Made by a program: the position numbers and the translations under genes. The notes beneath the pieces are model-generated. The model was given only the letters and a program-made list of their open reading frames with translations. It was not told the DNA's origin and did not search any database. From positions 256,362-320,361 of the forward strand of contig CAWEYB010000001.1 in the NCBI GenBank assembly GCA_963813225.1: a stretch of DNA of 64,000 nucleotides, in the 5' to 3' direction. Positions 1 to 64,000 of the stretch are shown here, piece after piece; within the stretch, counting starts at the first letter, position 1, and every line of letters starts with the position of its first letter. The stretch is from an uncultured Chloroflexia bacterium. GTDB lineage: Bacteria; Chloroflexota; Limnocylindria; Limnocylindrales; CSP1-4.

Positions 1-102
1 CGGATCGAACGGCGCAGGCACATGGCGCTCGCGGTAGTACCGACCGACGAGCTCGAGGATCTCGGCTCGCGTGTCGGACGCGGCGTCGCGCCTCGTGGTC
101 AT
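1..102 (-). CDS. First 34 codons of a DegT/RfbH-type PLP-dependent sugar dehydratase/aminotransferase; the gene runs off the window
   Basis: Minus-strand ATG at 100-102 overlaps the rfbG stop (ATGA). Translation MTTRRDAASDTRAEILELVGRYYRERHVPAPFDP resembles RfbH/DegT N-termini. It sits next to rfbG and rfbF. Confidence 0.45.
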   Translation of the reverse strand, partial: MTTRRDAASDTRAEILELVGRYYRERHVPAPFDP

Positions 103-1220
103 GTGGTCGACCCTTCTCCTTTGTCGTTCGCCCAGACCAGCCCCGCGGCGCGCGCGTCGTCCTGGTAGGCGCTGAGCTCATGGTCGACCAGCCCGCGAGC
201 GCTGGCAGGGGCCCGGTAGTACTCGCGGTACCACGAGGCCGTCCGGCGGACGGCCGTCTCCGCATCCCACACCGGCGCCCAGCCGAGCTGCTCCCGCGCC
301 TTCGTGCTGTCGAGGCTCAGCCGCTGGGCCTCGTGCGGCTGCCCGCTCGGATCCACCGGCGTCGTCCACGAGCCCGATCCCCATTCCGCGAGGAAACGCT
401 CGACGACCCAGCGGACCGGTTCGTCTGCCCGATCCTCGGTCGGGCCGAAGTTCCACGCTCCTTCGTAGCGATGGCCATCGTCGAGCAGCAACGCCCCCAG
501 CCGGAGGTATCCGGACAGCGGCTCGAGCACGTGCTGCCAGGGCCGGATCGCCTCGGGGTTGCGGACGACGATCGGCTCGCCCGCGACCAGGGCGCGCACC
601 GAGTCGGGAACGATGCGGTCGGGCGCCCAGTCGCCGCCGCCGATGACGTTCCCGGCGCGGACCGATGCGATCGCCGCGCCATCGGCGAAGAAGCTCGCGC
701 GGTAGGCGGCGGTGACGAGCTCGGCAGCCCCCTTGCTGGCGGCGTACGGGTCACGGCCACCCATCGGGTCGGTCTCCCGGAACGCGTGGTCGGTCTCGGG
801 GTTGTCGTAGCACTTGTCGCTGGTCACGACGACGACCGCGCGGACCGACGGACATGCCCGAGCCGCCTCGAGCACGTTGACGGTGCCCATGACGTTCGTC
901 TCGAACGTCTCGCGCGGCTCCTCGTAGGCCCGCCGGACGAGCGCCCGCGCGGCGAGGTGGAAGATCACCGACGGCTGCGCGGCCTGCACCTCGGCCGCGA
1001 GACGGTCGTGATCGCGAACGTCTGCGACGACGTGGCGGACCCGCGAGCCCAGGTCCAGCGCATCGAACAGGTTCGGTTCGGTGGGTGGATCGAGGGCGTA
1101 GCCGGTGACCTGGGCGCCAAGGCTGTCGAGCCACTCGGCGAGCCACGCACCCTTGAACCCGGTGTGGCCGGTCACGAAGACGCGCCGGTCGCGCGTAGCT
1201 GTCATCGAGCGCATCGCCAC
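99..1220 (-). CDS. rfbG: CDP-glucose 4,6-dehydratase (SDR family)
   Basis: Intact 373-aa ORF with a GTG start. It has the VFVTGHTGFKGAWL Rossmann motif and the YAASK catalytic motif, and is RfbG-like along its full length. Confidence 0.9.
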   Translation of the reverse strand: MAMRSMTATRDRRVFVTGHTGFKGAWLAEWLDSLGAQVTGYALDPPTEPNLFDALDLGSRVRHVVADVRDHDRLAAEVQAAQPSVIFHLAARALVRRAYEEPRETFETNVMGTVNVLEAARACPSVRAVVVVTSDKCYDNPETDHAFRETDPMGGRDPYAASKGAAELVTAAYRASFFADGAAIASVRAGNVIGGGDWAPDRIVPDSVRALVAGEPIVVRNPEAIRPWQHVLEPLSGYLRLGALLLDDGHRYEGAWNFGPTEDRADEPVRWVVERFLAEWGSGSWTTPVDPSGQPHEAQRLSLDSTKAREQLGWAPVWDAETAVRRTASWYREYYRAPASARGLVDHELSAYQDDARAAGLVWANDKGEGSTT

Positions 1221-2444
1221 TCAGTACATCAGGATCAGTGGCACGTCGGGCCGAACTGCTCGCGCGCTGCGGTCGCGATCGCCGAGTCTGGCTGACCGCC
1301 GAGAGATCAGGATCGGCGACCTGCGAGTCGTCGAGATCTGCGGGCGCCATGACAGGGCGGCCCGCGAGCGTGGCGCCCGGCGTAATGCGGGTTCGAGTCG
1401 AGGAACGCCTCGATTTGGCATTCAGCGAACCGTGAGGTCTCGAGCAGGTGGAGGGCATGCGTGCCGGTCCCCCACACGTAGATCCGCTCGCCGCGTCGCG
1501 CGAGCGATGCGATCCGCTGCACGACCAGCCTCGGTCTCGGCGCTTCAGATCGACTGACGTACTCGCGAACGTCATCCGACTCCGGACTCGGTCAGGTCGA
1601 CGGCGGGCGCTCGATCGGTCCCACCGATAGATCGCCTCGAGCGCTGGGCCGTGTCCGATCCGTGCCCAGCTGGCAGGACGACGTGCGCTCGCTACGAGGG
1701 AATAGCCCTCCGCCTCAAGCGGCGTTCGCGAGTGATGTGCGGGTGAAGTAGTTGATGTGTTCGACGCTGAACTCCTGGAACGGAGCATCAACGTGATCCT
1801 TGAACGCGCCGGCGTCCGGAACGCGTAGATACAGGATGTACCGCCGGTCTGCAGAAGTGCCGAGCGACTGCGCGCAGGCTGCCGACGTGGGTCAAGCAGA
1901 TGCTCGAGGACGGCACACGTAGCTGACGATGACCGAACTTTTCGCCCCACGCTCGCTGCCTCGTCGCAAGCCGCCGACGACGACATCGAGAGCGGCTCGT
2001 CTCGTGCGCACGACGAACGGCCTCGGCGACGGGTCGACGCCGTGAAGAGGCGACTGAAGCCCGACATGCCGAGCGCAACCAGGAAAGTCGCCGGTTGCGG
2101 TGCCGACATCGAGAATCGGCGCTGTCGCGGTCGGCGACGTGTGCGGCGACGAACCGGGCCAGGTCGGCAAATCGCCGCGGTCATCCGAACCGGAGACCTG
2201 GGCTCCTTCTGCGCTCAGGTCGTACTTCGACGAGTCGACGTAGTACTGGGCGAAGCGCTGCTCATCGGGAAGATCCGGAAGCAAAACACATGCCGCAGTC
2301 GCTGCATGCGACGACGTCGTATCCGTCCCCGATGCTGCCTCGGGCGAAGTCTGCGAAGCCGCTGACGATAGAGGACGATCGTTGTCGCCGAGTCGCACAG
2401 ACCGGGCAGGTTCGTGCGGTATCTGGAGCGCCGCGACACGTCAC
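1221..2444 (-). CDS. NDP/CDP-hexose C-methyltransferase-like enzyme (Zn-ribbon, class I SAM methyltransferase and C-terminal C-MTase domain). The frame is broken at least 4 times as sequenced.
   Basis: Conserved pieces are spread over three frames: CPVCA...[77 protein letters not shown]...[11 protein letters not shown]. The proposed GTG start forms a GTGA overlap with a stop at 2441-2443. The stop at 1221-1223 abuts the rfbG start. Confidence 0.55.
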
Positions 2445-3266
2445 GTCGCCATGCGGCTGCGGCTCGTCCGTCCAGACGGCCCACGGCGCTTCGCCCGAGT
2501 CCCAGAGGGCCTGGAGCGTCCGCACGTCGCGCAGGGCGTCCATCGGCTGCCAGAAGCCGCGATGTCGGTACGCCACCAGCTCGCCGTCGGCGGCGAGACC
2601 CTCGAGCGGTGGCGCTCTCGAAGAGCGTGTCGTCGCCGTCGATGCGGTCGAGGACGGCCGGCTCGAGGACGAAGAACCCGCCGTTCACCCAGGCGCCGTC
2701 GCCGATCGGCTTCTCCTGGAAGGCTCGGACGCCAGGCGCCACGACCCCGCCGACGATCTCGTCGTCGTCGATCTCGAGGGATCCGAAGCGGCCCGATCGG
2801 CTGGACCGCCGTGATCGTCGCGAGCTTGCCGTGCGCACGGTGGAACTCGACCAGCTGGGCGATGTCGACGTCCGCGACGCCGTCGCCGTAGGTCAGCATG
2901 AACGTCTCGTCGCCGATGTAGTCGCGGACGCGCTTGATCCGCCCGCCGGTCTGCGTCTCTGCGCCCGTGTCGACCAGCGTCACGCGCCACGGCTCGGCCG
3001 GCGTTCTGGTGGACGACCATCGAGTTGTCGCGCATGTCGAAGGTCACGTCGGACATGTGCAGGAAGTAGTTCGAGAAGTACTCCTTGATCACGTAGCCCT
3101 TGTAGCCGAGGCAGACGACGAAGTCGTTGAACCCGTAGTGGCTGTAGATCTTCATGATGTGCCACAGGATCGGCCGCTCGCCGATCTCGACCATCGGCTT
3201 GGGGCGGGAGGCGGTCTCCTCGGACAGGCGCGTGCCGAGACCGCCGGCGAGGATGACGACTTTCAC
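2441..3266 (-). CDS. rfbF: Glucose-1-phosphate cytidylyltransferase; about 3 frame breaks as sequenced
   Basis: [38 protein letters not shown] (frame 1), [21 protein letters not shown]...[11 protein letters not shown] (frame 2), [10 protein letters not shown]...[12 protein letters not shown] (frame 3) and [26 protein letters not shown] (frame 1). GGAGG lies upstream of the GTG at 3264-3266. Confidence 0.85.
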
Positions 3267-3379
3267 AACGCGCGCGTCCCCCTCCGGCAAATCTTGGTGG
3301 CTGGCCGCAGTGTATCGTCCACGGCCACCGGGGGGCTGCCATGTCCTCCTGGGTCCAGACAGGGTGCTCGACGCCGGAG

Positions 3380-4773
3380 ATGACGGACCAGCAGATGGTT
3401 GCGCGACACGATCGCGCACGTGCCTTCCGTGCAGGCTGGCGCGCCCTGAGTCGAGCCCGTCTCGAAAACGTGTATCTCGTTGTCGCGCTGGTCTGGGGTG
3501 TGGCGCAGGTGTTCCTTATGCCTCCGCTGCAGGTTCCCGACGAGGGTGATCATTGGTTCCGGTCATGGGCGATGACGGACGGACAGTTCACGTCCGACAG
3601 CCAGGGAACCTCACGCTGCCTGGAGTCTTCGCCCGGACCATCGATATCTACAGGGCCGCTACCAACGACCACACGATCCTGCTGGGATCGCTCGACAGCG
3701 AGCCAGGCTTTTCTGGCTACGGAGATATGTTCAACGGGCCCGGTCCAGCCGGCCCTGTGAAGGTCCTCTCTTACGTATCGCACTACGGCCCGATCGGTTA
3801 CCTGCCGCAGGCCGTAGGAGTCGGCGTGGGGCGACTCATCGGCGCGCCACCGCTTATCAGCTTCTACCTCGCGAGATTGGCGAACCTTCTGGTTGCCGTC
3901 ACGCTGCTCTTCTTCGCGGTCCGCCTCGCGCCCTTCGGCAAGCAGCTCTTCGTGCTCATCGCCCTGCTACCCGTCACGATGCTGGAACTGGCCAGCGTCT
4001 CCTGTGATGCGTTGACCATCGCTGGAGCGATCCTCTTCATATCCCTCGTGTTGTGGGCGAGCACGCGGGCTACGCTGCGACGAAGGGATCTCGCCGTCCT
4101 GTTGGCGTCGGCAGCCCTCTTCTTGAACGTGAAGTACGGCTACGAAGCGTTGATCGTGCTGTTGCTGCTTATCGTGCCCAGGCAACTGGGGGGTCGCGCC
4201 CGGTACGCCGGATTCGTCGTCGCCGCAGCGATCCTCGTGAACGGCGGGCTCCTGCTGGACTTGATCGTCACCCGTGTCTCACTTCCCGCCGCGGGCCCGA
4301 ACGTGCAGCTCTCGTTCATCCTTCAGCAGCCACTGGACTTCCTCGGCATCGTCTGGGCCAACCTGGCGGACACCATGTTCCGAGCGGTCGCCAGCATCGG
4401 GATCCTGGGTTGGATCAGTCTCGCCCTCCCACCTGTCTTCTATTCGATCGCCCTGTCGGGTGGGCTCGTCCTCTTCTTCTGGACGGGCGAAGACGTCCAC
4501 CTGGAACTCTGGCGGCGGGTGTTGTTAGCCGCGGCTGCTGCCGCGGTCTACGTGATGATCGCTATCGCGCTGTACGCATTCTTGGAGCCGATCGGGAGTC
4601 GGCAGATCACCTTCCAGGGCCGCTACCTCATCCCCGTACTGCTCCTGCTCCTGCTATCGGCGTACGGGGGTCACATCGTCCAGAGACATCGCGCCGCGCC
4701 ATTCCTAGCCGTCGTCGTGTTCCTGATGATGGTCATCAACCTCCAGACCATCGTCTCCTTCTACTACACGTGA
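3380..4773 (+). CDS. DUF2142-type polytopic membrane protein (putative glycosyltransferase); one frame break near 3590
   Basis: The N-terminal piece ...[25 protein letters not shown] (ORF 3341-3760) continues in the frame of the 406-aa membrane ORF 3553-4773. There are many predicted transmembrane segments. Confidence 0.6.
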
Positions 4774-4785
4774 CAGGCCCGGCGG

Positions 4786-6842
4786 TCACGGAACCTTCAG
4801 GACTTGGTCTTCCCCATCGGTCCAGATCGGGAGAGCGCTGGTCACAAGGGAATTCGGGTGTCTCGCGGTCGTATAGATGTAGTCGATCCCGTGGGCCTTG
4901 AGGAACGTGGCCACGGCTTCCGACGACGGACGCGCGTTCGGCATCCGGGTATAGCACGCTCTGTGGCGCCCCTCGGAAGAATTGGCTCGCGACCTGGTCG
5001 GAGCGGGCGGCACCGATGAGGGTGTTGGGGAATTCGGCCTCGAAGCACATCGGGACGACTCGGCGGCTCGTGTGGGCGTCGATGCTGAGAAGCTGCGGTG
5101 TCCCGAACTGCGACCTCGTCGAACGGCGTACATGAATAGGCGAGCTTGGCGTCCGTAGGGAGCTGTTTGATCGCGTCCAGGAGGCTGACCGGGATCGACT
5201 CTTCGTCACCTGGTCCGAAACCCTGGAGACGGCTGATCCCGCTGGTGGCTCCCAGCTCCACCTGGATCAGGCAGACGACGATCAGGGCCAACGCCAACCG
5301 AAGGTGTCGTGTCGCCCGGAGGCGCTCCCAGACCGTCAGGACGGCGGCGACCGCGATCGGGGTCGCGAACACGGCGATCCCGGCGAAGTACAGGTAGAAC
5401 ATCGTGTAGTCGCTGAGTCGCCAGCCCCAGCCGATCGCACCGGCCGCCAGGAGGCCCATGGTCGCGAGGTAGAGGTCGGCCTCGAATGGCGCTTCTCGGC
5501 GGCGCAGGTACCAGGCCACGGGGATCGCCAGGAAGACCCCGGCGCCGAGGACCGTGATCGCCACCGACTCACGCCACGACGCATTGAACGCGGAGATGAC
5601 GGTCGACGGATCGACGGTCGTCGTCGAGGAGACCGGGGTCGCCGAGCCCCCTCCGAGGGAGTGGCCCGTGGCCATCCCCCAGACCACGGTCGCGACGACG
5701 GCCACTCCCGTCGCGATCAGCGTCCGGGCCCAGACGGGCGCCACGATCGGCAAGTGGCGCGCCATCAGCGACCGCAAGAGCCCGATCCCACCCAGGATGG
5801 CCACCCCGACGAATGCCAGGACGGCGATCGCGATGTGCGCGGGGAGGATGAAGGCGACGACGCTGCCGACGAATGCGGCCAGCGCCCACGTCGCGGCGCG
5901 CCGACCAAGGACGACCAGCGCATACAAGGCCAGCAGGCCGGCCACTGCACCCAGTCCGTACAGCGTGATCCCGAAGACCATGCCGACGGCCCACGAGCTG
6001 AAGAACGGCCCGGCGATCAGCGGGACGGGGGCCAGGACCAGGCACGCCGCGAAGCCGAGCGCGTACGCCCACGACGTGATCGATCGGCGAGATCCGACGC
6101 ACGAGTGTTCCGGTCAGGGCGGCCGCCGCGAGGAGCACGACCGGCAGGACGACGAAGAAGCGCGCGGCGAGCGGCGCGGCCCCGAAGATCGTGATCGCAG
6201 CCGACGCGAGCCAGAGCTCGCCCCAGTGATACCAGGTCTGGGCGGGGACTGCCGGGCAGGTCGCTGAAGCCGGACGGCAGCGTGTTGTTCTCGGTGCCGG
6301 TCGTCGCGAGGTCGCGACCGAGGACCGCGTAGAAGGCCTCGTCGCGGTTCTCCGCGGGCTGGACGCCATCGCGTGGACTTGGCGCCATCGTCGACCCATA
6401 GAGCAGCGCGATCGCGACGATGAAGACACCGCCGCCGAGGGCGGCGAGGGCGATCGGTCGATTGCGTGTCCAGCGGGTGCCATCGGTGGGCGCTGGGACC
6501 GTGCCGTCGGGCTCTGCCTCGCCGCGAGCCCGGAACCTTCGGACGAGCGCGATGACGATCGCGACGGCGAAGCCGATCGGCGACCGGGGTGAACGAGCTC
6601 CGTCCGCCGGACCAGACCGCCGCCCACCAGGCGGCCAGCACCATGAGTCCCGATGCCAGACCGACGCCGAGCGTCTCGCCGGCGGGCGCATCGGTCTCGA
6701 GCAGGCCGACGAGGCGGGCCACCCAGATCCCGAACACCAGGCAGATCGCGCCGAACAGCAGACCCTGGGCGATGGCCAGCCAGACCGCGCCGTCGGCGAC
6801 GGTGATGGCGAGCTCGGACGCGAGCAGGGGCAGCCAGGTCAC
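4786..6842 (-). CDS. Large (about 685 aa) polytopic membrane protein with a C-terminal soluble domain; family not recognised; at least 5 frame breaks
   Basis: Hydrophobic, protein-like segments follow one another across ORFs 6114-6842, 6017-6691, 5569-6627, 4842-5981, 4736-5209 and 4786-5133. I assume a single gene; two genes cannot be excluded. Confidence 0.45.
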
Positions 6843-6941
6843 GGGCCGTTCGCGCCCTGCTGCTCGCGGAGGGGAGACGCTGCCGCGGCCCCGTCTTCTG
6901 GTGTCATCACGGGCGCATCGTATCCGCGCCGCCCGCTACGC

Positions 6942-7832
6942 CTAGGTGACGCGAAGGTCCGCCCCTGCCGCCGGGACCTGCTCGACCCCGGTGACCGCCC
7001 CGACCTGCGTCGCTTCCTTCCGCGGCCACATCGACTCGGCCGCCAGCGCCGCGCAGATCGCGAAGCCGCTGATCCACAGGACCGGCAGCGCCAGCGTCGC
7101 CGCGACCGGGACCGTCCAGCGCCGGTCGGTCAGCCCGCCCCAGGCGACGAGCGCGGCGGCGGCCGGCAGCCGGATCCACAGCGGGATCGGGATGTTGAAC
7201 TGCGCGACGGACCCGCCCTCGGGTGTCGACGCGATGAAGGCGATCCACTGGCGCCACAGGTCCGCGTTCATCACCAGCGAGATGGCCACGATGGCGCCGG
7301 TGACGCCGAGCGCGATGCCGAGTGCCCGCCACTCTCGCCGGACGGCGAACCACAGCAGCCCGATCCCCGGCGTGACCTTGGTCAGCAGCACGAAGCCCCA
7401 TGTCCACGGGTAGCGGAACCCGAGCACGATCGCGGCCGCGATCCACAGGTGGATGTTGCCGTGATACAGCTCCAGTGCGACCGGCGGGAACGCCAGCAGC
7501 CAGAGGACGCGGACGCCGCGTCCGCCGAGCCAGATCAGGTTGCCGACCAGCAGCGCCAGCCAGATCCACAGGAACGTCGGCCACTCGAGGGCACCGAACG
7601 GACCGAACAGCCACGCGATCGGCGGCGTGTAGTTGAACGCGCCGAGTCCGCCGACGCCGACCTGGTACGGGTCGGCCGCGTTCACGTTCCAGTAGGCGAA
7701 GGCGTCGTAGCCGACCGTTCCCGCCTTCGGCGCGATCACGATGAACAGGTAGCCGAGGAAGATCAGCCCGGCGATGACGGCGCCGTCGCGGATGGCGCGG
7801 CGGAACGGCCGGGTCCCGGCCGACGCGGTCAT
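6942..7832 (-). CDS. GT87/DUF2029-type membrane glycosyltransferase (copy 2)
   Basis: Starts MTASAGTRPF; the ATG overlaps the upstream stop (ATGA at 7829-7832). Contains YDAFAYWNV...FNYTPPIAWLFGPF and multiple transmembrane helices. Confidence 0.65.
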   Translation of the reverse strand: MTASAGTRPFRRAIRDGAVIAGLIFLGYLFIVIAPKAGTVGYDAFAYWNVNAADPYQVGVGGLGAFNYTPPIAWLFGPFGALEWPTFLWIWLALLVGNLIWLGGRGVRVLWLLAFPPVALELYHGNIHLWIAAAIVLGFRYPWTWGFVLLTKVTPGIGLLWFAVRREWRALGIALGVTGAIVAISLVMNADLWRQWIAFIASTPEGGSVAQFNIPIPLWIRLPAAAALVAWGGLTDRRWTVPVAATLALPVLWISGFAICAALAAESMWPRKEATQVGAVTGVEQVPAAGADLRVT

Positions 7833-8765
7833 GTCGGCACCGCGGTCGGCGCGATCGGCTCGGTGGGGGTGACGCCGGCGTCGGACGAGACGGTCGCGGC
7901 CTCGTCGGGTGGACGGACGCCGGCCTGCATGGTCGACAGCTGGTACATCAGCAGTCGCGGGCTGACCAGGACCGAGGCACTGACCGCCAGCGCCCAGCCG
8001 GCCTTGGTCGGCGCGTAGCGCACGCGCCAGCCCGAGCAACGCGACGACGAAGACGCCCCAGAGCACCGGCGACAGCGCGTACAGCGAGCGGTTCTCGACG
8101 TTGCCGACCTGTCCCAGGTCCGAGAAGCCGAGGAAGGCGATCGTCCCCGCCGGCTCGAGGACGAATTGGAGCACGATCAGCCCGGCCATCCACGCCGCGA
8201 ACAGACCGACCGCGCGCCAGTCACGCCGGCCGATCCAGAACAGCGCCACGATGACCGGCAGGATCTTGAGGTTGCCCGCCAGCGCGATCGCCCACGGCGC
8301 CCCGAGCGCGACGAGGAAGGTCACCGCGACCTGGGCCTGGCCGATCGCCAGGCTCCACGCGATCGGCGCGGCCAGCCAGCCCGTGACGATCCAGGTCCAC
8401 TCGTTGCGGAGCCCGAGCCGGATCAGCGTTCCGACGAACAGGACGATGAGGAACGCCTCCCAGATGAGCGCCGCCGTGTCGAACGGGAGGAGCGCGAGCG
8501 GCCGGAAGGCGATCGCCAGGAGCGGCGGGTAGCGGTAGAACGCGGCGTCATCGGTCGACGCGCTCTGGACGTAGAGCGGCTGCCCCGCGTTCAGCCGTGC
8601 GCCGGCGTCGTAGTAGGCGTGGACGTCGGACAGCGGGTCCAGCCGAAGGTGGAGGACGAGCGTGTCGAGCCCGATGAGCAGCCCGAGGACGCTCGCGGCG
8701 ATGAAGACCCGATGGACGCCCCGGGAGCGGAACATGCGCGGCACATCGGCCATCATCGCGGTCAT
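7829..8765 (-). CDS. GT87/DUF2029-type membrane glycosyltransferase (copy 1); one frame break near 8030
   Basis: DVHAYYDAGARLNAGQPLY...FYRYPPLLAIAF motif. The C-terminus continues in ORF 7829-8023. The 629-aa ORF 6942-8831 is a frame-fused artefact of copies 1 and 2. Confidence 0.6.
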
Positions 8766-8818
8766 GCTAGTCGTGCCGGGGTAGGCCATTCGTACCGGTC
8801 GGCACGATCGGGACCCGG

Positions 8819-8827
8819 TGCTACTCT
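8819..8827 (+). promoter_or_regulatory. Extended -10 promoter candidate (TGCTACTCT), 9 nt upstream of the GTG at 8837; near-leaderless
   Basis: TGnTAnnnT motif in the 70-bp divergent intergenic region. The same motif type recurs upstream of cpaB, the atp operon and parA. Confidence 0.3.
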
Positions 8828-8836
8828 GCACCGGCC

Positions 8837-10459
8837 GTGCGTACCCCGTTGCTGTTGTATGGGCTCGCCCTCCTCGTCCGGGCGCTGCTCATCTGGCATT
8901 TCCCGGACCCGGCATACCCCGATTCCGCGTACTACGTGGACGTCGCGCGCGCCCTCCACGCCGGCCAGGGGTTCAACGTCGACTTCATCTGGATCTTCCC
9001 CGAGGTCGGCGGCAAGATCCCGGCCGTCCCGACCCTGCCGATCCCGTCCAACGCCCACTGGATGCCGCTGGCGTCGATCGTCCAGGTCCCGTTCCTGGCG
9101 ATCTTCGGTGACGTCGCCTGGGCATCGGCGCTCCCGTTCGCGCTCATCGGCTCGATCGCGGCGCCGCTGACCTGGGCGATCGCCCGGGACGCGGGCGCCC
9201 GAACGTTCGTGTCGGTCGGGGCGGGCGTGCTCGTGGCGATCCCGCTGCTGTCCACCGTCTACATGGCGCAGCCCGACAACTTCTCGCTCTACCAGCCGCT
9301 GGTCATCGCCTCGCTGTGGATGGCGGCGCGCGCCCTTCGCGGGACGGCGCATCCCGGACGCTCGTTCGTCCTGGCCGGCCTGTTCGCCGGTCTCGCGACG
9401 TTCGCCCGGAACGACGGCCTGTTCGTGCTGGCCTCGCTGGGCATCGTCTTCCTGTTCGATCGCTGGCGGGCGTGGCGCTCGGCCGGCGCCAGGCGCCCGA
9501 CCATCCCGTTCGCGGCGGCCGTCGGCTCGGTGGCCGTCTTCCTGCTCGTCATGGGGCCGTGGTGGATCCGCCAGCTGGCCGTCTTCGGCTCGCTGTCGCC
9601 GTCGACCACGTCGGGCAAGGTCCTGTTCATCCGCGACATCGGGGAGTGGAACAGCATCACCATCCCGGCCACCCTCGACCACCTGCTCGGGATGGGGATC
9701 GGTCCGCTGATCATGACCCGGATCGGTGGCGCGGTCGCGGCCGTGTTCATCTATCTGACCCTGGTCTGCGGCTTCGTCCTCGCCCCGACGATGATCATCG
9801 GCGGCTGGGCGCGGCGCCGGTCGACCGACTTCGGCCCGTTCTTCGTCTACGCCGCGATCCTGTTCGCGTTCTCGGCGCTGATCTCGGCCGTCCACGTCCC
9901 GGGCGGGACGTTCATCCACTCGGCCATCGCGCTCGCGCCGTACAGCTACATCCTCGCGCTCGAGGGCCTCGTCATCGCCATCGGCTGGCTGGCCGCGCGT
10001 CGTCCGTCGTGGGACAAGGACATGGCGCTGCGGGTCTTCGGCGGCGCGACGATCGCCTTCGCGATCGGGATCGCGGTCCTCGGGACGCTCGCGGTCCACG
10101 CCACGTGGACGGCCCGCACCGACCAGCACCAGGCGGTCGCCGCCGCGCTCGACGCCGCGGGCGCCCCGGCGACTGACCGGGTCATGTCGATCGACGCCTC
10201 GAGCACCAAATACTGGTCGGGCCGCGGCGGGGTCGTGCTGGTCAACGACCCGCTGGACACGATCCACGACGTCGCGCGCGCGTACGACATCCGCTGGCTG
10301 GTCCTGGATCGGGACGATTCGGTCAGCTCGGTCGCGCCCATCCTCGACGGCGGGCCGCTCCCCGACTGGCTCGGGCCGCCGATCATGAGCCAGGGCTCGC
10401 CGACCCAGCTCGCGGTCTACCCGGTGCTCCCGGCACCGGCCGCGGAGACCACGCCGTGA
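8837..10459 (+). CDS. ArnT/PMT-family (GT39/GT83-like) polyprenyl-phosphate-dependent membrane glycosyltransferase
   Basis: Intact 540-aa ORF. N-terminal DSAYYVDVARALHAGQGF motif, about 11 or more transmembrane segments and a C-terminal soluble domain. Confidence 0.7.
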   Translation: MRTPLLLYGLALLVRALLIWHFPDPAYPDSAYYVDVARALHAGQGFNVDFIWIFPEVGGKIPAVPTLPIPSNAHWMPLASIVQVPFLAIFGDVAWASALPFALIGSIAAPLTWAIARDAGARTFVSVGAGVLVAIPLLSTVYMAQPDNFSLYQPLVIASLWMAARALRGTAHPGRSFVLAGLFAGLATFARNDGLFVLASLGIVFLFDRWRAWRSAGARRPTIPFAAAVGSVAVFLLVMGPWWIRQLAVFGSLSPSTTSGKVLFIRDIGEWNSITIPATLDHLLGMGIGPLIMTRIGGAVAAVFIYLTLVCGFVLAPTMIIGGWARRRSTDFGPFFVYAAILFAFSALISAVHVPGGTFIHSAIALAPYSYILALEGLVIAIGWLAARRPSWDKDMALRVFGGATIAFAIGIAVLGTLAVHATWTARTDQHQAVAAALDAAGAPATDRVMSIDASSTKYWSGRGGVVLVNDPLDTIHDVARAYDIRWLVLDRDDSVSSVAPILDGGPLPDWLGPPIMSQGSPTQLAVYPVLPAPAAETTP

Positions 10460-12086
10460 CGCGACGCGAGGCGATCGCCTCGGTGGTCGGGATCTTCGCC
10501 GTCGCGTTCGTGGCCCGGGTGCTGTTCGCGTCGCAGATCGTCTTCCCGAAGCCCGAGGACACGGCCTACTACTTCGGCGTCGCGCGCAACCTGGTCGAGG
10601 GCCGCGGCCTCGTCTCGGACGCGCTGTGGAGCTACCAGACCCCGCCGCTCGCGTTCCCGCGGGCCGCGTTCGAGGTGTGGCTGCCGCTCCCGTCGCTGCT
10701 GGCGGCGATCCCGATGGCGCTCTTCGGCGCCACCTTCGCCGCCGCCCAATGGGCGTCGGTCGTGCTCGGGGCCATCGTGCCCGGTCCTCGCCTGGCGGCT
10801 GGCCGCGGACGTCGCCGTGGAACGCGGGCTGCCGACCGGACGCGCCCGGGTGCTGGCCGTCGGCACCGGGCTGACCTGCGCCGTCTACCTGCCGCTGCTC
10901 CTCCATTCCGCCCTGCCCGACTCGACGATGCCGTTCGCGGTCCTCGCCCTCGCGGCCTGCCTGCTGATGGCGCGCATCGCCCGCGAGCCGCGTGGCGGCC
11001 GCCTCGCTCGACCTGCGTGTCGTCGGTCTCGGCGTCCTCATCGGCCTGGCCGCCCTGACCCGCAACGAGGCGATCTACCTCGGCCTGGCCTGGCTCATCG
11101 TCGCGGCCGGCATCGCCGGGCTGGACCGCCGGACGCGGGCCGGGCTCATCGGCGCGGTCGCGGCGGTCGCGCTGCTGGTCTTCCTGCCGTGGGCGATCCG
11201 CGACTGGGCCACCTTCGGCAGCCCGTTCCCGGGGCAGGCGGTCGCCAACGCGTTCTCGATCAGCGGCTTCGACATCTTCGCCTGGAACGATCCGCCGACG
11301 CTGGCCCGCTACCTGGCGGTCGGGCCGGCCCAGCTGATCGACATGCGCGTCGAGGGGCTCAGCCACAACCTGTTCAGCGTCCTGCTGCTGCCGGGTCTGC
11401 CGGTCTCGCTGATCGGCCTCATCGGGCTGCCGTGGGCCATCCGCGGCGGCGCCATCCGGCCGCTGGTCATCGTCAGCTTCGCGACCTTCCTGGTGACCAG
11501 CCTCGTCTTCCCGGTCGCCACGACCTGGGGCACGTTCCTCCACGCCGCCGGCCCGTTCCAGGTCCTGCTGGTCGTGTCGGCACTGCTGGCGCTCGACGCG
11601 CTCATCGCCCGGGTCGGCGTCCGGCTGGGCTGGACCCGACCGGTCGCCTGGCTCGGACCACTGCTCGGGATCTTCGGGTCGCTGCTCTTCTCGGTCGCGC
11701 TGCTGCCGTCGTTCGGGTCGGGCTCGAGCGCCACGGCCGAGCAGTACCGCCAGCTGGCGGCGGCGATGTCGGGCATCGGCCACCCGCTCGACGGCTCGAG
11801 CGGCCCGGTCATCACCAACTTCCCGATCTGGATGGCCGAGACCCAGCGGATCGACTCCCTGGCACTCCCCGACGAGCCGCCGCGGGACGTGCTCGACCTC
11901 GCCTCGACCTTCGGCGCGAAGCTCGTCGTCCTGCTCGACGCCGACAGCACCCACTGGCCGCACGACCTCGACGCCGGCGTCGACGGCAGCACCTGCTTCC
12001 ACGAGCTCGATCTCGCCGCGGCCCCGAGCCGGTCGCCCGGCGACACCCTGAGCGGCGTTCGTGCGTTCGAGGTCGTCTGCCCATGA
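10456..12086 (+). CDS. Second ArnT/PMT-family membrane glycosyltransferase; two frame breaks (about 10780 and 10990)
   Basis: GTGA overlap with the upstream stop. EDTAYYFGVARNLVEGRGL motif. The sequence continues through ORFs 10456-11058, 10817 onward and 10992-12086. Confidence 0.65.
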
Positions 12087-13229
12087 AAGGCGACCCCTAT
12101 ACTCACACTCCGATGGAGCCAGCACGCGCCGGGACCGATGCTCGGGACAGCCGCTTCGACGGACTCCACGCGGAGGCGAAGGCGGCGGTCGGCTACAGCG
12201 CGAACACGCTGCGGAGCGTCCGCGAGCGGTACCGCGAGGCGTACGCCGATTCGCTCGGTCAGTGGCAGGAGCTGCGCGACCAGCTCGACCAGGTCGATCG
12301 TGGACCGGTCGACGGCGGATGGGCGACCGGCACCGCTCCCATCGATCGGGCGGCCGATGCGGCGGAGGCCGGCGCCGACGACGCGCGCCGTCGAAGGCTG
12401 CGCGGGGACGTCGAGACGCTGACCACCGACCTCGGCGACCACCAGGCCGAGCTGGCCAAGCTCGAGCTCGCCGAGCGGACGCTCGAGCGCACCTGGCTGT
12501 TCCTCGAGCGCGGCGATGCGACGCTGCTGACCGATGTCGGCGGACCGACCACCGCCGGCGACGTCCAGATGCGGATCGTCGAGGCGCAGGAGGCCGAGCG
12601 CTCGCGGCTGGCCCAGGAGATCCACGACGGCCCGGCCCAGGCGCTCAGCAACACGATCTTCCAGGTCGAGTACATCGAGAAGGTCATCGATTCGGACCCG
12701 ATGCTCGCCCGCACCGAGCTGCGCTTCCTGCGCGAGCTCCTCCGTCGCGAGCTGGGCGACGTCCGGGCGTTCATCAGCCAGCTCCGACCGCCGATGCTCG
12801 ATCAGCTCGGGCTCGACGGCGCCATCACCGATACCGTCCGAATACATGAGGACGCTGACCGGGATCGACATCGCGCTCGACCTGGCGGCCCCGGCCGACG
12901 TCCTGACCGACGGCCAGCGGACCGTCGCGCTGCGCGTGACGCAGGAGGCCCTGCAGAACGTCCGCAAGCACGCCGCCGCGACCACCGTCTCGGTGACGAC
13001 CCAGCTCGGCGAGGACGACTGCTGGTCGCTCGAGGTCCGCGACGATGGCCGCGGTTTCGACATCGGCGCGGTCGCGGCCCGCGGCCGGCGGAACTTCGGG
13101 CTCCAATTCATGCGCGAGCGTGCCGAGCTGATCGGCGCGCGTTTCGACGTACGATCGCGGCCGGACGGCGGGACCGTCGTCCGCCTGGCGATCCCGACCG
13201 GACCCAGTACGGAAGAGGAGAGCTCATGA
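12083..13229 (+). CDS. Soluble DegS-like (HisKA_3) sensor histidine kinase with an N-terminal coiled coil; one frame break near 12840
   Basis: ATGA overlap at 12083-12086. H-box RSRLAQEIHDGPAQALSN, N-box QEALQNVRKHA, G-boxes VRDDGRGF and GLQFMRERAELIGA. No transmembrane segment. Confidence 0.8.
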
Positions 13230-13972
13230 GTGCGATGGACTACAACGGCCCAGATCGTCGGCGCGGCGGTCCGGACCGTCGCGCCCTCGACGAGGTGACG
13301 AGGATCCTCGTCGTCGACGACCATGCGCTGTTCCGGATGGGGATCGCCAACATCCTCGGGCACGAGTCCGACTTCGAGATCGTGGCCGAGGCCGAGGATT
13401 CGCGCGGCGCCATCGACCGCGCCCTCGAGACGTCGCCCGACATCATCCTGATGGATCTGTCGCTGCCCTCCCCGGGCGGCATCGAGACGACCCAGCGGAT
13501 CAAGCGCGAGCTGCCCTCGACCGGGATCATCGTGCTCGCCCAGACCGAGGACGAGGACGCGCTGTTCGACGCGATCAAGGCGGGCGCCGCCGCGTTCATC
13601 CTCAAGGACGTCGGCCCGGACGACCTGGTGACCATCATCCGTCGGGTGGTCGCGGGCGAGTACCTCATCAACGACAAGGTCTTCTCCAAGCCGGCCGTCG
13701 CCTCGCGCGTCCTCAAGGAGTTCCGCGAGCTGGCGGTCTACGGCCAGGATGCCGCGCCGATCTTCGCGCCGCTCTCCCCGCGCGAGGTCGAGATCCTCGA
13801 CAACATCGCCCAGGGGATGACCAACAAGCAGGTCGCCTACGCGCTGTCGATCAGCGAGCAGACCGTCAAGAACCACATGAGCTCGATCCTCCGCAAGCTG
13901 TCCGTCAACGACCGGACCCAGGCCGTCGTCTACGCGATGCGCCAGGGCTGGATCCGGATGCCGGAAGACTGA
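13226..13972 (+). CDS. NarL/LuxR-family response regulator (REC + HTH_LuxR)
   Basis: ATGA overlap at 13226-13229. ILVVDDH, IILMDLSLP, FILKD; C-terminal LSPREVEILDNIAQGMTNKQVAYALSISEQTVKNHM. Confidence 0.9.
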   Translation: MSAMDYNGPDRRRGGPDRRALDEVTRILVVDDHALFRMGIANILGHESDFEIVAEAEDSRGAIDRALETSPDIILMDLSLPSPGGIETTQRIKRELPSTGIIVLAQTEDEDALFDAIKAGAAAFILKDVGPDDLVTIIRRVVAGEYLINDKVFSKPAVASRVLKEFRELAVYGQDAAPIFAPLSPREVEILDNIAQGMTNKQVAYALSISEQTVKNHMSSILRKLSVNDRTQAVVYAMRQGWIRMPED

Positions 13973-13995
13973 TCGCAGGCACGACCCACGCGACC

Positions 13996-15222
13996 ATGAC
14001 CGACATCGCACCCGCAGCCCCGCCACCGGCCACCCTGCCGGAGCTCTCCGGCCGCATGGCCGAGGAGCTGACGCAGCTCGACCGCGAGCTGGTCGAGGTC
14101 GACCTGCTGATCGCCCAGGCCCGCACGGAAGCGACGCGTCACGAAGCGCGCCGTGCATCGGCCGGCGAGAAGCTGACGGCCGCGACGGCATCCGCCACGT
14201 CTGCCGGGACGACGCTCGATCCGACCGTGGCGGCCGACCTCAACGCGCAGCTGGTGCTCCTCACCAAGCGGGCCGCGCTGATGGAGTCGCAGGTCGACGT
14301 CCTCGAAGGCAAGCGGCGCGCGCTGGGCCGCTATCGGGACACGATGGCGGTCTACGCCGAGGCGCTCGAGGGGTTCGGTGACGTCCCGATCCCGCCCGTG
14401 CTGGCCAAGCCGGCTTCCGCCAAGGCACCGGGCCAGCCCGATCCCACAGGTGTCCCGCCGGCGGTCTCGCGCCTCCTTCTCGGCGCGCAGGAGGACCTCC
14501 GCCGCGAGATCGCCCGGGCGATGCACGATGGCCCCGCCCAGAGCCTGACCAACATCGTGCTCCAGGCCCAGATCGTCGAGCGGCTCGTGGAGACCGATCC
14601 GAGCAAGGCCGGCGACGAGGTGCGCCAGCTCGTGGCGATGGTCCAGCAGACGCTCGAGGCGACCAAGTCGTTCATCTTCGACGTCCGGCCGATGGTCCTC
14701 GACGACCTCGGGCTGGTGCCGACGCTGCGTCGCGCGGCGCGCGAGCGCGGTCGGCGGGCGGGCGTCCCGGTCGAGTTCGACTCGTTGGGCCAGGAGCGGC
14801 GGCTGCCGATGGACCTCGAGAGCGGCCTGTTCCGGATCGTCGACGAGGCGATGGCCGCCTACCTGGGCGCCCGAGCCGAGCGCGTGTCGGTCCGGCTCGA
14901 CTGGTCCGAGCAGGTCGAGGCGACCATCTCCGCCTCCCGCAACGCCGCCGAGACGCGTGCCGACGCGACCCCGGACGCCGGCCCGGCCGAGGACCTGCCG
15001 CCGGCCCTGGCGGCGATGATGGAGGACCGCCGCGCGGATGCACGCGACGCGGCCGAGGCAGCCAGGCGCGAGGCGATCGTGGTCCTGCCGCCATCGACCT
15101 GGCGCGAGATCCAGAGCCGGGCGTGGACCCTCGGCCTGACCGCCGAGCTGTCCGCCGACGGCGCACAGCTCCGGCTGGTCGGCGACGTGCCGCCGCTCCA
15201 GACGCCCACCCAGACTGCATGA
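13996..15222 (+). CDS. DegS-like histidine-kinase paralog with an intact H-box but a degenerate ATP-binding domain (pseudo-kinase candidate)
   Basis: Intact 408-aa ORF. H-box REIARAMHDGPAQSLTN is present. The region equivalent to the N/G1/G2 boxes reads RIVDEAMAAYL...ISASRNAAE..., without the conserved Asn, DxGxG or GxGL motifs. Confidence 0.7.
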   Translation: MTDIAPAAPPPATLPELSGRMAEELTQLDRELVEVDLLIAQARTEATRHEARRASAGEKLTAATASATSAGTTLDPTVAADLNAQLVLLTKRAALMESQVDVLEGKRRALGRYRDTMAVYAEALEGFGDVPIPPVLAKPASAKAPGQPDPTGVPPAVSRLLLGAQEDLRREIARAMHDGPAQSLTNIVLQAQIVERLVETDPSKAGDEVRQLVAMVQQTLEATKSFIFDVRPMVLDDLGLVPTLRRAARERGRRAGVPVEFDSLGQERRLPMDLESGLFRIVDEAMAAYLGARAERVSVRLDWSEQVEATISASRNAAETRADATPDAGPAEDLPPALAAMMEDRRADARDAAEAARREAIVVLPPSTWREIQSRAWTLGLTAELSADGAQLRLVGDVPPLQTPTQTA

Positions 15223-15389
15223 CGCGCCCGCGGCTGTCCGCGGTCAGGGGTCAGGGAGTGGTGGAGTACGGGCTCATCCTGGCCCTGACCAGCATCTTCA
15301 CGCTGCTCATCCTGGTGGTCTTCGGCGGGACGCTGGCCGACGTCCTCGGGTTCATCGCCAACGCCATCGATGCGGCGACCGGGGGCTGA
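15219..15389 (+). CDS. Divergent Flp-type prepilin-like peptide (56 aa)
   Basis: The ATG overlaps the kinase-paralog stop (ATGA at 15219-15222). MTRPRLSAVRG/QGVVEYGLILALTSIFTLLILVVF fits the Flp G/XXXXEY motif plus a hydrophobic helix. Confidence 0.6.
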   Translation: MTRPRLSAVRGQGVVEYGLILALTSIFTLLILVVFGGTLADVLGFIANAIDAATGG

Positions 15390-15518
15390 CGGCCCCTCGG
15401 CCCGGTGAGAGTCCGGGGTGACGACCCCGTACCATCAGCCTAGTGTGCCCGCGCCCACTCCCTCCATATAGTGGCCGTGCCCTCAGCCGGGGGTGTCATC
15501 ATCCAGGAGGCACGCTCA

Positions 15519-15701
15519 ATGGCCCTTATCACGGACTTGTATCTCAAGGTCCTCAACGCGTTCGATCGCGATGAGGAAGGCCAGGGACTGGCCGAGTACG
15601 CGCTGATCCTCGCGCTCATCGCCATCGTGGCGATCGTGGCCCTCATCTTCCTGGGCGGCCAGGTCAGCAAGATCCTGAGCCAGGTCGGCAACTCGGTCTA
15701 G
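15519..15701 (+). CDS. flp: Flp pilin paralog A (60 aa; predicted mature peptide 39 aa)
   Basis: AGGAGG lies 8 nt upstream. MALITDLYLKVLNAFDRDEEG/QGLAEYALILALIAIVAIVALIFLGGQVSKILSQVGNSV. Confidence 0.85.
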   Translation: MALITDLYLKVLNAFDRDEEGQGLAEYALILALIAIVAIVALIFLGGQVSKILSQVGNSV

Positions 15702-15725
15702 GCTTCGCACTCGGTAGATCCATGG

Positions 15726-15760
15726 ACCGCCGGTCATCCGACCGGCGGTTCAATCATTTC
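15726..15760 (+). terminator. Rho-independent terminator candidate after flp paralog A
   Basis: accgccggt / accggcggt 9-bp stem with a 6-nt loop, followed by tcaatcatttc. Confidence 0.6.
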
Positions 15761-15808
15761 CGGCTTCTTCTCGCGGTTCGGCCGTGCACCGCAAGCTCCA
15801 AACCCCTC

Positions 15809-15838
15809 TTGACATTAGTCCTACGTCATTCGTACCGT
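15809..15838 (+). promoter_or_regulatory. Promoter candidate for flp paralog B (TTGACA-N18-TACCGT)
   Basis: Perfect -35 at 15809-15814. The -10 at 15833-15838 is weak. A similar architecture sits upstream of paralog C. Confidence 0.35.
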
Positions 15839-15881
15839 CCGTGCTCCGGGGATCCCAAGCAGCTAACGGAGGTCTGATCGA

Positions 15882-16049
15882 ATGACACGCGTCATGGACA
15901 TCCTGAGCTCGCTGCGCCGTGAGGACGGCCAGGGGCTCGCGGAGTACGCACTGATCCTTGCACTCATCGCCATCGTCGCCATCGTCGCCCTCATCTTCCT
16001 GGGCACGCAGGTCAGCCAGATCCTCAGCCAGGTCGGCAACTCGGTCTAG
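15882..16049 (+). CDS. flp: Flp pilin paralog B (55 aa; too short for the ORF track)
   Basis: Read directly from the sequence: ACGGAGG RBS, then MTRVMDILSSLRREDG/QGLAEYALILALIAIVAIVALIFLGTQVSQILSQVGNSV and TAG. Confidence 0.85.
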   Translation: MTRVMDILSSLRREDGQGLAEYALILALIAIVAIVALIFLGTQVSQILSQVGNSV

Positions 16050-16071
16050 GACCGCACGAGCGTGACTTCAA

Positions 16072-16107
16072 AGACCGCCGGCACCTTCGGGGCCGGCGGT
16101 CTTCTCT
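16072..16107 (+). terminator. Rho-independent terminator candidate after flp paralog B
   Basis: agaccgccggc / gccggcggtct 11-bp stem with a 9-nt loop, followed by tctctgtg. Confidence 0.65.
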
Positions 16108-16163
16108 GTGCCGCCTATGTGCCACGCGTCAACGGGTTCGCGGTCATAGGCCCATTCGCCCGC

Positions 16164-16192
16164 TTGACGCGATGGGCTCTTGCCTCTACCTT
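16164..16192 (+). promoter_or_regulatory. Promoter candidate for flp paralog C (TTGACG-N17-TACCTT)
   Basis: -35 at 16164-16169 and -10 at 16187-16192. Confidence 0.35.
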
Positions 16193-16246
16193 GACCCAGC
16201 CCTCGCTCGCCGGGGAGCTTTTTCGGAAAGGAGGTACCTACCACAC

Positions 16247-16420
16247 ATGACTTCGATCTATCTTCGGATCATGAACTTCCTTGATCGGGACGAGGAAGGC
16301 CAGGGTCTCGCCGAATACGCACTGATCCTTGCACTCATCGCCATCGTGGCCATCGTCGCCCTCATCTTCCTGGGCAACCAGGTCAGCAAGATCCTGAGCC
16401 AGGTCGGCAACTCGGTCTAA
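16247..16420 (+). CDS. flp: Flp pilin paralog C (57 aa)
   Basis: AAGGAGG RBS. MTSIYLRIMNFLDRDEEG/QGLAEYALILALIAIVAIVALIFLGNQVSKILSQVGNSV. Confidence 0.85.
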   Translation: MTSIYLRIMNFLDRDEEGQGLAEYALILALIAIVAIVALIFLGNQVSKILSQVGNSV

Positions 16421-16444
16421 CCGGGTCGCTTACCAACTCGATCG

Positions 16445-16484
16445 ACGGCCGTCGGACCTCCGGGTCCGGCGGCCGTTTCTCATT
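16445..16484 (+). terminator. Rho-independent terminator candidate after flp paralog C
   Basis: acggccgtcggacc / ggtccggcggccgt 14-bp stem with one mismatch, followed by ttctcatt. Confidence 0.65.
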
Positions 16485-16544
16485 GCCCGCGCACCACCCC
16501 GGGCGCCTCCGGCACCACCCGGGACGCGCGGTTCGGCGACCTTT

Positions 16545-16578
16545 CAGGATTCCTTGCCGCGTGCAGGATTTCCTGCCG
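16545..16578 (+). promoter_or_regulatory. Direct repeat caggattccttgccg / caggatttcctgccg (19-nt register) abutting the cpaB promoter; candidate regulator-binding site
   Basis: Two 15-nt copies with 13/15 identity at 16545-16559 and 16564-16578, just upstream of the extended -10 motifs. Confidence 0.3.
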
Positions 16579-16603
16579 TTTCCTCCTAATGGTCCTAGCC
16601 CTT

Positions 16604-16639
16604 TGGTATAGTCGCGCGGCTCTGGGCCGGTGCTAGAGT
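16604..16639 (+). promoter_or_regulatory. Two tandem extended -10 promoter candidates upstream of cpaB (TGGTATAGT at 16604-16612, TGCTAGAGT at 16631-16639)
   Basis: TGnTAnAGT motifs 70 and 43 nt upstream of the TTG start at 16682. GGGGAGA RBS. Confidence 0.4.
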
Positions 16640-16681
16640 GGTGCCACCTGTCACACCAATCCTCTGTCGGGGAGAACCAAC

Positions 16682-17596
16682 TTGAAGCGTTCCAATCGCC
16701 TCGTCCTGCTCGTCGGGGTCTTCCTGGCGATCGTCGCGTTCGTGGGGATCCTGTTGCTCGTCCGGAGCCCAAGCACCGGCCGACAACGGCCAGGCCGTCG
16801 CGCCGACGACGGGCCCCGTCGTCGTCGCGTCGGTGGACATCCCCCTGTCGACGAAGATCAGCGCCGACCAGGTGACGACCAAGACGCTCGATCTGACGCA
16901 GATCCTGCCCGGGCGCCTACACGGACCCGTCCCAGGTCGTCGGCCAGATCGCCCGACAGCCCGTCGCGACGGGCGCTCAGATCACGAGCGCCACGACCGC
17001 CGGCGGCGGTCCCCGGCCAGATCACCAACATCGATTGCCCCGCCACCCTGCGCTGCATGGCGGTCCAGGTGGACCAGGTCAGCGGCGTCGGGACGGTCAT
17101 CAAGACCGGTGACTACGTCGATGCGGTCGTCGGCCTGACGGCGGACAAGTTCCCGGTCACCACGATCAACCCGACCGATAACTCGATCACCGTCGTCGCC
17201 GGCATCAACGGCACGAGCGTCAAGCTCCTGCTCCAGGGCCTGCAGGTCATGGGCACGCTGCTGCCGCCGGTCGCCCCGCCGCCGGAAGGCAGCACGACCG
17301 CCTCGCCGGCCCCGTCCGGCGGACCGAGCACCGCGCTCAATGGCCAGCAGGAGATCGTCGTCCTGGCCGTCAGCGCCCAGCAGTCCGAAGTCCTCAAGTT
17401 CGTCCAGATGGACGGGAGCATCTCGCTCGCGCTCCGATCGCCCAACGACTTCATCGACCCGGCAACGGGAGCCCCGCTCCCGCCGGTCTCGGCCGAGACG
17501 ACGGGCATCATCCTCAAGACCCTGGTCGACTCGTACGGCGTCCTTCCGCCGGAGCTCGTCCAGACCGTGATCCCGACCGCCACCAAGAAGCCATAG
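16682..17596 (+). CDS. cpaB: Flp pilus assembly protein CpaB (N-terminal TM helix, SAF/RcpC-type domains); about 3 frame breaks between 16770 and 17010
   Basis: MKRSNRLVLLVGVFLAIVAFVGILLLV. The SAF-like VDIPLSTKISADQVTTKTLDLTQILPG is in another frame. The C-terminal part GDYVDAVV...EIVVLAVSAQQSEVLKFVQMDGSISLALRSP is in the original frame. Confidence 0.75.
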   Translation: MKRSNRLVLLVGVFLAIVAFVGILLLVRSPSTGRQRPGRRADDGPRRRRVGGHPPVDEDQRRPGDDQDARSDADPARAPTRTRPRSSARSPDSPSRRALRSRAPRPPAAVPGQITNIDCPATLRCMAVQVDQVSGVGTVIKTGDYVDAVVGLTADKFPVTTINPTDNSITVVAGINGTSVKLLLQGLQVMGTLLPPVAPPPEGSTTASPAPSGGPSTALNGQQEIVVLAVSAQQSEVLKFVQMDGSISLALRSPNDFIDPATGAPLPPVSAETTGIILKTLVDSYGVLPPELVQTVIPTATKKP

Positions 17597-17744
17597 GCAC
17601 AGGCGCACACCGCCCGGGCGCTTCGGCGGCCGGGCGGGCTCCCCGACCGGGGGCGGGCGCGAGGGCCATCGTCCAGCGCCCGCCACGACCCGGTCTTGAA
17701 CCGACCCATCGCATCACACCATCGCAAGGACAGACCAGAGCGAG

Positions 17745-19007
17745 ATGGCCGACCAGATCCGTGTCCTCGTCGTCGATGACATCCCAGAGACCCGCGACCA
17801 CCTGACGAAGCTGCTCGGTTTCGAGAGCGACATCGACGTGGTCGGCTCGGCGGCGTCCGGGCGCGAGGCCCTCGAGATGGCCACTCGGCTGACGCCGGAC
17901 GTGGTCCTCATGGACATCAACATGCCGGACATGGACGGCATCGCCGCCACCGAGCAGCTGTCCTCGGCGGTCCCCTCCGCGGCCGTCGTGATGATGTCCG
18001 TCCAGGGCGAGGCCGACTACCTGCGCCGCTCGATGCTCGCCGGCGCCCGGGAGTTCCTGGTCAAGCCGTTCAGCAGCGACGAGCTCACCGCCTCGATCCG
18101 ACAGGTCAGTGCCCGTGAGCGCGACAAGCAGAGCCGCATGGCGGTCATGCCGGTCGCATCGGCCAATGGCTCCGGCGGAAGCGTGCGGACGGGTGAGCCG
18201 GGCGAGCCGGGCCTGATCGTCGCCGTGTTCAGCCCCAAGGGCGGGGTCGGGCGGACGACCGTGGCCGTCAACCTGGCCGTCGCCGCCGCCACGGAGCTCG
18301 GCAAGAAGGTCGTCATCATGGACGCCTCGTTCCAGTTCGGTGACGTCGGGGTCCTGCTCAACCTCAACCCCAAGAGCAAGTCCATCGCGGACCTCCTCCC
18401 CGAGCTCGAGACCGGCGAACCGGACTCGCTCGACACGTTCCTGATCAGCCACACGGCCGGCATCCAGGTCCTGCTGGCGCCGCCGTCGCCCGAGACGGCC
18501 GAGATGATCACCGCGTCCGGGGTCAAGAAGATCCTCGACGCGCTGCGCCGGACCCACGACCTGGTGGTCGTCGACTGCACGGCGTTCTTCAACGACACGA
18601 CGCTGGCCGTCCTCGACGCCGCGGACGTGATCCTGACCATGCTCAGCCTCGAGATCACGAGCATCAAGAACATGCGCCTGTTCCTCGAGGTCGCCGACCA
18701 GCTCGGCTACGACCCGGGCAAGGTGCGTCTCGTCCTCAACCGCGCCGACTCGGCGCTCGGGATCCGCGTCGCAGACGTCGAGCACTCGATCGGCCGCAAG
18801 GTCGACGAGACGATCGTCAGCGACGGTCGGAGCGTGGTGTACGCATTCAACCGTGGAGTACCGTTCTTCCTCTCCAATCGGGAGGCACAGGTATCCCAGG
18901 ACATCCTCCGGTTGGCCCGATCCGTCGTCGGCGAAGGGTCCACCACAGCAACCGTCCCGGCCGACCGGAAGTCGGCCCAGAAGAAGTCGCTCTTCGCATG
19001 GCGATGA
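17745..19007 (+). CDS. cpaE: CpaE/TadZ-type ParA/MinD-like ATPase fused to a canonical receiver (REC) domain
   Basis: Intact 420-aa ORF. REC: VLVVDD, VVLMDINMPDMDG, MMSVQG, FLVKPF. ATPase: VFSPKGGVGRTTVAVNLA. Confidence 0.85.
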   Translation: MADQIRVLVVDDIPETRDHLTKLLGFESDIDVVGSAASGREALEMATRLTPDVVLMDINMPDMDGIAATEQLSSAVPSAAVVMMSVQGEADYLRRSMLAGAREFLVKPFSSDELTASIRQVSARERDKQSRMAVMPVASANGSGGSVRTGEPGEPGLIVAVFSPKGGVGRTTVAVNLAVAAATELGKKVVIMDASFQFGDVGVLLNLNPKSKSIADLLPELETGEPDSLDTFLISHTAGIQVLLAPPSPETAEMITASGVKKILDALRRTHDLVVVDCTAFFNDTTLAVLDAADVILTMLSLEITSIKNMRLFLEVADQLGYDPGKVRLVLNRADSALGIRVADVEHSIGRKVDETIVSDGRSVVYAFNRGVPFFLSNREAQVSQDILRLARSVVGEGSTTATVPADRKSAQKKSLFAWR

Positions 19008-19051
19008 GCGCAGACACAGCAAGCCCGTCGGGGCGAGAAGGGGTGTAGGCG

Positions 19052-20468
19052 ATGTCCCTCCTGAAGCGCATCGAGAGCGCTCGACCGGGAGCCAGCGGAG
19101 CACCGGGGCCGGCGCCCACGGCGCCGAGCGGCAACGTGCCGGCCACGCCGGGTGGCGCGCCGCCCAACACTGGCCACGTCGGGCCGGCTGACCAGCCAGG
19201 CGCCCGTGCGGGAATCATTCCGGGACGTCAAGTTCCGCATCCAGAACCGGGTCATCCAGGACCTGGACCCGAAGCTCGACCTGTCGAACCAGGTCGAGGT
19301 CCGGCGCCAGATCGAGGAGATCTTCGGCAAGGTCATCGACGAGGAAGGCCTCGCGCTGACCCGTGCCGAGCGCGTCCGGATGCTCGAGCAGATCACCGAC
19401 GAGATCATCGGCCTCGGGCCGCTCGAGCCGCTGCTCCGTGACGAGTCCATCACCGAGGTCATGGTCAACGGGCCGCGCCAGGTCTACATCGAGCGCTCCG
19501 GCAAGCTCGAGCTGACCAACGTCGTCTTCCAGAACGACGACCACGTCATGCGCATCATCGATCGGATCATCGCCCCGATCGGACGTCGCGTCGACGAGTC
19601 GTCGCCGATGGTCGACGCCCGCCTCACCGACGGTTCCCGCGTCAACGCCATCATCCCGCCGCTGTCATTGGTCGGCCCGGTCATCACCATCCGCAAGTTC
19701 TCGGCGTCGCCGTTCACGGTCGACGACCTCATCCGTTTCGGGACCGCCACCGCAGACATGTTCGACTTCCTTCGAGCATGCGTGGAGGCTCGCCTGAACA
19801 TCTTCGTGTCCGGCGGCACCGGCTCCGGCAAGACCACGACCCTCAACGTCCTGTCGTCGTTCATCCCGAACGACGAGCGGATCGTGACGATCGAGGACGC
19901 CGCCGAGCTCCAGCTCCGGCAGGAGCACGTGGTCACTCTCGAGTCTCGCCCGCCCAACATCGAGGGCAAGGGCGCGATCCCGATCCGCGAGCTCGTCCGC
20001 AACGCCCTGCGCATGCGCCCCGACCGCATCATCGTCGGGGAGTGCCGCTCGGGCGAGGCGCTCGACATGCTCCAGGCCATGAACACGGGCCACGACGGCT
20101 CGATGTCGACCGGCCACGCGAACTCGCCACGCGACATGCTGTCCCGCCTCGAGACGATGGTCCTGATGGCCGGCGTCGACCTGCCCCTGCGGGCCATCCG
20201 CGAGCAGGTCGCATCGGCGGTCGATCTCATCGTCCAGCAGTCACGGCTCAAGGACGGGACCCGCAAGATCGTCAACATCACCGAAGTCCAGGGCATGGAA
20301 GGTGATGTCATCGTCATGCAGGACGTGTTCATCTTCGAGCAGACCGGCGTCGTCGAAGGCAAGATCCAGGGCCGGCTCAAGCCGACCGGGATCCGGCCCA
20401 AGTTCGTCGAGAAGTTCGAGGTGATGGGGATCAATCTCCCACCCGGCCTGTTCGGGTTCACCTACTAG
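19052..20468 (+). CDS. cpaF: Tad secretion ATPase CpaF/TadA; probable frame break about 19150-19185. Alternatively the gene starts at GTG 19152.
   Basis: Walker A GGTGSGKTT, Asp box, Walker B RPDRIIVGECRSGEA and His box TGHDGSMSTGHAN. The N-terminal MSLLKRIESARPG piece lies in a different frame. Confidence 0.9.
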
Positions 20469-20494
20469 GCCCGCGGGAAGGAGCTGTCGACGCG

Positions 20495-21509
20495 GTGGAT
20501 ACCATGGCGCTCGCGGTCGCAGGCGTCGCCGCTCTGGCGATCGTCCTGATCGCGATCGGCGTCGCGACTTCCGGCGGAGGAGGCATCTCCGATCGCCTGG
20601 AGCGGTACGCCTGCCAAGCCGACGGAGGTCCAGAAGACCTCCTCGTCGGGTCAGGGTGGCGTGGCCGAGCTGATCGCCCAGAGCGCGACCCTCAACAACC
20701 TCAACCGGGTCGTCGAGCAGCGCGACTTCGGCGCGAACCTCGCGCGCGACATCGCCCGGGCGGACCTCAAGCTCAAGCCATCCGAGTTCCTGCTCATCTG
20801 GGCCGGGTCGGTGGTCGGCATCCCGTTGGCGATGCTGGTCCTCTCCCCGATCCTGCCGGCGCTCGGCAACCCCCTGTTCCTGCTGATCGGCGGGTTCGTC
20901 GGGTTCCTGCTCCCGCGCTTCTGGCTCGGCCGTCGCAAGGCGGGTCGGCTGGGGGCCTTCAACAAGCAGCTTCCTGACACCATCACGCTCATCGCCAACG
21001 CCCTCCGGGCCGGCTCATCGTTCCTGCAGGCCATCGAGCTCGTCGTGCGCGAGTCGCGGCCGCCGATCTCGACCGAGTTCGGGCGCGTCATCCGCGAGGT
21101 CAACCTTGGCCTCCCGTTCGACCAGGCGCTCGAGAACATGGTCCGGCGGGTGCGCTCCGACGACCTCGAGCTGATGGCCACCGCGATCAGCATCCAGCAC
21201 CAGGTCGGCGGCAACCTCGCCGAGATCCTCGACTCGATCGCGTACACCATCCGCGAGCGCATCCGGATCCAGGGCGAGATCCGGACCCTGACGGCGCAGC
21301 AGCGCCTGTCCGGCTACGTCGTCGGGTTCCTGCCGATCGGCCTGGCGGGCTTCCTGTTCATCGCCGCACCCGGCTTCATGAAGCCGATGTTCGACAATCC
21401 GCCGGAGATCCTCGGTCTCCCGGCGGGCGTGGTCATCCTGATCTTCGGCGGTTTCATGATGTTCATGGGCTTCATGTTCATCCGCAAGATCGTCGACATC
21501 GAGGTCTAG
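20495..21509 (+). CDS. tadB: Tad pilus platform protein TadB (T2SSF family); one frame break near 20612
   Basis: N-terminal TM piece MDTMALAVAGVAALAIVLIAIG..DRLERYA, then ORF 20661-21509 with LPDTITLIANALRAGSSFLQAIE and C-terminal transmembrane helices. Confidence 0.85.
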
Positions 21510-21512
21510 ACG

Positions 21513-22450
21513 ATGCCCATCCTTGCGATCGTCGTCGCTGCCCTCGCGGCCGGCGCCATCCTGCTCATCGTCATCGGGCTTGCCGGCATCATCGCCGGTG
21601 GACCCCGTCCAGGCTCGGCTGACCCAGCTCGGGTCGATGCAGGCCAAGAACCTCGAGGAGCTCGAGCTCCAGCAGCCGTTCATCGAGCGGACGCTGCGCC
21701 CGCTGGCGAACCGGCTGTCCGGGCAGCGTCGCGCGCGTCACCAGCTCGTCCTTCAGCGAACGGACCGAGAAGCGGCTCGCGCTGGCCGGCAACCCCGGCG
21801 ACCTCCGCGTCGCCGACTGGCTCGGCATCAAGGCGATCGGCGCGATCGTCGGCGCGATCCTGTTCTTCTTCCTGTTCGGGATCGTCGGCCTCATCGGGCT
21901 CCCGTTCGTCATCGGCGGCATCCTCATGCCGCTGGTCGGCGCGCTGTTCGGCTACACGGCTCCGGAATTCTGGCTCGGCCGCCGGGTCAAGAAGCGCCAG
22001 AAGGCGATCCTGCTGATGATCCCGGACGCGCTGGACCTGCTGACCATCTCCGTGCGTGCCGGCCTCGGCTTCGACGCCGCGCTGGGCAAGGTCGTCGAGA
22101 AGCTGCAGGGCCCGCTGTCCGACGAGTTCCGCCGGGCGCTGGCCGAGGTTCGGGTCGGCAAGGCGCGCCGCGACGCGCTGCGCGACATCGTGCCGCGGAC
22201 CGAGGTCGTGCCGCTGACCAACTTCATCGGCGCGATCATCCAGGCCGAGCAGCTGGGCGTGTCGATCTCCAAGGTGCTGCAGGTCCAGTCCGAGCAGCTC
22301 CGCATCGAGCGCCGCCAGCGCGCCGAGGAACAGGCGGCCAAGGCGCCGATCAAGATGCTGTTCCCGCTGGTCGGCTGCATCTTCCCGTCGCTGTTCATCG
22401 TCATCCTCGGGCCGGCGATCATCCTCATCGTCGAGAACCTCAAGGTCTAG
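21513..22450 (+). CDS. tadC: Tad pilus platform protein TadC (T2SSF family); two frame breaks (about 21600 and 21730)
   Basis: MPILAIVVAALAAGAILLIVIGLAG, then VQARLTQLGS...FIERTLRPLANRLSG, then ...IPDALDLLTISVRAGLGFDAALGKV..IIQAEQLGVSISKVL. Confidence 0.85.
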
Positions 22451-22474
22451 CCCGGTCCGGGCACCGAGCACTCG

Positions 22475-22868
22475 ATGACCGCGCCGCTGCGCGCCCGCAA
22501 TCTCGACCGCCAGACCGAGCTGGCCACGCGGCTCGAGGTCGCCGATGGCCTATGGAGCCGAGTTCATGGGCCTGATGGGCCGTCCCACCCTGGAGCCGGA
22601 CACCGGGCTGTGGCTGACCGGGACGAACGGCATCCACATGATGTTCATGCGCTTCGCGATCGATGCCGTGTTCCTCGCCAAGCCGGACCAGGCGGGCGAC
22701 GAGGCGCGCGCCGTCCTCTCGGTCCACCGCGGACTGCGTGCCTGGACCGGTCTCGTGCCGCTGGTCCGTGGCGCCAACGGCGTCCTCGAGCTGCCGGTCG
22801 GGACCATCGAACGCAGCGGCACGGCCGTCGGCGACCGGATCGCGCTGGAGCCTGCCACAGCCGGCTGA
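22475..22868 (+). CDS. DUF192 family protein; one frame break near 22555
   Basis: RLEVADGLWSR.., then GLMGRPTLEPDTGLWLTGTNGIHMMFMRFAIDAVFL. This matches the DUF192 pattern (R.GLMgR...iH..fM.f.iDv.f). Confidence 0.6.
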
Positions 22869-22910
22869 AGTGAGCCGCGGTGAAGCGGCGCCGGCCATCA
22901 TCGACACGCG

Positions 22911-23605
22911 ATGGCGGCCATCCGGCGGCTGACGGCCGCGACCCTCGATCTCGCCTTTCCGGCGCTCTGCTCGGGCTGTGGCCGGGAGGGCCCGCCCCTC
23001 TGTCCCGACTGCCTGCCCGAGCTCGACGCCCGTCTCGGGTTGCCGGGCGGCACGCCGCTCGGGCTGCCCGCCGATATCCCGGCGCCACTCCTGCAGCTCG
23101 ACTGGTGCGCGCCGTTCGCGGGCGCCGTCCGACACGGGCTCCACGACCTCAAGTACAAGGGCGAGCGCCGCCTGGCCGAACCGTTCGGGGCGGCCGTCGC
23201 GCGACGGTGGGCGCGGGTCGGATCGGGCGCCCAGGTCGCTCGTGCCCGTCCCCGTCCACGCGGACCGGGAGCGGCAGCGCGGCTACGATCAGGCGGCCCT
23301 GATCGCGGAGGTGGCGGCCCGCGACCTCGGTCTGCCCGTCGGTCCGCGCGCTCGTCCGCCGGCGGGCGACGATCGCCCAGTTCGAGCTCGGCCGCCACGA
23401 GCGCGAGGCCAATGTCGCGGGTGCGTTCGAGGCTCGGGCCGGGCGGGAGGACGGTCGCGGGCCCGGGGCGACTGTGGTCGGTCGCTGGGTGCTGCTGGTC
23501 GACGATGTGGTCACCACCGGGGCGACGCTGGCGGCCTGCGCGACCGCGCTCCGTCGTGCCGGTGCCGTCGCTGTCAGTGCGATCGCGGTCGCCCGGGAGC
23601 GATGA
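22911..23605 (+). CDS. comFC: ComF-family protein (ComFC-like phosphoribosyltransferase-fold, N-terminal Zn finger); 2 frame breaks
   Basis: FPALCSGCGREGPPLCPDC, LVPVPVHADRERQRGYDQAALIA and VLLVDDVVTTGATLAACATALRRAGA in three frames. The stop is at 23603-23605. Confidence 0.7.
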
Positions 23606-23722
23606 TCTCCGGAGGAGGCGGGCCGGGGAGGCGGCGTATACTCGGTCGCAGGCGGTCCACGACGCGACACTCGCACCGCCGCGGCGGGACCAGAACGGGC
23701 GACCAAGGCCCGGGGGGTTCGC

Positions 23723-24415
23723 TTGAGGACGATCGTCAAGGGCAAGAATGCCGAGGTCCCGGAGCGTGTTCGCGAGTACGCGGAACGCAAGCTCAAACGG
23801 ATCGACCGGCTGCTCGACGATCAGACCGATGCCACGGTCGAGCTCTGGAGCGAGCACCACAAGAGCGCCGCGACCTCGCACGTCGCCGAGCTGACGCTGA
23901 TCGTCCACGGCCAGGCCCTGCGCAGCCGCGCGACCGGCACGAGCTACCAGGAGGCGCTCGACGACGTCGTCGACAAGGCGGAGCGCATCGCGGTCGGCTA
24001 CAAGGAGAAGCCGCGGTTGCGCGCCCGGCCCGAGGAGGAGAAGCAGATCCTCCGTCGTCTCGCCGACGGCTCGGCCGGCCCTGGCCGCGAACCGCGCATC
24101 GTCAAGGTCAAGCGCTTCGCCATCGAGCCGATGTTCGAGGAGGACGCGGTCGCGGCGATGGAGGAGCTGGGCCACCAGTTCTTCGTCTTCGTGAACGCCG
24201 AGACCGAACGGGTCGCCATCCTCTACAAGCGCCAGGACGGCGACTTCGGCCTCATCGAACCAGCCATCGGCGGCGACTACACAAAGGGCCGCCCCCGAGC
24301 CTCCGACCCCCCACAAAAGCCGCCTCCGCCCGTTCCTGACACTCGAACTCGACAGCGGGCGTCGGCTCGTGGTCGTCGGACGCACCGACGCCGGCGCGGC
24401 AGGCGCTTCCGTTAG
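23723..24415 (+). CDS. hpf: Ribosome hibernation promoting factor, long form (TTG start). The last 50 or so Arg/Pro-rich codons may be read-through.
   Basis: N-terminal domain IVKGKNAEVPERVREYAERKL...; C-terminal dimerisation domain IVKVKRFAIEPMFEEDAVAAMEELGHQFFVFVNAETERVAILYKRQDGDFGLIEP. Confidence 0.8.
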   Translation: MRTIVKGKNAEVPERVREYAERKLKRIDRLLDDQTDATVELWSEHHKSAATSHVAELTLIVHGQALRSRATGTSYQEALDDVVDKAERIAVGYKEKPRLRARPEEEKQILRRLADGSAGPGREPRIVKVKRFAIEPMFEEDAVAAMEELGHQFFVFVNAETERVAILYKRQDGDFGLIEPAIGGDYTKGRPRASDPPQKPPPPVPDTRTRQRASARGRRTHRRRRGRRFR

Positions 24416-24435
24416 GCGCAGCGCCGTAGGAGGCG
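24401..24435. repeat. Intergenic repeat element, copy A (28-nt core tccgttaggcgcagcgccgtaggaggcg)
   Basis: The core at 24408-24435 is identical to 33130-33157. The flanks (aggcgc..., gccggc...) are also similar. Confidence 0.7.
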
Positions 24436-24501
24436 ACAGTCGCGTCGACGACCGGGCGGCCGCGGCGCTGGTCCCGGGCGCTCGCGTCGTACCATCGCCG
24501 A

Positions 24502-25475
24502 ATGCTTCCCGACGGACGACGCCTCGGTGCCCACCTGCCGCTCGGCAACGGGATGGTCCGCGCCGTCGACCGCGCCAACGAGATCGGCGCCACCGCGCTG
24601 CAGATCTTCACCGACAACCCGACCGCCTGGCGGCGGCGCGCGAACCCGCCGGCCGAGGCCGAAGCGTTCCGCGCGAGGCTGGTCGAGTTCGACATCCGGC
24701 CGATCGCCGTCCACGCCTCGTACCTGGTCAACCTCGCCGGGCCGGACGAAGACGCGTTCGGACGGTCGGTGGGCGTCCTCGCCTCCGACCTCCGGACGGC
24801 GCCCGGCTTCGCCGCCCGGTACGTCAACGTCCACATCGGCTCGCACCGCGGTGCCGGGGTCGAGTTCGGGACGCAGCGCCTGGCGGACGGGCTGGCCCTC
24901 GTGCTCGCCGAGGTCGATGGCGGGCTCGACGCTCCGGCGATCATCCTCGAGAACTCGGCGGGGAGCGGCTTCGGACTCGGCACCGACGTCGCCGGTCTGG
25001 CCGCCATCGCCGAGGCGGCCGCCGCTCGTGGCATCGCCCGTGACCGCCTGGGGTTCTGCATCGATACGGCGCACGCCTGGGCCGCCGGCATCGACCTGTC
25101 GGAGCCGGACGCGATCGACGCCTTCCTCGCCGACTTCGATGCGCGGATCGGGCTCGATCGCCTGGCCATGATCCACTTCAACGATTCCAAGAGCGAGCGC
25201 GGCTCGCATCTCGACCGTCACGAGCATCTCGGGGCCGGCCGGATCGGGGCCGGCGGGCTCGGCCACCTCCTCCGCCATCCCTCGCTGGCCCGCGTCACCT
25301 ACTACCTCGAGACCCCCGGGATGGACGAGGGCTACGACGCGGTGAACCTGGCGCGGGCCTATGACATCGCCGCCGGCCGGCCGCTCGCCGACCTGCCGCC
25401 CGAGGCGCTGGAGATGGGCGGCAGCCGGGCACGCACCGGGCCACCGGTCGGTCGCCGCCGGACGACACGGAGTGA
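24502..25475 (+). CDS. nfo: Endonuclease IV (AP endonuclease, TIM barrel); probable frame break near the 3' end
   Basis: GAHLPLG...ALQIFTDNP..HASYLVNL..VNVHIGSH..ILENSAGSG..CIDTAHAWAAG..HFNDSK..DRHEHLG. In the current frame the ORF runs on to 27255. A TGA at 25473-25475 in another frame forms a GTGA overlap with the next gene. Confidence 0.8.
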
Positions 25476-27154
25476 CGACCCCGACCACGGCTCAGGGCAG
25501 TCGCTGGCTGGCCCTCATCCCGATCGGCCTGCTGGTCGTCGCGTCCATCCTGCGTCTGCCGGACCTGGCGACCCGCGGCACGTGGGACGCCGACCAGGGC
25601 CACGACATGCTCGTGCTCCGCGCCTTCGTCCGCGACGGGGTCGTGCCCTTGCTCGGACCCCCGACGTCGCTCGGAGACGTGCACCACGGTGCGCTCTACT
25701 ACTACCTGCTCGCACCGGCGGCGTTCCTGACCGGGGGCGATTCGCCGCTCGCGGTCGCGGCCCTCATCGCGCTGGCGGGGATCGCGGCCGTTCTCGTCAC
25801 GTGGTGGCTGGCACGATCGATCGGCGGGCCGGTGGCCGGGCTCGTCGCCGGCCTGGCGATGGCGGTGTCCGCCTCGGCGGTCGACGAGTCGACGTTCATC
25901 TGGAACCCGAACCTGATCGCGCTGTCGAGCTCGATCGCGCTCGCGGGTGCGTGGTACGCCTGGACGACCGGGCGCCGCCGCGGGTGGGTGATCGCGGCGG
26001 TCGGGACCGCGGTGACGATGCAGTGCCACGTGCTCGGCGTGACGCTGCTGCCGGTGGTCGCAGCACTCCTCGTGGCCGATGCGCGCCGGCGGCCGCCGGG
26101 CGCAGAACGACGTGTGGTCTGGTGGACGGGCCTGGCCGGGCTCGGCATCATCGCCCTGTCGTTCCTGCCGCTGGTCGTGCACGAGCTGACCAACGACTTC
26201 TCCGAGGTCCAGGCCGCGCTCGATTACCTGCGCGGCGGCGGAGTGCCCGCGGCGAACGGACCGTTGGTGAGCTTCCTCGTCATCGGCGCTCGGGTCCTGT
26301 CATGGCCGATCGTCGGGTTGCTGACCGATGCCGGCTGGGTCGCCCTCGTGGCGGTCGCGGTCGTGATCGGCATCACCGTCTGGACCGCACGCGTGGGCAC
26401 GCTCCGCGAGCGACAGGCCGCCCGCTGGCTCGGGCTCGGGCTGCTGTGGACGGCCTTTGCGCTGACCTTCCTGTCGCCCAGCCTGGCCACCATCATCCCC
26501 GACCTCCCGAACGACCACTACCACGCGTTCGCCGACCCGATGGTCTTCACCCTGCTCGGCATCGGTGCGGGCGCACTGTGGCGGCTGCGAGCGCCCTGGA
26601 GGGCGGAGCCGGACGCCGGGGGCGTCGCCCAGCGGGCCGGGCGCGCCGCCCCGACCGCCGCGGACCCCGACCCCGCCTCGGATCGTCGGTCCGTGCCCGT
26701 CGGGCCGGTCATCGCCGTCGTCGGGGTGGTCGCCATCCTTGCGTGGAACGTCGCCCGCCAGCCACCGGCCGTCCATCCCGACGGTGGCTTCCCGGCCGCC
26801 GATGCCGCGGCGGCGAGGATCATCGGCGTAGCCGACGGCGATCCGATCACCCTCGTCTCGCTGCCCGGCTTCAAGTCCACCGAAGCCTACGGCTATCCGC
26901 TCGTGCGGGCCGGGGCGGAGGTCCGAACCGCGACCGGCGGCGATCCCGATGCCGTCCTCGATGGTGTCGTGGTCGTCATCTGCGACTCCCGGTTCGAGGT
27001 CGCGATCGGGGCGCCGTGCGGCGGGCCGGCCGAGGCGACGGTCGCACCGGCCGATCGATTCGGGCAGCCCGTGGACCGGTTCGTGGCCGCCCCCGGCCGG
27101 ACGATCTCGGTCTACCGGCCGGGCGTCGTGGCGTGGTCGGCCCCAGCCGACTGA
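25472..27154 (+). CDS. PMT_2/ArnT-family (GT39-like) membrane glycosyltransferase
   Basis: Intact from GTG 25472. WDADQGHDMLVLRAFVRDG..HHGALYYYLLAP, many transmembrane segments and a C-terminal soluble domain. Confidence 0.7.
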   Translation: MTTPTTAQGSRWLALIPIGLLVVASILRLPDLATRGTWDADQGHDMLVLRAFVRDGVVPLLGPPTSLGDVHHGALYYYLLAPAAFLTGGDSPLAVAALIALAGIAAVLVTWWLARSIGGPVAGLVAGLAMAVSASAVDESTFIWNPNLIALSSSIALAGAWYAWTTGRRRGWVIAAVGTAVTMQCHVLGVTLLPVVAALLVADARRRPPGAERRVVWWTGLAGLGIIALSFLPLVVHELTNDFSEVQAALDYLRGGGVPAANGPLVSFLVIGARVLSWPIVGLLTDAGWVALVAVAVVIGITVWTARVGTLRERQAARWLGLGLLWTAFALTFLSPSLATIIPDLPNDHYHAFADPMVFTLLGIGAGALWRLRAPWRAEPDAGGVAQRAGRAAPTAADPDPASDRRSVPVGPVIAVVGVVAILAWNVARQPPAVHPDGGFPAADAAAARIIGVADGDPITLVSLPGFKSTEAYGYPLVRAGAEVRTATGGDPDAVLDGVVVVICDSRFEVAIGAPCGGPAEATVAPADRFGQPVDRFVAAPGRTISVYRPGVVAWSAPAD

Positions 27155-27367
27155 GACGGCTCGTCGGCGCGACTCCCGGGCGCGCACGAGCCGTGGCGAT
27201 GTTCCTCCCAGGCACACATCTCGGATATTCGAGCGTCGTCGACGACCGAATCTGACAGGAATCGCACGAATCCGAGGTCGACCACGCTCAAATATGTCGA
27301 TCGCGTGCCTGACAGGAACATCGAGGGCGGTCGCGATGCCGCACGCGGCCAACTCCGCGGGGGAATC

Positions 27368-27400
27368 GCGAACGCCGGCGCCCCAGACGCCGGCGTTCGC
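27368..27400 (-). terminator. Strong hairpin downstream of the XRE gene (13-bp perfect stem, 7-nt loop, no U-tract)
   Basis: gcgaacgccggcg-ccccaga-cgccggcgttcgc, about 55 nt past the stop at 27454. Confidence 0.35.
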
Positions 27401-27453
27401 TGCCCCGAGACCCGGATCGTGGAGGGCGAATCCGGGCCGTGCCCTGATGTGTG

Positions 27454-27975
27454 CTAGTAGCGCCCGGGCTCCCGGGTGGCGGAGCGTGACACCGGACGCA
27501 CCGTGCTGACGGTGGACCCGACCCCGGCACCGACCGGGCTCGCCGCGGTAGACATGCGGCCGTTGGACCGAACAGGCGCCCGATCGGCGCTGGTGCTCGT
27601 CTCGGCCGGCTGGAAGGTTCGTCCGTAGCGGCGCATCCGCACCGCGAGGTAGTACTCCATGATCTGGCGGACCTGCGGCTCGCTCAGGAGCTCGTCCGCG
27701 CGAAGCGCGTATTCGACCCGGGCGGTCGGGTTCGTGTTGCCGGCGGCGACCAGCCCGAGATACTGCGGGGTGTCGGCGTCGTCGCGCAGCTCGCGCAGGC
27801 CGCGAGCGAGCTTGGTCGCCGTCCCGAGCGACGGCATGCGGTCGCCACGGATCAGCCGCGAGATGGTGGAGTGATCCACGCCCGACTGCTGGGCCAGCTG
27901 CCGCTGCGACATCTTCTTGGCCTTGAGCTGTGCTCGCAGCCATTCGTTGAACGCTCGGCCGTTCTGAGTGGTCAT
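27454..27975 (-). CDS. XRE-family helix-turn-helix transcriptional regulator
   Basis: Intact 173-aa ORF. FNEWLRAQLKAKKMSQRQLAQQSGVDHSTISRLIRGDRMPSLGTATKLARGL. Confidence 0.8.
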   Translation of the reverse strand: MTTQNGRAFNEWLRAQLKAKKMSQRQLAQQSGVDHSTISRLIRGDRMPSLGTATKLARGLRELRDDADTPQYLGLVAAGNTNPTARVEYALRADELLSEPQVRQIMEYYLAVRMRRYGRTFQPAETSTSADRAPVRSNGRMSTAASPVGAGVGSTVSTVRPVSRSATREPGRY

Positions 27976-28286
27976 CGTTGCCTGGGCGCTCCTGGGATCG
28001 AGCCGTTGTAGAGGTTCCCTGCCCCGAACTATCCGTGGGGCGTCTGGTCACCTGTATCACCCGTTGGTACCGGGTCGTCGGCGCGCTCGATCACGAGGCG
28101 TTGGCGGTGCGGTGCGGAGCGGGTCTGTCCGGTCGGGGCACAGGGGCACTGGGTCCCCTGACCTTGGTACGTCCCCGCTCACGGATCGGTTCACACGGCG
28201 TCGGTGAACCACCGGAAAGAGACGTCCGGGTGCTGGTCACGGACAGGACAGGGCTTTCCCAGACCGCTGGGCGAAAGATACCAGTC

Positions 28287-29402
28287 TTACGCGATCGTCG
28301 GGATCGAGGCCCCCGGCTGCGGGATCCGGCCCATGCCGCGCGGCATCGGCGAGACCACGTAGACGATCGCGCCGAACACGATGATCGACAGGACGCTGAT
28401 CGCCCAGTCGAGGATCGCGATCGCGGTCGCCTCTGGCAGCGGCACGCCGTAGACCACGGTCAGGACCCCGATCACACCGGCCTGGGCGAAGCCGAGACCG
28501 GCCGGGCTGAGCGGGATCGCGGTCAGCAGCGACCCGATCAGGGCCACGAACATCGCGCCCGACAGCCCGATCTCGACGTCGGCGAAGCCGAACGACAGGA
28601 CGACGATGTAGAGACGCAGGCCCTCGGTCAGCCAGATGAGACCGGTCAGGAACGCCAGGACCGGCATGTGGCGGAGGGCGACGGCGCCGAAGACGCCTTC
28701 CTCGAAGCGCTCGTACAGCTCCGAGACCCGCGGCGGCAGCGGGAGCCGCTCGAGGATCCGCCGGCCGAAGTTGCGCATCGTGAACAGGCCGACGCCCGCC
28801 ACGATCACCACCACGATGCCGACGACGAACAGGATCCGGACGGCCGGCGGCAGCCCGTTGCGGAAGCTCCAGAAGCCGACCGCCAGGCCGAGGATCGCGA
28901 TGGCGAAGATGTCCAGGATGCGCTCGATGAAGACGGTCCCGAACGTCCGGCTGAGCGACGCAGGGCTGTTCATCTTGAGCAGGTACCCGCGATAGACGTC
29001 GCCGAGCTTGGCCGGCACGACGCAGTTGACGAACCACGAGATGTACAGGATCTCGGTCGAGTTTCGCAGGCTGATGACGAACCCCGTCTCGCGCAGGAGC
29101 CGCTCCCAGCGGTAGCCGCGCAGCGGGAAGCCGAGATAGAAGACGATGAAGGCGAGCAGGACCAGCGCCGGGTTGGCCTGCAGGATGAGCTGCGGGACCT
29201 CGGCCAGTCGCTCGCGGTTGAGGTACAGGAAGAAGGCGATGATCCCGAGCGGGACGACGATCGACAGGATCGTCCGCGGCTGGCGCAGCCGCTGGCTGAG
29301 CGAGATCTGCGAGACCTCGGTCGGCTCCTCCTCGATCGCTTCGATGAGCGTCTCGGGCTCGTGATGCGGGAGCGCGGCGTCGAGTCCGGGTGTGGCCTCC
29401 AT
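28287..29402 (-). CDS. UPF0104 / lysyl-phosphatidylglycerol-synthase-TM-like (flippase-like) membrane protein
   Basis: Starts at MEATPGLD (ATG 29400-29402). About 8 transmembrane segments, with RGYRWERLL..VVPAKLGDVYRGYLLK. Confidence 0.6.
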   Translation of the reverse strand: MEATPGLDAALPHHEPETLIEAIEEEPTEVSQISLSQRLRQPRTILSIVVPLGIIAFFLYLNRERLAEVPQLILQANPALVLLAFIVFYLGFPLRGYRWERLLRETGFVISLRNSTEILYISWFVNCVVPAKLGDVYRGYLLKMNSPASLSRTFGTVFIERILDIFAIAILGLAVGFWSFRNGLPPAVRILFVVGIVVVIVAGVGLFTMRNFGRRILERLPLPPRVSELYERFEEGVFGAVALRHMPVLAFLTGLIWLTEGLRLYIVVLSFGFADVEIGLSGAMFVALIGSLLTAIPLSPAGLGFAQAGVIGVLTVVYGVPLPEATAIAILDWAISVLSIIVFGAIVYVVSPMPRGMGRIPQPGASIPTIA

Positions 29403-29470
29403 CGCACCGGACCCTACCGGACCGCCCGCCGGGTCCTCTACTGGACGATGGTCCTGGCCCTCCGGCCCAC

Positions 29471-30228
29471 TCACCGCGGCGGCTCCGGATCGGAGCCCGG
29501 CTGGTCGGCCGGCGCGATCGCGACGCGGCGGTTGCCGCGGACGCGATTGACGCCCTTCGCGACCGGGGTCCACAGTCGGACGAGGTAGCTCGCGCGCCCC
29601 GGGATGATCTCCGCGCTCCGGAGGCACGCCAGCAGGCCGGCCGCCGTCGACGGGTCGCCATCGAACGCCGTGTAGGCGACGCCGATCTCCATGATCGAGT
29701 GGGCGTCGGAGACCGAGATCCCGGGCAGGCGGTGCTCGAGGGCGAACGCCTGGGCATCCTCGTTGCCATGGCCGATCAGCCGGGCGTTGTGCGTCTCCAC
29801 CCAGTCGATCAGCGGCACGAGGTCCGCCATGCCCGCATCGTTGAGCAGCGACCGGCGATGGCCGTCGAACGGATGCGGGATGCCGACCAGGCCGCCCTGG
29901 TCGCGCGCGGCGGCGATCGCGTCGACGACCGGCAGCCCGGGCGGGATGGCCCGCTCGAGGAAGAGGCAGATGAGGTCGCCACCGAGCGTCTTGACCTCCT
30001 CACCGACGATCACGGTCAGCCCGGCCGGCGCCATCTCCCGGGCCTCGAGCGCGACGTCGATCCGATCGTGGTCGGTGATCGCGAGGTGCGTCAGCCCGCG
30101 ATCGACGGCAGCCTTGAGCATGTCCTTGGGTGCGGACAGCGAGTCGAAGCTGCCGCGCGATGGGTGTGCAGATCCGCGAACGCCCGGCCGGCACGACGTG
30201 CTCGGGCCGTCACCCGGTCGACTCGCAT
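29471..30228 (-). CDS. PHP-domain metal-dependent phosphoesterase; one frame break near 30165
   Basis: ADLHTH lies in one frame and SRGSFDSLSAPKDMLKAAVDRGLTHLAITDHD in the next. The ATG shares one nucleotide with the mreB stop (TGATG). Confidence 0.7.
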
Positions 30229-31226
30229 CAGACCTGCTGGACCAGCGACTTCTTGAAGAAGTCGAAGTGTTCCAGGGCGAGCCCGGTGCCGAGGGCCACG
30301 CAGAGGAGGGGGTTCTCGGCGACGTGGCATGGGACGCCGGTGACCTGGGTGAGCAGCTTGTCGATGTTGCGCAACAGCGCCCCGCCGCCCGACATGACCA
30401 TGCCCTTGTCGATGATGTCGGACGACAGCTCGGGCGGCGTCTGCTCGAGGACGGAGCGGACCGCGGCGACCAGCTGCTGGAGCGGCGCCTCGATCGCCTC
30501 CATGACCTCGCTGCTGGTGATCGGGATCGTGCGCGGCAGGCCGGCGATGAGGTCGCGGCCGCGCACCTCCATCGTCAGCTCGCGATCGAGCGGGAGCGCC
30601 GTCCCGATCGCGATCTTGACCTCCTCCGCCGTCCGCTCGCCGACCATCAGGTTGTACTTCTTGCGGATGTAGGTGGCGATCGACTCGTCGAACCGGTTGC
30701 CGCCGACCCGGAGGCTGTGCGACACGACGATGCCGCCGAGGGCGATGACCGCGATCTCGCTGGTCCCGCCGCCGATGTCGATGATCATGTTGCCCGACGG
30801 GCCGCTGATCGGGACGTTCGCGCCGATGGCCGCGGCCAGCGGCTCCTCGATGAGGTACGCCTCCTTGGCGCCGGCCTTGAGCGCGGCATCGCGGACGGCC
30901 CGCTTCTCGACGCTGGTCACGCCGGCCGGGACCGAGATCATCACCTCGGGCTTGCCGAACCCGATCCGGCCCTTGCGGACCTTGCCGATGAAGTGGCTGA
31001 GCATGGCCTCGGTGATGACGTAGTCGGCGATGACCCCGTCCTTCATCGGTCGGATGGCATGGATGTTGCCGGGCGTCCGGCCGATCATCTCGCGCGCTTC
31101 CTCGCCGACGGCGACGATCCGGTTGTCGTCCGAGACGGCGACCACGCTGGGTTCGGTGATGACGATGCCCTTGCCCTTCACGTAGACGAGGACGTTGGCC
31201 GTGCCGAGATCGATGCCGATCTTCAT
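30228..31226 (-). CDS. mreB: Rod-shape-determining actin homolog MreB
   Basis: Intact 332-aa [43 protein letters not shown]. Confidence 0.95.
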
Positions 31227-32572
31227 GGGGCTGTGCCGACCGTCCCTTCCGCCGCGCGCGAGATGCTGGCACCGATCGCCAGGAACTTGCGCTCGATGTT
31301 CTCATAGCCCCGGTGAACGTGGTGCGCACCGCGGATGGTCGTGCTCCCCTCGGCCGCCAGGGCGGCGAGGATGAGCGAGGCACCGGCCCGCAGGTCGCCG
31401 ATCTCGACGGCCGCGCCGACCAGCTGCGACGGACCCTGGATCGTCGCGTGCCGGGCGTCGCGGCATGGTGACGTCGGCGCCCATCTTGGCGACCTCGGCG
31501 AGCCATTCGAGACGGTCCTCGAAGATCGCCTCGTGGACGTGCGAGGTCCCGCTGGCCTGCGTCAGCAGCACCGCGGTCGGTGGCTGGAGATCGGTGGCGA
31601 GGCCCGGGTAGGGTGCCGTCGTGATGTCGGTGGCGCGATAGCCCGCGCCGCGGCAGCGCCGAGCCGTCGACCTCGATGGTGTCGCCCGCGCACGACACGT
31701 CGACCCCGATCCGATCGACCGTCTCGATGAACGAGGCGAGGTGGTCGCACGGGGCGCCCTCGAGCGTCAGCCGGCCGCCGGTGACCGCGGCGGCGATGAC
31801 GAACGTGCCGGCCTCGATCCGGTCCGGGATGACGTGGTGGTCGGCGCCGCGCAGGCGCTTGCGGCCCTCGATCTCGATGGTGTCGGGATAGGTCCGCTCG
31901 ACGGCGGCGCCCATCTGCTGGAGGAACGCGATGAGGTCGTCGACCTCGGGCTCCTGGGCGGCCGGCCGGATGACCGTGTGTGCCCTCGGCGAGGGTCGCC
32001 GCCAGCATCGCGTTCTCGGTGCCCATCACCGACACGAACGGGAAGCGGACCTCGGCGCCGCGCAGCCGGCCGGGCGAGGTCGCGAAGTAGTAGCCGTTGC
32101 GGTACTCGATCGAGGCGCCGAGCGCGCGCATCGCCTCGACGTGGAGGTCCACCGGCCGGCGCCCGATCCGGTCGCCGCCGGGGTTGCTGATGATGACCTG
32201 CCCGAAGCGGGCCAGGAGCGGGCCGAGCAGGATGAAGCTCGCGCGCATCCGGGCTGCCGCCTCGAGCGGCACGAACAGCCACTCGACGTCGCCCGAGGCG
32301 ACCTCGTAGACGTTGTCGGCCGGATGGTCGACGACGACGCCGAGGTCGCGCAGCGTCTCGGCCATGACCCGCACGTCCTCGATCTCCGGGACGTTGGTGA
32401 AGCGGCAGCGCTCGCCGGTCAGCGTCGCCGCGGCCAGCAGCTTGAGCGCCGCGTTCTTCGACCCGCTGATCGGCACCGTCCCGGACAGCGGCCGGCCACC
32501 CTCGATCCGGAAGATCTCCCTGGCGACCGGCTCGGGCCGGAACTCCCAATGGAACGGCCGCGCGTCAGCCAT
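31223..32572 (-). CDS. murA: UDP-N-acetylglucosamine 1-carboxyvinyltransferase; about 4 frame breaks as sequenced
   Basis: [17 protein letters not shown]..., [52 protein letters not shown] and [16 protein letters not shown] in different frames. The stop overlaps the mreB ATG (ATGA). Confidence 0.9.
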
Positions 32573-32622
32573 GGGGGTCCCGGTGCCGCGCTGGCGCGGC
32601 AGCGATGGTGATGGTCAAGGCA

Positions 32623-37047
<4,425 letters not shown>

Positions 37048-37061
37048 CGGTGTCAGATCTC

Positions 37062-37608
37062 CTAGAGGGCGCCCGAAACGAGCTGGTTCCGCAGTCGCTC
37101 GAGGCGGCCCCGGACGCTGCCGTCGATCATGCGGTCGCCGACGCGCACGACGAGGCCACCCAGCAGGCTGGGATCGACCTGGACGTCGAGCTCGACGCGA
37201 CCGTTGGTGTACTGCTCGAGCCGCTGGGTCAAGGCACGGACCTCGTCCTCGGACAGCGGTGCGGCGCTGGTGGCGGTGGCTTCGGTGATGCCCTGCCGGA
37301 CGTTGTCGAGGCGGCGGAACTCGGCGGCCACCCTGGGCAGCTCGTGGATCCGGCCGCGCTTGATCATCAGCCCGATCAGGTTGAGGACCGGTCGCAGCGC
37401 GATCTTGCCGAAGACCTCGTTCGCCATGGCGAGGCGAGTCTCGAGCGCGACCGCGGGATTGGCCAGCATGTGGCCGACCTGCTCGTCCGCCGCGATCGCG
37501 GCCGACGTCTCGAGCGCCTCGCGCCAGGCGGCCGACGCTGTCGTCCCGGAGGGCGACCTCGAAGGCGGCCTCGGCGTAGCGGCGTGCCGCGGACTCGCGA
37601 CCCGGCAT
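37062..37608 (-). CDS. atpH: F1 ATP synthase delta (OSCP) subunit; one frame break near 37530
   Basis: [19 protein letters not shown] in one frame and ...[36 protein letters not shown] in the next. Confidence 0.85.
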
Positions 37609-37621
37609 CAGTCGGTCACCA

Positions 37622-38188
37622 TCAGTTGGAGGAGCCGCCGACGCCGGAGGTGCGGATGAACTCCTCGACCAGGCGTCGCTGGCGCTCGTCGGACATGGTC
37701 TCGCCGACGACCTTGCCGGCGGCGAGCAGGGCGAGGTCGGCGACCTCGGCGCGGACGTCGGCGATCGCGCGGATCTTCTCCGCCTCGATCTCCGCGGCCG
37801 CCCGGACGCGCAGCCGCTCGAGCTCTTCGCGGGTCGCCGCGATGTCGGCGTCGCGCGACTCCTGGGCGACCTTCTGGGCACGGACCAGGATGTCGTTCGC
37901 CTCGCGGCGTGCCTCGCCGAGCGTCGCGACCCGTTCGGCCTCGGCGCTCTCCCGATCGCGGCGTGCCTGCTCGGCGTCCTTGAGACCCTGCTCGATCCGG
38001 TCCTTGCGCTCCCCCAGCATCTTCTGCACCGGCTTGAGCGCGAACGTCCAGAGGATGGCGAAGAAGACGAGGAAGTTGAGGGCGCTGACGATCACCCAGA
38101 ACAGGTTGATCTGGAAGAGCGCCTGCCCCTCTGCGGCGAGCTGTGCGGCTTGGTGGCCTGCCCCGGTGGCGGTGGCCAGGATGTCCAC
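37622..38188 (-). CDS. atpF: F0 ATP synthase subunit b
   Basis: Intact 188 aa. A single N-terminal TM helix followed by a long charged coiled coil. Confidence 0.85.
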
Positions 38189-38191
38189 GGG

Positions 38192-38410
38192 CTACGCGGG
38201 CTGGATGAAGATGGCGAGCAGGCCGACGACGATCGCGAGGACGCCGAGCCCTTCTGCGAAGGCCGCGAGGATGATCGCGATACCGCGGATCTGGCCGGCG
38301 GCGTCCGGGTTGCGCCCGATCGCCGCCGCGGCCATGCCGCCGAGGATGCCGATGCCGATGCCCGGGCCGAGTACGCCAAGGGCTGCGAGTCCGGCGCCTG
38401 TGTAATCCAT
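38192..38410 (-). CDS. atpE: F0 ATP synthase subunit c
   Basis: MDYTGAGLAALGVLGPGIGIGILGGMAAAAIGRNPDAAGQIRGIAIILAAFAEGLGVLAIVVGLL. An AGGAGG RBS lies upstream. Confidence 0.9.
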   Translation of the reverse strand: MDYTGAGLAALGVLGPGIGIGILGGMAAAAIGRNPDAAGQIRGIAIILAAFAEGLGVLAIVVGLLAIFIQPA

Positions 38411-38487
38411 CGTGTTCCTTCCTCCTGTGCCCCGAGCCTGCGGCTCGGGATCATGGTGACCGGGGTGAGTCGCGCTCGTCCGGCGCG

Positions 38488-39518
38488 TCAGTGTGCGGGC
38501 TGGAGTGCCGGCGGTTCGTGGCCTTCGAGCGTGTCGAGGGCCTCCTCCGCGACGTGCCCCTCTTCGTGGTCGTGGCTCTCGATCGCGAGCGTGATGAAGA
38601 CCAGGGTCAGGATGCTGAAGATCAGCGCCTGGATCGCGTTGAGCAGGAAGTCGAGCCCGAGCAGGCCGACCGGGATGATGGCCAGGGTCAGGCCGGTGAT
38701 GACGCTCAGCGCGACCTCGCCGCCGTAGATGTTGCCGAAGAGTCGCATCGACAGCGTGATGGGCTTGACGAACTCGAGCATCAGCTCGACCAGCCCGACG
38801 AACAGCGCGATGAACCCGGCGGCGATGCCCGATCCGGAACTCGTAGAACGGGAAGAACTTGCCGGCATAGCCGCGGAAGCCGAGCTTGCGGAAGCCCTCA
38901 CCCTCGAAGATGACGAACGACACGAGCGCCAGGCCGAGCGTGATGTTGACGTCGCTCGACGGCGCGCGCAGCCACTCGACGCGACCGACGCCGGGCACCA
39001 GCCCGATCCAGTTCGAGAAGATGATCAGCAGGAAGAACGACACGAACAGGCCGAGGTAGGGCCGGGCGCTCGGGCCGGCGATGCCGATGCCGAAGTCGGT
39101 CAGGAACTCGTAGAACGTCTCGAACACGTTCTGGCCGCGGCCGGGGACCAGCCGGCGGCCACGGGTCAGCAGGATGGCCCCGATGAGGACCAGGATGATG
39201 ACCAGCCACTGGGTCACGATCGTGTTGCTGATGCTCGGGTAGAAGACGATGAGCTGGCTCGGATCCGGGGCGGGCGCCGAGGTCAGCGATCACGAGCGTC
39301 TCGGGCGCCGGGAACTCCAGCGTGCCATTGATGAAGCAGACGGGGTAGGGGCACGGATCGCCGGCCGCGCCGTCCTTGGGGAACGGCGGCACGAGGATGA
39401 CCGCGACGATGTTGAGGACGATGATCGCGCCGATGAACAGGAACCAGCGCTGGGACAGCCCGCGACCGGACGTCGGCTGGGGCTCGGGCGCGGGGGCCTC
39501 GGCGGTCCCCGGGGTCAT
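38488..39518 (-). CDS. atpB: F0 ATP synthase subunit a with an N-terminal extension of about 100 aa; two frame breaks
   Basis: Conserved ITLSMRLFGNIYGGEVAL core. The upstream pieces VFETFYEFLTDFG and MTPGTAEAP...WFLFIGAIIVLNIVAVILV..CPYPVCF are in other frames. Confidence 0.85.
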
Positions 39519-39608
39519 GTCCTGCTCGCTCGACACGCTCGCTCCACACACAGGAGCGCGGCTCGACGCCGCGCTCGGTTCCCCCTTAGCCGGTCGGGCA
39601 GTGACCGG

Positions 39609-39833
39609 TCAATCGAATGACTTCAGGAACCGATCCACCATCCGGATGATCATCACGGTCCCGGCTCCGGCGCCGAGGAAGAACCCGATGAGCATGAAGA
39701 CCGGAAAGGTCGTCCCCACCTGCCCGTCGACCCAATGGCCAGCGAGCGCTCCGACCAGCGTCGTCACCAGGAGTGAGATGCCGATCTCCGAGAAGAGGAC
39801 TACGTAGGCCCCGCCTCGTCCGGGCTCGATCAT
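39609..39833 (-). CDS. AtpZ/AtpI-like small membrane protein (ATPase_gene1 family)
   Basis: MIEPGRGGAYVVLFSEIGISLLVTTLVGALAGHWVDGQVGTTFPVFMLIGFFLGAGAG. It occupies the first position of the atp operon. Confidence 0.65.
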   Translation of the reverse strand: MIEPGRGGAYVVLFSEIGISLLVTTLVGALAGHWVDGQVGTTFPVFMLIGFFLGAGAGTVMIIRMVDRFLKSFD

Positions 39834-39856
39834 GGGCGACCTGACACGGCCGCGGC

Positions 39857-39865
39857 AGTATAGCA
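39857..39865 (-). promoter_or_regulatory. Extended -10 promoter candidate for the atp operon (TGCTATACT on the minus strand)
   Basis: It lies in the 66-nt gap between the adhesin stop (39900) and the atpZ-like start (39833). Confidence 0.35.
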
Positions 39866-39899
39866 GGAGCGTCCCGCCGCAACCGTGGCGCAACCGGGC

Positions 39900-42702
39900 T
39901 CAGCGGTCGAGGGCGAGGGCATCCAGGTAGACCCGACCGCCGCCGATCGGGCGGATCTCGATCGTGTGCGTGCCCAGCGATGAGAAGTGGCGATGGAAGA
40001 TGAGCCGGTGGTAGCCGTTGCTCGAGACGTGGAGGTTGATCGTCGCCGCCAGCACGCCGTCGATCCAGACCTGGGCGGTCCCGCTGGCGGTCGTCTTGGT
40101 CGCGATCCAGGCGACGTCGCGCATCGAGCCGGTATAGCGGGCGCGTGCTGACGTCGACGATCGCGTAGCGGTGGCTGCCGCCCAGCGCCTGGCTGTTCGA
40201 GCTCGTCGTCCAGGAGCCCGTGTAGACCACGCTCGAGCTGGTGTTCTGGATCGCGGACGGGCTTGAAGGCCGGCCCGTAGACATACGCGCTGACGTTGCC
40301 CTGACGGTCTGTGGCCCGGACCCGGAAGCGGTACGTCGTGTTGGTCGTCAGCGTCCGGGTGACCGAGGTCGCCGTCGCGCTCGACAGGCTGACCGTGCCG
40401 TACGAGCCGCCGTTGACGCTGACCTGGACCTGGTACTTCGCGATCCCGGTGCCGCCCGTGTCCGCGCCTGACCAGCTGATCTTCTCGCGCGTCGTCGTGC
40501 TCCCGACGACCTGGTTGTAGAACGATTCGACCGGCGCGACGACCGTCGGCTTGGCCGTGTCCTTGACCACGGTGACCAGCACGGTCGCCGAGTCCGTCCC
40601 GCCGTGGCCGTCGCTGATCGTGTAGGTGAAGACGTCGTTGCCGACGTACATCTGGACGGGGTCATAGGTGAGGCCGGTGCCGCCGCCGGTGATCGCGACC
40701 GTGCCGTGGGCTCCGTTCGTCTTGCCGGTGATCGTCAGCGTGTCGTGCTCGACGTCGCTGTCGTTGGCCTTGACCGCGAGGGCGGTCGGGCCGGCGCTCT
40801 CGGGGACGGTCAGGCCGGCGTCGTTCACGGCGTTCGGTGGGTCGTTGACCGGCGGTGATCGTGACCGACACCGTGCCGGTCGCCGATCCGCCGTGCCCAT
40901 CGGAGATGGTGTAGGTGAAGCTGTCGGTCCCGTTGGCGTTGGCATTCGGCTTGTAGGTCAGCCCGGTGCCCGATCCGGTGATGACGACGACGCCCTTGGC
41001 GCCATCCGTCTTGCCCGTGATGGTCCGGGCGTCGCCGTCCGGGTCCGTGTCGTTGCCGAGCACAGGGACCGCGGTCGCCGGCGCGTCCTCGAGGACCGTG
41101 ATGCTGTCCGGCGCCGCCACCGGGGCGTGGTTGACGTGGGTGATCGTCACCGACACGGTGGCGGTATCGGTCCCGCCGTGCCCGTCCGAGATGGTGTAGC
41201 GTGAAGCTGTCGCTGCCGCTGATCCCGGCGTTCGGCTGGTAGGTCAGGCCGCTGCCCGATCCGGTGATGACGACGACGCCCTTGGCGCCGTTCGTCTTGC
41301 CCGTGATGGTCAGCGGGTCGTGGTCGGCATCGCTGTCGTTGGCCAGGACGTTGATGGCTGTCGGCGATGCGTCCTGGAGCAGGGTCTTCGCGTCGTTGCC
41401 CGCGACCGGCGCGGTGTTGGTGTTGTTGATCGTGACCGACACGGTGCCCGTATCGGTCCCGCCGTGCCCGTCGGAGATGGTGTAGGTGAAGCTGTCGGCA
41501 CCCGTCGCATCGGTCGTCGGATGGTAGGTCAGGCCCGTGCCACCACCGGTGATCACGACCGAGCCCTTGCCACCGTCCGCCTTGCCGGTGATCGTCAGGG
41601 TGTCGAGGTCGGCATCGGTGTCGTTGCCCAGCACGTTCACGGCCGTGGCAGGTGCATTCCGCCCGACAGTCAGGCTGTCGGCGACGGCGACCGGGGCGTG
41701 GTTCGTGGCCGAGACATCGATCGTCATGGTGTTCGGCGTGGGATCGAGGTCGGTCCCGCCATCCGCGGTGCCGCCGTCGTCCCGGACCTGGAACGTGAAC
41801 GATGCGTAGCCGGGGCCGTATGGACCTGCTCCCGCAGCGAAGGTGAGGTCGCCGCCGGTGACGTCGGCGACGGGGATCGAGTCGCCCGCCAGGACGGGCG
41901 TGCCGTTGTCGGCGAGGACGCCGGCCGCCGGCAGCGTCGCGATGGTGACGGCCGACAGGTCGTCCGGGGGCGTGTCGTGCGCGTCCGTGAAGCCGAGATC
42001 GGCCGGGGCGAAGACGTACGGCGTGTCGGTCGTCGTGGCGACGGTGTTGTCGGTGCCGTCCGGCGCATCGTTGACCGACGCGACGTCGACGGTGACGGTC
42101 GCGGTGTCGGTCGAGCCCACGCCGTCGTCGAGCGTATAGGTGAAGGTGTCGATCCCGTTCGCATCTCCATGCGGCGCATAGGAAACCGACAGGCCGTCGA
42201 CCGCGATCGTCACGTCTCCGAGCGTGCCCTGGGTCACCGCGGTGATCGTCGAGCCGGAGGGGAAGATGTCATTGGCGAGGACGTCGAACGAGACCGGGCT
42301 CGGCAGCTGGTCCTCGACGATGGCTTCCGGGTCGTCTGTCGCGTCGACGCCGACGATGACGGTGACGGTCCCGTCATCGGTCGACACGCCGTCGGTGACC
42401 GTGTAGTCGAAGGTGTCGAGACCGTGGTAGTCGGTGTCGGGCGCATACGTGAGGGTCAGCTGGTCGCCGGCCACCTCGACCGTGCCGTGACCCGCTGGGC
42501 CCGCGGAAACGATCGTCAGCCCGGCGCCGAGGTCGTTGCCGAGCACGTCGATCGTCGTCGCAGGCGCGTTGACAGGGACGGCAGCGTTGTCATCGACCGC
42601 GGTCGGGTCCGCGGCAGACACGATCGCCGGCAGCAGCCCGGCGAGAAAGGCGCCCATGAGCAGGGCGGTGGCGGCGGATCGCAACCGATCAGCAGGGAAC
42701 AT
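39900..42702 (-). CDS. Secreted repeat adhesin-like protein of about 934 aa: signal peptide, 7 cadherin-like/Ig-like repeats of about 95 aa, an FN3 domain and a C-terminal beta-sandwich (CBM-like) domain; about 4 frame breaks
   Basis: [30 protein letters not shown] signal peptide. Repeats of the form VLGNDTD.D.D.LTITGKT.GAKG.V.ITG.GTGLTY.P.....[24 protein letters not shown]3: [25 protein letters not shown]...[13 protein letters not shown]. Tail: [13 protein letters not shown]...[22 protein letters not shown]. Confidence 0.7.
40555..41703 (-). repeat. Four tandem coding repeat units of about 288 bp (95-97 aa) inside the adhesin gene
   Basis: Unit boundaries are near 41703, 41415, 41125, 40840 and 40555. 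Peptide identity between units is high. Two of the frame breaks (about 41200 and 40855) fall in this block. Confidence 0.6.
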
Positions 42703-43842
42703 CGATGGTCACCGCTTGTGCGTCTTCGCCACCCGACCCTGACACGGTCAGGATGACGGTGTAACTCGACTGACCGCCGTCAAAGGCGTGGCCGACAACC
42801 TTACTCGACGACGTGTTCCCGTCATCGAAGTCCCAGTGGTAGCTGGTCGCGTGCGTCGAACCCGACGCGTCGAACGTGATCGAGGTCCCCGGTGCAGCGC
42901 ATGTCGCCGATGCGGAGATCTTGGCGACCGGCAGGGCGGGGGTCGGGGTCGGCTTCGGGGTGGGTGTTGGTGTCGGCTTGGTCGTCGGCTTCGCGGTCGG
43001 CGTCGGTGTCGGGATCGGTGTCGGTCTCGGCGTCCGTCTCGGCGTCGGCGCCGGGGCGCCCTTCGACGACGGAACGGGCTTGGGAGTCGGGCTCGGACCG
43101 ACGACAGGCGTCGCAGAAGCCGCCCCCGCCTGAGCGCTGACCGAGGGCGTCGCTGCGGGAGTGGCGGCCGAGCCTCCAGCCGCCGCGGCGGAGGCCGGCG
43201 TCGAGGACCGTCCGCTTGACTGCTCGCTCGGGTCGGCACCGGTCACGGCGAAGGCCGTCGGCTGAGGCCCTCCACCGAGTCCTCCGGGCCAGACGAGGAT
43301 CGCGACGATGCCGAAGACGGCGAGCGCGATCAGCGCCACCCCGGCGTCGCGGACCAGCCGCTCGCGGGGCGCCGCAGGCTCAGCTGGCAGGGAACCCGCG
43401 GGACCTGTCGGGGCGCCGGCCGCGACACGCCCGGCGGTGCTGGCGGCGACGTGGCCTGCAGCGGCCGCACGCGCCGCCGCAGCCGTGGCGGCCGCACCAG
43501 CGGCGGCCGGCGGGACAGGGCTCGTGGAGACCGGCGGGACGGGTGCGTCGGGCACCCCGATGCGATACGCGACCTCGTCCGCGGTCAGGGCTGCAGCCGT
43601 CTCGCCCGTATCGGGCGGCGTCGGCGGCGCCGTCGGCCTGCCGGTCAGGCGGCGGACGAGGTACATGCCGATCGATCGGTCGACGGCGTCATGCACCCCG
43701 CGCGACGGGCCAGACGGCGCGGAGCCTTCGGGCGCCTTCGGGGGGTCGAAGAGTTGCGGACCGTGATCGACCAGCCGACGATCCCGACGAGCACGACCGC
43801 CGCAGCGGCCGCAGTGATGGCGATGACAAGGTCAAGCGACAT
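42689..43842 (-). CDS. Membrane-anchored protein with a Pro/Thr-rich linker and a C-terminal PKD domain; one frame break near 43750
   Basis: N-terminal TM helix [24 protein letters not shown] and a second TM helix [17 protein letters not shown]. Linker PTPKPVPSS...[15 protein letters not shown]-like [39 protein letters not shown]...YTVILTVSG. The 3' end overlaps the adhesin start by 14 nt. Confidence 0.6.
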
Positions 43843-43930
43843 GGATGTCCTGAGCGGACGCGAACCGCGTTCGCGTGACGGACGGGGATGCTAGCACTCG
43901 TTCGGGACCCCGCCCATCGCGTCAGAAGAC

Positions 43931-45061
43931 CTAGTCACCGGGGACCTTCGGCGGCGTGATCGTGTCGTAGGCGTCGGCCTCCAGCTCGTCGGGCCGGTCG
44001 AAGTCGCCGCGTGTCGGAATGAAGAGGATCAGGCCGAACGCCACGAACAGGCCGACGAATGCATAGACCTGGGTGACGCCCGACAGCAGCAACGAGAGCA
44101 CCGCGAGCACGAGACAGATGCCGTAGATCGCGAGGACGGTCTGCCGGTGTGACAGCCCGAGGTCCAGGAGCCGGTGATGGATGTGCGTCCGGTCGGGGCT
44201 GAAGGGCGAGCGCCGCTCGGACAGCCGGCGGACGATGATCCAGAACGTGTCGATGATCGGGACGCTGAGGACGAGCAGCGCGACCGCCACCTTCGCCGTC
44301 CCGAGGATGGCGAGCACCGCTAGCGTGTAGCCGACGAACTGGACGCCACTGGTCCCCGCGAAGATCGTGGCCGGATGGAAGTTCCAGCGCAGGAACCCCA
44401 GCAGGGATCCGGCCAGCGCGAAGCAGAGGACCGCGATGAGCGGCTGGGCGACCACCTGGGTCGTCAGGCTGATGATCCCGAGCGTCACGGCGGCGATGAA
44501 GGCCACCCCCGACGACAGGCCGTCCAGGCCGTCGATCCAGTTGATGCTGTTGATCATCCCGACGATCCAGAAGATGGTGAGCCCGGCGGCGACCGGCCCG
44601 GTGAAGCGGAAGTCCGGCCCGAACGGGTTCGTGATGAAGGTGATCGAAACCCCGAGGGCGACCGCGGCGCCGGCCAGGGCGATCTGGCCGATCAGCTGGT
44701 ACCGGGCGCGGAGGTCGAACAGGTCGTCCATCGCGCCGAGACCGGCCGCGACGGCGCCACCGAGCAGCAGGGCTACGACCTCGGACGTGTCGAAGCTGAA
44801 CGGGATCGGCACGAGGTCGGCCGTCTGGTTGATGAGCAGGAACAGCGCGGCGACCAGCAGGAACGCCGCGCTGACGGCCAGACCGCCGCCTCGCGGCACC
44901 GGGATGGTGTTGATCCGGCGGGCCTCAGGCCGGTCGACGATCTCGTAGCGCAGCACCACCCGGCGAACGACCGGCGTCACGACGAGGGCGATGAGGGCGG
45001 CGAGGATGAAGACGGCCAGGATCGGAGCGACGAAGTCCCCGACGTTCGAGATGAACGTCAT
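43931..45061 (-). CDS. WecA/TagO/Rfe-type polyprenyl-phosphate GlcNAc-1-phosphate transferase (MraY/GT4 family)
   Basis: 376 aa starting at MTFISNVGDF. RRINTIPVPRGGGL, GAMDDLFDL, NSINWIDGLDGL, PDRTHIHHRLL. Confidence 0.85.
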   Translation of the reverse strand: MTFISNVGDFVAPILAVFILAALIALVVTPVVRRVVLRYEIVDRPEARRINTIPVPRGGGLAVSAAFLLVAALFLLINQTADLVPIPFSFDTSEVVALLLGGAVAAGLGAMDDLFDLRARYQLIGQIALAGAAVALGVSITFITNPFGPDFRFTGPVAAGLTIFWIVGMINSINWIDGLDGLSSGVAFIAAVTLGIISLTTQVVAQPLIAVLCFALAGSLLGFLRWNFHPATIFAGTSGVQFVGYTLAVLAILGTAKVAVALLVLSVPIIDTFWIIVRRLSERRSPFSPDRTHIHHRLLDLGLSHRQTVLAIYGICLVLAVLSLLLSGVTQVYAFVGLFVAFGLILFIPTRGDFDRPDELEADAYDTITPPKVPGD

Positions 45062-45104
45062 CCTGGCCGGATCCCGCTGGCCGGCGGGGCGATCGTCGGG
45101 TCGG

Positions 45105-46448
45105 TCACGCCGCCGGCAGGCCCGGGACCGGGAATCTGTCGACGATCTCGCGGACCGCGCCGGCGAGGCGCTCCTGCTCGGCCGGCTCGTCGCGGCGGCG
45201 GATGGCGTCGATGATGATCCGCCCGATCGCGCGCATCTCGTCCGGACCGAACCCGCGGGACGTCGCGGCCGGCGTCCCGATCCGGATGCCCGAGGCCGTG
45301 TTGGGCGGCAGCGTGTCGAACGGGATGGCGTTCTTGTTGACGGTGATGCCGATCTCGTCGAGCAGGTGCTCGGCTTCCTTGCCGGTGACACCCAGCGGAG
45401 TCACGTCCACCAGCATGAGGTGATTGTCGGTGCCGCCGGACACGACCCGCGCACCGAGCCCGGCCAGCGTCTCGGCCATGACCGCGGCGTTCGCGACCGT
45501 GCGCCGCTGGTCGTTCCGGAATGTCTCCTCGGCGGCCAGCTTGAAGGCGACGGCCTTGCCCGCGATGACCTGCATGAGCGGGCCGCCCTGGATGCCCGGG
45601 AAGGTGGTCCGGTCGACGGACGCGGCCAGCGCGCCATCCGCCGCCCCGTTCTTGACCGTGGGGAACGCGTCCGGGTCGAGCCCGGGCCGCAGCGTCCGTC
45701 GCGAGAAGATCATCCCGCCGCGAGGGCCGCGGAGCGTCTTGTGCGTCGTCGTGGTCACCAGGTCGGCGTGCGGGAACGGGCTCGGGTGGACGTCGGCGGC
45801 GACGAGACCGGCGATGTGGGCCATGTCGATGAACAGGATGGCGCCGACGTCCTCGGCGATCGACGCCATCCGCTCGAAGTCCCACAGCCGCGGATACGCC
45901 GACGCGCCGCCGACGATCAGCTTCGGCCGGACGTCCTTCGCCTGGACGGCCATCGCGTCGTAGTCGATCCGCTCCGTGTCCTGCCGCACGCCATAGGCAT
46001 GGACCTCGTACAGCCTGCCCGAGAAGTTGAGCCCCATCCCGTGCGTGAGATGGCCACCGTGGGCGAGGTTCATGCCCATGATCCGGTCGCCGGGCTCGAG
46101 GACGCTGAAGTAGGCGACCATGTTCGCCTGCGCACCCGAGTGCGGCTGGACGTTGACGTGCTCGGCGCCGGGGAAGAGGGCGAGGGCTCGGTCCTGGGCG
46201 AGGCGCTCGGCGATGTCAACGAACTCGCAGCCGCCGTAGTAGCGCTTGCCCGGCAGGCCTTCCGCGTACTTGTTGGTGAGCCAGGAGCCCTGCGCCTCCA
46301 TGACGGCCGCCGACGTGTAGTTCTCGCTCGCGATCAGCTCGATCTTGTCGTGCTGGCGCCGCCGCTCACCGAGCATCGCCTCCCACAGGACCGGGTCGAG
46401 CTCGGCGATCGACTCGAGGGCGAGCCCCGTCGCTGGCGAGATCGTCAT
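45105..46448 (-). CDS. glyA: Serine hydroxymethyltransferase
   Basis: Intact 447 aa starting at [51 protein letters not shown]. Confidence 0.95.
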
Positions 46449-46643
46449 GAGCGCCGACTCCTTCCCTGCCACTCCGGCACCCTCTGGGTGCACCGCCGAC
46501 GCACCGAGCCCCCGCGCATCCGTCGGGTATCTTCCCACGTTCGCGGCCGTGCCCGATGGCCGGACGTCTCCCGGCCGACGGGTCAGGTCAGGTCGGGGCC
46601 GCGACCCGTCAGGCCGGCCGAGAGCCTGGATCCGCGGGGCCCG

Positions 46644-47320
46644 GTCACCGCCGCGACGGAGGGCGCTGCCGAGACCGAAGCTCATGCGCGACGCCGGCCG
46701 TGTCGAGGACGCGAGCGACACGGGACGTCGGGATCGCGCCCTCGCGCAGGAGGACGGGCCGCGCGCCGCGTGCAGTCGACGATGGTCGAGGCCGGTCCGC
46801 CGTGCGCAGGACCGCCGTCGAGGATCAGGTCCAGCGCGTCGCCGAGCTGGTCGATGATCTCGGCTGCGTCGCGCGCCTCCGGGAGTCCCGAGACGTTGGC
46901 GGACGTGGTCGGCAAGGGCCCGACCGCGCGGGCCAGCGCACGCGGGGCATCGTGGTCGGGCACCCGCAGGCCGATCGTGGGAGCACCGGCAGTCAGTGCG
47001 GCCGGGAGCGAGACCTCGGGGAGCCGCGGCACGATCACCGTCAGGCCACCGGGCCAGAACGCATCGGCGAGGGCCGCGGCGGCGGGACCCATGATCCCGA
47101 TCGTCGCAGCCTGGGCGGCGACGTCGAGCAGCAGCATGATCCCCTTGTCGGGCGGCCGGCGTTTCACGTGGAACAAGCGCTCGACGCCACCCACCGTCTC
47201 GAGCGCGACTGCCACGCCGTAGACCGTGTCGGTCGGCAGGGCGACGACGCCACCCGCGCGGAGCACGTCGATGGCCGCCGCCCGGCCCGCCTCATCGTCG
47301 AGAACCACCCGCGCCGTCAT
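46644..47320 (-). CDS. tsaC: L-threonylcarbamoyladenylate synthase (YrdC/YwlC/Sua5 family); one frame break near 46775
   Basis: [48 protein letters not shown]. The expected tail [12 protein letters not shown] is in another frame, with its stop at 46644-46646. Confidence 0.8.
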
Positions 47321-48261
47321 GCCGGGGCCACCATCCGGCCCTCCGAGGCCAGCGCCTCCCGCCGCTCCGCCGACGCCTCGGACAGCCGCGCGACGGCTCG
47401 TCGGGCGGCCCCCGGCGATGCCAGGACCAGCGCCTCGATCATCCGCGCCACTCCCTCGTCGGCGAGCGGCGGCGCGACGTAGCGGGCCGCGGCGAGGACC
47501 TCGATCGGCGCGCTCGGCATGGCGGTGCCGTGGCCGACCTCGGCCAGCATCTCGATGTCGTTCCACTGGTCACCGATCGCGAGGACGGCACCGAGCGGGA
47601 TCCTCATCCGGCGGGCCAGCCAGCGGATCGCGCGACCCTTCGAGACTCCCGGGGCGACGAACTCGACGAAGTGCGGGTGGCTGACGGTCACATCGGCACG
47701 CCCGGCGAAATGGGCACGGGCCAGCGGCGCGACCTCGGTCGGAAGGGGCGGCTCGCCCGCGCACATGACCTTCGTGACCGGATGCCGGATCGACGCCACC
47801 AGGTCGTCCGTCAGGCGCGGCGGCGTGCCCATGAACGTCGTGTACTCGTCGGCGCGCGGGTCGTCCGAGCGGACGATGAACCGCTCGAGGTGGTTCACGT
47901 GCGGGTCCAGCCCGTGCTCGCGCGCCCACACCACCACCTCCCGGGCGACCGCCGCGGGCATGGGCGTGTGGATGAGGAGCTTGCCCGGTCGGGTCGAGCC
48001 TTCGAGCGGCATCTCCCTGATCAGGGCGCCCTGGTAGCCGACGAGCGGCGTGTCGAGCTCGAGCTCGCGCGCGAACCGCAGGGCGCTCGAGACCATCCGG
48101 CCGGTGATCAGCGAGACCATCACCCCGCGGGCGCGGGCGGCACGGATCGCGGCCCGCGTGTCCGGTCCGATGTTCAGGTCGTCGCCGACCAGCGTCCCGT
48201 CGATGTCGAGGGCGACGAGGCGCACGGGCAGGATCGGCTCCGGAGTTCGGATGACGGGCAC
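47317..48261 (-). CDS. Cof-type HAD-IIB family hydrolase
   Basis: LVALDIDGTLV, ITGRM, GVSKGRAIRWL, AIGDQWNDIEML. The stop overlaps the tsaC ATG (ATGA). The start is assumed to be GTG 48261. Confidence 0.75.
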   Translation of the reverse strand: MPVIRTPEPILPVRLVALDIDGTLVGDDLNIGPDTRAAIRAARARGVMVSLITGRMVSSALRFARELELDTPLVGYQGALIREMPLEGSTRPGKLLIHTPMPAAVAREVVVWAREHGLDPHVNHLERFIVRSDDPRADEYTTFMGTPPRLTDDLVASIRHPVTKVMCAGEPPLPTEVAPLARAHFAGRADVTVSHPHFVEFVAPGVSKGRAIRWLARRMRIPLGAVLAIGDQWNDIEMLAEVGHGTAMPSAPIEVLAAARYVAPPLADEGVARMIEALVLASPGAARRAVARLSEASAERREALASEGRMVAPA

Positions 48262-48310
48262 AGACCGATGATGCCCGACCCTCGCATCGGGCGCTGGCGG
48301 GGCGGTGGCG

Positions 48311-49241
48311 TCAGCCCGAAGCAACACCAGCGGACCGCTCGATCCGCGCCACCCGTGGCAAGCCGGCCAGGTCGAGCTCGATCGTGCACACCCAGCCGGG
48401 CAGGCGATCGCCGACGAGCGAGACCATCGCGTCACGCTGGTCGGCGCCGATCTCGAGGAACGCGACGCCGGCCTCGTCCAGCACCTCGGGCAGCCGTTCC
48501 ACGAGCCGGCTGATGACGGCCAGCCCGTCGACGCCGCCGTCCAGCGCGACGACCGGCTCGTAGCTGGTGGCGCGAGGCAGCTCCGGCAAGGCATCGCTTC
48601 GGACGTAGGGCAGATTGGCGAGCACGACCTCGAAAGGCATGACCGCGGCCGGGAGCAGATCGGCGACCTCGAACCGGATCCGGTCCGCCACCGCGTGACC
48701 AACGGCGTTCTCGACCGCCAGCCCGAGCGCATCCGCCGAGATGTCGGTCGCGAGGATGTCGACCGCCTCGAGCGCACGGCGACGCCGAAGGGCGACCGCC
48801 AGGGCGACCGCGATCGCGCCACTCCCCGTCCCCACGTCCGCGATCCGCAGCGGCGCGCCCGTCCGCCGCGCGCGCCACCGCGCCCAGCCGGCGCATGACC
48901 TCGGCCTCCGCCAGCTCGACGAGCCGCTCGGTCTCCGGCCGCGGGATCAGCGCCCGGCCGTCCACCTCGAACGCGAGCCCATAGAACTCCTTGAGCCCGC
49001 GCAGGTAGGCGACCGGCTCGCCGGCCGCGCGGCGCTCGATGTCCGACCGGTATCGGCTCGCGGCGTCAGCCCCGACCGGCGCCTCGGGATGCGCCAGCAC
49101 GACCGTTCGCCCGACACCGACCGCATGTCCCAGCAACAGCTCGGCGTCGAGCCTCGGCGTCTCGGAACCGGCGCCGGCGAGGCGAGCGGCACCCTCGCGG
49201 AGGAGCGCTCCGGTCGTTTCCAGCGGAAACCCGGCCGACAA
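48311..49241 (-). CDS. prmC: Release-factor glutamine N5-methyltransferase; one frame break near 48880
   Basis: AGEPVAYLRGLKEFYGLAFEVDGRALIPRPETE in one frame, then DVGTGSGAIAVALA..VLANLPYV in the next. Confidence 0.85.
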
Positions 49242-49281
49242 CGGCGTCGACGCGGCCGCTTCGCCAGGCTTCGGTCCTTCC

Positions 49282-50375
49282 TCAGGCAGCGCCGTCGCCC
49301 TCGCCCAGGCGGTCGGCCTGGTCGGCCATCACCAGCGCGTCGATCAGGTCGTCGAGGTCGCCGTCCATGACCCCGGGCAGGTTGTGCACGGTCTTCCCGA
49401 TCCGGTGGTCGGTGACGCGGTCCTGCGGGAAGTTGTACGTCCGGACCTTGTCCGACCGGTCGCCCGAGCCGACCATCGAACGTCGGGCCGCCGAATCCGC
49501 CGCACGCTGCTTCTGCTGCTGGAGGTCGTACAGCCGCGAGCGCAGGACGGAGATCGCCTTGGCCTTGTTCTTGTGCTGGCTCTTCTCGTCCTGGATCTCG
49601 ACGACGAGACCGGTCGGCAGGTGGGTCACGCGGACCGCCGAGTCGGTCGTATTGACCGACTGGCCGCCGGGCCCCGATGCGCGCTTGACATCGATCCGGA
49701 GGTCGCGCTCTTCGTCGATCTCGATCTCGACCTCGTCCACCTCGGGCAGGACGACGACCGTCACCGTCGAGGTGTGGATCCGCCCCGACGACTCGGTCGC
49801 CGGGATCCGCTGGACGCGGTGGACCCCGCCCTCGAACTTGAGCCTGCTGTACGCGCCGTCGCCATGGATCTGGATGATGGCTTCCTTGATGCCGCCGATC
49901 CCTGTCTCGTTGAGGCTGAGGATCTCGGGCTTGAAGCGATGTCGCTCGGCGTAGCGGATGTACATCCGGTAGAGCTCGGCCGCGAACAGCGCAGCCTCCT
50001 CCCCGCCGGCGCCGCCGCGGAGTCTCCATGATCACGTCCCGGCCGTCGTTCGGGTCGCGTGGCAGGAGGAGGACCTTGAGCTCGTCGAGCAGGCGGGTCT
50101 CGTCGGCCTCGAGCCGCGCGACCTCCTCGCGCGCCATGGCGTGCATCTCGTCGTCGGCCTCGGAGCCGTCGCGCAGCTCGCGCGCGCCGGTCAGCTCGGT
50201 CCGCGTCGCCTCGAGCCGGCGGAAGGCGGCCACCACCGGCTCCAGCCGCGACAGCTCCTGACCAAGCCGGCGGATGGCATCGCGGATCGGTCGAGGTCTC
50301 GGGACGCGCCAGGTCGACCTGGATGTCGTCGTATTGGCTGGCGACCGTCGCGAGCTTGGCGTCGAGATCGCTCAT
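49282..50375 (-). CDS. prfA: Peptide chain release factor 1; two frame breaks (about 50280 and 50020)
   Basis: [25 protein letters not shown] (GGQ motif) and [14 protein letters not shown]. The N-terminal pieces lie in two other frames. Confidence 0.9.
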
Positions 50376-51386
50376 CGCCCCGGCGGCGGGTCGGTCGGGA
50401 GCGGCGGCACGGCCGGCGGGGGCGGGGCGGCAGGTGCCGGCAGGTCGGTCATCGTGTCGACGGGGGCCGGGAAGTCCATCGGACGGCTGTCGAAGTCGCC
50501 GGAGCCGGCCGGGACAGCCTCACCATCCGCCACGAGCGCCTGCTCCATCGACACGATGGCGACCTCGATCATGTCGTCGGTCGGCTGCTTGGTCGTGATC
50601 ATCTGGACGAGGAGGCCCGGGTAGAGCAGCACCTTCATGATCGGGTTCTTCCGGTGGCGGGCGCCGAACCGGAGGATCTCGTAGCCGACGGCCGCGATGA
50701 CCGGGATGAGCAGGATCCGGCTGGCGATCATGACCAGCGGCTCCTGCCGGCCGACCAGCGAGAAGGCGATGATCGACAGGAGGATGACCACGACGAGGAA
50801 CTCGGTGCCGCAGCGCTGGTGGGCCGTCGGGTACTTGCGGACGGCAGCGACGTCGAGCGGGTCGCCGGCTTCCAGCGCATGGATGGTCATGTGCTCGGCG
50901 CCGTGGTACTGGAACACGCGGCCGATGTCGGGTGATCGCGAGATCAGGATGAGGTAGCCGAGGAAGATCGCGACACGGATCAGTCCTTCGATGAGGGACT
51001 GCAGGAAGCCGTGGTCCGGTCCCTGGACGGTGACCGACGCGATGAACAGGGGCAGCAGGAAGAAGATCGCCGATCCCTGCCGCAAGGGTCAGCCCGAGCA
51101 TGAGCGCGATCGAGCCCTTGCCGAGCTCGACACCTTCCTCCGAGGCCTGGACGTTCGCGCTGCGGACCAGCCAGCGGGTGCCGACCACGAGCGTCTCGTA
51201 CAGGACGACGAGACCGCGGATCAGCGGCCACTTCGACCAGCGCGTCCCGTGGAAGCCGGCGTCGAGGCGCTCGGTGGCGTAGACGATCTGACCATCCGGG
51301 TGGCGCAGCGCGACCGCGATCGCGTCACGCCCGCGCATCAGGACGCCCTCGATCAGGGCCTGGCCGCCGTAGGTGTAGATGGGCAT
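50372..51386 (-). CDS. DUF1385 family membrane protein (commonly linked to prfA/prmC); one frame break near 51075
   Basis: MPIYTYGGQALIEGVLMRG... and YHGAEHMTIHALEAG. The stop overlaps the prfA ATG (ATGA). Confidence 0.75.
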
Positions 51387-51433
51387 GCAGGCAGTCTACC
51401 GGGTGGGGCGAGCGAGCCTCTCAGAGACCCGGG

Positions 51434-51463
51434 AATCGAAACGGCGGGCCGTCGGCCCGCCGT
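51434..51463 (-). terminator. Rho-independent terminator after rpmE
   Basis: Minus-strand acggcgggcc-gac-ggcccgccgt (10-bp stem) followed by ttcgatt. Confidence 0.6.
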
Positions 51464-51484
51464 CCTGGGTGCGATCGAGGTCGT

Positions 51485-51697
51485 CTAGCTGCGGACCTGG
51501 CGCTCGAGGCGCTTCTGGAACCGCTCGACCTGGCCGGCCGTGTCGATGATGGTCTGCTTCCCCGTGAAGAACGGGTGGCAGTTGCCGCAGACGTCGACGC
51601 GCAGCTCCGGTCGGGTCGAGCCGACCGTCCACTCGGTGCCGCACGATCCGCAGTGGACCTTGGCCTGGAAATACTTGGGATGGATATCGGGCTTCAC
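51485..51697 (-). CDS. rpmE: 50S ribosomal protein L31 (Zn-ribbon type)
   Basis: [26 protein letters not shown]. Confidence 0.95.
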
Positions 51698-51767
51698 GAG
51701 GTTCTCTCCTCCGACGCCGTCCGTGCCGGGCCGATGCCCAGCCGGTGGTCGCCGGCTATTCCGGGGT

Positions 51768-52043
51768 CTAGGCGCTCGCGGCGGCCGTCTCGACCGCCTC
51801 GACCCGGATGCGCTTCTTGTTCTTGGTGGCGTGCTCGAACTTCACCTTCCCGGTGATCGTCGCGAACACGGTGTAATCGTGACCCAGCCCGGTGCCGGGT
51901 CCACTCAGGAATGTCATCCCCCGCTGTCGGACGATGATCGAACCGGCCGGCACGAGCTGGCCGTCGCCGGCCTTGACGCCGAGGCGCTGACCAACGCTGT
52001 CGCGGCCGTTCTTGACGCTGCCGCCGGCTTTCTTGTGGGCCAT
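51768..52043 (-). CDS. rpmA: 50S ribosomal protein L27
   Basis: [24 protein letters not shown]...; there is no N-terminal propeptide. Confidence 0.95.
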
Positions 52044-52048
52044 CTCGT

Positions 52049-52753
52049 CTACCCGTCCTTCTTGGTGGTACGCGGCTTCTTCGGCGCGTCGGCCTTGGCG
52101 GGAGCGGCGGCCTTGGCGGATGCCGGCTTCGTGGCCGCGGCCTTCGTCTCGGTCTTTGCCTTGCTCGTCGCGGCCGTGCTCTTCGCCGCCGGCTTCGCGT
52201 CGGCCTTGGCCTTCGTGGCCGTCTCGGTCTTGCCCTTCGGCTCGGCCTTGGCCTTGGTGGTCGTGTCGGCCTTCGCCTTCGGCGCGCTGGCCTTGGCCGA
52301 AGTCGCCTCGGCGCCGACGGCCAGCTTGGCGGCCAGCTCGGCATCCTTCGCGGCCTGCGCGGTGGCGGCGTCTTCGAGGCGCTCCCGCTCGGTCTTGGCC
52401 TCGCGCTCGGCCTTCTCGGCCGCCTTGGCGGCGCTCTTGCCACCGAGCGTGATATCGGCGATCCGAAGGACCGTCAGCTCCTGCCGATGGCCCTTCTTGA
52501 CCCGGCTGCGCGCCTTCGGCCGGTACTTGAATGAGATGAGCTTGGGTCCGCGCGTCTGGTCCAGGACCTCGGCGCTGACCGCGGCGTCGGCGACAAGGGG
52601 CCGACCGATGGTCGACTCATCGCCGTCGGCGACAAGGAGGACGCGCTCGATGGTGATCGTCTTGCCAGGTTCGGCGTCGAGCAGCTCGACCTGGAGCTCG
52701 GTGCCGACCTCGACGCGGTATTGCTTTCCGCCGGTCTCGATGACTGCGTACAT
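52049..52753 (-). CDS. rplU: 50S ribosomal protein L21 with a C-terminal Lys/Ala/Thr-rich extension of about 130 aa
   Basis: [17 protein letters not shown]...[12 protein letters not shown] core (about 103 aa), then [13 protein letters not shown]...[19 protein letters not shown]...[12 protein letters not shown]. Confidence 0.9.
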
Positions 52754-52845
52754 GGATCCTCAGGATGGGTGGCCGGCGACCGCATGCGGCGACCGAGACC
52801 TCGGACGTGAAAAGGCGCGCGGCGATGCCGACGCGCAGAACAGGG

Positions 52846-52875
52846 ATTGTACGGCGCTGAGCGTGAGACGGTCAA
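52846..52875 (-). promoter_or_regulatory. Promoter candidate for rplU-rpmA (TTGACC-N18-TACAAT on the minus strand)
   Basis: -35 at 52870-52875 and -10 at 52846-52851. This would give a leader of about 85 nt. Confidence 0.45.
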
Positions 52876-52899
52876 CCGCAGACCCGGCGGCTGCTTCCC

Positions 52900-53324
52900 T
52901 CAGCGCGCGTCGACGCGAAAGACCGGGTAGCGATCCGCCGCAGCGACGACCTCGTCCGGGTCGCTCGACCCGAAGAAGCGTACGCCGCCCTGCACCTGCT
53001 CGAGGAAGGCCCGCAGGATCGGGCCGCGCTCCTCGACCGGGAGCTCGACAGACGCACGTCCTCGATCGCGCGTCCACGGGCGAGCGTCGCGGTCTGCGCA
53101 GCGCGGACATTCTTGACCCAGGCAGCGTCCGAGAACGCCGCGACGATGTACCGGTCTCCGTCGACCGTCGCGATCGACACCGGCGTGCTTCGCAGTTCGC
53201 CACTCCGTCGCCCGCGGACAGTCAGAAGATGCTGCGAGCCGATGCGCAAGCCGCCACGGAGCATGGCGGTGTTCATCCGGACTATCAACGACGGCGGCGG
53301 CTTGGTGGCCCGCGGCTGGGCCAT
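52900..53324 (-). CDS. DUF385 / deazaflavin-dependent nitroreductase-family protein; one frame break near 53050
   Basis: HLLTVRGRRSGELRSTPVSIATVDGDRYIVAAFSDAAWVKNVRA, then VELPVEERGPILRAFLEQ..RYPVFRVDAR in another frame. Confidence 0.55.
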
Positions 53325-54031
53325 CAGTCGACCTCGTCGACCAGGATCAGCCGCTCCCGCACGATCGAGGTGACCTCGAGCGGCGCCCCCAGCCGATCAC
53401 CCAGCGCGGCCACGACCTCTTCTGGCCGCCCCGTGCCACGGACAGGGTCGAACCGCGTGCGGGCTCGGACACGGACGGGCGGCCCGGCGTCGACCACCCG
53501 GACATCCGCGAGCAGCGGGCGCAGGTCATAGGTCACGACAGCCGCTCCTCGCGCACGCTCACGCGGGAGGGACGATGCGCCCAGAAGGCCATCACAGGCG
53601 GTCGCCACGGACGCCACATCCGCGACGTCGAACACGATCCGGTAGTCCGCTGCGGCGACCTGCCCGGCAAGGGGTGGTGCGCCGAGCCAGACGTCGTGCA
53701 GATCGACCAACCGCCAGCCGTCGGGCATGCCCCCACCGACGCTCTCGCGGACGACGGACGCAGGTACCAGCTCCGTCAGGAGGATGTCGGCGAGCTCACG
53801 CTCGCCGACCACGCCGAGTGGGAGCGGTGCCCCGAACGCGACCCGGGTTCGCGTTCGATTCGCCGCGCGCGCGACCGGCAGGCCGGTGGCTTCCAAGGCG
53901 CCCTCGAACGCATCGGCCAGCTCACGCCCCGCCAGGGCAGGAGCATCGACGTCCCGCGCGAGCACGAGCCGCCAGCGCTGGCGAGCCGGTGCCGGCGGCG
54001 GATCGATCCTGTCGGATGGCTCGGTCGTCAT
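53324..54031 (-). CDS. DUF2344 (TIGR03936-like) protein
   Basis: Starts at MTTEPSDR. RWRLVLAR...TRVAFGAPLPLGVVGERELADILL. Assigned by pattern only. Confidence 0.5.
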   Translation of the reverse strand: MTTEPSDRIDPPPAPARQRWRLVLARDVDAPALAGRELADAFEGALEATGLPVARAANRTRTRVAFGAPLPLGVVGERELADILLTELVPASVVRESVGGGMPDGWRLVDLHDVWLGAPPLAGQVAAADYRIVFDVADVASVATACDGLLGASSLPRERARGAAVVTYDLRPLLADVRVVDAGPPVRVRARTRFDPVRGTGRPEEVVAALGDRLGAPLEVTSIVRERLILVDEVD

Positions 54032-54104
54032 CGCGGTGCCGGGGTCCACGTCTGATAGTGTGCGGCCATGGACGAGGCCGCGTCGCAGACCGGGCGGGAC
54101 GCCG

Positions 54105-54753
54105 ATGCCTGACCCGAACGACCCGTACAAGACCCTCCAGGTCGACCCCGAGGCCGAGGACGAGGTCATCCAGGCCGCATACCGACGGCTGGCGCGCAAA
54201 TATCACCCCGACCTCGCCGAAACGCCCGAGTCGGCGGCTCGGATGGCCCTGATCAATGCGGCGTGGGAGCTGATCGGAGATCCCGCCGCTCGTCGCGCGT
54301 ACGACCGGCAGCGCGAGACCGGGAGCGCCCGGCCGGCTGCACCGGGCGGCGGCTCGACCACGGGCGCACACCCCGACGCATCGCGGCCAGCCGGATCGCC
54401 GCCCCCGTCCGCTGCCGCCCCGACCGCCCGAGACGGTCTCGCGCGACTGGACGTCGGGCCGCTCGAACCAGGGCAGCGGGTTCGACGAATCGATGCGCGC
54501 GGCGGAGGGCTTCGGCGCGGCCGGTCCGCCTCCGGGACGACCCTCGGGGACGGTGCTCAACTTCGGGCGGTACGCCGGCTGGTCGCTCGGGGAGGTGGCG
54601 CGCCACGACATCGAGTACATCGAATGGCTCGATCGCGCCCCGATCGGGCGCAACTACCGCCAGGAGCTCGACGAGCTCCTGCGCACGAGCGGCCGCCGAC
54701 GGTCGGCCGACGCGGACGACGCCGACCGGCGCGGGCTGTACCGCCGGCGCTAG
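54105..54753 (+). CDS. J-domain protein with a C-terminal DUF3820-like domain; 1-2 frame breaks near 54430
   Basis: DPYKTLQVDPEAEDEVIQAAYRRLARKYHPDL (HPD motif), then in another frame VLNFGRYAGWSLGEVARHDIEYIEWL. Confidence 0.65.
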
Positions 54754-56044
54754 GGCGTCGGCCCGCCGGAGCCGGCTGGGACCGGGGCGGGATCGGGCTC
54801 GGAGGCCAGGCTCGTTGTCGTCGGGTCGACGTGGATCGCCCGGTCCACCACCCGCCCGATCGTCGTGCCCTGGACGAGCAACGTGAACAGGACGACCCCG
54901 AAGGTGATCTCCTGCAGGAGGGCGCGCTGCGGGACGTCGGCCGGCAGCGACAGGGCCATCGCGACGGCCACCGCCCCGCGCAGACCGGCCCAGAACAGGA
55001 CGTGCAGCCAGCCGGTCGGCACGACCTCGGCCATGCCCGGACCGGGCACGAGCCGTGAGGCACCCGCCGAGCAGGACGTAGACCACGATGGCCCGCCCGA
55101 CCAGGATCGCCGCGATCGCCCAGGCGATCGGCCCGATCGAGTCGAGCAGGCGCGCCGGCGGGATGGCCAGCCCGACGAGGAGGAAGACGACCGCGGTCAG
55201 GAGGTAGGCGAAGAACTCCCAGACGGTGTCGATCGCGTCCGACCCGGTCTCGGACATCGCTCGTCCCGGGCCCAGGTTGCCGAGCACGATCGCGGCGGCG
55301 ACCGTCGCGATCACGCCGGACAGACCCAGCTGATCGGCCAGGATGTAGCTCCCGTAGGCCAGCACGACCGAGATCGTCAGCTCGATCAGGTGGTCGTCGA
55401 CGAGCCCGATGACGCGGGTGGCGAGGTAGCCGGTCGCCAGCCCGATCGCGAGGCTGATGCCGATCGTCCCCGCGAAGCCGGACGACCGCCTCGCCGGGTC
55501 CGATCGGGTGCCTGGACAGCGCGACAGGGCGATCGCGAACAGGACGAGCCCGGTGCCGTCGTTGAGCAGGCTTTCACCGTCGACCATGGTCGACAGGGCC
55601 TCGGGCACCCGCAGGCGTTTGAACGTCGCCACCACGGCTGCCGGATCGGTCGCCGAGACCATCGCGCCGACGATGAACGCGAGGTCGAGCCGCAGCCCCG
55701 TGCCGAGGTTCAGCAGCGACCGCCACCACGGCGGCCGACACGAGGACGCCCGGAACGGCCAGCAGGACGAGACCGCGGAACCAGCGCCGCAGCTGGCGGA
55801 TCCGCAGCCGGTACGCGGCCTCGAAGACCAGCCCCGGCAGCAGGACGAGCAGGACGAGCTCGGGCGAGACGTCGACCGTCGGGTAGCCGACCGCGCTGGC
55901 GCCGATGCCGACCAGCAGGCCGGCGACGACGAGCGCGACCGTGTAGGGAACGCGCAGCGGGCGAGCGATGATGGCCACGAACACCGCCAGGCCGAGCAGG
56001 CCGACCAGCAGCTCGACTGCGTGCGGGATCGCCGCCTCGTCCAT
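54750..56044 (-). CDS. nhaP: CPA1-family Na+/H+ antiporter; at least 2 frame breaks
   Basis: MDEAAIPHAVELLVGLLGLAVFVAIIA.., SATDPAAVVATFKRLRVPEALSTMVDGESLLNDGTGLVLF and WAGLRGAVAVAMALSLP in different frames. Confidence 0.8.
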
Positions 56045-56072
56045 CAGGCGGTCAGCGGGGTTCGGCGCGTCC

Positions 56073-57219
56073 TCACCAAGCCGCCCGTGTCTGGCGTATG
56101 TTGATGCTCTGGAGGATGCCGAGGCCGGCGGCCATGCTGACCAGCGACGCTCCGCCGTGGGTCACGAACGGGAGGGGGATCCCGGTGATCGGCATGACCC
56201 CGAGGACCATCCCGACATTGACGATGAGCTGGAACAGGATCATCGCGGCCACACCGCCCGCGAACAGCGTCCCGAACGCGTCGCGCGATCGCCAGCCGGC
56301 GACGAGGACGCGCCACAGCAGCAGCACGAACAGCGTGAACAGGACGATCGCCGCCGATGAACCCCAGCTCCTCGGACAGCGTCGCGAACACGAAGTCGGT
56401 GGCCTGGACCGGGAGCAGGTCGCCCTGCGTCTGGGTGCCGTTGGTCAGACCCTTCCCGAAGAACCCGCCAGACCCGACGGCGATCTGCGCCTGGTGGAGC
56501 TGGAACCCGGCGCCCTGGATGTCCGGGTTGGCATCGAGGAAGGCGGTCAGGCGCGCCTTCTGGTAGTCGCGCAGCAGGTACGTCCACGCGATCGGGACCA
56601 TCGCGATGACGGCCACGGCGAGCGCGGTCAGCCAACGGAGGCTCGCGCCCGACATCCAGAGCATCCCGGCGAGGATGGCGCCGAACACGAGTGACGTTCC
56701 GAGGTCCGGCTGGAGCATGACCAGGAGCAATGGGGGGCCGACCAACAGGCACGCACCGATGATCGGGAACGGTGAGTCGAGGTGTCCCTCGCGCGCCGAG
56801 AGGTAGCTGGCCAGCACGATGATCATCAGGATCTTGGCGATCTCGCTGAACTGGAAGGCGAGCGGGCCGATGGAGATCCAGCGCGCCGACCCACCGACAC
56901 CGTCGCCGATGGCCAGGGTCGCGAGCGAGCAGACGCGAGCTGGATGGCCATAGATCGGCCAGGCCAGGGTCTTGAGCCAGCGATAGTCGAAGGCCGTCGC
57001 GACGATGAACACCACGACGGCGATGGCTGCCCACATCAGGCCGCGGCTGAAGGTCGCGTCGCCGGCCTCGAGGCTGTTCGTGTAGGCCATCACGAGGCCG
57101 ATGGCGACGAGCAGCCCGGCGTACGTCGTGAGCTGCAGGTCGTAGAAGCGCCACGCCGCCCCGACGGACTTGGCGGCCCAATCGCTGACGCGTGCCGGCT
57201 GGGCTCGGATGACGCCCAT
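56073..57219 (-). CDS. rodA: SEDS-family peptidoglycan polymerase RodA; 2-3 frame breaks
   Basis: FQFSEIAKILMII, LQPDLGTSLVF, GLTNGTQTQGDLLPVQATDFVFATLSEELGFIG and PITGIPLPFVTHGGASL. Confidence 0.85.
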
Positions 57220-59129
57220 CAGTTGCTCTGGTAGAAGTTGCCGCGATGCAGCAGGTTCGGCAGACGGTAGTCGTGCTTGATGCCGTAAGTGGAGCTGGAA
57301 GAAGTACTTGACGATCTCGGTGCCCACGTTGCCCTTCGTCCGCGAGTCGTAGGCGAAGGCGAGCACGACCAGCTGCGAATCGCTGTTGTTGAAGGAGCCG
57401 TGCTTCGGATCCTTCGGGACGAAGCCCGACGAACCACGAGTGGAACGGCAGCCGGCCCTTGCTGTCGCGCGTCCCGAACTCGGCCGTGCCCGACTTGCCG
57501 GCGATCTTGATCGGCATGTCCACGAGGTTGTACGTGTGGCGGACGAGGACGACGTTGCGTGCGGCGTTGCGCATGATCCGGAGCACGTTCGGCGAGGCGG
57601 CCATCTTGTGGAGGACCTTCGGCGTGAACGGTCGGACGACCGATCCCGTCCGGCCCGATGATGTCGTGGACGATCTGTGGCTGATAGAGCGTGCCGCCGT
57701 TGGCCAGGGCCGCGTAGGCGTTGATCAGCTGGAGCGGCGTCACGACGTCGTAGCCCTGCCCGATGCCCGGCCTGGTAGACCTCGCCCGGGAAGATCTTCT
57801 CGCCCATCGTGTCCTGCTTCCACTGGTTCGATCGGGACGATCCCCGGGACCTCGTTGGGAAGGTCGACGCCGGTCAGCTGGCCGAAGCCGTACTGCTTCG
57901 CCCAGTAGGCGAGCCGGTCGATGCCGAGCTTGCCGGCCATCTGGAAGAAGAACGTGTCGCTCGAGTGCCCGAAGCCGCAGTAGATCGTGCATGGCCCGAA
58001 GCCGAGATGGTTCCAGTCATAGAACCTGGTCGAGCCGAGAGTCAGGTAATGGACGCGTCTGGACCTTGGTCTTGTCGGTGATCTTGCCGTCGGCGAGGAC
58101 GCCGGTCCCGGTGACGAGCTTGTACGTCGAGCCCGGCGGGAAATGCTCCTGGATCGCGTGGTTGAGCAGCGGCTTGTCGGGGTTGTTCAGCAGCTTCGCG
58201 TAGTCGGCGTTGCTGATCCCCGTGGCGAACTGGTTGTTGTCGTACGTCGGCAGGCTGACCATCGCGAGGACTCTCGCCGGTCTGCGGGTTCATGGCGATG
58301 ACCACGCCGCGCTTGAGACCGGCCGCCTTCATCGCCCAGGTCAGCGCCTTCTGCGCCTGCTGCTGGTCCTTGCGTGTCGATCGTCAGCCTGAGGGAGTCG
58401 CCTGGGACGGCGGGGTGACCGTCTGCAGGACCTGGGTCTGACGTCCCGAGGCGTCCTGTTCGACGCTCTGGCTGCCGTATGTCCCACGGAGCTGGGTCTC
58501 GTAGGTCTGCCTCGACGCCGGCCTTGCCGATCAGGTCGTCGGGCAGATAGCCGAGTGCCTTGAGCGTCTCGAGCTGGCCGCCTGAGATCGGGGCGCTGTA
58601 GCCGAGGATCTGCGACATCAGGGGTCCGTCGGTGTAGTCACGCCTCGCATCGACGTCGACCTCCACGCCCGGCAGGTCGGCGCCGGCCTCGGAGATCAGC
58701 CGGGCGGTCGGGACGTCGACGTCTCCGGCGATCCGGACGAGGTCGAACGTCGATCCTGGATTGCCGTCGATGGTCGCGTTGATGTCTGCCGCGGGCATCC
58801 TGAGCAGGGCAGCCAAGCGGTCCACGACGACGGGGCGCTGCTCGACGGTCATGTCGGACGGACGCAGCTTGACGACGTAGGTCGGGACGTTGGTGACGAG
58901 CGGCCTGCCATTGCGGTCGTAGATCAGGCCGCGCGGCGCCTTGATCGGTTCGAGGACGGTGCGGTTGTGGACGGCCTGGGTGGCGAGATGCCCGCCGTCC
59001 ACCATCTGCAGATAGAACAGGCGCGCCGCCAATCCGCTGATGCCGATGATGGCGATCAGGGCGAACGTCAGGAAGCGCGACAGGCTGCGAACTGGCTTTG
59101 GCCGATCGTCGAGGAACGCGCGTCACCAA
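57219..59129 (-). CDS. mrdA: Penicillin-binding protein 2 (elongation transpeptidase); at least 7 frame breaks as sequenced
   Basis: RGLIYDRNGRPLVTNVP, PPGSTYKLVTG (SxxK region), GQGYDVVTPLQLINAYAALANGG, IAGKSGTAEF (KSG) and the C-terminal YFFQLH..YGIKHDY, all in shifting frames. The TTG/GTG start overlaps the mreD stop. Confidence 0.85.
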
Positions 59130-59624
59130 TCGACCCGTTCGGTCTCGGTCCGGCGATCGTGGATCGAGATCGCGAGAGGCCCGATCAGCGCCGCGAGGAT
59201 CGTGTCGTAGACCACGCCAGGGAGAAGGATCGAGATCGGATCAACGACCGGGATCGGCGAGCGGAGCGCGTTGAACGCGAGGTACAGGATCATCGAATAG
59301 ACCAGGCTCAGGAGGAGTGTCGCCAGGATCGGCACGATCGGCCGGACCCGGATGAGGAAGTGGCCGAGGACCGCGGTGGCACCGACGCAGCAGCAGGAGC
59401 GCGAAGGACGTCGAACCGAGCGGCCGATCGGCGAGTACATCGATGACGAGGCCCCCTACGAAGGCCCAAACGAGTCCCGCCTCCAGACCGATCGCCACGG
59501 TGACGACGATGCCGACGACGAGCACCAGATGCGGTTGCGCCGCTCCGACCCTGAGGTACGGGCCGACGGTCAGTTCCAGCAAGGCCATCACCGTCGCACC
59601 GACCGCGGCGAGCAGCAGCGTCAT
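59123..59624 (-). CDS. mreD: Rod-shape-determining protein MreD; one frame break near 59400
   Basis: MTLLLAAVGATVMALLELTVGPYLRVGAAQPHLVLVVGIVV.., then GHFLIRVRPIVPILATLLLSLVYS. Small polytopic protein located upstream of mrdA-rodA. Confidence 0.7.
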
Positions 59625-59805
59625 CGAGCGGGTCGGTCCTCGGATGATCTGCCTAGATCGCGCCCGCCCGCACGGTCCCTCAGGTGTCGGTCGAACGGCG
59701 GCGACCTTGCCGCGAAGTATCCCACGGACGGACGCATTCGGGGCAACGGAGGGGCGGCCGCCATTGGTCCTGTGCGCCTGGCCCTCGATGGAGGCAGATG
59801 GGCGA

Positions 59806-59821
59806 TGTTTCACGTGAAACG
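59806..59821. other. parS centromere-like site (TGTTTCACGTGAAACG; 15/16 match to the TGTTNCACGTGAAACA consensus)
   Basis: Contains the perfect 12-bp palindrome TTTCACGTGAAA, about 330 bp upstream of parA. Confidence 0.8.
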
Positions 59822-59883
59822 TCGGCGGTCGAGCACCCAGATCGGGCATCAGCCAGGTCGCGAACGGGGCCGTGCCGCGACCC

Positions 59884-59899
59884 TCTTTCACGTGACCGT
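59884..59899. other. Degenerate parS half-site (TCTTTCACGTGACCGT)
   Basis: The left half and core CACGTG are conserved and the right arm has diverged. It shares the flanking cgtcggcggtcg with parS at 59806. Confidence 0.4.
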
Positions 59900-59963
59900 C
59901 GGCGGTCGCGAACCAGATCCACGGATCGGGCGGGGCGGGGACTGGAGTGTGCCGAGACACGGT

Positions 59964-59979
59964 CGTTTCACGTGAAACG
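59964..59979. other. parS centromere-like site (CGTTTCACGTGAAACG; 14/16)
   Basis: Second copy of the TTTCACGTGAAA palindrome. Confidence 0.75.
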
Positions 59980-60092
59980 CATCGAGCCAACGGCCGGTAA
60001 GCGGTCGGTGAAGGATCGGATACGCGCGGCGTAGAGCGCTGCTTGCTACGCTCCGGCACACACGCTCGCGATCGAGGTTCAAGGCCCCGCGA

Positions 60093-60101
60093 TGGTAGAA
60101 T
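60093..60101 (+). promoter_or_regulatory. Extended -10 promoter candidate for parA (TGGTAGAAT)
   Basis: 36 nt upstream of the GTG at 60137. Confidence 0.4.
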
Positions 60102-60136
60102 CAGACGCTGTGAGACTTCTCCGAGCAGGGCGCTGA

Positions 60137-60954
60137 GTGGGGCAGACGATCGCCTGCGCAAATCAAAAGGGCGGCGTCGGCAAGACCACGACGGTCGTGA
60201 ATCTCGGGAGCTATCTCGCCTTGGCGGGCGAGCGAGTCCTCGTCGTCGACCTGGATCCCCAGGGCAACGCAACGAGCGGCTTGGGTCTCGACCGCAACGC
60301 GATCGAGCGATCGGTCTACGACGCGGTCATCGATGGCGCTCCGACTGGTGGACATGATCGTGCCCGGTCCGGTCGACGGGATGGACATCGTCCCGTCCGC
60401 GATCGCCCTGGCAGGAGCCGAAGTCGAGCTTGCACCGCTGGAAGGTCGCGAACATCGACTGGCCCGACTTCTGGCGGACATCGCGACCGACTACGACTAC
60501 ATCCTCGTCGACTGCCCGCCATCGCTCGGGCTACTGACCGTGAACGCACTCACCGCCGCCGATAGCGTCCTCGATCCCGTTGCAATGCGAGTACTACGCC
60601 CTGGAAGGATTGTCCCAACTGCTTGCGACCCTCGACCTCATCCGCGACCACCTCAACCCGGACCTCGCCATCAAGGGCGTCGTGCTGACGATGTACGACG
60701 CGCGGACGAAGCTGTCCGCCGATGTCGCCAGCCGAGGTTCGTCGCCACCTCGGGGACCGCGTCTACGAGACGATCATCCCTCGGAACGTCCGACTGTCCG
60801 AGGCGCCGAGTCACGGCAAACCGATCTCGAGCTACTCACCCGACTCGACGGGTGCCGCTGCGTATGCCGCCCTTGCCCAGGAGCTGAGGACCCGTGACGG
60901 GCGGATCGAGCCGCCCGCAGCGGGCGAGGAGCCGATGATGGCGTGGCGTCGTGA
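60137..60954 (+). CDS. parA: Chromosome partitioning ATPase ParA/Soj; about 4 frame breaks
   Basis: [70 protein letters not shown] and [17 protein letters not shown] across frames. The predicted stop forms a GTGA overlap with the parB start. Confidence 0.9.
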
Positions 60955-61814
60955 CCGTTCGACCGGAGCGATCCCAGGGCCTGGGTCGTGGTCTCGCATC
61001 GCTCATCCCGCAGCGCAGCCCCGGACAAGGCGGGACCATCGAGATCTCGATCGAGCGCGTCCGCCCGAACCCGCATCAGCCCCGCAAGCGCTTCGACGAG
61101 GCAGGCCTGGCCTCCCTGACCGCAGAGCATCACGGAGCACGGCGTCCTCCAGCCGATCCTGGTCACCGAGACCGTCGACGGTTACCAGCTTGTGGCCGGC
61201 GAGCGCCGCCTCAGAGCCGCGCAGGCTGCCGGCCTCGAACGCATCCCGGCGGTCGTTCGCCAACTGGCCGATCGCGACCAGCTCGAGCTCGCGCTGGTCG
61301 AGAACCTCCAGCGCGAGGATCTCGATCCGCTCGAGACGGCCGAGGCCTATCGGCAGCTCATCGACGACTTCGGCTTCAGCCAGGACGATGTCGCGAGCCG
61401 GGTCGGTCGCGCTCGATCGACCGTGGCGAACACGCTTCGTCTTCTCGACCTGGCACCCGGTGTCCAGGCGGCGGTCGCGCGATGGGCGGCTGACCGAGGG
61501 TCACGGCCGAGCGCTCGGCGGCCTCGCCCCGGAGCTCCAGGATCGAGTCCTCGATTCGGTCATCGGCCAGGAGCTCTCCGTCCGCCAGACCGAGGAGCTC
61601 GTCCGCCGTCTCCGCGAGCCCAAGCCGGAGCCGCCGGGCCGGTCGCGCGGACCCGTGGATCGCCGACCTCGAGCGTGTCGAGGAAGACCTGCGCCAGGCG
61701 CTGGGAACCAAGGTCAGCCTGGCCCGGTCGCGACGTGGGCGGCCGGATCGTCATCGAGTACTACAGCGACGAAGAGCTCGGGCGTCTCTACGAGCGCCTG
61801 ACCGGAGGAACCGC

Positions 61815-61818
<4 letters not shown>
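60951..61818 (+). CDS. parB: Chromosome partitioning protein ParB/Spo0J; about 4 frame breaks
   Basis: [65 protein letters not shown] and the [26 protein letters not shown]. Confidence 0.9.
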
Positions 61819-63777
<1,959 letters not shown>

Positions 63778-63811
63778 GGCGACGCGAACCGCGTCGTCGT
63801 CCTCGTCCTTG

Positions 63812-64000
63812 GTGACGGAGAACAGGCCCGCGATCGAGACGCCGACCGGGCGCTTCGAGTTCGCCGAGCACAACTGCTTCGCGTGCGGGACGCTCAACGC
63901 CGGCGGGCTGGGACTCGAGCTCCATGTCGAACCGGGGCGATCGTGGTGCGACGTGACGCTGGACCGCCGGTTCGAGGGCTGGGAGCAGCTCGTCCACGGC
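63812..64000 (+). CDS. N-terminal part of a PaaI/hotdog-fold thioesterase-like protein; runs off the window
   Basis: GTG 63812, in frame to the window end. VTENRPAIETPTGRFEFAEHNCFACGTLNAGGLGLELHV.. resembles the CF.CG..NP.GL motif of PaaI-type proteins. Confidence 0.4.
   Translation, partial: MTENRPAIETPTGRFEFAEHNCFACGTLNAGGLGLELHVEPGRSWCDVTLDRRFEGWEQLVHG

What the first reader, a model, noticed from the sequence alone, without database searches (positions are those of the whole stretch)
8837..23605. A 15-kb same-strand supra-operon joins GT-C glycosyltransferases, a soluble two-component system, four Flp peptides, a secretin-less Tad machine and ComFC
Every gene from 8837 to 23605 is on the + strand.

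Four consecutive junctions are 4-nt start/stop overlaps: GTGA at 10456-10459, and ATGA at 12083-12086, 13226-13229 and 15219-15222. They chain two ArnT/PMT-like enzymes to a TM-less DegS-like kinase, a LuxR regulator, a degenerate kinase paralog and a Flp-like peptide. Three pilin cassettes follow, then cpaB, REC-cpaE, cpaF, tadB, tadC, DUF192 and comFC.

The window has no secretin (rcpA), no tadV/cpaA prepilin peptidase and no tadE/F/G minor pilins. The missing secretin fits a monoderm.

I do not recognise a described Tad locus that is translationally fused to polyprenyl-dependent glycosyltransferases and to its own cytoplasmic kinase pair. My working hypothesis is a regulated, possibly glycosylated, Flp fibre system. 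The glycosylation link is pure inference from adjacency.
Basis: partly seen in the sequence, partly recalled or inferred. Interest (0 to 1): 0.75.

Follow-up and report, generated by a model that had tools for sequence, protein, structure and literature searches.

The report
Conserved Tad pilus locus, Limnocylindria
This is a real pilus (Tad/Flp) gene cluster of an uncultured soil Chloroflexota lineage, always preceded by a tightly packed operon of two membrane glycosyltransferases and a two-component regulator; the arrangement is conserved across the class, but it is several transcription units rather than one, its apparent gene breaks are assembly errors, and pilin glycosylation remains a guess.

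Summary
But in the raw sequence 10456-12086 and 12083-13229 are not open reading frames. At least 12 single-base insertions break GT2, HK1, cpaB, cpaF, tadB, tadC, DUF192 and comFC. The same kind of break hits murA and atpD, and three relatives (one 96% identical) lack each extra base. So these are assembly errors, not gene decay.

The source is a Limnocylindria (Chloroflexota) MAG. In 80 species-level relatives the order GT1-GT2-HK1-RR-HK2-Flp(n)-cpaB-cpaE-cpaF-tadB-tadC-DUF192-comFC-hpf has no exception. The 4-nt overlaps recur at GT1/GT2 (56/58), GT2/HK1 (52/56) and HK1/RR (55/62).

It is not one operon. Each major pilin gene has its own promoter-like element and a strong terminator hairpin. 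comFC is variably spaced and travels with housekeeping hpf-nfo.

HK2 is a pseudokinase: the acceptor His is kept and the ATP-binding motifs are lost. CpaE carries a canonical receiver domain.

Best reading: a Tad pilus system with a dedicated, co-located regulatory module that is co-transcribed with two GT-C enzymes of unknown acceptor. Pilin glycosylation is possible (invariant Ser29) but untested. I rate it a new variant of a known kind, of moderate interest.

The parts
8837..10459 (+). GT1: polytopic GT-C glycosyltransferase (PMT_2), 540 aa, intact
   Evidence: Pfam PMT_2 32.6 bits versus cut-off 26.1. At least 9 hydrophobic segments plus a soluble C-terminus of about 120 aa. Conserved in all relatives.
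10456..12086 (+). GT2: paralogue of GT1, about 542 aa after removing two 1-nt assembly insertions (about 10779 and 11005). Start overlaps the GT1 stop (GTGA).
   Evidence: tblastn pieces in three frames at 73-80% identity to the intact L002 orthologue. Insertions are absent in L002, L010 and L001. 27% identical to GT1, no Pfam hit of its own. Overlap conserved in 56/58 loci.
12083..13229 (+). HK1: soluble HisKA_3 histidine kinase, about 381 aa after removing a 1-nt insertion (about 12843). ATGA overlap with GT2.
   Evidence: HisKA_3 and HATPase_c fall on separate frame pieces. No TM segment. Overlap conserved in 52/56 loci.
13226..13972 (+). RR: NarL/LuxR-family response regulator, 248 aa. ATGA overlap with HK1.
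   Evidence: Response_reg + GerE. 94% identical to the L002 orthologue. Overlap conserved in 55/62 loci.
13996..15222 (+). HK2: pseudokinase paralogue of HK1, 408 aa. DHp domain with an invariant His177 and a degenerate catalytic domain.
   Evidence: Pfam HisKA_3 only. hhalign to HK1 stops at the N-box, where HK1 'EALQN' is HK2 'EAMAA', and there is no G1/G2. The AF2 model matches DesK DHp+CA with E 4e-7. 75-84% identical in many MAGs.
15219..15389 (+). Flp-1: divergent Flp-like prepilin (56 aa; mature 45 aa ending AIDAATGG), coupled to HK2 (ATGA)
   Evidence: G-XXXX-EY motif; Flp_Fap 24 bits, below cut-off. 52 orthologues; no own promoter motif (0/52) and no terminator. -4 overlap in 29/65 loci and a gap of 15 nt or less in most others.
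15429..15518 (+). Conserved promoter/leader of the first major pilin: GTACCATC (15429), CTAGTG (15440), TATAGT (15467), hairpin GCCCTC/GGGGGT (15479-15494), SD (15506)
   Evidence: Consensus at 75% or more across 45 species. Hairpin pairs kept, with one compensatory change. No Rfam match.
15519..15701 (+). Flp-2: major pilin cassette 1 (60 aa; mature 39 aa)
15724..15751 (+). Terminator hairpin after Flp-2
   Evidence: 13-bp perfect stem, z -3.5.
15786..15838 (+). Promoter-like element of Flp-3: GCACC box (15786), TTGACA (15809), TACCGT (15833)
15882..16049 (+). Flp-3: major pilin cassette 2 (55 aa; mature 39 aa)
16072..16102 (+). Terminator hairpin after Flp-3
   Evidence: z -3.6.
16164..16192 (+). 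Promoter-like element of Flp-4: TTGACG-N17-TACCTT
16247..16420 (+). Flp-4: major pilin cassette 3 (57 aa; mature 39 aa)
16445..16476 (+). Terminator hairpin after Flp-4
   Evidence: 15-bp stem, z -4.7.
16682..17596 (+). cpaB/rcpC (about 300 aa). The internal stretch from about 16760 to 17010 is out of frame because of assembly indels.
   Evidence: Pfam RcpC. The L002 orthologue passes the TIGR03177 cut-off (125 versus 71 bits). Indels shown.
17745..19007 (+). REC-cpaE/tadZ (420 aa), intact
   Evidence: Response_reg 99 bits + AAA_31/ParA. D11, D12, D57, S85 and K107 kept in 68-69/69 species.
19052..20468 (+). cpaF/tadA ATPase (about 471 aa). The N-terminus is displaced by a 1-nt insertion near 19171.
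   Evidence: T2SSE 222 bits. 98.8% identical to L002 over residues 37-470; the N-terminal piece is in another frame.
20495..21509 (+). tadB platform protein (about 337 aa), with a 1-nt insertion near 20612
   Evidence: T2SSF.
21513..22450 (+). tadC platform protein (about 311 aa), with two 1-nt insertions (about 21591 and 21721)
   Evidence: T2SSF; three frame pieces.
22475..22868 (+). DUF192 protein (about 130 aa), with a 1-nt insertion near 22556. Last gene packed with the machinery.
   Evidence: Pfam DUF192. Median tadC->DUF192 gap is 29 nt.
22911..23605 (+). ComF-like phosphoribosyltransferase (about 230 aa, two 1-nt insertions). A neighbour, not part of the system.
   Evidence: TIGR00201 comF 69.9 bits versus cut-off 233. 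Variable spacing from DUF192. Syntenic with hpf-nfo.

Best explanation
This is a functional Tad (type IVc / Flp) pilus locus that is conserved across the class Limnocylindria (Chloroflexota). It has three layers.

(A) A six-gene, translationally coupled operon: two GT-C membrane glycosyltransferases, a soluble HisKA_3 kinase (HK1), a NarL-type response regulator, a pseudokinase paralogue (HK2) and a divergent Flp-like peptide (Flp-1).

(B) One to six self-contained major-pilin cassettes, each with its own promoter and intrinsic terminator. This layout would give high pilin output.

(C) cpaB, followed by a packed REC-cpaE-cpaF-tadB-tadC-DUF192 machinery operon. No secretin, prepilin peptidase or TadE-like pilins are nearby.

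Shown here: the gene content, the conservation of order and overlaps, the cassette architecture, the pseudokinase status of HK2, an intact phospho-acceptor receiver on CpaE, and the artefactual nature of the frameshifts.

Inferred:
- HK1 phosphorylates the NarL-type regulator, which drives the pilin and machinery promoters.
- HK1 may also phosphorylate the CpaE receiver, gating assembly.
- HK2 may modulate HK1 through a DHp heterodimer or by acting as a phosphatase or phosphotransfer partner.
- The GT-C pair, made from the same mRNA as the regulators, uses a polyprenyl-phosphate sugar outside the membrane. Its target is either the pilin C-terminus or an envelope glycan that the pilus must cross or cooperate with.

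comFC, hpf and nfo are housekeeping neighbours.
For: - Family assignments.
- Source and relatives are Limnocylindria.
- Invariant gene order in 80 loci with HK2 identity down to 50%.
- Conserved 4-nt overlaps (56/58, 52/56, 55/62).
- Synteny breaks immediately upstream of GT1, so GT1 is the conserved 5' edge of the block.
- Terminators and promoters flank the major pilins but not Flp-1.
- Machinery genes are packed at 3-45 nt.
- HK2 keeps His177 but lacks the N/G1/G2 boxes and still has a DesK-like fold.
- The CpaE receiver residues are invariant.
- The frameshifts are private single-base insertions that also hit murA and atpD.
- Literature: a two-component system next to and controlling a tad locus is known (PprAB; PMC3510237, PMC6821963). 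Chloroflexales carry rcpC-tadZABC and flp (PMC7332563). Monoderm Tad systems lack a secretin and keep tadV elsewhere (PMC6916266).
Against: - There is no expression, phosphotransfer or piliation data; everything regulatory is inferred from layout.
- Housekeeping comFC-hpf-nfo are just as syntenic, so conserved adjacency in this lineage over-predicts functional linkage. Only the overlaps argue for the GT-TCS coupling.
- All 80 loci were found by seeding on HK2, so the survey cannot reveal genomes that have tad or the GTs without the kinases.
- The prepilin peptidase and minor pilins needed for a working Tad system were not found in the window.
- GT2 has no family hit of its own, and neither GT matches any solved structure by sequence.
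Confidence: 0.65

Rival explanations
1. Dedicated pilin glycosylation system. GT1 and GT2 O-glycosylate the exposed C-terminus of the 39-aa Flp pilin (for example the invariant Ser29) from polyprenyl-phosphate sugars. The two-component system co-regulates modification and fibre production.
For: - The GT pair is translationally chained to the pilus regulators and Flp-1 in about 90% or more of species.
- GT1 is the conserved 5' boundary of the block.
- Ser29 is invariant in 121/121 unique pilins, and S/T is frequent at positions 30, 33, 34 and 38.
- Precedent: the membrane glycosyltransferase TfpW modifies a type IVa pilin and is encoded beside it (bioRxiv 10.1101/2020.04.19.049825).
- Flp glycosylation has been proposed to explain fibre diameter (PMC6370729).
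Against: - There is no direct evidence.
- The only solved Tad pilus shows no glycan density (PMC10710030).
- An invariant Ser may simply be structural.
- The region is full of other GT-C genes aimed at envelope glycans.
- No GT-pilin co-variation can be tested, because both are always present.
Confidence: 0.2
2. Envelope-glycan module with frozen synteny. GT1/GT2 and the kinase-regulator-pseudokinase set form an envelope-glycan (cell-wall polymer or lipoglycan) biosynthesis and stress-regulation operon. It merely lies next to the tad genes because this stretch of the Limnocylindria chromosome is rarely rearranged.
For: - The neighbourhood is GT-C rich: GT87 x2, DUF2142, a third PMT_2 at 25436-27151, rfbF/rfbG and a WecA-like GT4.
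- The unrelated housekeeping genes comFC-hpf-nfo are equally syntenic (23/26).
- Strong terminators and separate promoters uncouple the major pilins and machinery from the upstream operon.
Against: - Flp-1, a pilin-family peptide, is the last gene of the GT-TCS operon and overlaps or abuts HK2 in most species.
- The first major pilin lacks a canonical promoter (2 cases only). It follows Flp-1 without a terminator, so read-through from the operon is plausible.
- CpaE carries a canonical receiver whose closest paralogue in the locus is the RR (35% identity).
- Upstream GT genes are not conserved with the block.
Confidence: 0.25
3. DNA-uptake (competence) Flp pilus acting with ComFC, as in Micrococcus luteus, where Flp pili are required for transformation.
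For: - A ComF-like gene follows the tad genes in all relatives.
- M. luteus precedent (PMC6370729, PMC6916266).
Against: - The ComF-like protein scores 69.9 bits against a 233-bit family cut-off.
- Its distance from DUF192 ranges from 34 to more than 1100 nt.
- It is tied to hpf-nfo. From my own recollection, not checked here, a comF-hpf pairing occurs widely in Gram-positive genomes.
- No comEA/comEC is in the window.
Confidence: 0.07
4. Decaying, non-functional locus. The frameshifts are real, and the tad/GT/kinase genes are pseudogenes.
For: About 12 frame breaks in 15.6 kb of the raw sequence.
Against: - The same kind of break splits murA into four pieces and atpD into two.
- All the breaks are single-base insertions absent from L002, L001 and the 96%-identical L010. 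L010 has its own, different indels.
- Out-of-frame pieces keep 70-99% amino-acid identity to intact orthologues.
Confidence: 0.03

Closest known systems
Tad/Flp (type IVc) pilus loci of monoderms and Chloroflexales (B. breve tad2003, M. luteus tad, Chloroflexus/Roseiflexus rcpC-tadZABC + flp)
   Same: - Flp prepilins with the G-XXXX-EY motif, a TadA/CpaF ATPase, two platform paralogues TadB/TadC, and TadZ/CpaE.
- No secretin, and the prepilin peptidase is not in the locus.
- RcpC/CpaB is present, as in Chloroflexales (PMC7332563, PMC6916266).
   Different: - No TadE/F/G-type minor pilins nearby; a short divergent Flp-1 is present instead.
- 1-6 tandem major-pilin cassettes, each with its own promoter and terminator.
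- A conserved upstream operon of two GT-C enzymes, a kinase, a regulator and a pseudokinase.
- DUF192 as a fixed last gene.
P. aeruginosa Flp/Tad locus with the adjacent PprA-PprB two-component system
   Same: A two-component system controls Flp pilin and tad gene expression (PMC3510237, PMC6821963). From my own recollection, not checked here, it is encoded beside that tad locus.
   Different: - Here the kinase is soluble and of the HisKA_3/DesK type, and it is paired with a conserved pseudokinase.
- It is translationally chained to glycosyltransferases.
- The organism lacks a secretin.
- No homology between the two regulatory systems was tested.
TfpW (and TfpO/PilO) pilin glycosylation in P. 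aeruginosa type IVa pili; AglB-dependent glycosylation of archaeal pilins
   Same: A polytopic membrane glycosyltransferase encoded next to a pilin gene. It uses lipid-linked sugar to modify exposed Ser/Thr residues of the pilin (bioRxiv 10.1101/2020.04.19.049825).
   Different: - No sequence relationship to GT1/GT2 was tested or shown.
- The target here would be a 39-aa all-helical Flp pilin.
- Modification is entirely hypothetical.
DesK/DegS-type HisKA_3 kinases with NarL-family regulators, and pseudokinase partners such as RetS-GacS
   Same: - HK1 has HisKA_3 + HATPase_c, and the RR is REC+GerE.
- The HK2 model matches DesK DHp+CA, and RetS appears among the structural hits.
- Like RetS, HK2 could act by pairing with a true kinase.
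   Different: - HK1 and HK2 fall below every curated NCBIfam equivalog cut-off, so they are not DegS, DesK, NarX or LiaS orthologues.
- HK2 keeps its acceptor His.
- Both proteins lack TM and known sensor domains.

Membership tests
Tad/Flp (type IVc) pilus system | Flp-family prepilin with the G/XXXXEY processing motif and a short hydrophobic mature peptide | tested here: met
   Four ORFs carry GQG[LV][AV]EY followed by a hydrophobic helix. Pfam Flp_Fap hits have E 9e-6 to 4e-5 but score 24-26 bits, below the 32.2-bit cut-off.
Tad/Flp (type IVc) pilus system | TadA/CpaF secretion ATPase | tested here: met
   T2SSE 222 bits.
Tad/Flp (type IVc) pilus system | Two paralogous platform proteins (TadB, TadC) | tested here: met
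   Two adjacent T2SSF proteins. They are 29% identical to each other.
Tad/Flp (type IVc) pilus system | TadZ/CpaE ParA-like protein and RcpC/CpaB | tested here: met
   AAA_31/ParA/CbiA + REC. RcpC in Pfam. TIGR03177 cpaB at 125 bits versus cut-off 71 for the intact orthologue.
Tad/Flp (type IVc) pilus system | Dedicated prepilin peptidase (TadV/CpaA, Peptidase_A24) | tested here: not met
   None among the window ORFs scanned or within +/-10 kb in relatives. It could lie elsewhere in the genome, as in B. breve (PMC6916266). The whole genome is not available here.
Tad/Flp (type IVc) pilus system | TadE/TadF-type minor pilins | tested here: not met
   No TadE domain was found in the window. Only the short divergent Flp-1 is present.
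Tad/Flp (type IVc) pilus system | RcpA secretin (diderm versions only) | tested here: not met
   No secretin domain in the window. This is expected for a monoderm-type envelope (PMC6916266).
GT-C glycosyltransferases (PMT_2 / ArnT-PMT-like) | Significant match to a GT-C family model | tested here: met
   GT1 matches PMT_2 at 32.6 bits versus cut-off 26.1. This holds for GT1 only.
GT-C glycosyltransferases (PMT_2 / ArnT-PMT-like) | The same for GT2 | tested here: inconclusive
   No Pfam or NCBIfam hit. Assigned only through 27% identity to GT1 over about 490 aa (E 6e-32).
GT-C glycosyltransferases (PMT_2 / ArnT-PMT-like) | Polytopic N-terminal membrane domain with a conserved acidic residue near the first loop | tested here: met
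   9-14 hydrophobic segments. Asp35 is invariant in both alignments, within 'PDSxYYxDVA' and 'PEDTAYYxGVA'. Its topological side was not determined.
GT-C glycosyltransferases (PMT_2 / ArnT-PMT-like) | Similarity to a solved GT-C structure | tested here: not met
   No PDB sequence hit, even with profiles at E<=10. No fold comparison was run, because the ortholog alignments (built from fetched loci) are not accepted by the structure tool.
HisKA_3 / NarL-type two-component system | Kinase with a HisKA_3 DHp domain plus HATPase_c; regulator with REC plus a GerE HTH | tested here: met
   (HK1 pieces, RR). The intact L002 HK1 carries both domains.
DegS (equivalog sense) | Orthology to B. subtilis DegS | tested here: inconclusive
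   Best NCBIfam matches are MctS, UhpB and NarQ, all far below their cut-offs; no DegS model appears among the hits. JGI labels relatives 'DegS'. The only shared feature is a soluble coiled-coil architecture.
Pseudokinase (HK2) | Kinase fold retained but nucleotide-binding motifs (N, G1, G2) lost | tested here: met
   hhalign stops at the N-box, where Asn is replaced by Ala. No HATPase_c hit. The model has a DesK-like DHp+CA fold at pLDDT 69.6.
ComF/ComFC family | Score above the curated ComF family cut-off | tested here: not met
   TIGR00201 at 69.9 bits versus 233.55; GntX at 72.7 versus 304. A PRTase domain is present in L002, and there is a weak N-terminal zinc-ribbon hit.
Single operon ('supra-operon') | No internal terminators or promoters; tight spacing throughout | tested here: not met
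   Three strong terminator hairpins and promoter-like elements. A 145-nt conserved gap between cpaB and cpaE, and a variable DUF192-comFC gap. This is in-silico evidence only.

The most novel reading that the evidence does not exclude
Limnocylindria may carry a dedicated Flp-pilin modification and control module. In this reading, two GT-C enzymes O-glycosylate the 39-aa pilin (for example at the invariant Ser29). A soluble kinase/pseudokinase pair would couple pilin transcription (through the NarL-type regulator) with assembly (through the receiver domain on CpaE). To my knowledge, this would be the first Tad pilus with a dedicated GT-C glycosylation system and a pseudokinase-tuned branched phosphorelay.
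Probability: 0.15. Interest if true: 0.7.

Novelty: new variant of a known kind. Interest (0 to 1): 0.42.

Why it matters
From general knowledge, not tested here, Limnocylindria (formerly Ellin6529) are abundant, uncultured soil and freshwater Chloroflexota. Almost nothing is known about their surface biology, and my literature search found no paper mentioning their pili.

A class-wide, invariant Tad locus with its own regulatory operon points to pili as a core trait of the lineage, for adhesion, aggregation or surface motility. It also gives concrete, testable parts:
- a soluble kinase plus a pseudokinase;
- a NarL-type regulator with candidate operator motifs;
- a phosphorylatable CpaE;
- two orphan GT-C enzymes.

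If the GT-C pair modifies the pilin, that would extend pilin glycosylation to the minimal all-helical Flp class.

Practically, the case is a caution for annotation. Long-read MAGs of this project carry roughly one indel per kilobase, which breaks gene models and can pass for pseudogenes.

Tried and rejected
- Exact-protein look-ups for CpaF, GT1 and P0001 returned nothing, so the source contig itself could not be fetched.
- I first took 24502-27255 for a frameshifted secA. Pfam showed two separate genes instead: an AP_endonuc_2 (nfo-like) TIM barrel and a third PMT_2.
- The simple terminator scan missed the pilin terminators because their tails have fewer than five T in eight bases. Folding found them.
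- PDB sequence and profile searches for GT1 and GT2 were empty even at E<=10.
- I did not predict a GT structure. The ortholog alignments came from fetched loci, which the structure tool does not accept. I judged a further 13-CPU-hour homology search unlikely to identify the acceptor.
- Rfam found nothing in the pilin leaders or anywhere else in the window.
- The consensus fold of the Flp-2 leader gave only a 6-bp hairpin with one compensatory change, so I do not claim a structured RNA element.
- NCBIfam gave no specific name for GT1, GT2, HK1, HK2 or Flp.
- I considered walking outward to other Chloroflexota classes. The tools list only the closest hits, and context look-ups are restricted, so distribution outside Limnocylindria remains untested.

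Full report
**What is in the sequence**

The window is about 70% G+C, so raw ORF lists are full of shadows. I therefore used third-position G+C phase to find the coding frames. From 8837 to beyond 23605 all coding signal is on the + strand.

10456-12086 is 1631 nt and 12083-13229 is 1147 nt, and neither is divisible by three. Pfam on the frame pieces gives:
- PMT_2 for GT1;
- HisKA_3 and HATPase_c on two different frames for HK1;
- REC+GerE for the regulator;
- HisKA_3 only for the 408-aa paralogue HK2;
- weak Flp_Fap hits for four small ORFs;
- RcpC, REC+AAA_31/ParA, T2SSE, two T2SSF and DUF192.

I had suspected that 24502-27255 was a broken secA. It is in fact two genes, an AP-endonuclease-2 (nfo-like) gene and a third PMT_2 gene.

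**Source and relatives**

A homology search with HK2 found an identical protein on a 2.2-Mb contig. It also found hundreds of relatives at 74-84% identity, and the named ones are Candidatus Limnocylindrales.

One relative (L002, a 516-kb contig) carries the same genes in the same order, all intact, with 4-nt overlaps at the first three junctions. The gene products are 531, 542, 380, 248, 403, 51, 56, 56, 68, 296, 421, 470, 337, 310, 126, 227 and 205 aa.

**The frameshifts are assembly errors**

tblastn of the intact L002 proteins against the window splits the following genes over two or three frames:
- GT2 (two breaks) and HK1 (one break);
- the N-termini of cpaF and tadB;
- tadC (two breaks), DUF192 (one break) and comFC (two breaks);
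- an upstream GT87 gene.

Each piece keeps 70-99% identity to L002.

At the DNA level every uncompensated difference is a single extra base in the window. The same phenomenon splits murA into four pieces that hit consecutive parts of one Pfam model, and it splits atpD in two. My reading of the remaining translations shows similar splits in atpG, atpB, prfA, parA/B and gyrB.

L010 is 96% identical to the window. It lacks the extra base at every one of these positions and has its own, different single-base indels.

So the breaks are consensus errors of a long-read assembly; many relatives come from the 'MFD' MAG series. They are not pseudogenes.

**Conservation**

A scan of one genome per species (seeded with an HK2 alignment) found 258 genomes with a relative. 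It returned the best 80 loci, all Limnocylindria or 'uncultured Chloroflexia' MAGs, with HK2 identity from 84% down to 50%.

Probing them with the intact L002 proteins gave the order GT1-GT2-HK1-RR-HK2-Flp1-Flp(n)-cpaB-cpaE-cpaF-tadB-tadC-DUF192-comFC-hpf. This held in every locus that extends far enough. The only deviation was one inverted comFC.

Junction geometry across species:

| Junction | Result |
|---|---|
| GT1/GT2 | 4-nt overlap in 56/58 |
| GT2/HK1 | 4-nt overlap in 52/56 |
| HK1/RR | 4-nt overlap in 55/62 |
| HK2/Flp-1 | 4-nt overlap in 29/65, and 15 nt or less in most others |

Synteny stops immediately upstream of GT1. Of 55 loci with at least 4 kb upstream, 15 share none of the window's upstream genes, and the GT87 genes appear in either orientation. 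Downstream, synteny runs on through comFC, hpf and nfo, with nfo following hpf in 23/26 loci.

This means conserved adjacency in this lineage is not by itself evidence of shared function, because housekeeping genes are just as fixed. The overlaps are the stronger argument, and they link the GT pair to the kinase-regulator set and, less rigidly, to Flp-1.

**Transcriptional architecture**

- *Terminators.* Each of the three major pilin genes is followed at once by a perfect 13-15-bp G+C hairpin with a U-containing tail (z -3.5, -3.6 and -4.7). Flp-1 has none. Across relatives, the 60 nt after 238 major-pilin stops fold with a median of -32 kcal/mol. The value is -20.9 after Flp-1 and -20.7 for random windows.
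- *Promoters.* A TTGACN-N16-19-TAnnnT element lies upstream of 117/242 major pilins, 0/52 Flp-1 genes and 2.4% of random windows.
- *First major pilin.* It almost never has that promoter. Instead it has a leader conserved across 45 species, with GTACCATC, CTAGTG, TATAGT, a 6-bp hairpin and GAGTACTC before the ribosome-binding site. There is no Rfam match.
- *Machinery spacing (medians).* cpaB->cpaE 145 nt, cpaE->cpaF 45, cpaF->tadB 21, tadB->tadC 3, tadC->DUF192 29, DUF192->comFC 86 (range 34 to more than 1100), comFC->hpf about 100.

So there are at least three layers: the GT-TCS-Flp1 operon, the autonomous pilin cassettes, and the cpaB / cpaE-DUF192 machinery. comFC lies outside the system.

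**The proteins**

- *HK1 and HK2.* Neither has a hydrophobic segment.
- *HK2.* A profile comparison aligns HK2 with HK1 only from the DHp domain to the N-box. There HK1's invariant EALQN is EAMAA in HK2. HK2 has no counterpart of HK1's DDGRGF motif, yet its acceptor His177 is invariant. An AlphaFold model (pLDDT 69.6) shows a coiled-coil hairpin, two DHp helices and an alpha/beta domain. Its best structural matches are DesK DHp+CA (E 4e-7), and the pseudokinase RetS is also listed. HK2 is therefore a conserved pseudokinase, not a decaying copy.
- *CpaE.* Its receiver keeps D11, D12, D57, S85 and K107 in 68-69 of 69 species. Its closest paralogue in the locus is the RR receiver.
- *GT1 and GT2.* Both are polytopic with a soluble C-terminal domain and an invariant Asp35. 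Only GT1 reaches a Pfam cut-off, and neither matches any solved structure by sequence.
- *Major pilin.* The mature form is 39 aa in 195/242 cases. Residues 1-25 are almost invariant, Ser29 is invariant, and S/T is frequent at positions 30, 33, 34 and 38. Copy number per locus is 1-6, most often 3.
- *Missing components.* No Peptidase_A24, TadE or secretin domain was found in the window.

**Comparison with known systems**

- Tad (type IVc) pili are known in monoderm phyla including Chloroflexi. The monoderm versions lack the secretin and keep the prepilin peptidase elsewhere (PMC6916266).
- Chloroflexales carry rcpC-tadZABC, tadEEG and flp (PMC7332563).
- A two-component system controlling a tad locus is known in P. 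aeruginosa (PprAB; PMC3510237, PMC6821963).
- A membrane glycosyltransferase beside a pilin gene that modifies the pilin is known for type IVa pili (TfpW; bioRxiv 10.1101/2020.04.19.049825).
- The only solved Tad pilus shows no glycan (PMC10710030).
- I found no paper on Limnocylindria pili.

What is new here is the combination and its fixity: a GT-C pair, a soluble kinase, a NarL-type regulator, a pseudokinase and a divergent Flp peptide in one overlapped operon. It sits directly in front of multi-copy pilin cassettes and a secretin-less machine with a phosphorylatable CpaE, across a whole class.

**Verdict**

The content and junctions are right, but the frame breaks were missed, some gene starts are wrong, and comFC does not belong.

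Co-conservation and GT-TCS coupling are real. 'One supra-operon' is not supported, and glycosylation of the pilin remains an inference with a credible rival, an envelope-glycan role.

I rate it a new variant of a known kind, of moderate interest.

Noticed in passing
whole window, e.g. murA 31226-32614 (-), atpD 33222-34581 (-), GT87 at 8023: The assembly carries roughly one single-base indel per 1-1.5 kb. murA is split into four frame pieces and atpD into two. By my reading of the translations, atpG, atpB, prfA, parA/B and gyrB are also split. Any ORF-based annotation of this contig will under-call or truncate genes.
   Followed up: yes
window 15429-15518: The non-coding region between Flp-1 and the first major pilin is strongly conserved in 45 species. 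It contains GTACCATC, CTAGTG, TATAGT, a 6-bp hairpin GCCCTC/GRGGGT and the palindrome GAGTACTC before the SD. It has no Rfam match and only one compensatory change. It may be an activator-dependent promoter with a leader.
   Followed up: partly
window 15786-15790 and the equivalent positions in relatives: A 'GCACC' box lies 23-25 nt upstream of the -35 hexamer in 40 of 117 pilin promoters, against about 1.7% expected. A second promoter class has CTA immediately before TTGAC (35 cases). These are candidate regulator-binding sites.
   Followed up: partly
window 17597-17744: The cpaB-cpaE spacer has a conserved length (median 145 nt, 10th-90th percentile 89-155) and is G+C-rich with several hairpins (z only -1.7 in the window). 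Its function is unknown.
   Followed up: no
window 111-8828 and 25436-27151: The neighbourhood is rich in GT-C and envelope-glycan genes: rfbG-like dehydratase, rfbF-like cytidylyltransferase (frame-broken), DUF2142, an unassigned polytopic protein at 5184-6598 (-), two GT87 genes, and a third PMT_2 enzyme downstream. A GT4 WecA/MraY-like gene lies at 43934-45160 (-).
   Followed up: partly
window 40208-42708 (-): A large extracellular repeat protein with at least five Big_9/cadherin-like repeats plus an fn3-like domain. It is probably a surface adhesin and is split by frame errors. No link to the tad locus was tested.
   Followed up: no
window 22911-25440; L002 19011-21212: The order comF-like, hpf, nfo-like (AP_endonuc_2) is as conserved as the tad block (nfo follows hpf in 23/26 loci). 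The hpf ORF in the window runs about 25 aa longer than in L002, possibly because of another indel near 24310-24340.
   Followed up: partly
window 13226-13300: The response regulator has an Arg-rich N-terminal extension (MSAMDYNGPDRRRGGPDRRALDE) before the receiver domain. The whole protein is 94% identical to the L002 orthologue, which makes it much more conserved than its neighbours (77-83%).
   Followed up: no
relatives L001-L082: The number of major pilin cassettes varies from 1 to 6 per locus (mode 3). The last cassette often encodes a longer variant (43-46 aa mature) with its own promoter class. This suggests duplication and divergence of pilin cassettes within the class.
   Followed up: partly

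Follow-up and report, generated by a model that had tools for sequence, protein, structure and literature searches.

In Aggregatibacter actinomycetemcomitans, the pilin genes flp-1 and flp-2 head the flp-tad operon, in which termination has been described downstream of the pilin gene. Only one pilA gene is present in Caulobacter. The tufA/tufB pair and duplicated flagellin genes are subject to gene conversion, by which paralogs become closer to each other than to their orthologues and the flanks keep their orthology. In Neisseria, conversion of pilE from silent pilS cassettes generates variants of a type IVa pilin in its exposed part. In Haemophilus ducreyi, flp1-flp2-flp3 head the flp-tad operon (PMC3201912), and flp1-flp3 of Bdellovibrio bacteriovorus are reported to be type IVb pilin genes that are differentially regulated (PMC5430801). 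Three neighbouring tandem pilin genes are an ordinary feature of Tad pilus loci.

The locus described here lies in a DNA stretch of 64,000 nucleotides, hereafter called the window. Judged from its sequence, it is a pilin array heading a Tad (Flp, type IVb) locus, and its host, known from a soil genome, belongs to Limnocylindrales (Chloroflexota). Like those of H. ducreyi and A. actinomycetemcomitans, the tandem Flp genes are located directly upstream of rcpC/cpaB-tadZABC and encode a G|xxxxEY site. Unlike in these two organisms, the leaders differ between copies whose mature parts are nearly the same, and a promoter-like box and a hairpin accompany every copy; in addition, the host is a member of Chloroflexota, and the locus is without a secretin or TadV gene. 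Literature searches found neither gene conversion in Flp pilins nor pili in Limnocylindria. Probably, flpA, flpB and flpC are separately expressed genes for one product, kept alike by selection and recurrent gene conversion.

The pilin genes and their Tad locus

The genes are arranged in the order flpX, flpA, flpB, flpC, cpaB, REC-tadZ, tadA, tadB, and tadC, and all features given below by coordinates are on the forward (+) strand. The ORFs of flpA (15519–15701, 60 aa), flpB (15882–16049, 55 aa), and flpC (16247–16420, 57 aa) and their peptides are exactly as listed in the original prediction, which overlooked a fourth flp gene upstream of them. This gene, flpX (15216–15389), encodes a divergent Flp-type prepilin, MTRPRLSAVRG|QGVVEYGLIL...AIDAATGG, with a match to Pfam Flp_Fap (E 3.7e-5). 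It shares 7 nt with the end of the HisKA_3 gene located upstream, and the flpX type is present in 26 of 81 loci (80 related loci and the window). Downstream of the array, a cpaB/rcpC-type Flp pilus assembly gene (16682–17596) matches Pfam RcpC (3.4e-11) as well as TIGR03177 (3.4e-11, under the cut-off of that model). It is followed by a tadZ/cpaE-type gene for a ParA-like ATPase with an N-terminal receiver domain (17745–19007; Pfam Response_reg, 1.7e-28, and AAA_31, 8.6e-14), the tadA/cpaF secretion ATPase gene (19152–20468; Pfam T2SSE, 1.2e-65; TIGR03819, 9e-104), tadB for a T2SSF platform protein (20661–21509; Pfam T2SSF, 1.2e-20), and a tadC-like platform gene (21513–22450), whose three-frame translation has two apparent interruptions, near 21600 and 21730, both in the first third. 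The breaks might be sequencing or assembly indels, or tadC might be a pseudogene, in which case the machinery would perhaps be defective in this genome. In simple motif scans of the 64-kb window, six-frame translations contained no GxGDxKL-type motif of a TadV/CpaA peptidase, and nothing convincing was found for TadE/TadF pseudopilin genes. No Rfam family was detected at gathering thresholds in the whole window, the spacers being without known riboswitch or leader RNA.

Each of the three prepilins is composed of a predicted leader and a mature peptide of 39 aa. The leader of FlpA is MALITDLYLKVLNAFDRDEEG (21 aa, 15519–15581), followed by the mature part at 15582–15698; in FlpB, MTRVMDILSSLRREDG (16 aa, 15882–15929) precedes the mature part at 15930–16046, and in FlpC, MTSIYLRIMNFLDRDEEG (18 aa, 16247–16300) precedes that at 16301–16417. 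As had been claimed from the letters, the mature peptides are near-identical, and only residues 26 (G/T/N in A/B/C) and 30 (K/Q/K) vary. The processing sites read EEG|QGLAEY in A and C, EDG|QGLAEY in B, and VRG|QGVVEY in flpX. In all four genes, the G|xxxxEY motif, in which Glu and Tyr are mature residues +5 and +6, is followed by a hydrophobic helix; in the 39-aa peptide, the segment after EY is ALILALIAIVAIVALIFLG, the criterion of the family being a very small protein whose motif is immediately followed by a hydrophobic helix of about 20 residues. The G|QGLAEY motif together with the downstream tad genes supports the assignment of flpA, flpB and flpC as Flp pilin genes. The pilins match Flp_Fap (PF04964) with E 9e-6 to 4e-5 and 23.9–25.9 bits, below the gathering cut-off of 32.2 because the sequences are very short, the other defining features being found, and no NCBIfam model matched them. 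Close homologues in Limnocylindria are assigned to PF04964 in precomputed annotation and are called 'Flp family type IVb pilin'. In an exact-sequence look-up, FlpA and FlpC were found and FlpB was not on record.

The three leaders had been called unrelated in detail, which is overstated: in an alignment anchored at the cleavage site, those of A and C agree at 10 of 18 residues, and each leader type recurs in other genomes. Leader B alone is strongly divergent, with 3 of 16 residues shared with A and no closely related leader (the nearest is at a DNA distance of 0.38). The leaders are diverged members of classes kept between genomes. For example, the leader type of flpA is common to more than 100 database clusters, and the MA(L)-type leader is found in 31 of 42 first copies in multi-copy loci versus 4 of 64 later copies.

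Predicted signals flanking each copy

As originally proposed, each cassette has its own ribosome-binding site: AGGAGG at 15505–15510 (A), GGAGG at 15868–15872 (B), and AGGAGG at 16229–16234 (C). The region upstream of flpA (15429–15518) is conserved, and its elements can be aligned in 19 loci. They are, besides the AGGAGG given above, GTACCATC at 15429–15436, CTAGTG at 15440–15445, a TATAGT box at 15467–15472, and a small stem-loop at 15479–15494, whose 6-bp stem is retained in 15 sequences with little covariation. A structured RNA element at this 5′UTR stem was considered and dropped, since one pair only has a double change, which is too little for such a claim. The upstream region of the first copy, which differs from the boxes of flpB and flpC, presumably contains a promoter and a 5′UTR.

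The promoter-like boxes TTGAC(A/G)-N18/17-TACC(G/T)T reported for B and C are present. That of flpB (15809–15838) consists of TTGACA at 15809–15814, N18, and TACCGT at 15833–15838, and that of flpC (16164–16192) consists of TTGACG at 16164–16169, N17, and TACCTT at 16187–16192; a small hairpin (16201–16215) follows the latter in the flpC 5′UTR before AGGAGG. Compared with the sigma-70 consensus (TTGACA and TATAAT, 16–18 nt apart), the −35 box agrees at 6/6 positions in B and 5/6 in C, and the −10 box matches only as TAnnnT. A generic consensus scan returned 0 sigma-70 promoters; because such a scan is too strict for a GC-rich genome, conservation across genomes was used instead. In relatives, the promoter-like box is found at a fixed distance upstream of 48 of 143 core copies, against a shuffle expectation of 0.003 per copy, and 42 of these 48 box-bearing copies are the second or later in their arrays.

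The strong GC hairpin predicted after each cassette was also recovered, with dG of −31 to −38 kcal/mol and z of −5.4, −3.5 and −4.3 against shuffles. The hairpin after flpA (15723–15752; dG −31.3, z −5.35) has a 13-bp stem, the second follows flpB (16071–16103; dG −35.2), and the hairpin after flpC (16444–16477; dG −38.5) has a 15-bp stem and is followed by TTCTCATT. No significant hairpin was found 3′ of flpX (z −1.3 versus shuffles). Among 141 core copies, 96% are followed by a hairpin with dG of −20 or lower, and the mean is −29.9 versus −19.2 for shuffles. Clear U-tracts are absent after the hairpins, the following 10 nt containing 2.6 T on average, and a generic terminator scan called none of the three, its sole terminator-like site being the hairpin in the flpC 5′UTR. 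The hairpins may be terminators or RNA-stabilizing stem-loops.

Concerted evolution of the mature segment

In the mature region, the codon differences counted in the original prediction were reproduced: A and C differ at 8 synonymous codons and 1 nonsynonymous codon, and B and C at 5 synonymous and 2 nonsynonymous codons; the stop codons also differ in both pairs. The codon-level dN/dS test proposed with these counts gave omega values of 0.08–0.15 (NG86), that is, strong purifying selection on the mature peptide, which is almost unchanged over 144 copies in 80 loci. The same counts had been taken to favour selection rather than gene conversion, and this part is not supported. Six genomes have both A-type and C-type leaders and give 15 genome-pair quartets, which share genomes and are thus not independent tests. 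The mature parts group by genome in 15/15 quartets, where informative sites of the concerted, orthology and cross types number 98, 8 and 1, and are still concerted in 14/15 quartets when only synonymous sites are used. The leader part supports orthology in 13/15 quartets, with 20, 91 and 5 sites of the respective types. Median p-distance of mature DNA is 0.068 within loci versus 0.188 between loci, and 76 of 107 copies have the nearest neighbour of their mature part in their own locus, where 1.4 are expected; for leaders, the number is 24 of 107. Furthermore, identity between paralogs falls off abruptly at two places, some 10 nt ahead of the cleavage site and at the stop codon. The six genomes hardly differ in the codon usage of the neighbouring genes, and codon bias is therefore no explanation of the concerted pattern. 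Synonymous counts between paralogs of a single genome cannot, as a general caution, exclude gene conversion.

Within the window, the codon for Q34 is CAG in all three copies and in only 6 of 144 copies overall, relatives having ACC or ACG. All of the 8 synonymous differences between A and C are located within nt 1–57 of the 117-nt mature region, and nt 58–117 are identical except for codon 26 (a small sample); the 3′ half of the A/C mature region looks like a conversion tract. Among the six genomes, the conversion signal is weakest in the window, where the A–C mature distance is 0.085, and synonymous sites leave the quartet with one relative (L003) tied and that with another (L045) nearly so. 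Two further comparisons were set aside. The dS of leader and mature parts within gene pairs was not relied on, since NG86 overstates the synonymous sites of the Ile/Leu/Ala-rich mature part; Ile is effectively a single-codon residue here (ATC, at least 96%), and synonymous sites in the leaders number only some 10. Differences between the window and its close relative L083, inspected by eye for micro-conversion, were uninformative, third positions being nearly two-state.

That the array could be a collapsed or expanded repeat of the assembly was feared from the beginning. The copies are 78–86% identical over 161 nt, which is enough to confuse short-read assemblers, and the frame breaks in tadC mean that the window may hold indel errors. 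However, L083, an independent 43.7-kb contig of another sample that is 96.5% identical, has the same four genes in the same order, and a short-read contig with 98.6% identity (L082) covers cassette C. FlpA is identical in L083, FlpC is identical on L081/L083 and L082, and the FlpB orthologue of L083 differs at one residue (T26A). Moreover, multi-copy arrays are found in dozens of long-read genomes, and each copy of the window is anchored by a unique leader and spacer, which makes an artefact extremely improbable. Copy number, proposed as a point to compare between related genomes, does vary from one to four core copies: among 80 related loci, 37, 26, 13 and 4 loci have 1, 2, 3 and 4 copies, respectively. 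This range would suit a recent tandem duplication in the lineage followed by very fast divergence of leaders and intergenic parts, and recent duplicates of whole cassettes with near-identical leaders indeed exist in relatives (copies 2 and 3 in each of L002, L006 and L064). For the window, such a history is very unlikely: A-type and C-type leaders have clear orthologues in the other genomes of the comparison, which are only 75–85% identical to the window in cpaB-tadZ, and the MA(L) type is tied to first copies, so that the leader classes must be older than these genomes, as the 91 orthology-type leader sites also indicate.

The opposite reading, that of the original prediction, is that ancient paralogs are kept alike by purifying selection alone. 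It agrees with the low omega and with a mature peptide nearly invariant across the order, with 5–10 synonymous codons that differ between the window paralogs, and with L083, where every cassette finds its best match in its own orthologue, at 2–3 substitutions per mature region. Selection on a protein, however, cannot render synonymous sites and rare residues genome-specific. The 98 versus 8 sites, the synonymous-only quartets and the opposite signal of the leaders contradict selection alone; Q34, which requires two nucleotide changes, is nevertheless found in all three copies, and the synonymous differences of A and C are limited to the first 57 nt under the same codon usage in six genomes. 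We therefore consider that selection without conversion is quite unlikely, and selection combined with recurrent gene conversion is the preferred reading.

Predicted role of the array and known systems

In the combined reading, flpA, flpB and flpC would be three separate transcription units, each with its own promoter-like region, Shine-Dalgarno site and GC hairpin. flpA would be expressed from its own conserved upstream region, and flpB and flpC from the sigma-70-like TTGACA/TAnnnT boxes. A TadV-type prepilin peptidase is expected to cut at G|QGLAEY and to release, residues 26 and 30 aside, the same 39-residue major pilin from all three. Two processes would keep this product uniform: very strong purifying selection acting on the helix that forms the filament, and recurrent gene conversion among the tandem copies over the segment from about 10 nt before the cleavage site to the stop codon. 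Leaders and flanks would keep their older, class-specific sequences because they are outside the homogenized segment. Most likely, the array serves to provide more of the major subunit, relative to the assembly machinery, and to diversify its supply.

Alternatively, the three leaders may be functionally distinct in processing rate, timing or partners, so that the array supplies one pilin from three precursors of different function and is not a matter of simple dosage. Leader classes are conserved between genomes and bound to array position, and omega among A-type orthologue leaders is 0.24, less than 1. The difference in promoter type between flpA and flpB/flpC suggests that regulation may differ and says nothing on the leader peptides. 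On the other hand, omega of 0.54 for C-type leaders and the isolated leader B fit weak constraint, and leader conservation may partly reflect translation-initiation signals or plain shared ancestry. Functional distinction of the leaders is unlikely on balance. A related and likewise doubtful idea is that the prepilin gene is made of two modules, with leader classes having their own roles (processing kinetics, timing, or a released active peptide) and an interchangeable mature segment, the start of the homogenized segment being held near the cleavage site by selection. If this were true, one subunit would be fed through three differently controlled entry routes rather than by mere dosage.

The array documents the Tad locus of Limnocylindrales, an order represented in this dataset only by metagenome-assembled genomes, of which many come from samples of soil and freshwater, and it shows the major pilin of this order as an array of variable number (1–4 copies) with an almost frozen mature part. 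From the comparison across genomes, it offers a small and clear-cut case of segmental concerted evolution. Since every copy can be recognized by its own divergent leader and spacer, metatranscriptomes or proteomes could show which copy is expressed.

With the flp-tad operons of H. ducreyi and A. actinomycetemcomitans, the array may also share the expression of pilin in excess over the machinery. Like B. bacteriovorus, the organism has multiple Flp pilin genes in one genome (PMC5430801); the near-identical mature peptides here mean that any difference should lie in regulation or in the leader and not in the filament subunit. Among solved structures, 8u1k and 8u2b, Tad pilins of 45 residues, are the nearest. 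The Caulobacter crescentus Tad pilin PilA and a related Flp pilin (8u1k, 8u2b, 8ucr) form a single helix that aligns from E5-Y6 to the C-terminus, although the match is weak (E 0.03–0.08) and the mature length is 39 here versus 45 there. Compared with tufA/tufB and the flagellin genes, the homogenized segment is only about 130 nt in length, with its start some 10 nt ahead of a proteolytic cleavage site. Finally, the array resembles Neisseria pilE/pilS in that gene conversion appears to operate among pilin copies, with the difference that here it would homogenize the copies rather than diversify them, and that the copies involved are probably expressed.

Pilin genes of the array and their neighbours

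Three tandem Flp prepilin genes are encoded on the + strand: flpA (15519-15701, 60 aa, leader MALITDLYLKVLNAFDRDEEG), flpB (15882-16049, 55 aa, leader MTRVMDILSSLRREDG) and flpC (16247-16420, 57 aa, leader MTSIYLRIMNFLDRDEEG), as read from the sequence and an ORF listing of 15300-16700. Their mature 39 aa, QGLAEYALILALIAIVAIVALIFLG[G/T/N]QVS[K/Q/K]ILSQVGNSV, are variable at residues 26 and 30. Mature codons of A and C differ at eight synonymous sites and one nonsynonymous site, those of B and C at five and two (stop codons are unlike in both pairs), and those of A and B at 10 and two. The ORFs, near-identical peptides and A-C and B-C counts of the original prediction were thereby reproduced. 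Its description of the leaders as unrelated is overstated: A and C have 10 of 18 residues in common when aligned from the cleavage site, and B alone is strongly divergent.

In the pilins the Flp processing motif, G|xxxxEY, leads into a hydrophobic helix. Against the Pfam Flp_Fap model they score 24-26 bits, short of the gathering cut-off (32.2), as is common among proteins this short. About 8,000 relatives came up in a database search; those with a name are 'Flp family type IVb pilin' of Candidatus Limnocylindria/Limnocylindrales, Chloroflexota, and the nearest solved structures are the 45-residue Tad pilins 8u1k and 8u2b. A fourth, divergent gene missed earlier, flpX (15216-15389; MTRPRLSAVRG|QGVVEYGLIL...AIDAATGG; Flp_Fap E 3.7e-5), lies directly 5' of flpA, overlaps the end of a HisKA_3 gene by 7 nt and has no hairpin of its own; its type recurs in 26 of 81 loci, counting the window and its 80 relatives, and it may be a minor pilin or something else. 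Furthermore, in 18 of these 81 loci the last Flp gene is a paralog of another, distinct type (mature ...LGSQISDKLSVIG..., at times extended at the C-terminus, e.g., ...DSVTP), for example in related loci L003 (5386-5598), L011 (4721-4912), L015 (4740-4934) and L077 (3986-4180); it is not found in the window.

Family searches (Pfam and NCBIfam) placed cpaB/rcpC (16682-17596), a tadZ/cpaE-type ATPase gene (17745-19007), tadA/cpaF (19152-20468), tadB (20661-21509) and, with translation, a tadC-like gene (21513-22450) 3' of the array. The N-terminal receiver domain of the TadZ/CpaE-type ATPase is full-length (Pfam E 1.7e-28), which hints at phosphorelay control of pilus assembly. The tadC-like gene is readable only with two frame changes, near 21600 and 21730, reflecting either assembly indel errors or a pseudogene; long-read indel errors are plausible in such data because a kinase gene 5' of the array is also split in two on the related contig L083. 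A simple motif scan of the 64-kb window found no TadV peptidase or TadE/F genes. Beyond tadC (22545-24415), translations read by eye suggest a small DUF192-like ORF together with ComF-like and ribosome hibernation factor-like genes, which indicates that the locus stops at tadC and has neither tadV nor tadE/F attached. Directly 5' of the array, a 1051-aa ORF with HisKA_3, receiver and LuxR-type HTH domains (10817-13972) and a 408-aa HisKA_3 protein in which no ATPase domain was detected (13996-15222) are candidate regulators of the pilins.

Putative signals flanking the cassettes

As predicted, each cassette has its own Shine-Dalgarno site by sequence reading (AGGAGG, 15505-15510; GGAGG, 15868-15872; AGGAGG, 16229-16234; all +) and ends in a strong GC hairpin (15723-15752, 16071-16103 and 16444-16477, for A, B and C), with energies of -31 to -38 kcal/mol; relative to dinucleotide shuffles, the respective z-scores are -5.4, -3.5 and -4.3. 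Among 141 core copies, i.e., those with a 39-aa QGLAEYALIL... mature peptide, the best 44-nt hairpin 3' of the gene averages -29.9 kcal/mol vs. -19.2 in shuffles, and 96% are followed by one of -20 kcal/mol or lower; T-tails are weak, the 10 nt that follow having 2.6 T on average.

The promoter-like boxes of flpB (TTGACA-N18-TACCGT, 15809-15838) and flpC (TTGACG-N17-TACCTT, 16164-16192) are likewise present where they had been placed. TTGACN-N16-19-TANNNT precedes 48 of 143 copies, at a near-constant distance (0.003 per copy in shuffles), and 42 of the 48 are second or later in their array. The region upstream of the first copy, unlike these boxes, is strongly conserved in 19 loci (window 15429-15518) and runs in the order GTACCATC, (C/T)TAGTG (window CTAGTG), TATAGTGG box and stem-loop, then GAGTACTCATC and CAGGAGG, a palindrome GAGTACTC preceding the Shine-Dalgarno site. 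The 6-bp stem is kept in sequence with weak covariation, and no Rfam family matched in a scan of the window. This unlikeness to the boxes of later copies suggests that 15429-15518 is a separately regulated promoter and 5'UTR of flpA. A second TATAGT box at 16607-16612, about 70 nt 5' of the cpaB start, resembles that of flpA and may give the machinery genes a promoter of their own. The leaders follow position too: 31 of 42 first copies in multi-copy loci start with MA(L), vs. 4 of 64 later copies. Judging from the distributions of boxes, first-copy region and MA(L) starts, leader classes and promoter types are position-specific and predate the compared genomes.

Selection and concerted evolution of the mature peptide

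The claim of purifying selection on the mature peptide was borne out by a dN/dS-type check, in which the selection proved strong (NG86 omega 0.08-0.15 among window paralogs, about 0.13 among orthologues). In 144 copies, most of the 39 mature positions are invariant or near-invariant, positions 1-10 carrying no weight in this count as they were set by the filter that selected the copies; residues 26 and 30, at which the window's copies vary, belong to the four most variable in the family.

Selection alone does not account for the likeness of copies within a locus. Mature-coding DNA has a median p of 0.068 within vs. 0.188 between loci, and 76 of 107 copies have a paralog of their own locus as nearest neighbour (1.4 with permuted labels); for leader DNA this is so in 24 of 107 only. 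Nor does it account for quartets from the six genomes having both A-type and C-type leaders (the window and loci L001, L002, L003, L030 and L045). In the mature part all 15 genome pairs, which share genomes and are not independent, prefer the topology uniting paralogs, with 98 parsimony-informative sites for concerted grouping, eight for orthology and one for cross; in the leader 13 of 15 unite orthologues (20, 91 and five sites, respectively). The concerted grouping persists in 14 of 15 quartets when the comparison is confined to codons whose amino acid is common to the four sequences. Genome-specific codon bias could in principle give this pattern, and is excluded because codon usage of neighbouring genes is almost identical across the six genomes. 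The A/C split is old, since cpaB-tadZ DNA of the other five is just 75-85% identical to the window.

Paralog identity rises from about 0.4-0.5 to >0.8 from about 10 nt 5' of the cleavage site and is back near 0.4 at the stop codon. Equally unexplained by selection alone, all three window copies have Gln34 (CAG) at a position that is Thr (ACC or ACG) in the other five genomes, a two-nucleotide change seen in 6 of 144 copies overall, and all eight synonymous A-C differences lie between nt 1 and 57 of the mature-coding DNA, A and C differing at codon 26 only over nt 58-117. These sequences are most simply read as the outcome of recurrent gene conversion, together with whole-cassette duplication and loss from time to time, atop strong purifying selection. 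The original prediction, which preferred selection to recent duplication or gene conversion, thus wrongly excluded conversion (98 vs. 8 sites). Its view holds insofar as homogenisation did not take place very recently, because among the six genomes it has gone least far in the window (A-C distance 0.085; others 0.017-0.060) and, in comparison with L083 (3.5% divergence), every cassette has its own orthologue as closest sequence. Window quartets with L003 and L045 are near-tied on synonymous sites.

Collapsed or expanded copies are a very unlikely source of the array, as the same order flpX-A-B-C-cpaB is found on an independently assembled contig of 43.7 kb from a different sample (L081/L083; 96.5% identity over about 6 kb), with exact sequence matches to FlpA and FlpC and FlpB one residue apart, and cassette C is covered by a short-read contig, L082 (98.6% identical). 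Copy number does vary between relatives: a scan of species-representative genomes gave 80 loci, all Chloroflexota, mostly Limnocylindrales and many long-read, with one core copy in 37, two in 26, three in 13 and four in 4, some loci ending at contig ends.

Proposed working of the array and comparison with known systems

The three genes would be separate transcription units, and cleavage at G|Q would turn the product of each into the one 39-residue major pilin used by the CpaB-TadZABC machinery. Whether by ending transcription or by stabilising short pilin mRNAs, the hairpins would yield pilin in excess over machinery. The conserved region of flpA and the sigma-70-like boxes of B and C would allow unlike regulation of the same product, with the nearby two-component genes and the TadZ receiver domain as candidate inputs.

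Concerted evolution of duplicated bacterial genes is well known, and flp-1/flp-2 of A. actinomycetemcomitans are tandem flp genes heading a tad locus. So are flp1-3 of H. ducreyi (PMC3201912), and Bdellovibrio flp1-3, a further example, are reported to be differentially regulated (PMC5430801). Tad genes have been reported from other Chloroflexota (PMC7332563). A literature search found no paper connecting concerted evolution or gene conversion with Flp pilins, and none on pili in Limnocylindria. Because tandem flp arrays heading tad loci and concerted evolution are each already well known, the finding is of a known type, with an evolutionary twist that is tidy though unsurprising.

Follow-up and report, generated by a model that had tools for sequence, protein, structure and literature searches.

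Between wecA and the ATP synthase (atp) operon of an uncultured soil Limnocylindria bacterium (Chloroflexota) lie two genes that we read, with a probability of roughly three in four, as an ancestral, often-lost, family-specific cell-surface locus that is transcribed separately from the wecA unit on one side and the atp operon on the other. Gene 1 encodes a membrane protein with a PKD domain (the anchor), and gene 2 encodes a secreted repeat protein (the adhesin). The Limnocylindria, an abundant group of soil and fresh water, have no cultured member, and to our knowledge nothing is known of their cell surface. A paper on Limnocylindria (PMC13212565) makes no mention of adhesins or the cell surface, and a literature search on tandem-95 repeats gave passing annotation mentions alone.

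The window, which is the whole 64,000-nucleotide stretch of DNA analysed, comes from a long-read metagenome-assembled genome (MAG) of 6 contigs and 77% completeness; the MAGs of its relatives are "MFD" long-read MAGs. The host lineage is probably the soil family of Limnocylindria, CSP1-4. An earlier note on this DNA had instead used an Actinobacteria/Firmicutes frame, which does not apply to a Limnocylindria MAG. Its placement of the genes was accurate: the end coordinates 39900 and 43842 are the exact stop of the adhesin gene and the exact start of the anchor gene, wecA (43931-45061) and the small atp leader gene (39609-39833) are set about 4.1 kb apart, and the 14-nt overlap of the two genes is real (42689-42702). 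Features are listed in Table 1. Orthologues of wecA across the family share 56 to 89% identity.

Table 1. Features of the wecA-atp interval, in the order in which they are read on the minus strand (positions are those of the window)
Feature	Position	Strand	Support
wecA, undecaprenyl-phosphate GlcNAc-1-P transferase family; left flank of the slot	43931..45061	-	Pfam Glycos_transf_4, E = 1.7e-33
TGCTAGCAT, extended -10-like motif, candidate promoter of the anchor/adhesin unit, 46 nt upstream of the anchor start	43888..43896	-	
Anchor gene (TM1, mostly disordered cytoplasmic loop with conserved short helices, TM2, Pro/Thr linker, PKD domain); 384 aa with the frame break near 43717 read through	42689..43842	-	
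Frame break in anchor, one base missing relative to L021	near 43717	-	
Pro/Thr-rich linker of anchor, short 6/18/24-nt repeats	42934..43054	-	
PKD domain of anchor, conserved C-terminal Cys at its end	42691..42913	-	Pfam PKD_4, E = 2.5e-13; purpose-built HMM, 115.7 bits
Secreted repeat adhesin gene (signal peptide, 7 Big_9/tandem-95 repeats, fn3, CBM-like domain); 932 aa with four frame breaks read through	39900..42702	-	
Sec-type signal peptide of adhesin, 30 residues then AD at cleavage; no lipobox	42613..42702	-	
Seven ~95-aa Big_9/cadherin-like/tandem-95 repeats of adhesin with NDxDxDxD motifs	40565..42612	-	
Frame break 1 in adhesin, extra base relative to L021	41201	-	
Frame break 2 in adhesin, extra base relative to L021	40850	-	
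fn3 domain of adhesin	40260..40564	-	Pfam fn3, 25.8 bits (cut-off 25); AF2 pLDDT 96; FN3-tandem fold matches
Frame break 3 in adhesin, extra G, creates GATC	40252	-	
Frame break 4 in adhesin, extra G, creates GATC	40162	-	
C-terminal beta-jelly-roll domain of adhesin, CBM6/35/36-like fold	39903..40259	-	AF2 pLDDT 96.3; Foldseek 2waa, 8j3x, 2wz8, 7ay3, 1ux7
TGCTATACT, extended -10-like motif, candidate promoter of the atp operon	39857..39865	-	
atpZ/atpI-like small membrane protein; first atp operon gene, right flank of the slot	39609..39833	-	Pfam ATPase_gene1, E = 2.2e-13

The anchor is a lineage-restricted membrane protein without annotation: 30 homologues were found among 5.8 billion proteins, all within the host's family. 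Its AF2 model has helices at residues 3 to 29 and 159 to 184 and a PKD sandwich at residues 305 to 381 (pLDDT >90), with cysteines at 315 and 384. PKD membership is given by scores of 50.3 bits for PKD_4 (cut-off 27) and 38.5 bits for PKD (cut-off 23.5), and the earlier description, in which a Pro/Thr-rich linker and a PKD domain follow a membrane anchor, is borne out. The cytoplasmic loop carries three conserved short motifs; a folded domain there was considered and rejected, as AF2 returned short helices at low confidence and Pfam and NCBIfam gave no match.

The adhesin matches Pfam Big_9 at 401.5 bits in 7 stretches (cut-off 23.6) and NCBIfam NF012211 (tandem-95) at 285.9 bits in 6 stretches (cut-off 90), both above the curated cut-offs. 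The secreted protein with seven cadherin/Ig-like repeats of about 95 aa that had been read from the letters is confirmed (signal peptide, 7 Big_9/Cadherin_5 stretches), and the cell-surface, adhesin-like character of the two proteins is supported. The last four repeats are also DNA repeats of 285 to 289 nt; orthologues range from 522 to 1,382 aa and differ in repeat number. The adhesin contains no cysteine. A check for a sortase signal or other anchoring motif found no LPXTG near its C terminus and no lipobox, placing it among neither sortase substrates nor lipoproteins.

Behind the repeats, the FN3 domain proposed earlier is probable, with a Pfam score above the cut-off on the window piece (21 bits on the L021 orthologue, below the cut-off of 25) and an FN3 fold in both the AF2 model and the PDB FN3-tandem matches. 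The C-terminal beta-sandwich was confirmed and, by Foldseek, has a CBM6/35/36-like fold (E = 8e-5 to 2e-3; TM 0.58 to 0.63 normalised to the isolated CBM35/36 modules as targets; rmsd 3.5 to 4.7 Å over 120 to 132 columns at 11 to 19% identity). The last ~120 aa matched no CBM sequence family in Pfam and no PDB sequence, the PDB sequence search of the tail returning weak FN3 matches alone, and the CBM assignment of the modelled tail is by fold only. Judged from that model, the jelly roll probably binds a glycan. The fn3 + CBM-like tail is confined to the host's family, as is the anchor. It stands at the end of subtilisins, GH25 lysozymes, GH18 proteins, multicopper oxidases and kelch proteins, and phosphoesterases carry the module near the N terminus. 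Among the tail-module proteins P0004-P0123, a purpose-built HMM detected no anchor N-terminal region.

A generic sigma-70 scan found no promoter, and upstream alignment was used in its place. The block GGTGCTAGCATC is the sole one conserved upstream of the anchor gene, in 14/14 aligned relatives, and CTGCTA(T/C)ACT...CAGGTCGCCCATG is kept in all 18 of 18 aligned genus members, irrespective of upstream content. With TGCTAnnnT -10-like motifs thus conserved ahead of both the anchor gene and atpZ, the anchor/adhesin pair looks like a transcription unit of its own between two others, and the placement inside a housekeeping operon that had been suggested is probably wrong. A terminator scan returned two terminator-like sites only, both on the wrong strand. 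Within the unit, the 14-nt overlap makes translational coupling of genes 1 and 2 probable.

Most of the family, across several genera, has the anchor gene in the slot between wecA and atpZ. At least 20 species carry the adhesin at this site, and they are spread over basal as well as derived branches of a locus tree that was built from wecA, atpZ and atpB only and that many adhesin-positive taxa entered through the adhesin as query. A survey of the genus (n = 24) found the adhesin in 8 members, a PKD anchor alone in 2, an anchor without PKD in 10, an anchor fused to fn3 + CBM in 1 and an empty slot in 3, one of which holds a transposase fragment. At least 4 further genera have anchors, and a GTDB-wide scan added 15 loci with the adhesin adjoining atpZ. 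The co-occurrence of PKD domain and adhesin may amount to no more than contiguous deletion. In sister families, the wecA-atp interval holds nothing or unrelated genes (DUF72-like, S9 peptidase, CorA). Where the wecA-atp interval is large in the deeper families f3 and f5, a search found no adhesin; the genes there are of DUF72-like, S9 peptidase, response regulator and CorA type only. The gene order, which we take to be rfe (wecA)-Rv1303-atpB in Mycobacterium tuberculosis, is the same in both organisms (wecA, small membrane protein gene, atpBEFHAGDC); however, that species belongs to another phylum, and the interval in Limnocylindria is empty in one family, occupied by unrelated genes in others, and taken up in the host's by the anchor, either alone or followed by the adhesin. 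The wecA-atp region is hence not, in this class, the tight conserved block that had been assumed.

The earlier note had seen in the pair an accessory module inserted into the host genome. Accessory it is, as its presence differs among related species, but an insertion peculiar to this genome is contradicted by an anchor that fills the slot in most of the family and by an adhesin at the same site in species that include the deepest branches. The possibility that relatives all carry the genes at this position, raised there as an objection, is partly borne out: many do carry the adhesin, and others lack it. Had an accessory adhesin cassette recently entered a conserved housekeeping block by horizontal transfer, this would account for the presence that varies by species, for the lack of an adhesin in the two closest sampled species of the locus tree (G008 and G001), and for the genome-reduced freshwater sister family, where the locus is absent and wecA is followed directly by atpZ/atpB. 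We nonetheless regard such an insertion as highly improbable and rejected it on the shared position, the family-wide anchor and the native composition. A Big_9 relic in one genus member with a PKD-less anchor (G011) and precise loss of the adhesin in G008 and G020 point to loss rather than gain. The deviant composition that was to be looked for is not there: both genes are native in codon usage (RSCU correlation with wecA + glyA + atpA, 0.96 for the adhesin and 0.93 for the anchor; control, atpA against wecA + glyA, 0.89), and the GC content of the locus is 0.69 against 0.68 to 0.71. As the note had also said, no integrase, transposase or other mobility gene occurs in the window and no repeats flank the locus, which together with the codon usage and the shared site is unlike a genomic island.

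An ancestral locus could also have decayed here. Neither gene is one open frame as it stands in the window, since five single-base frame breaks have to be bridged, which the earlier reading crossed without mention. A decaying pseudogene pair in which these breaks are real mutations would suit their number within 3.9 kb and the frequent loss of the locus in relatives; still, we find this scarcely credible. The related locus L021 is 95.0% identical to the window over 10.7 kb, differs by single bases exactly at all five breaks and has intact ORFs of 384 aa (L021:124-1278) and 932 aa (L021:1265-4063), with the 14-nt overlap kept. Single-base indels aside, coding in the window is intact, with 94 to 100% protein identity to these genes, and the anchor ORFs of G008, G001 and G010 are unbroken. 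The essential ATP synthase genes atpB, atpH, atpG and atpD are frameshifted in the same way and at similar density, atpB lying in three frames in the window against one in relatives, and the extra bases fall at GATC in 7/15 cases, a systematic-looking pattern. Judged by this sequence comparison, the five breaks are assembly errors, because the ORFs are intact in a 95%-identical locus and essential atp genes are likewise broken. The practical warning is that this project's long-read MAGs carry about 1 indel per kilobase, ATP synthase genes included, and that "pseudogenes" and odd ORF lengths in such MAGs are not to be trusted as they stand.

The function of the locus has to be read from the architecture of its two products. 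The anchor runs from a TM helix at its N terminus through a cytoplasmic loop, largely disordered, to a second TM helix and a long Pro/Thr stalk, with an extracellular PKD domain at the end in this genome; the adhesin is Sec-exported, with no sortase, lipoprotein or other covalent anchoring signal, its stalk of seven Ca-binding-type Big_9/tandem-95 repeats leading to fn3 and then the CBM6/35/36-like jelly roll. We infer that the pair is a surface adhesin or glycan-binding device. Tentatively, the PKD domain of the anchor may hold the secreted protein at the cell surface, and/or the CBM-like tail may bind a cell-wall or environmental polysaccharide. The PKD domain ends directly upstream of the adhesin in 20/21 evaluable adhesin loci (the species not being independent), the 14-nt overlap is kept in L021, and two anchor-to-CBM fusions exist, G007 from the genome survey and P0151. 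These points speak against two neighbours with no physical partnership, in which the large protein would lie free in the soil matrix (polysaccharide binding or aggregation) or be held at the wall by its own CBM-like tail, and the anchor would have a separate role. That arrangement is nevertheless a serious, if also tentative, possibility: many unrelated secreted enzymes encoded elsewhere in the genome bear the fn3 + CBM tail with no adjacent anchor, anchors without PKD or adhesin are common, so that the anchor would appear to function alone, and in L029 the adhesin adjoins atpZ with suf genes upstream and no anchor.

Several known systems resemble parts of the locus. Tandem-95, Big_9 (PF17963) and bacterial cadherin-like proteins, including large adhesins of the BapA/LapF type, share with the adhesin the repeats of about 95 aa (seven here), the NDxDxDxD motifs, Sec export and strong HMM matches. 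The adhesin is, however, much shorter than the RTX or Bap giants and lacks a T1SS signal, a retention module and an LPXTG motif, and it is set apart from Big_9 adhesins by an fn3 + CBM-like tail peculiar to the family and by a membrane anchor gene of its own. CBM6, CBM35 and CBM36 modules (2wz8, 8j3x, 1ux7, 7ay3) have the same beta-jelly-roll fold and are likewise non-catalytic modules appended to secreted enzymes, whereas the tail here is without a sequence-family match and its partners include proteases, phosphoesterases and oxidases, not CAZymes alone. These partners fit cell-envelope retention at least as well as substrate targeting. Wall modules of monoderms (SLH, CWB2, LysM, GW) similarly place one conserved non-catalytic module on many exoproteins of one lineage, and in cellulosome scaffoldin-anchor pairs a membrane- or wall-attached partner is likewise encoded beside a secreted modular protein; with no homology to any of these, and no cohesin or dockerin, any likeness is hypothetical and one of function.

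Variable adhesin loci are common and the biological surprise is modest, but this is a clear case of a surface locus repeatedly trimmed or lost. A bolder proposal, which we consider unlikely though worth stating, is that one Limnocylindria family has a surface-display system of its own, made of two parts that associate without covalent bonds: the 2-TM/Pro-Thr/PKD anchor and the secreted tandem-95 protein. In it the fn3 + CBM-like tail would be the general holder of exoproteins (proteases, lysozymes, oxidases, phosphoesterases) on the envelope, with a WecA-dependent wall polymer as a possible attachment site. If true, this display would do in Chloroflexota what sortase or SLH anchoring does elsewhere. 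The tail module marks a whole set of exported proteins, and it could define the surface proteome of the family and serve to test what these proteins bind.

An ORF scan of the wecA-atpZ interval in the window (GC content, ~70%; genes of the locus on the minus strand) returned four overlapping ORFs of 335, 625, 371, and 232 amino acids (aa) in differing frames and no two clean genes. Three-frame translation gave a continuous coding path for the downstream gene, encoding a secreted repeat protein (the adhesin), from a start at 42702 to a TGA at 39902-39900, with frame changes, each +1, near 41201, 40850, 40252, and 40162. The upstream gene, encoding a protein with two TM helices, a Pro/Thr stalk, and a PKD domain (the anchor), begins at 43842, where it encodes a TM helix, and breaks near 43717, and its remainder is the 335-aa ORF. 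On these traced paths, the ends (39900 and 43842), length (~934 aa), and 14-nt overlap described in the earlier note are right, but only for a gene model spanning five frame breaks, which the note left unmentioned; as literally open frames, its genes do not exist.

Features of the wecA-atp region, with the TGCTAnnnT copies found in the window
Feature	Coordinates	Strand	Remark
wecA	43931-45061	-	Pfam Glycos_transf_4 match
TGCTAnnnT, extended -10-like motif	43888-43896	-	before anchor gene
Anchor gene	42689-43842	-	
Adhesin gene	39900-42702	-	
TGCTAnnnT, extended -10-like motif	39857-39865	-	before atpZ
atpZ/atpI-like leader gene	39609-39833	-	Pfam ATPase_gene1 match
atpB (ATP synthase subunit a)	38192-39551		
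TGCTAnnnT, third copy	8819-8827	+	just upstream of gene start

When GTDB species genomes were scanned with part of the large protein, a "Microflora Danica" MAG yielded a contig (L021) that matched window positions 43965-33250 at 95.0% identity. Its ORFs of 384 and 932 aa are intact and overlap by the same 14 nt; single-base differences between the two sequences lay precisely at all five break points. The essential atp genes of the window were likewise broken (atpB in three frames, atpH in two, atpG in two, and atpD in at least three; atpB of relatives is a single frame), and the assembly is a MAG of six contigs and 3.28 Mb with a completeness score of 77%. For these reasons, we conclude on sequence grounds that the five breaks are artefacts, namely, long-read assembly errors at ~1 per kb. 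The earlier observation was right in substance. Split wecA or atpB matches were also seen in several few-contig relatives.

Compared with L021, the window has 15 single-base insertions among the first 44 of 54 indels, and seven of these insertions lay in or beside GATC (40252, 40162, 39290, 38832, 37376, 36513, and 34639). At four such sites (two in the adhesin gene and two, 39290 and 38832, causing the two frame breaks of atpB), the reading frame faults the window copy, and the extra base makes the GATC; GATC-linked extra bases look like systematic basecalling or polishing error, not random noise. Protein P0059 (ENA contig, 756 aa), called with Big_9 repeats joined to ATPase_gene1 (atpZ), most likely reflects a frameshift or faulty gene calling that runs the adhesin into atpZ. 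The atpB product is extended at its N terminus; the extension carries an additional TM helix and a C-x-(F/Y)-P-x-C motif, the latter also kept in other genera of the family (genomes G084, G090, and G095).

The wecA-atpZ slot was surveyed across relatives by fetching the intervals between wecA and atpB. Among 24 classified members of the genus, 8 had the PKD anchor and adhesin (G000, the window's own genome, G003, G010, G012, G015, G017, G019, and G048), 2 the PKD anchor alone (G008 and G020), and 10 an anchor that stops in the Pro/Thr stalk or before it; the anchor was fused straight to an fn3 and CBM-like module in 1 (G007), and the slot was essentially empty in 3 (G002, G004, and G005). Within the 10, G011 retains a ~90-nt Big_9 relic behind an anchor without PKD (L013, G011:C3:487914-488000; out of frame, with ~29 residues matching the query at 69% identity), which, read at the sequence level, is direct evidence for adhesin loss through deletion. 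In G005, the 473-nt anchor-less gap holds a fragment resembling a transposase HTH N terminus (L003, G005:C3, ~1247-1585, minus), a hint that an IS mediated deletion of the locus.

Other genera of this soil family of Limnocylindria (Chloroflexota), probably CSP1-4, carried the anchor (G045, G077, G084, G090, and G103), the anchor with adhesin (G087), or an empty slot (six genomes). CSP1-4 contrasts with the genome-reduced Limnocylindraceae (PMC13212565); in the sister family of the same order (genomes of 1.0 to 1.4 Mb), the atp genes directly follow wecA. In two deeper families (f3 and f5; loci L078-L080 and L090), 2 to 8 kb of unrelated genes (DUF72-like, S9 peptidase, response regulator, and CorA) separate wecA from atpB, so in Limnocylindria this interval does not form a fixed block.

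In a GTDB-wide scan, 15 further loci had the adhesin beside atpZ, not counting G003's own contig (L024), and wecA lay 1 to 3.6 kb upstream in 11 of these 16. At one of the 16, L029 (CAVURK010000003.1, 3000-8300), a truncated 697-aa adhesin (P0017) still abuts atpZ, and sufBD, a Rieske protein, and sufC replace wecA and the anchor upstream; the locus has been rearranged, and the breakpoint falls inside it. L028 (DATLVO010000116.1), labelled Verrucomicrobiia, has an adhesin end with Big_9 before atpZ/atpB 70 to 75% identical to those of the window and is probably Limnocylindria DNA that was mis-binned or mislabelled. At L018 (G001:C3:51350-55000), atpZ/atpB are 92 to 97% identical to those of the window and wecA only 55 to 75% and frameshifted, a discrepancy caused either by poor assembly or by a recombination boundary at the variable locus.

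The 40 nt before atpZ, CTGCTA(T/C)ACT...CAGGTCGCCCATG, were kept in 18/18 aligned genus members regardless of upstream content, and this conservation supports the atp promoter candidate placed at 39857 in the earlier note. The sole conserved block before the anchor gene was GGTGCTAGCATC (14/14 aligned). Conservation of TGCTAnnnT across relatives was found at two of its three sites. Spacing of 9 to 15 nt from motif to anchor start codon (G006, G014, G021, G023, and G024) suggests leaderless or near-leaderless mRNAs in the lineage. The anchor and adhesin genes are best seen as their own putative transcription unit between wecA and atp.

A maximum-likelihood tree from wecA+atpZ+atpB, many of whose carriers were retrieved using the adhesin itself as the query, placed adhesin carriers on the deepest ingroup branches and on derived ones, and the nearest sampled species to G000 were without it, a pattern that argues for an old locus with many losses. 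GC content was 0.69 for the adhesin and 0.73 for the anchor (raised by Pro/Ala/Thr codons), against 0.68 to 0.71 for housekeeping neighbours; GC3 was 0.89 to 0.96 for the adhesin and 0.94 to 0.97 for neighbours. RSCU correlations with wecA+glyA+atpA were 0.96 (adhesin) and 0.93 (anchor), with 0.89 for the control (atpA versus wecA+glyA). A repeat search found none flanking the wecA-atpZ interval, the only repeats being internal 285- to 289-nt Big_9 units and linker repeats. The earlier note had proposed an inserted accessory module; comparison of wecA-atpB intervals, which it had suggested, gave variable presence across related genomes, so the accessory, variable part stands, whereas insertion does not: the locus is ancestral to the family, native by GC and codon usage (at housekeeping level), and probably separately transcribed.

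The adhesin has a predicted Sec signal peptide, seven Big_9 stretches (401 bits), NDxDxDxD motifs, and a match to tandem-95 (NCBIfam NF012211; 286 bits, cut-off 90); its fn3 domain is borderline (25.8 bits for the window piece and 21 for the L021 orthologue, cut-off 25). The last ~120 aa matched no sequence family. The last 218 aa were modelled with AF2 (27 homologues; pLDDT, 96.3), and a fold search with the model returned FN3 tandems for its first half and CBM6/35/36 and related jelly rolls for its second (2waa, 8j3x, 2wz8, 7ay3, and 1ux7; rmsd, 3.5 to 4.7 Å; TM, ~0.6 to the module). A protein-collection search with these 218 aa gave 145 matches, with partners beyond Big_9 including subtilisins, GH25 lysozymes, one GH18 enzyme, a multicopper oxidase, metallophosphoesterases, one papain-like protease, and kelch, PASTA, and FG-GAP proteins. 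Whole-genome profile searches found 2 to 10 tail matches per family genome (up to ~5 covering the full module), whereas the reduced sister family and two deeper families gave none, and a third deeper family gave only a match to the fn3 part.

The PKD domain (PKD_4, E = 1.6e-13) was the sole Pfam/NCBIfam match of the anchor. In the AF2 model, TM helices span residues 3-29 and 159-184, and short helices cover conserved motifs (one starting DV(I/V)) within a cytoplasmic loop of low confidence; the Pro/Thr stalk is disordered, and the PKD sandwich is predicted with confidence. Only 30 homologues, all unnamed and some without PKD, were found among 5.8 billion proteins.

The most economical model would be a surface device, in which the anchor would supply membrane attachment and the Pro/Thr stalk, the Big_9 array would act as an extended, Ca-binding-type spacer, and the modelled CBM-like jelly roll would form the glycan-binding end. 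That the PKD domain tethers the secreted adhesin is a tentative reading, to which we give about one chance in three. The PKD domain ends directly ahead of the adhesin start in 20 of 21 evaluable adhesin loci, a co-occurrence that contiguous deletion alone could produce; anchor-tail module fusions occur in two proteins (G007 and P0151), and anchor and tail module share the same family-restricted distribution. Scanned for anchoring signals, the adhesin has no LPXTG, lipobox, or Cys, and it may be released from the cell. It may instead be held on a wall polymer via its own tail, a module that is the extreme C terminus in most of the 145 matches and is near the N terminus or internal in metallophosphoesterases and a few others.

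Known kinds are represented here by the tandem-95 adhesin, the PKD surface protein, and the CBM-like tail; for study of the Limnocylindria cell surface, the lineage-specific anchor and tail module are of note.
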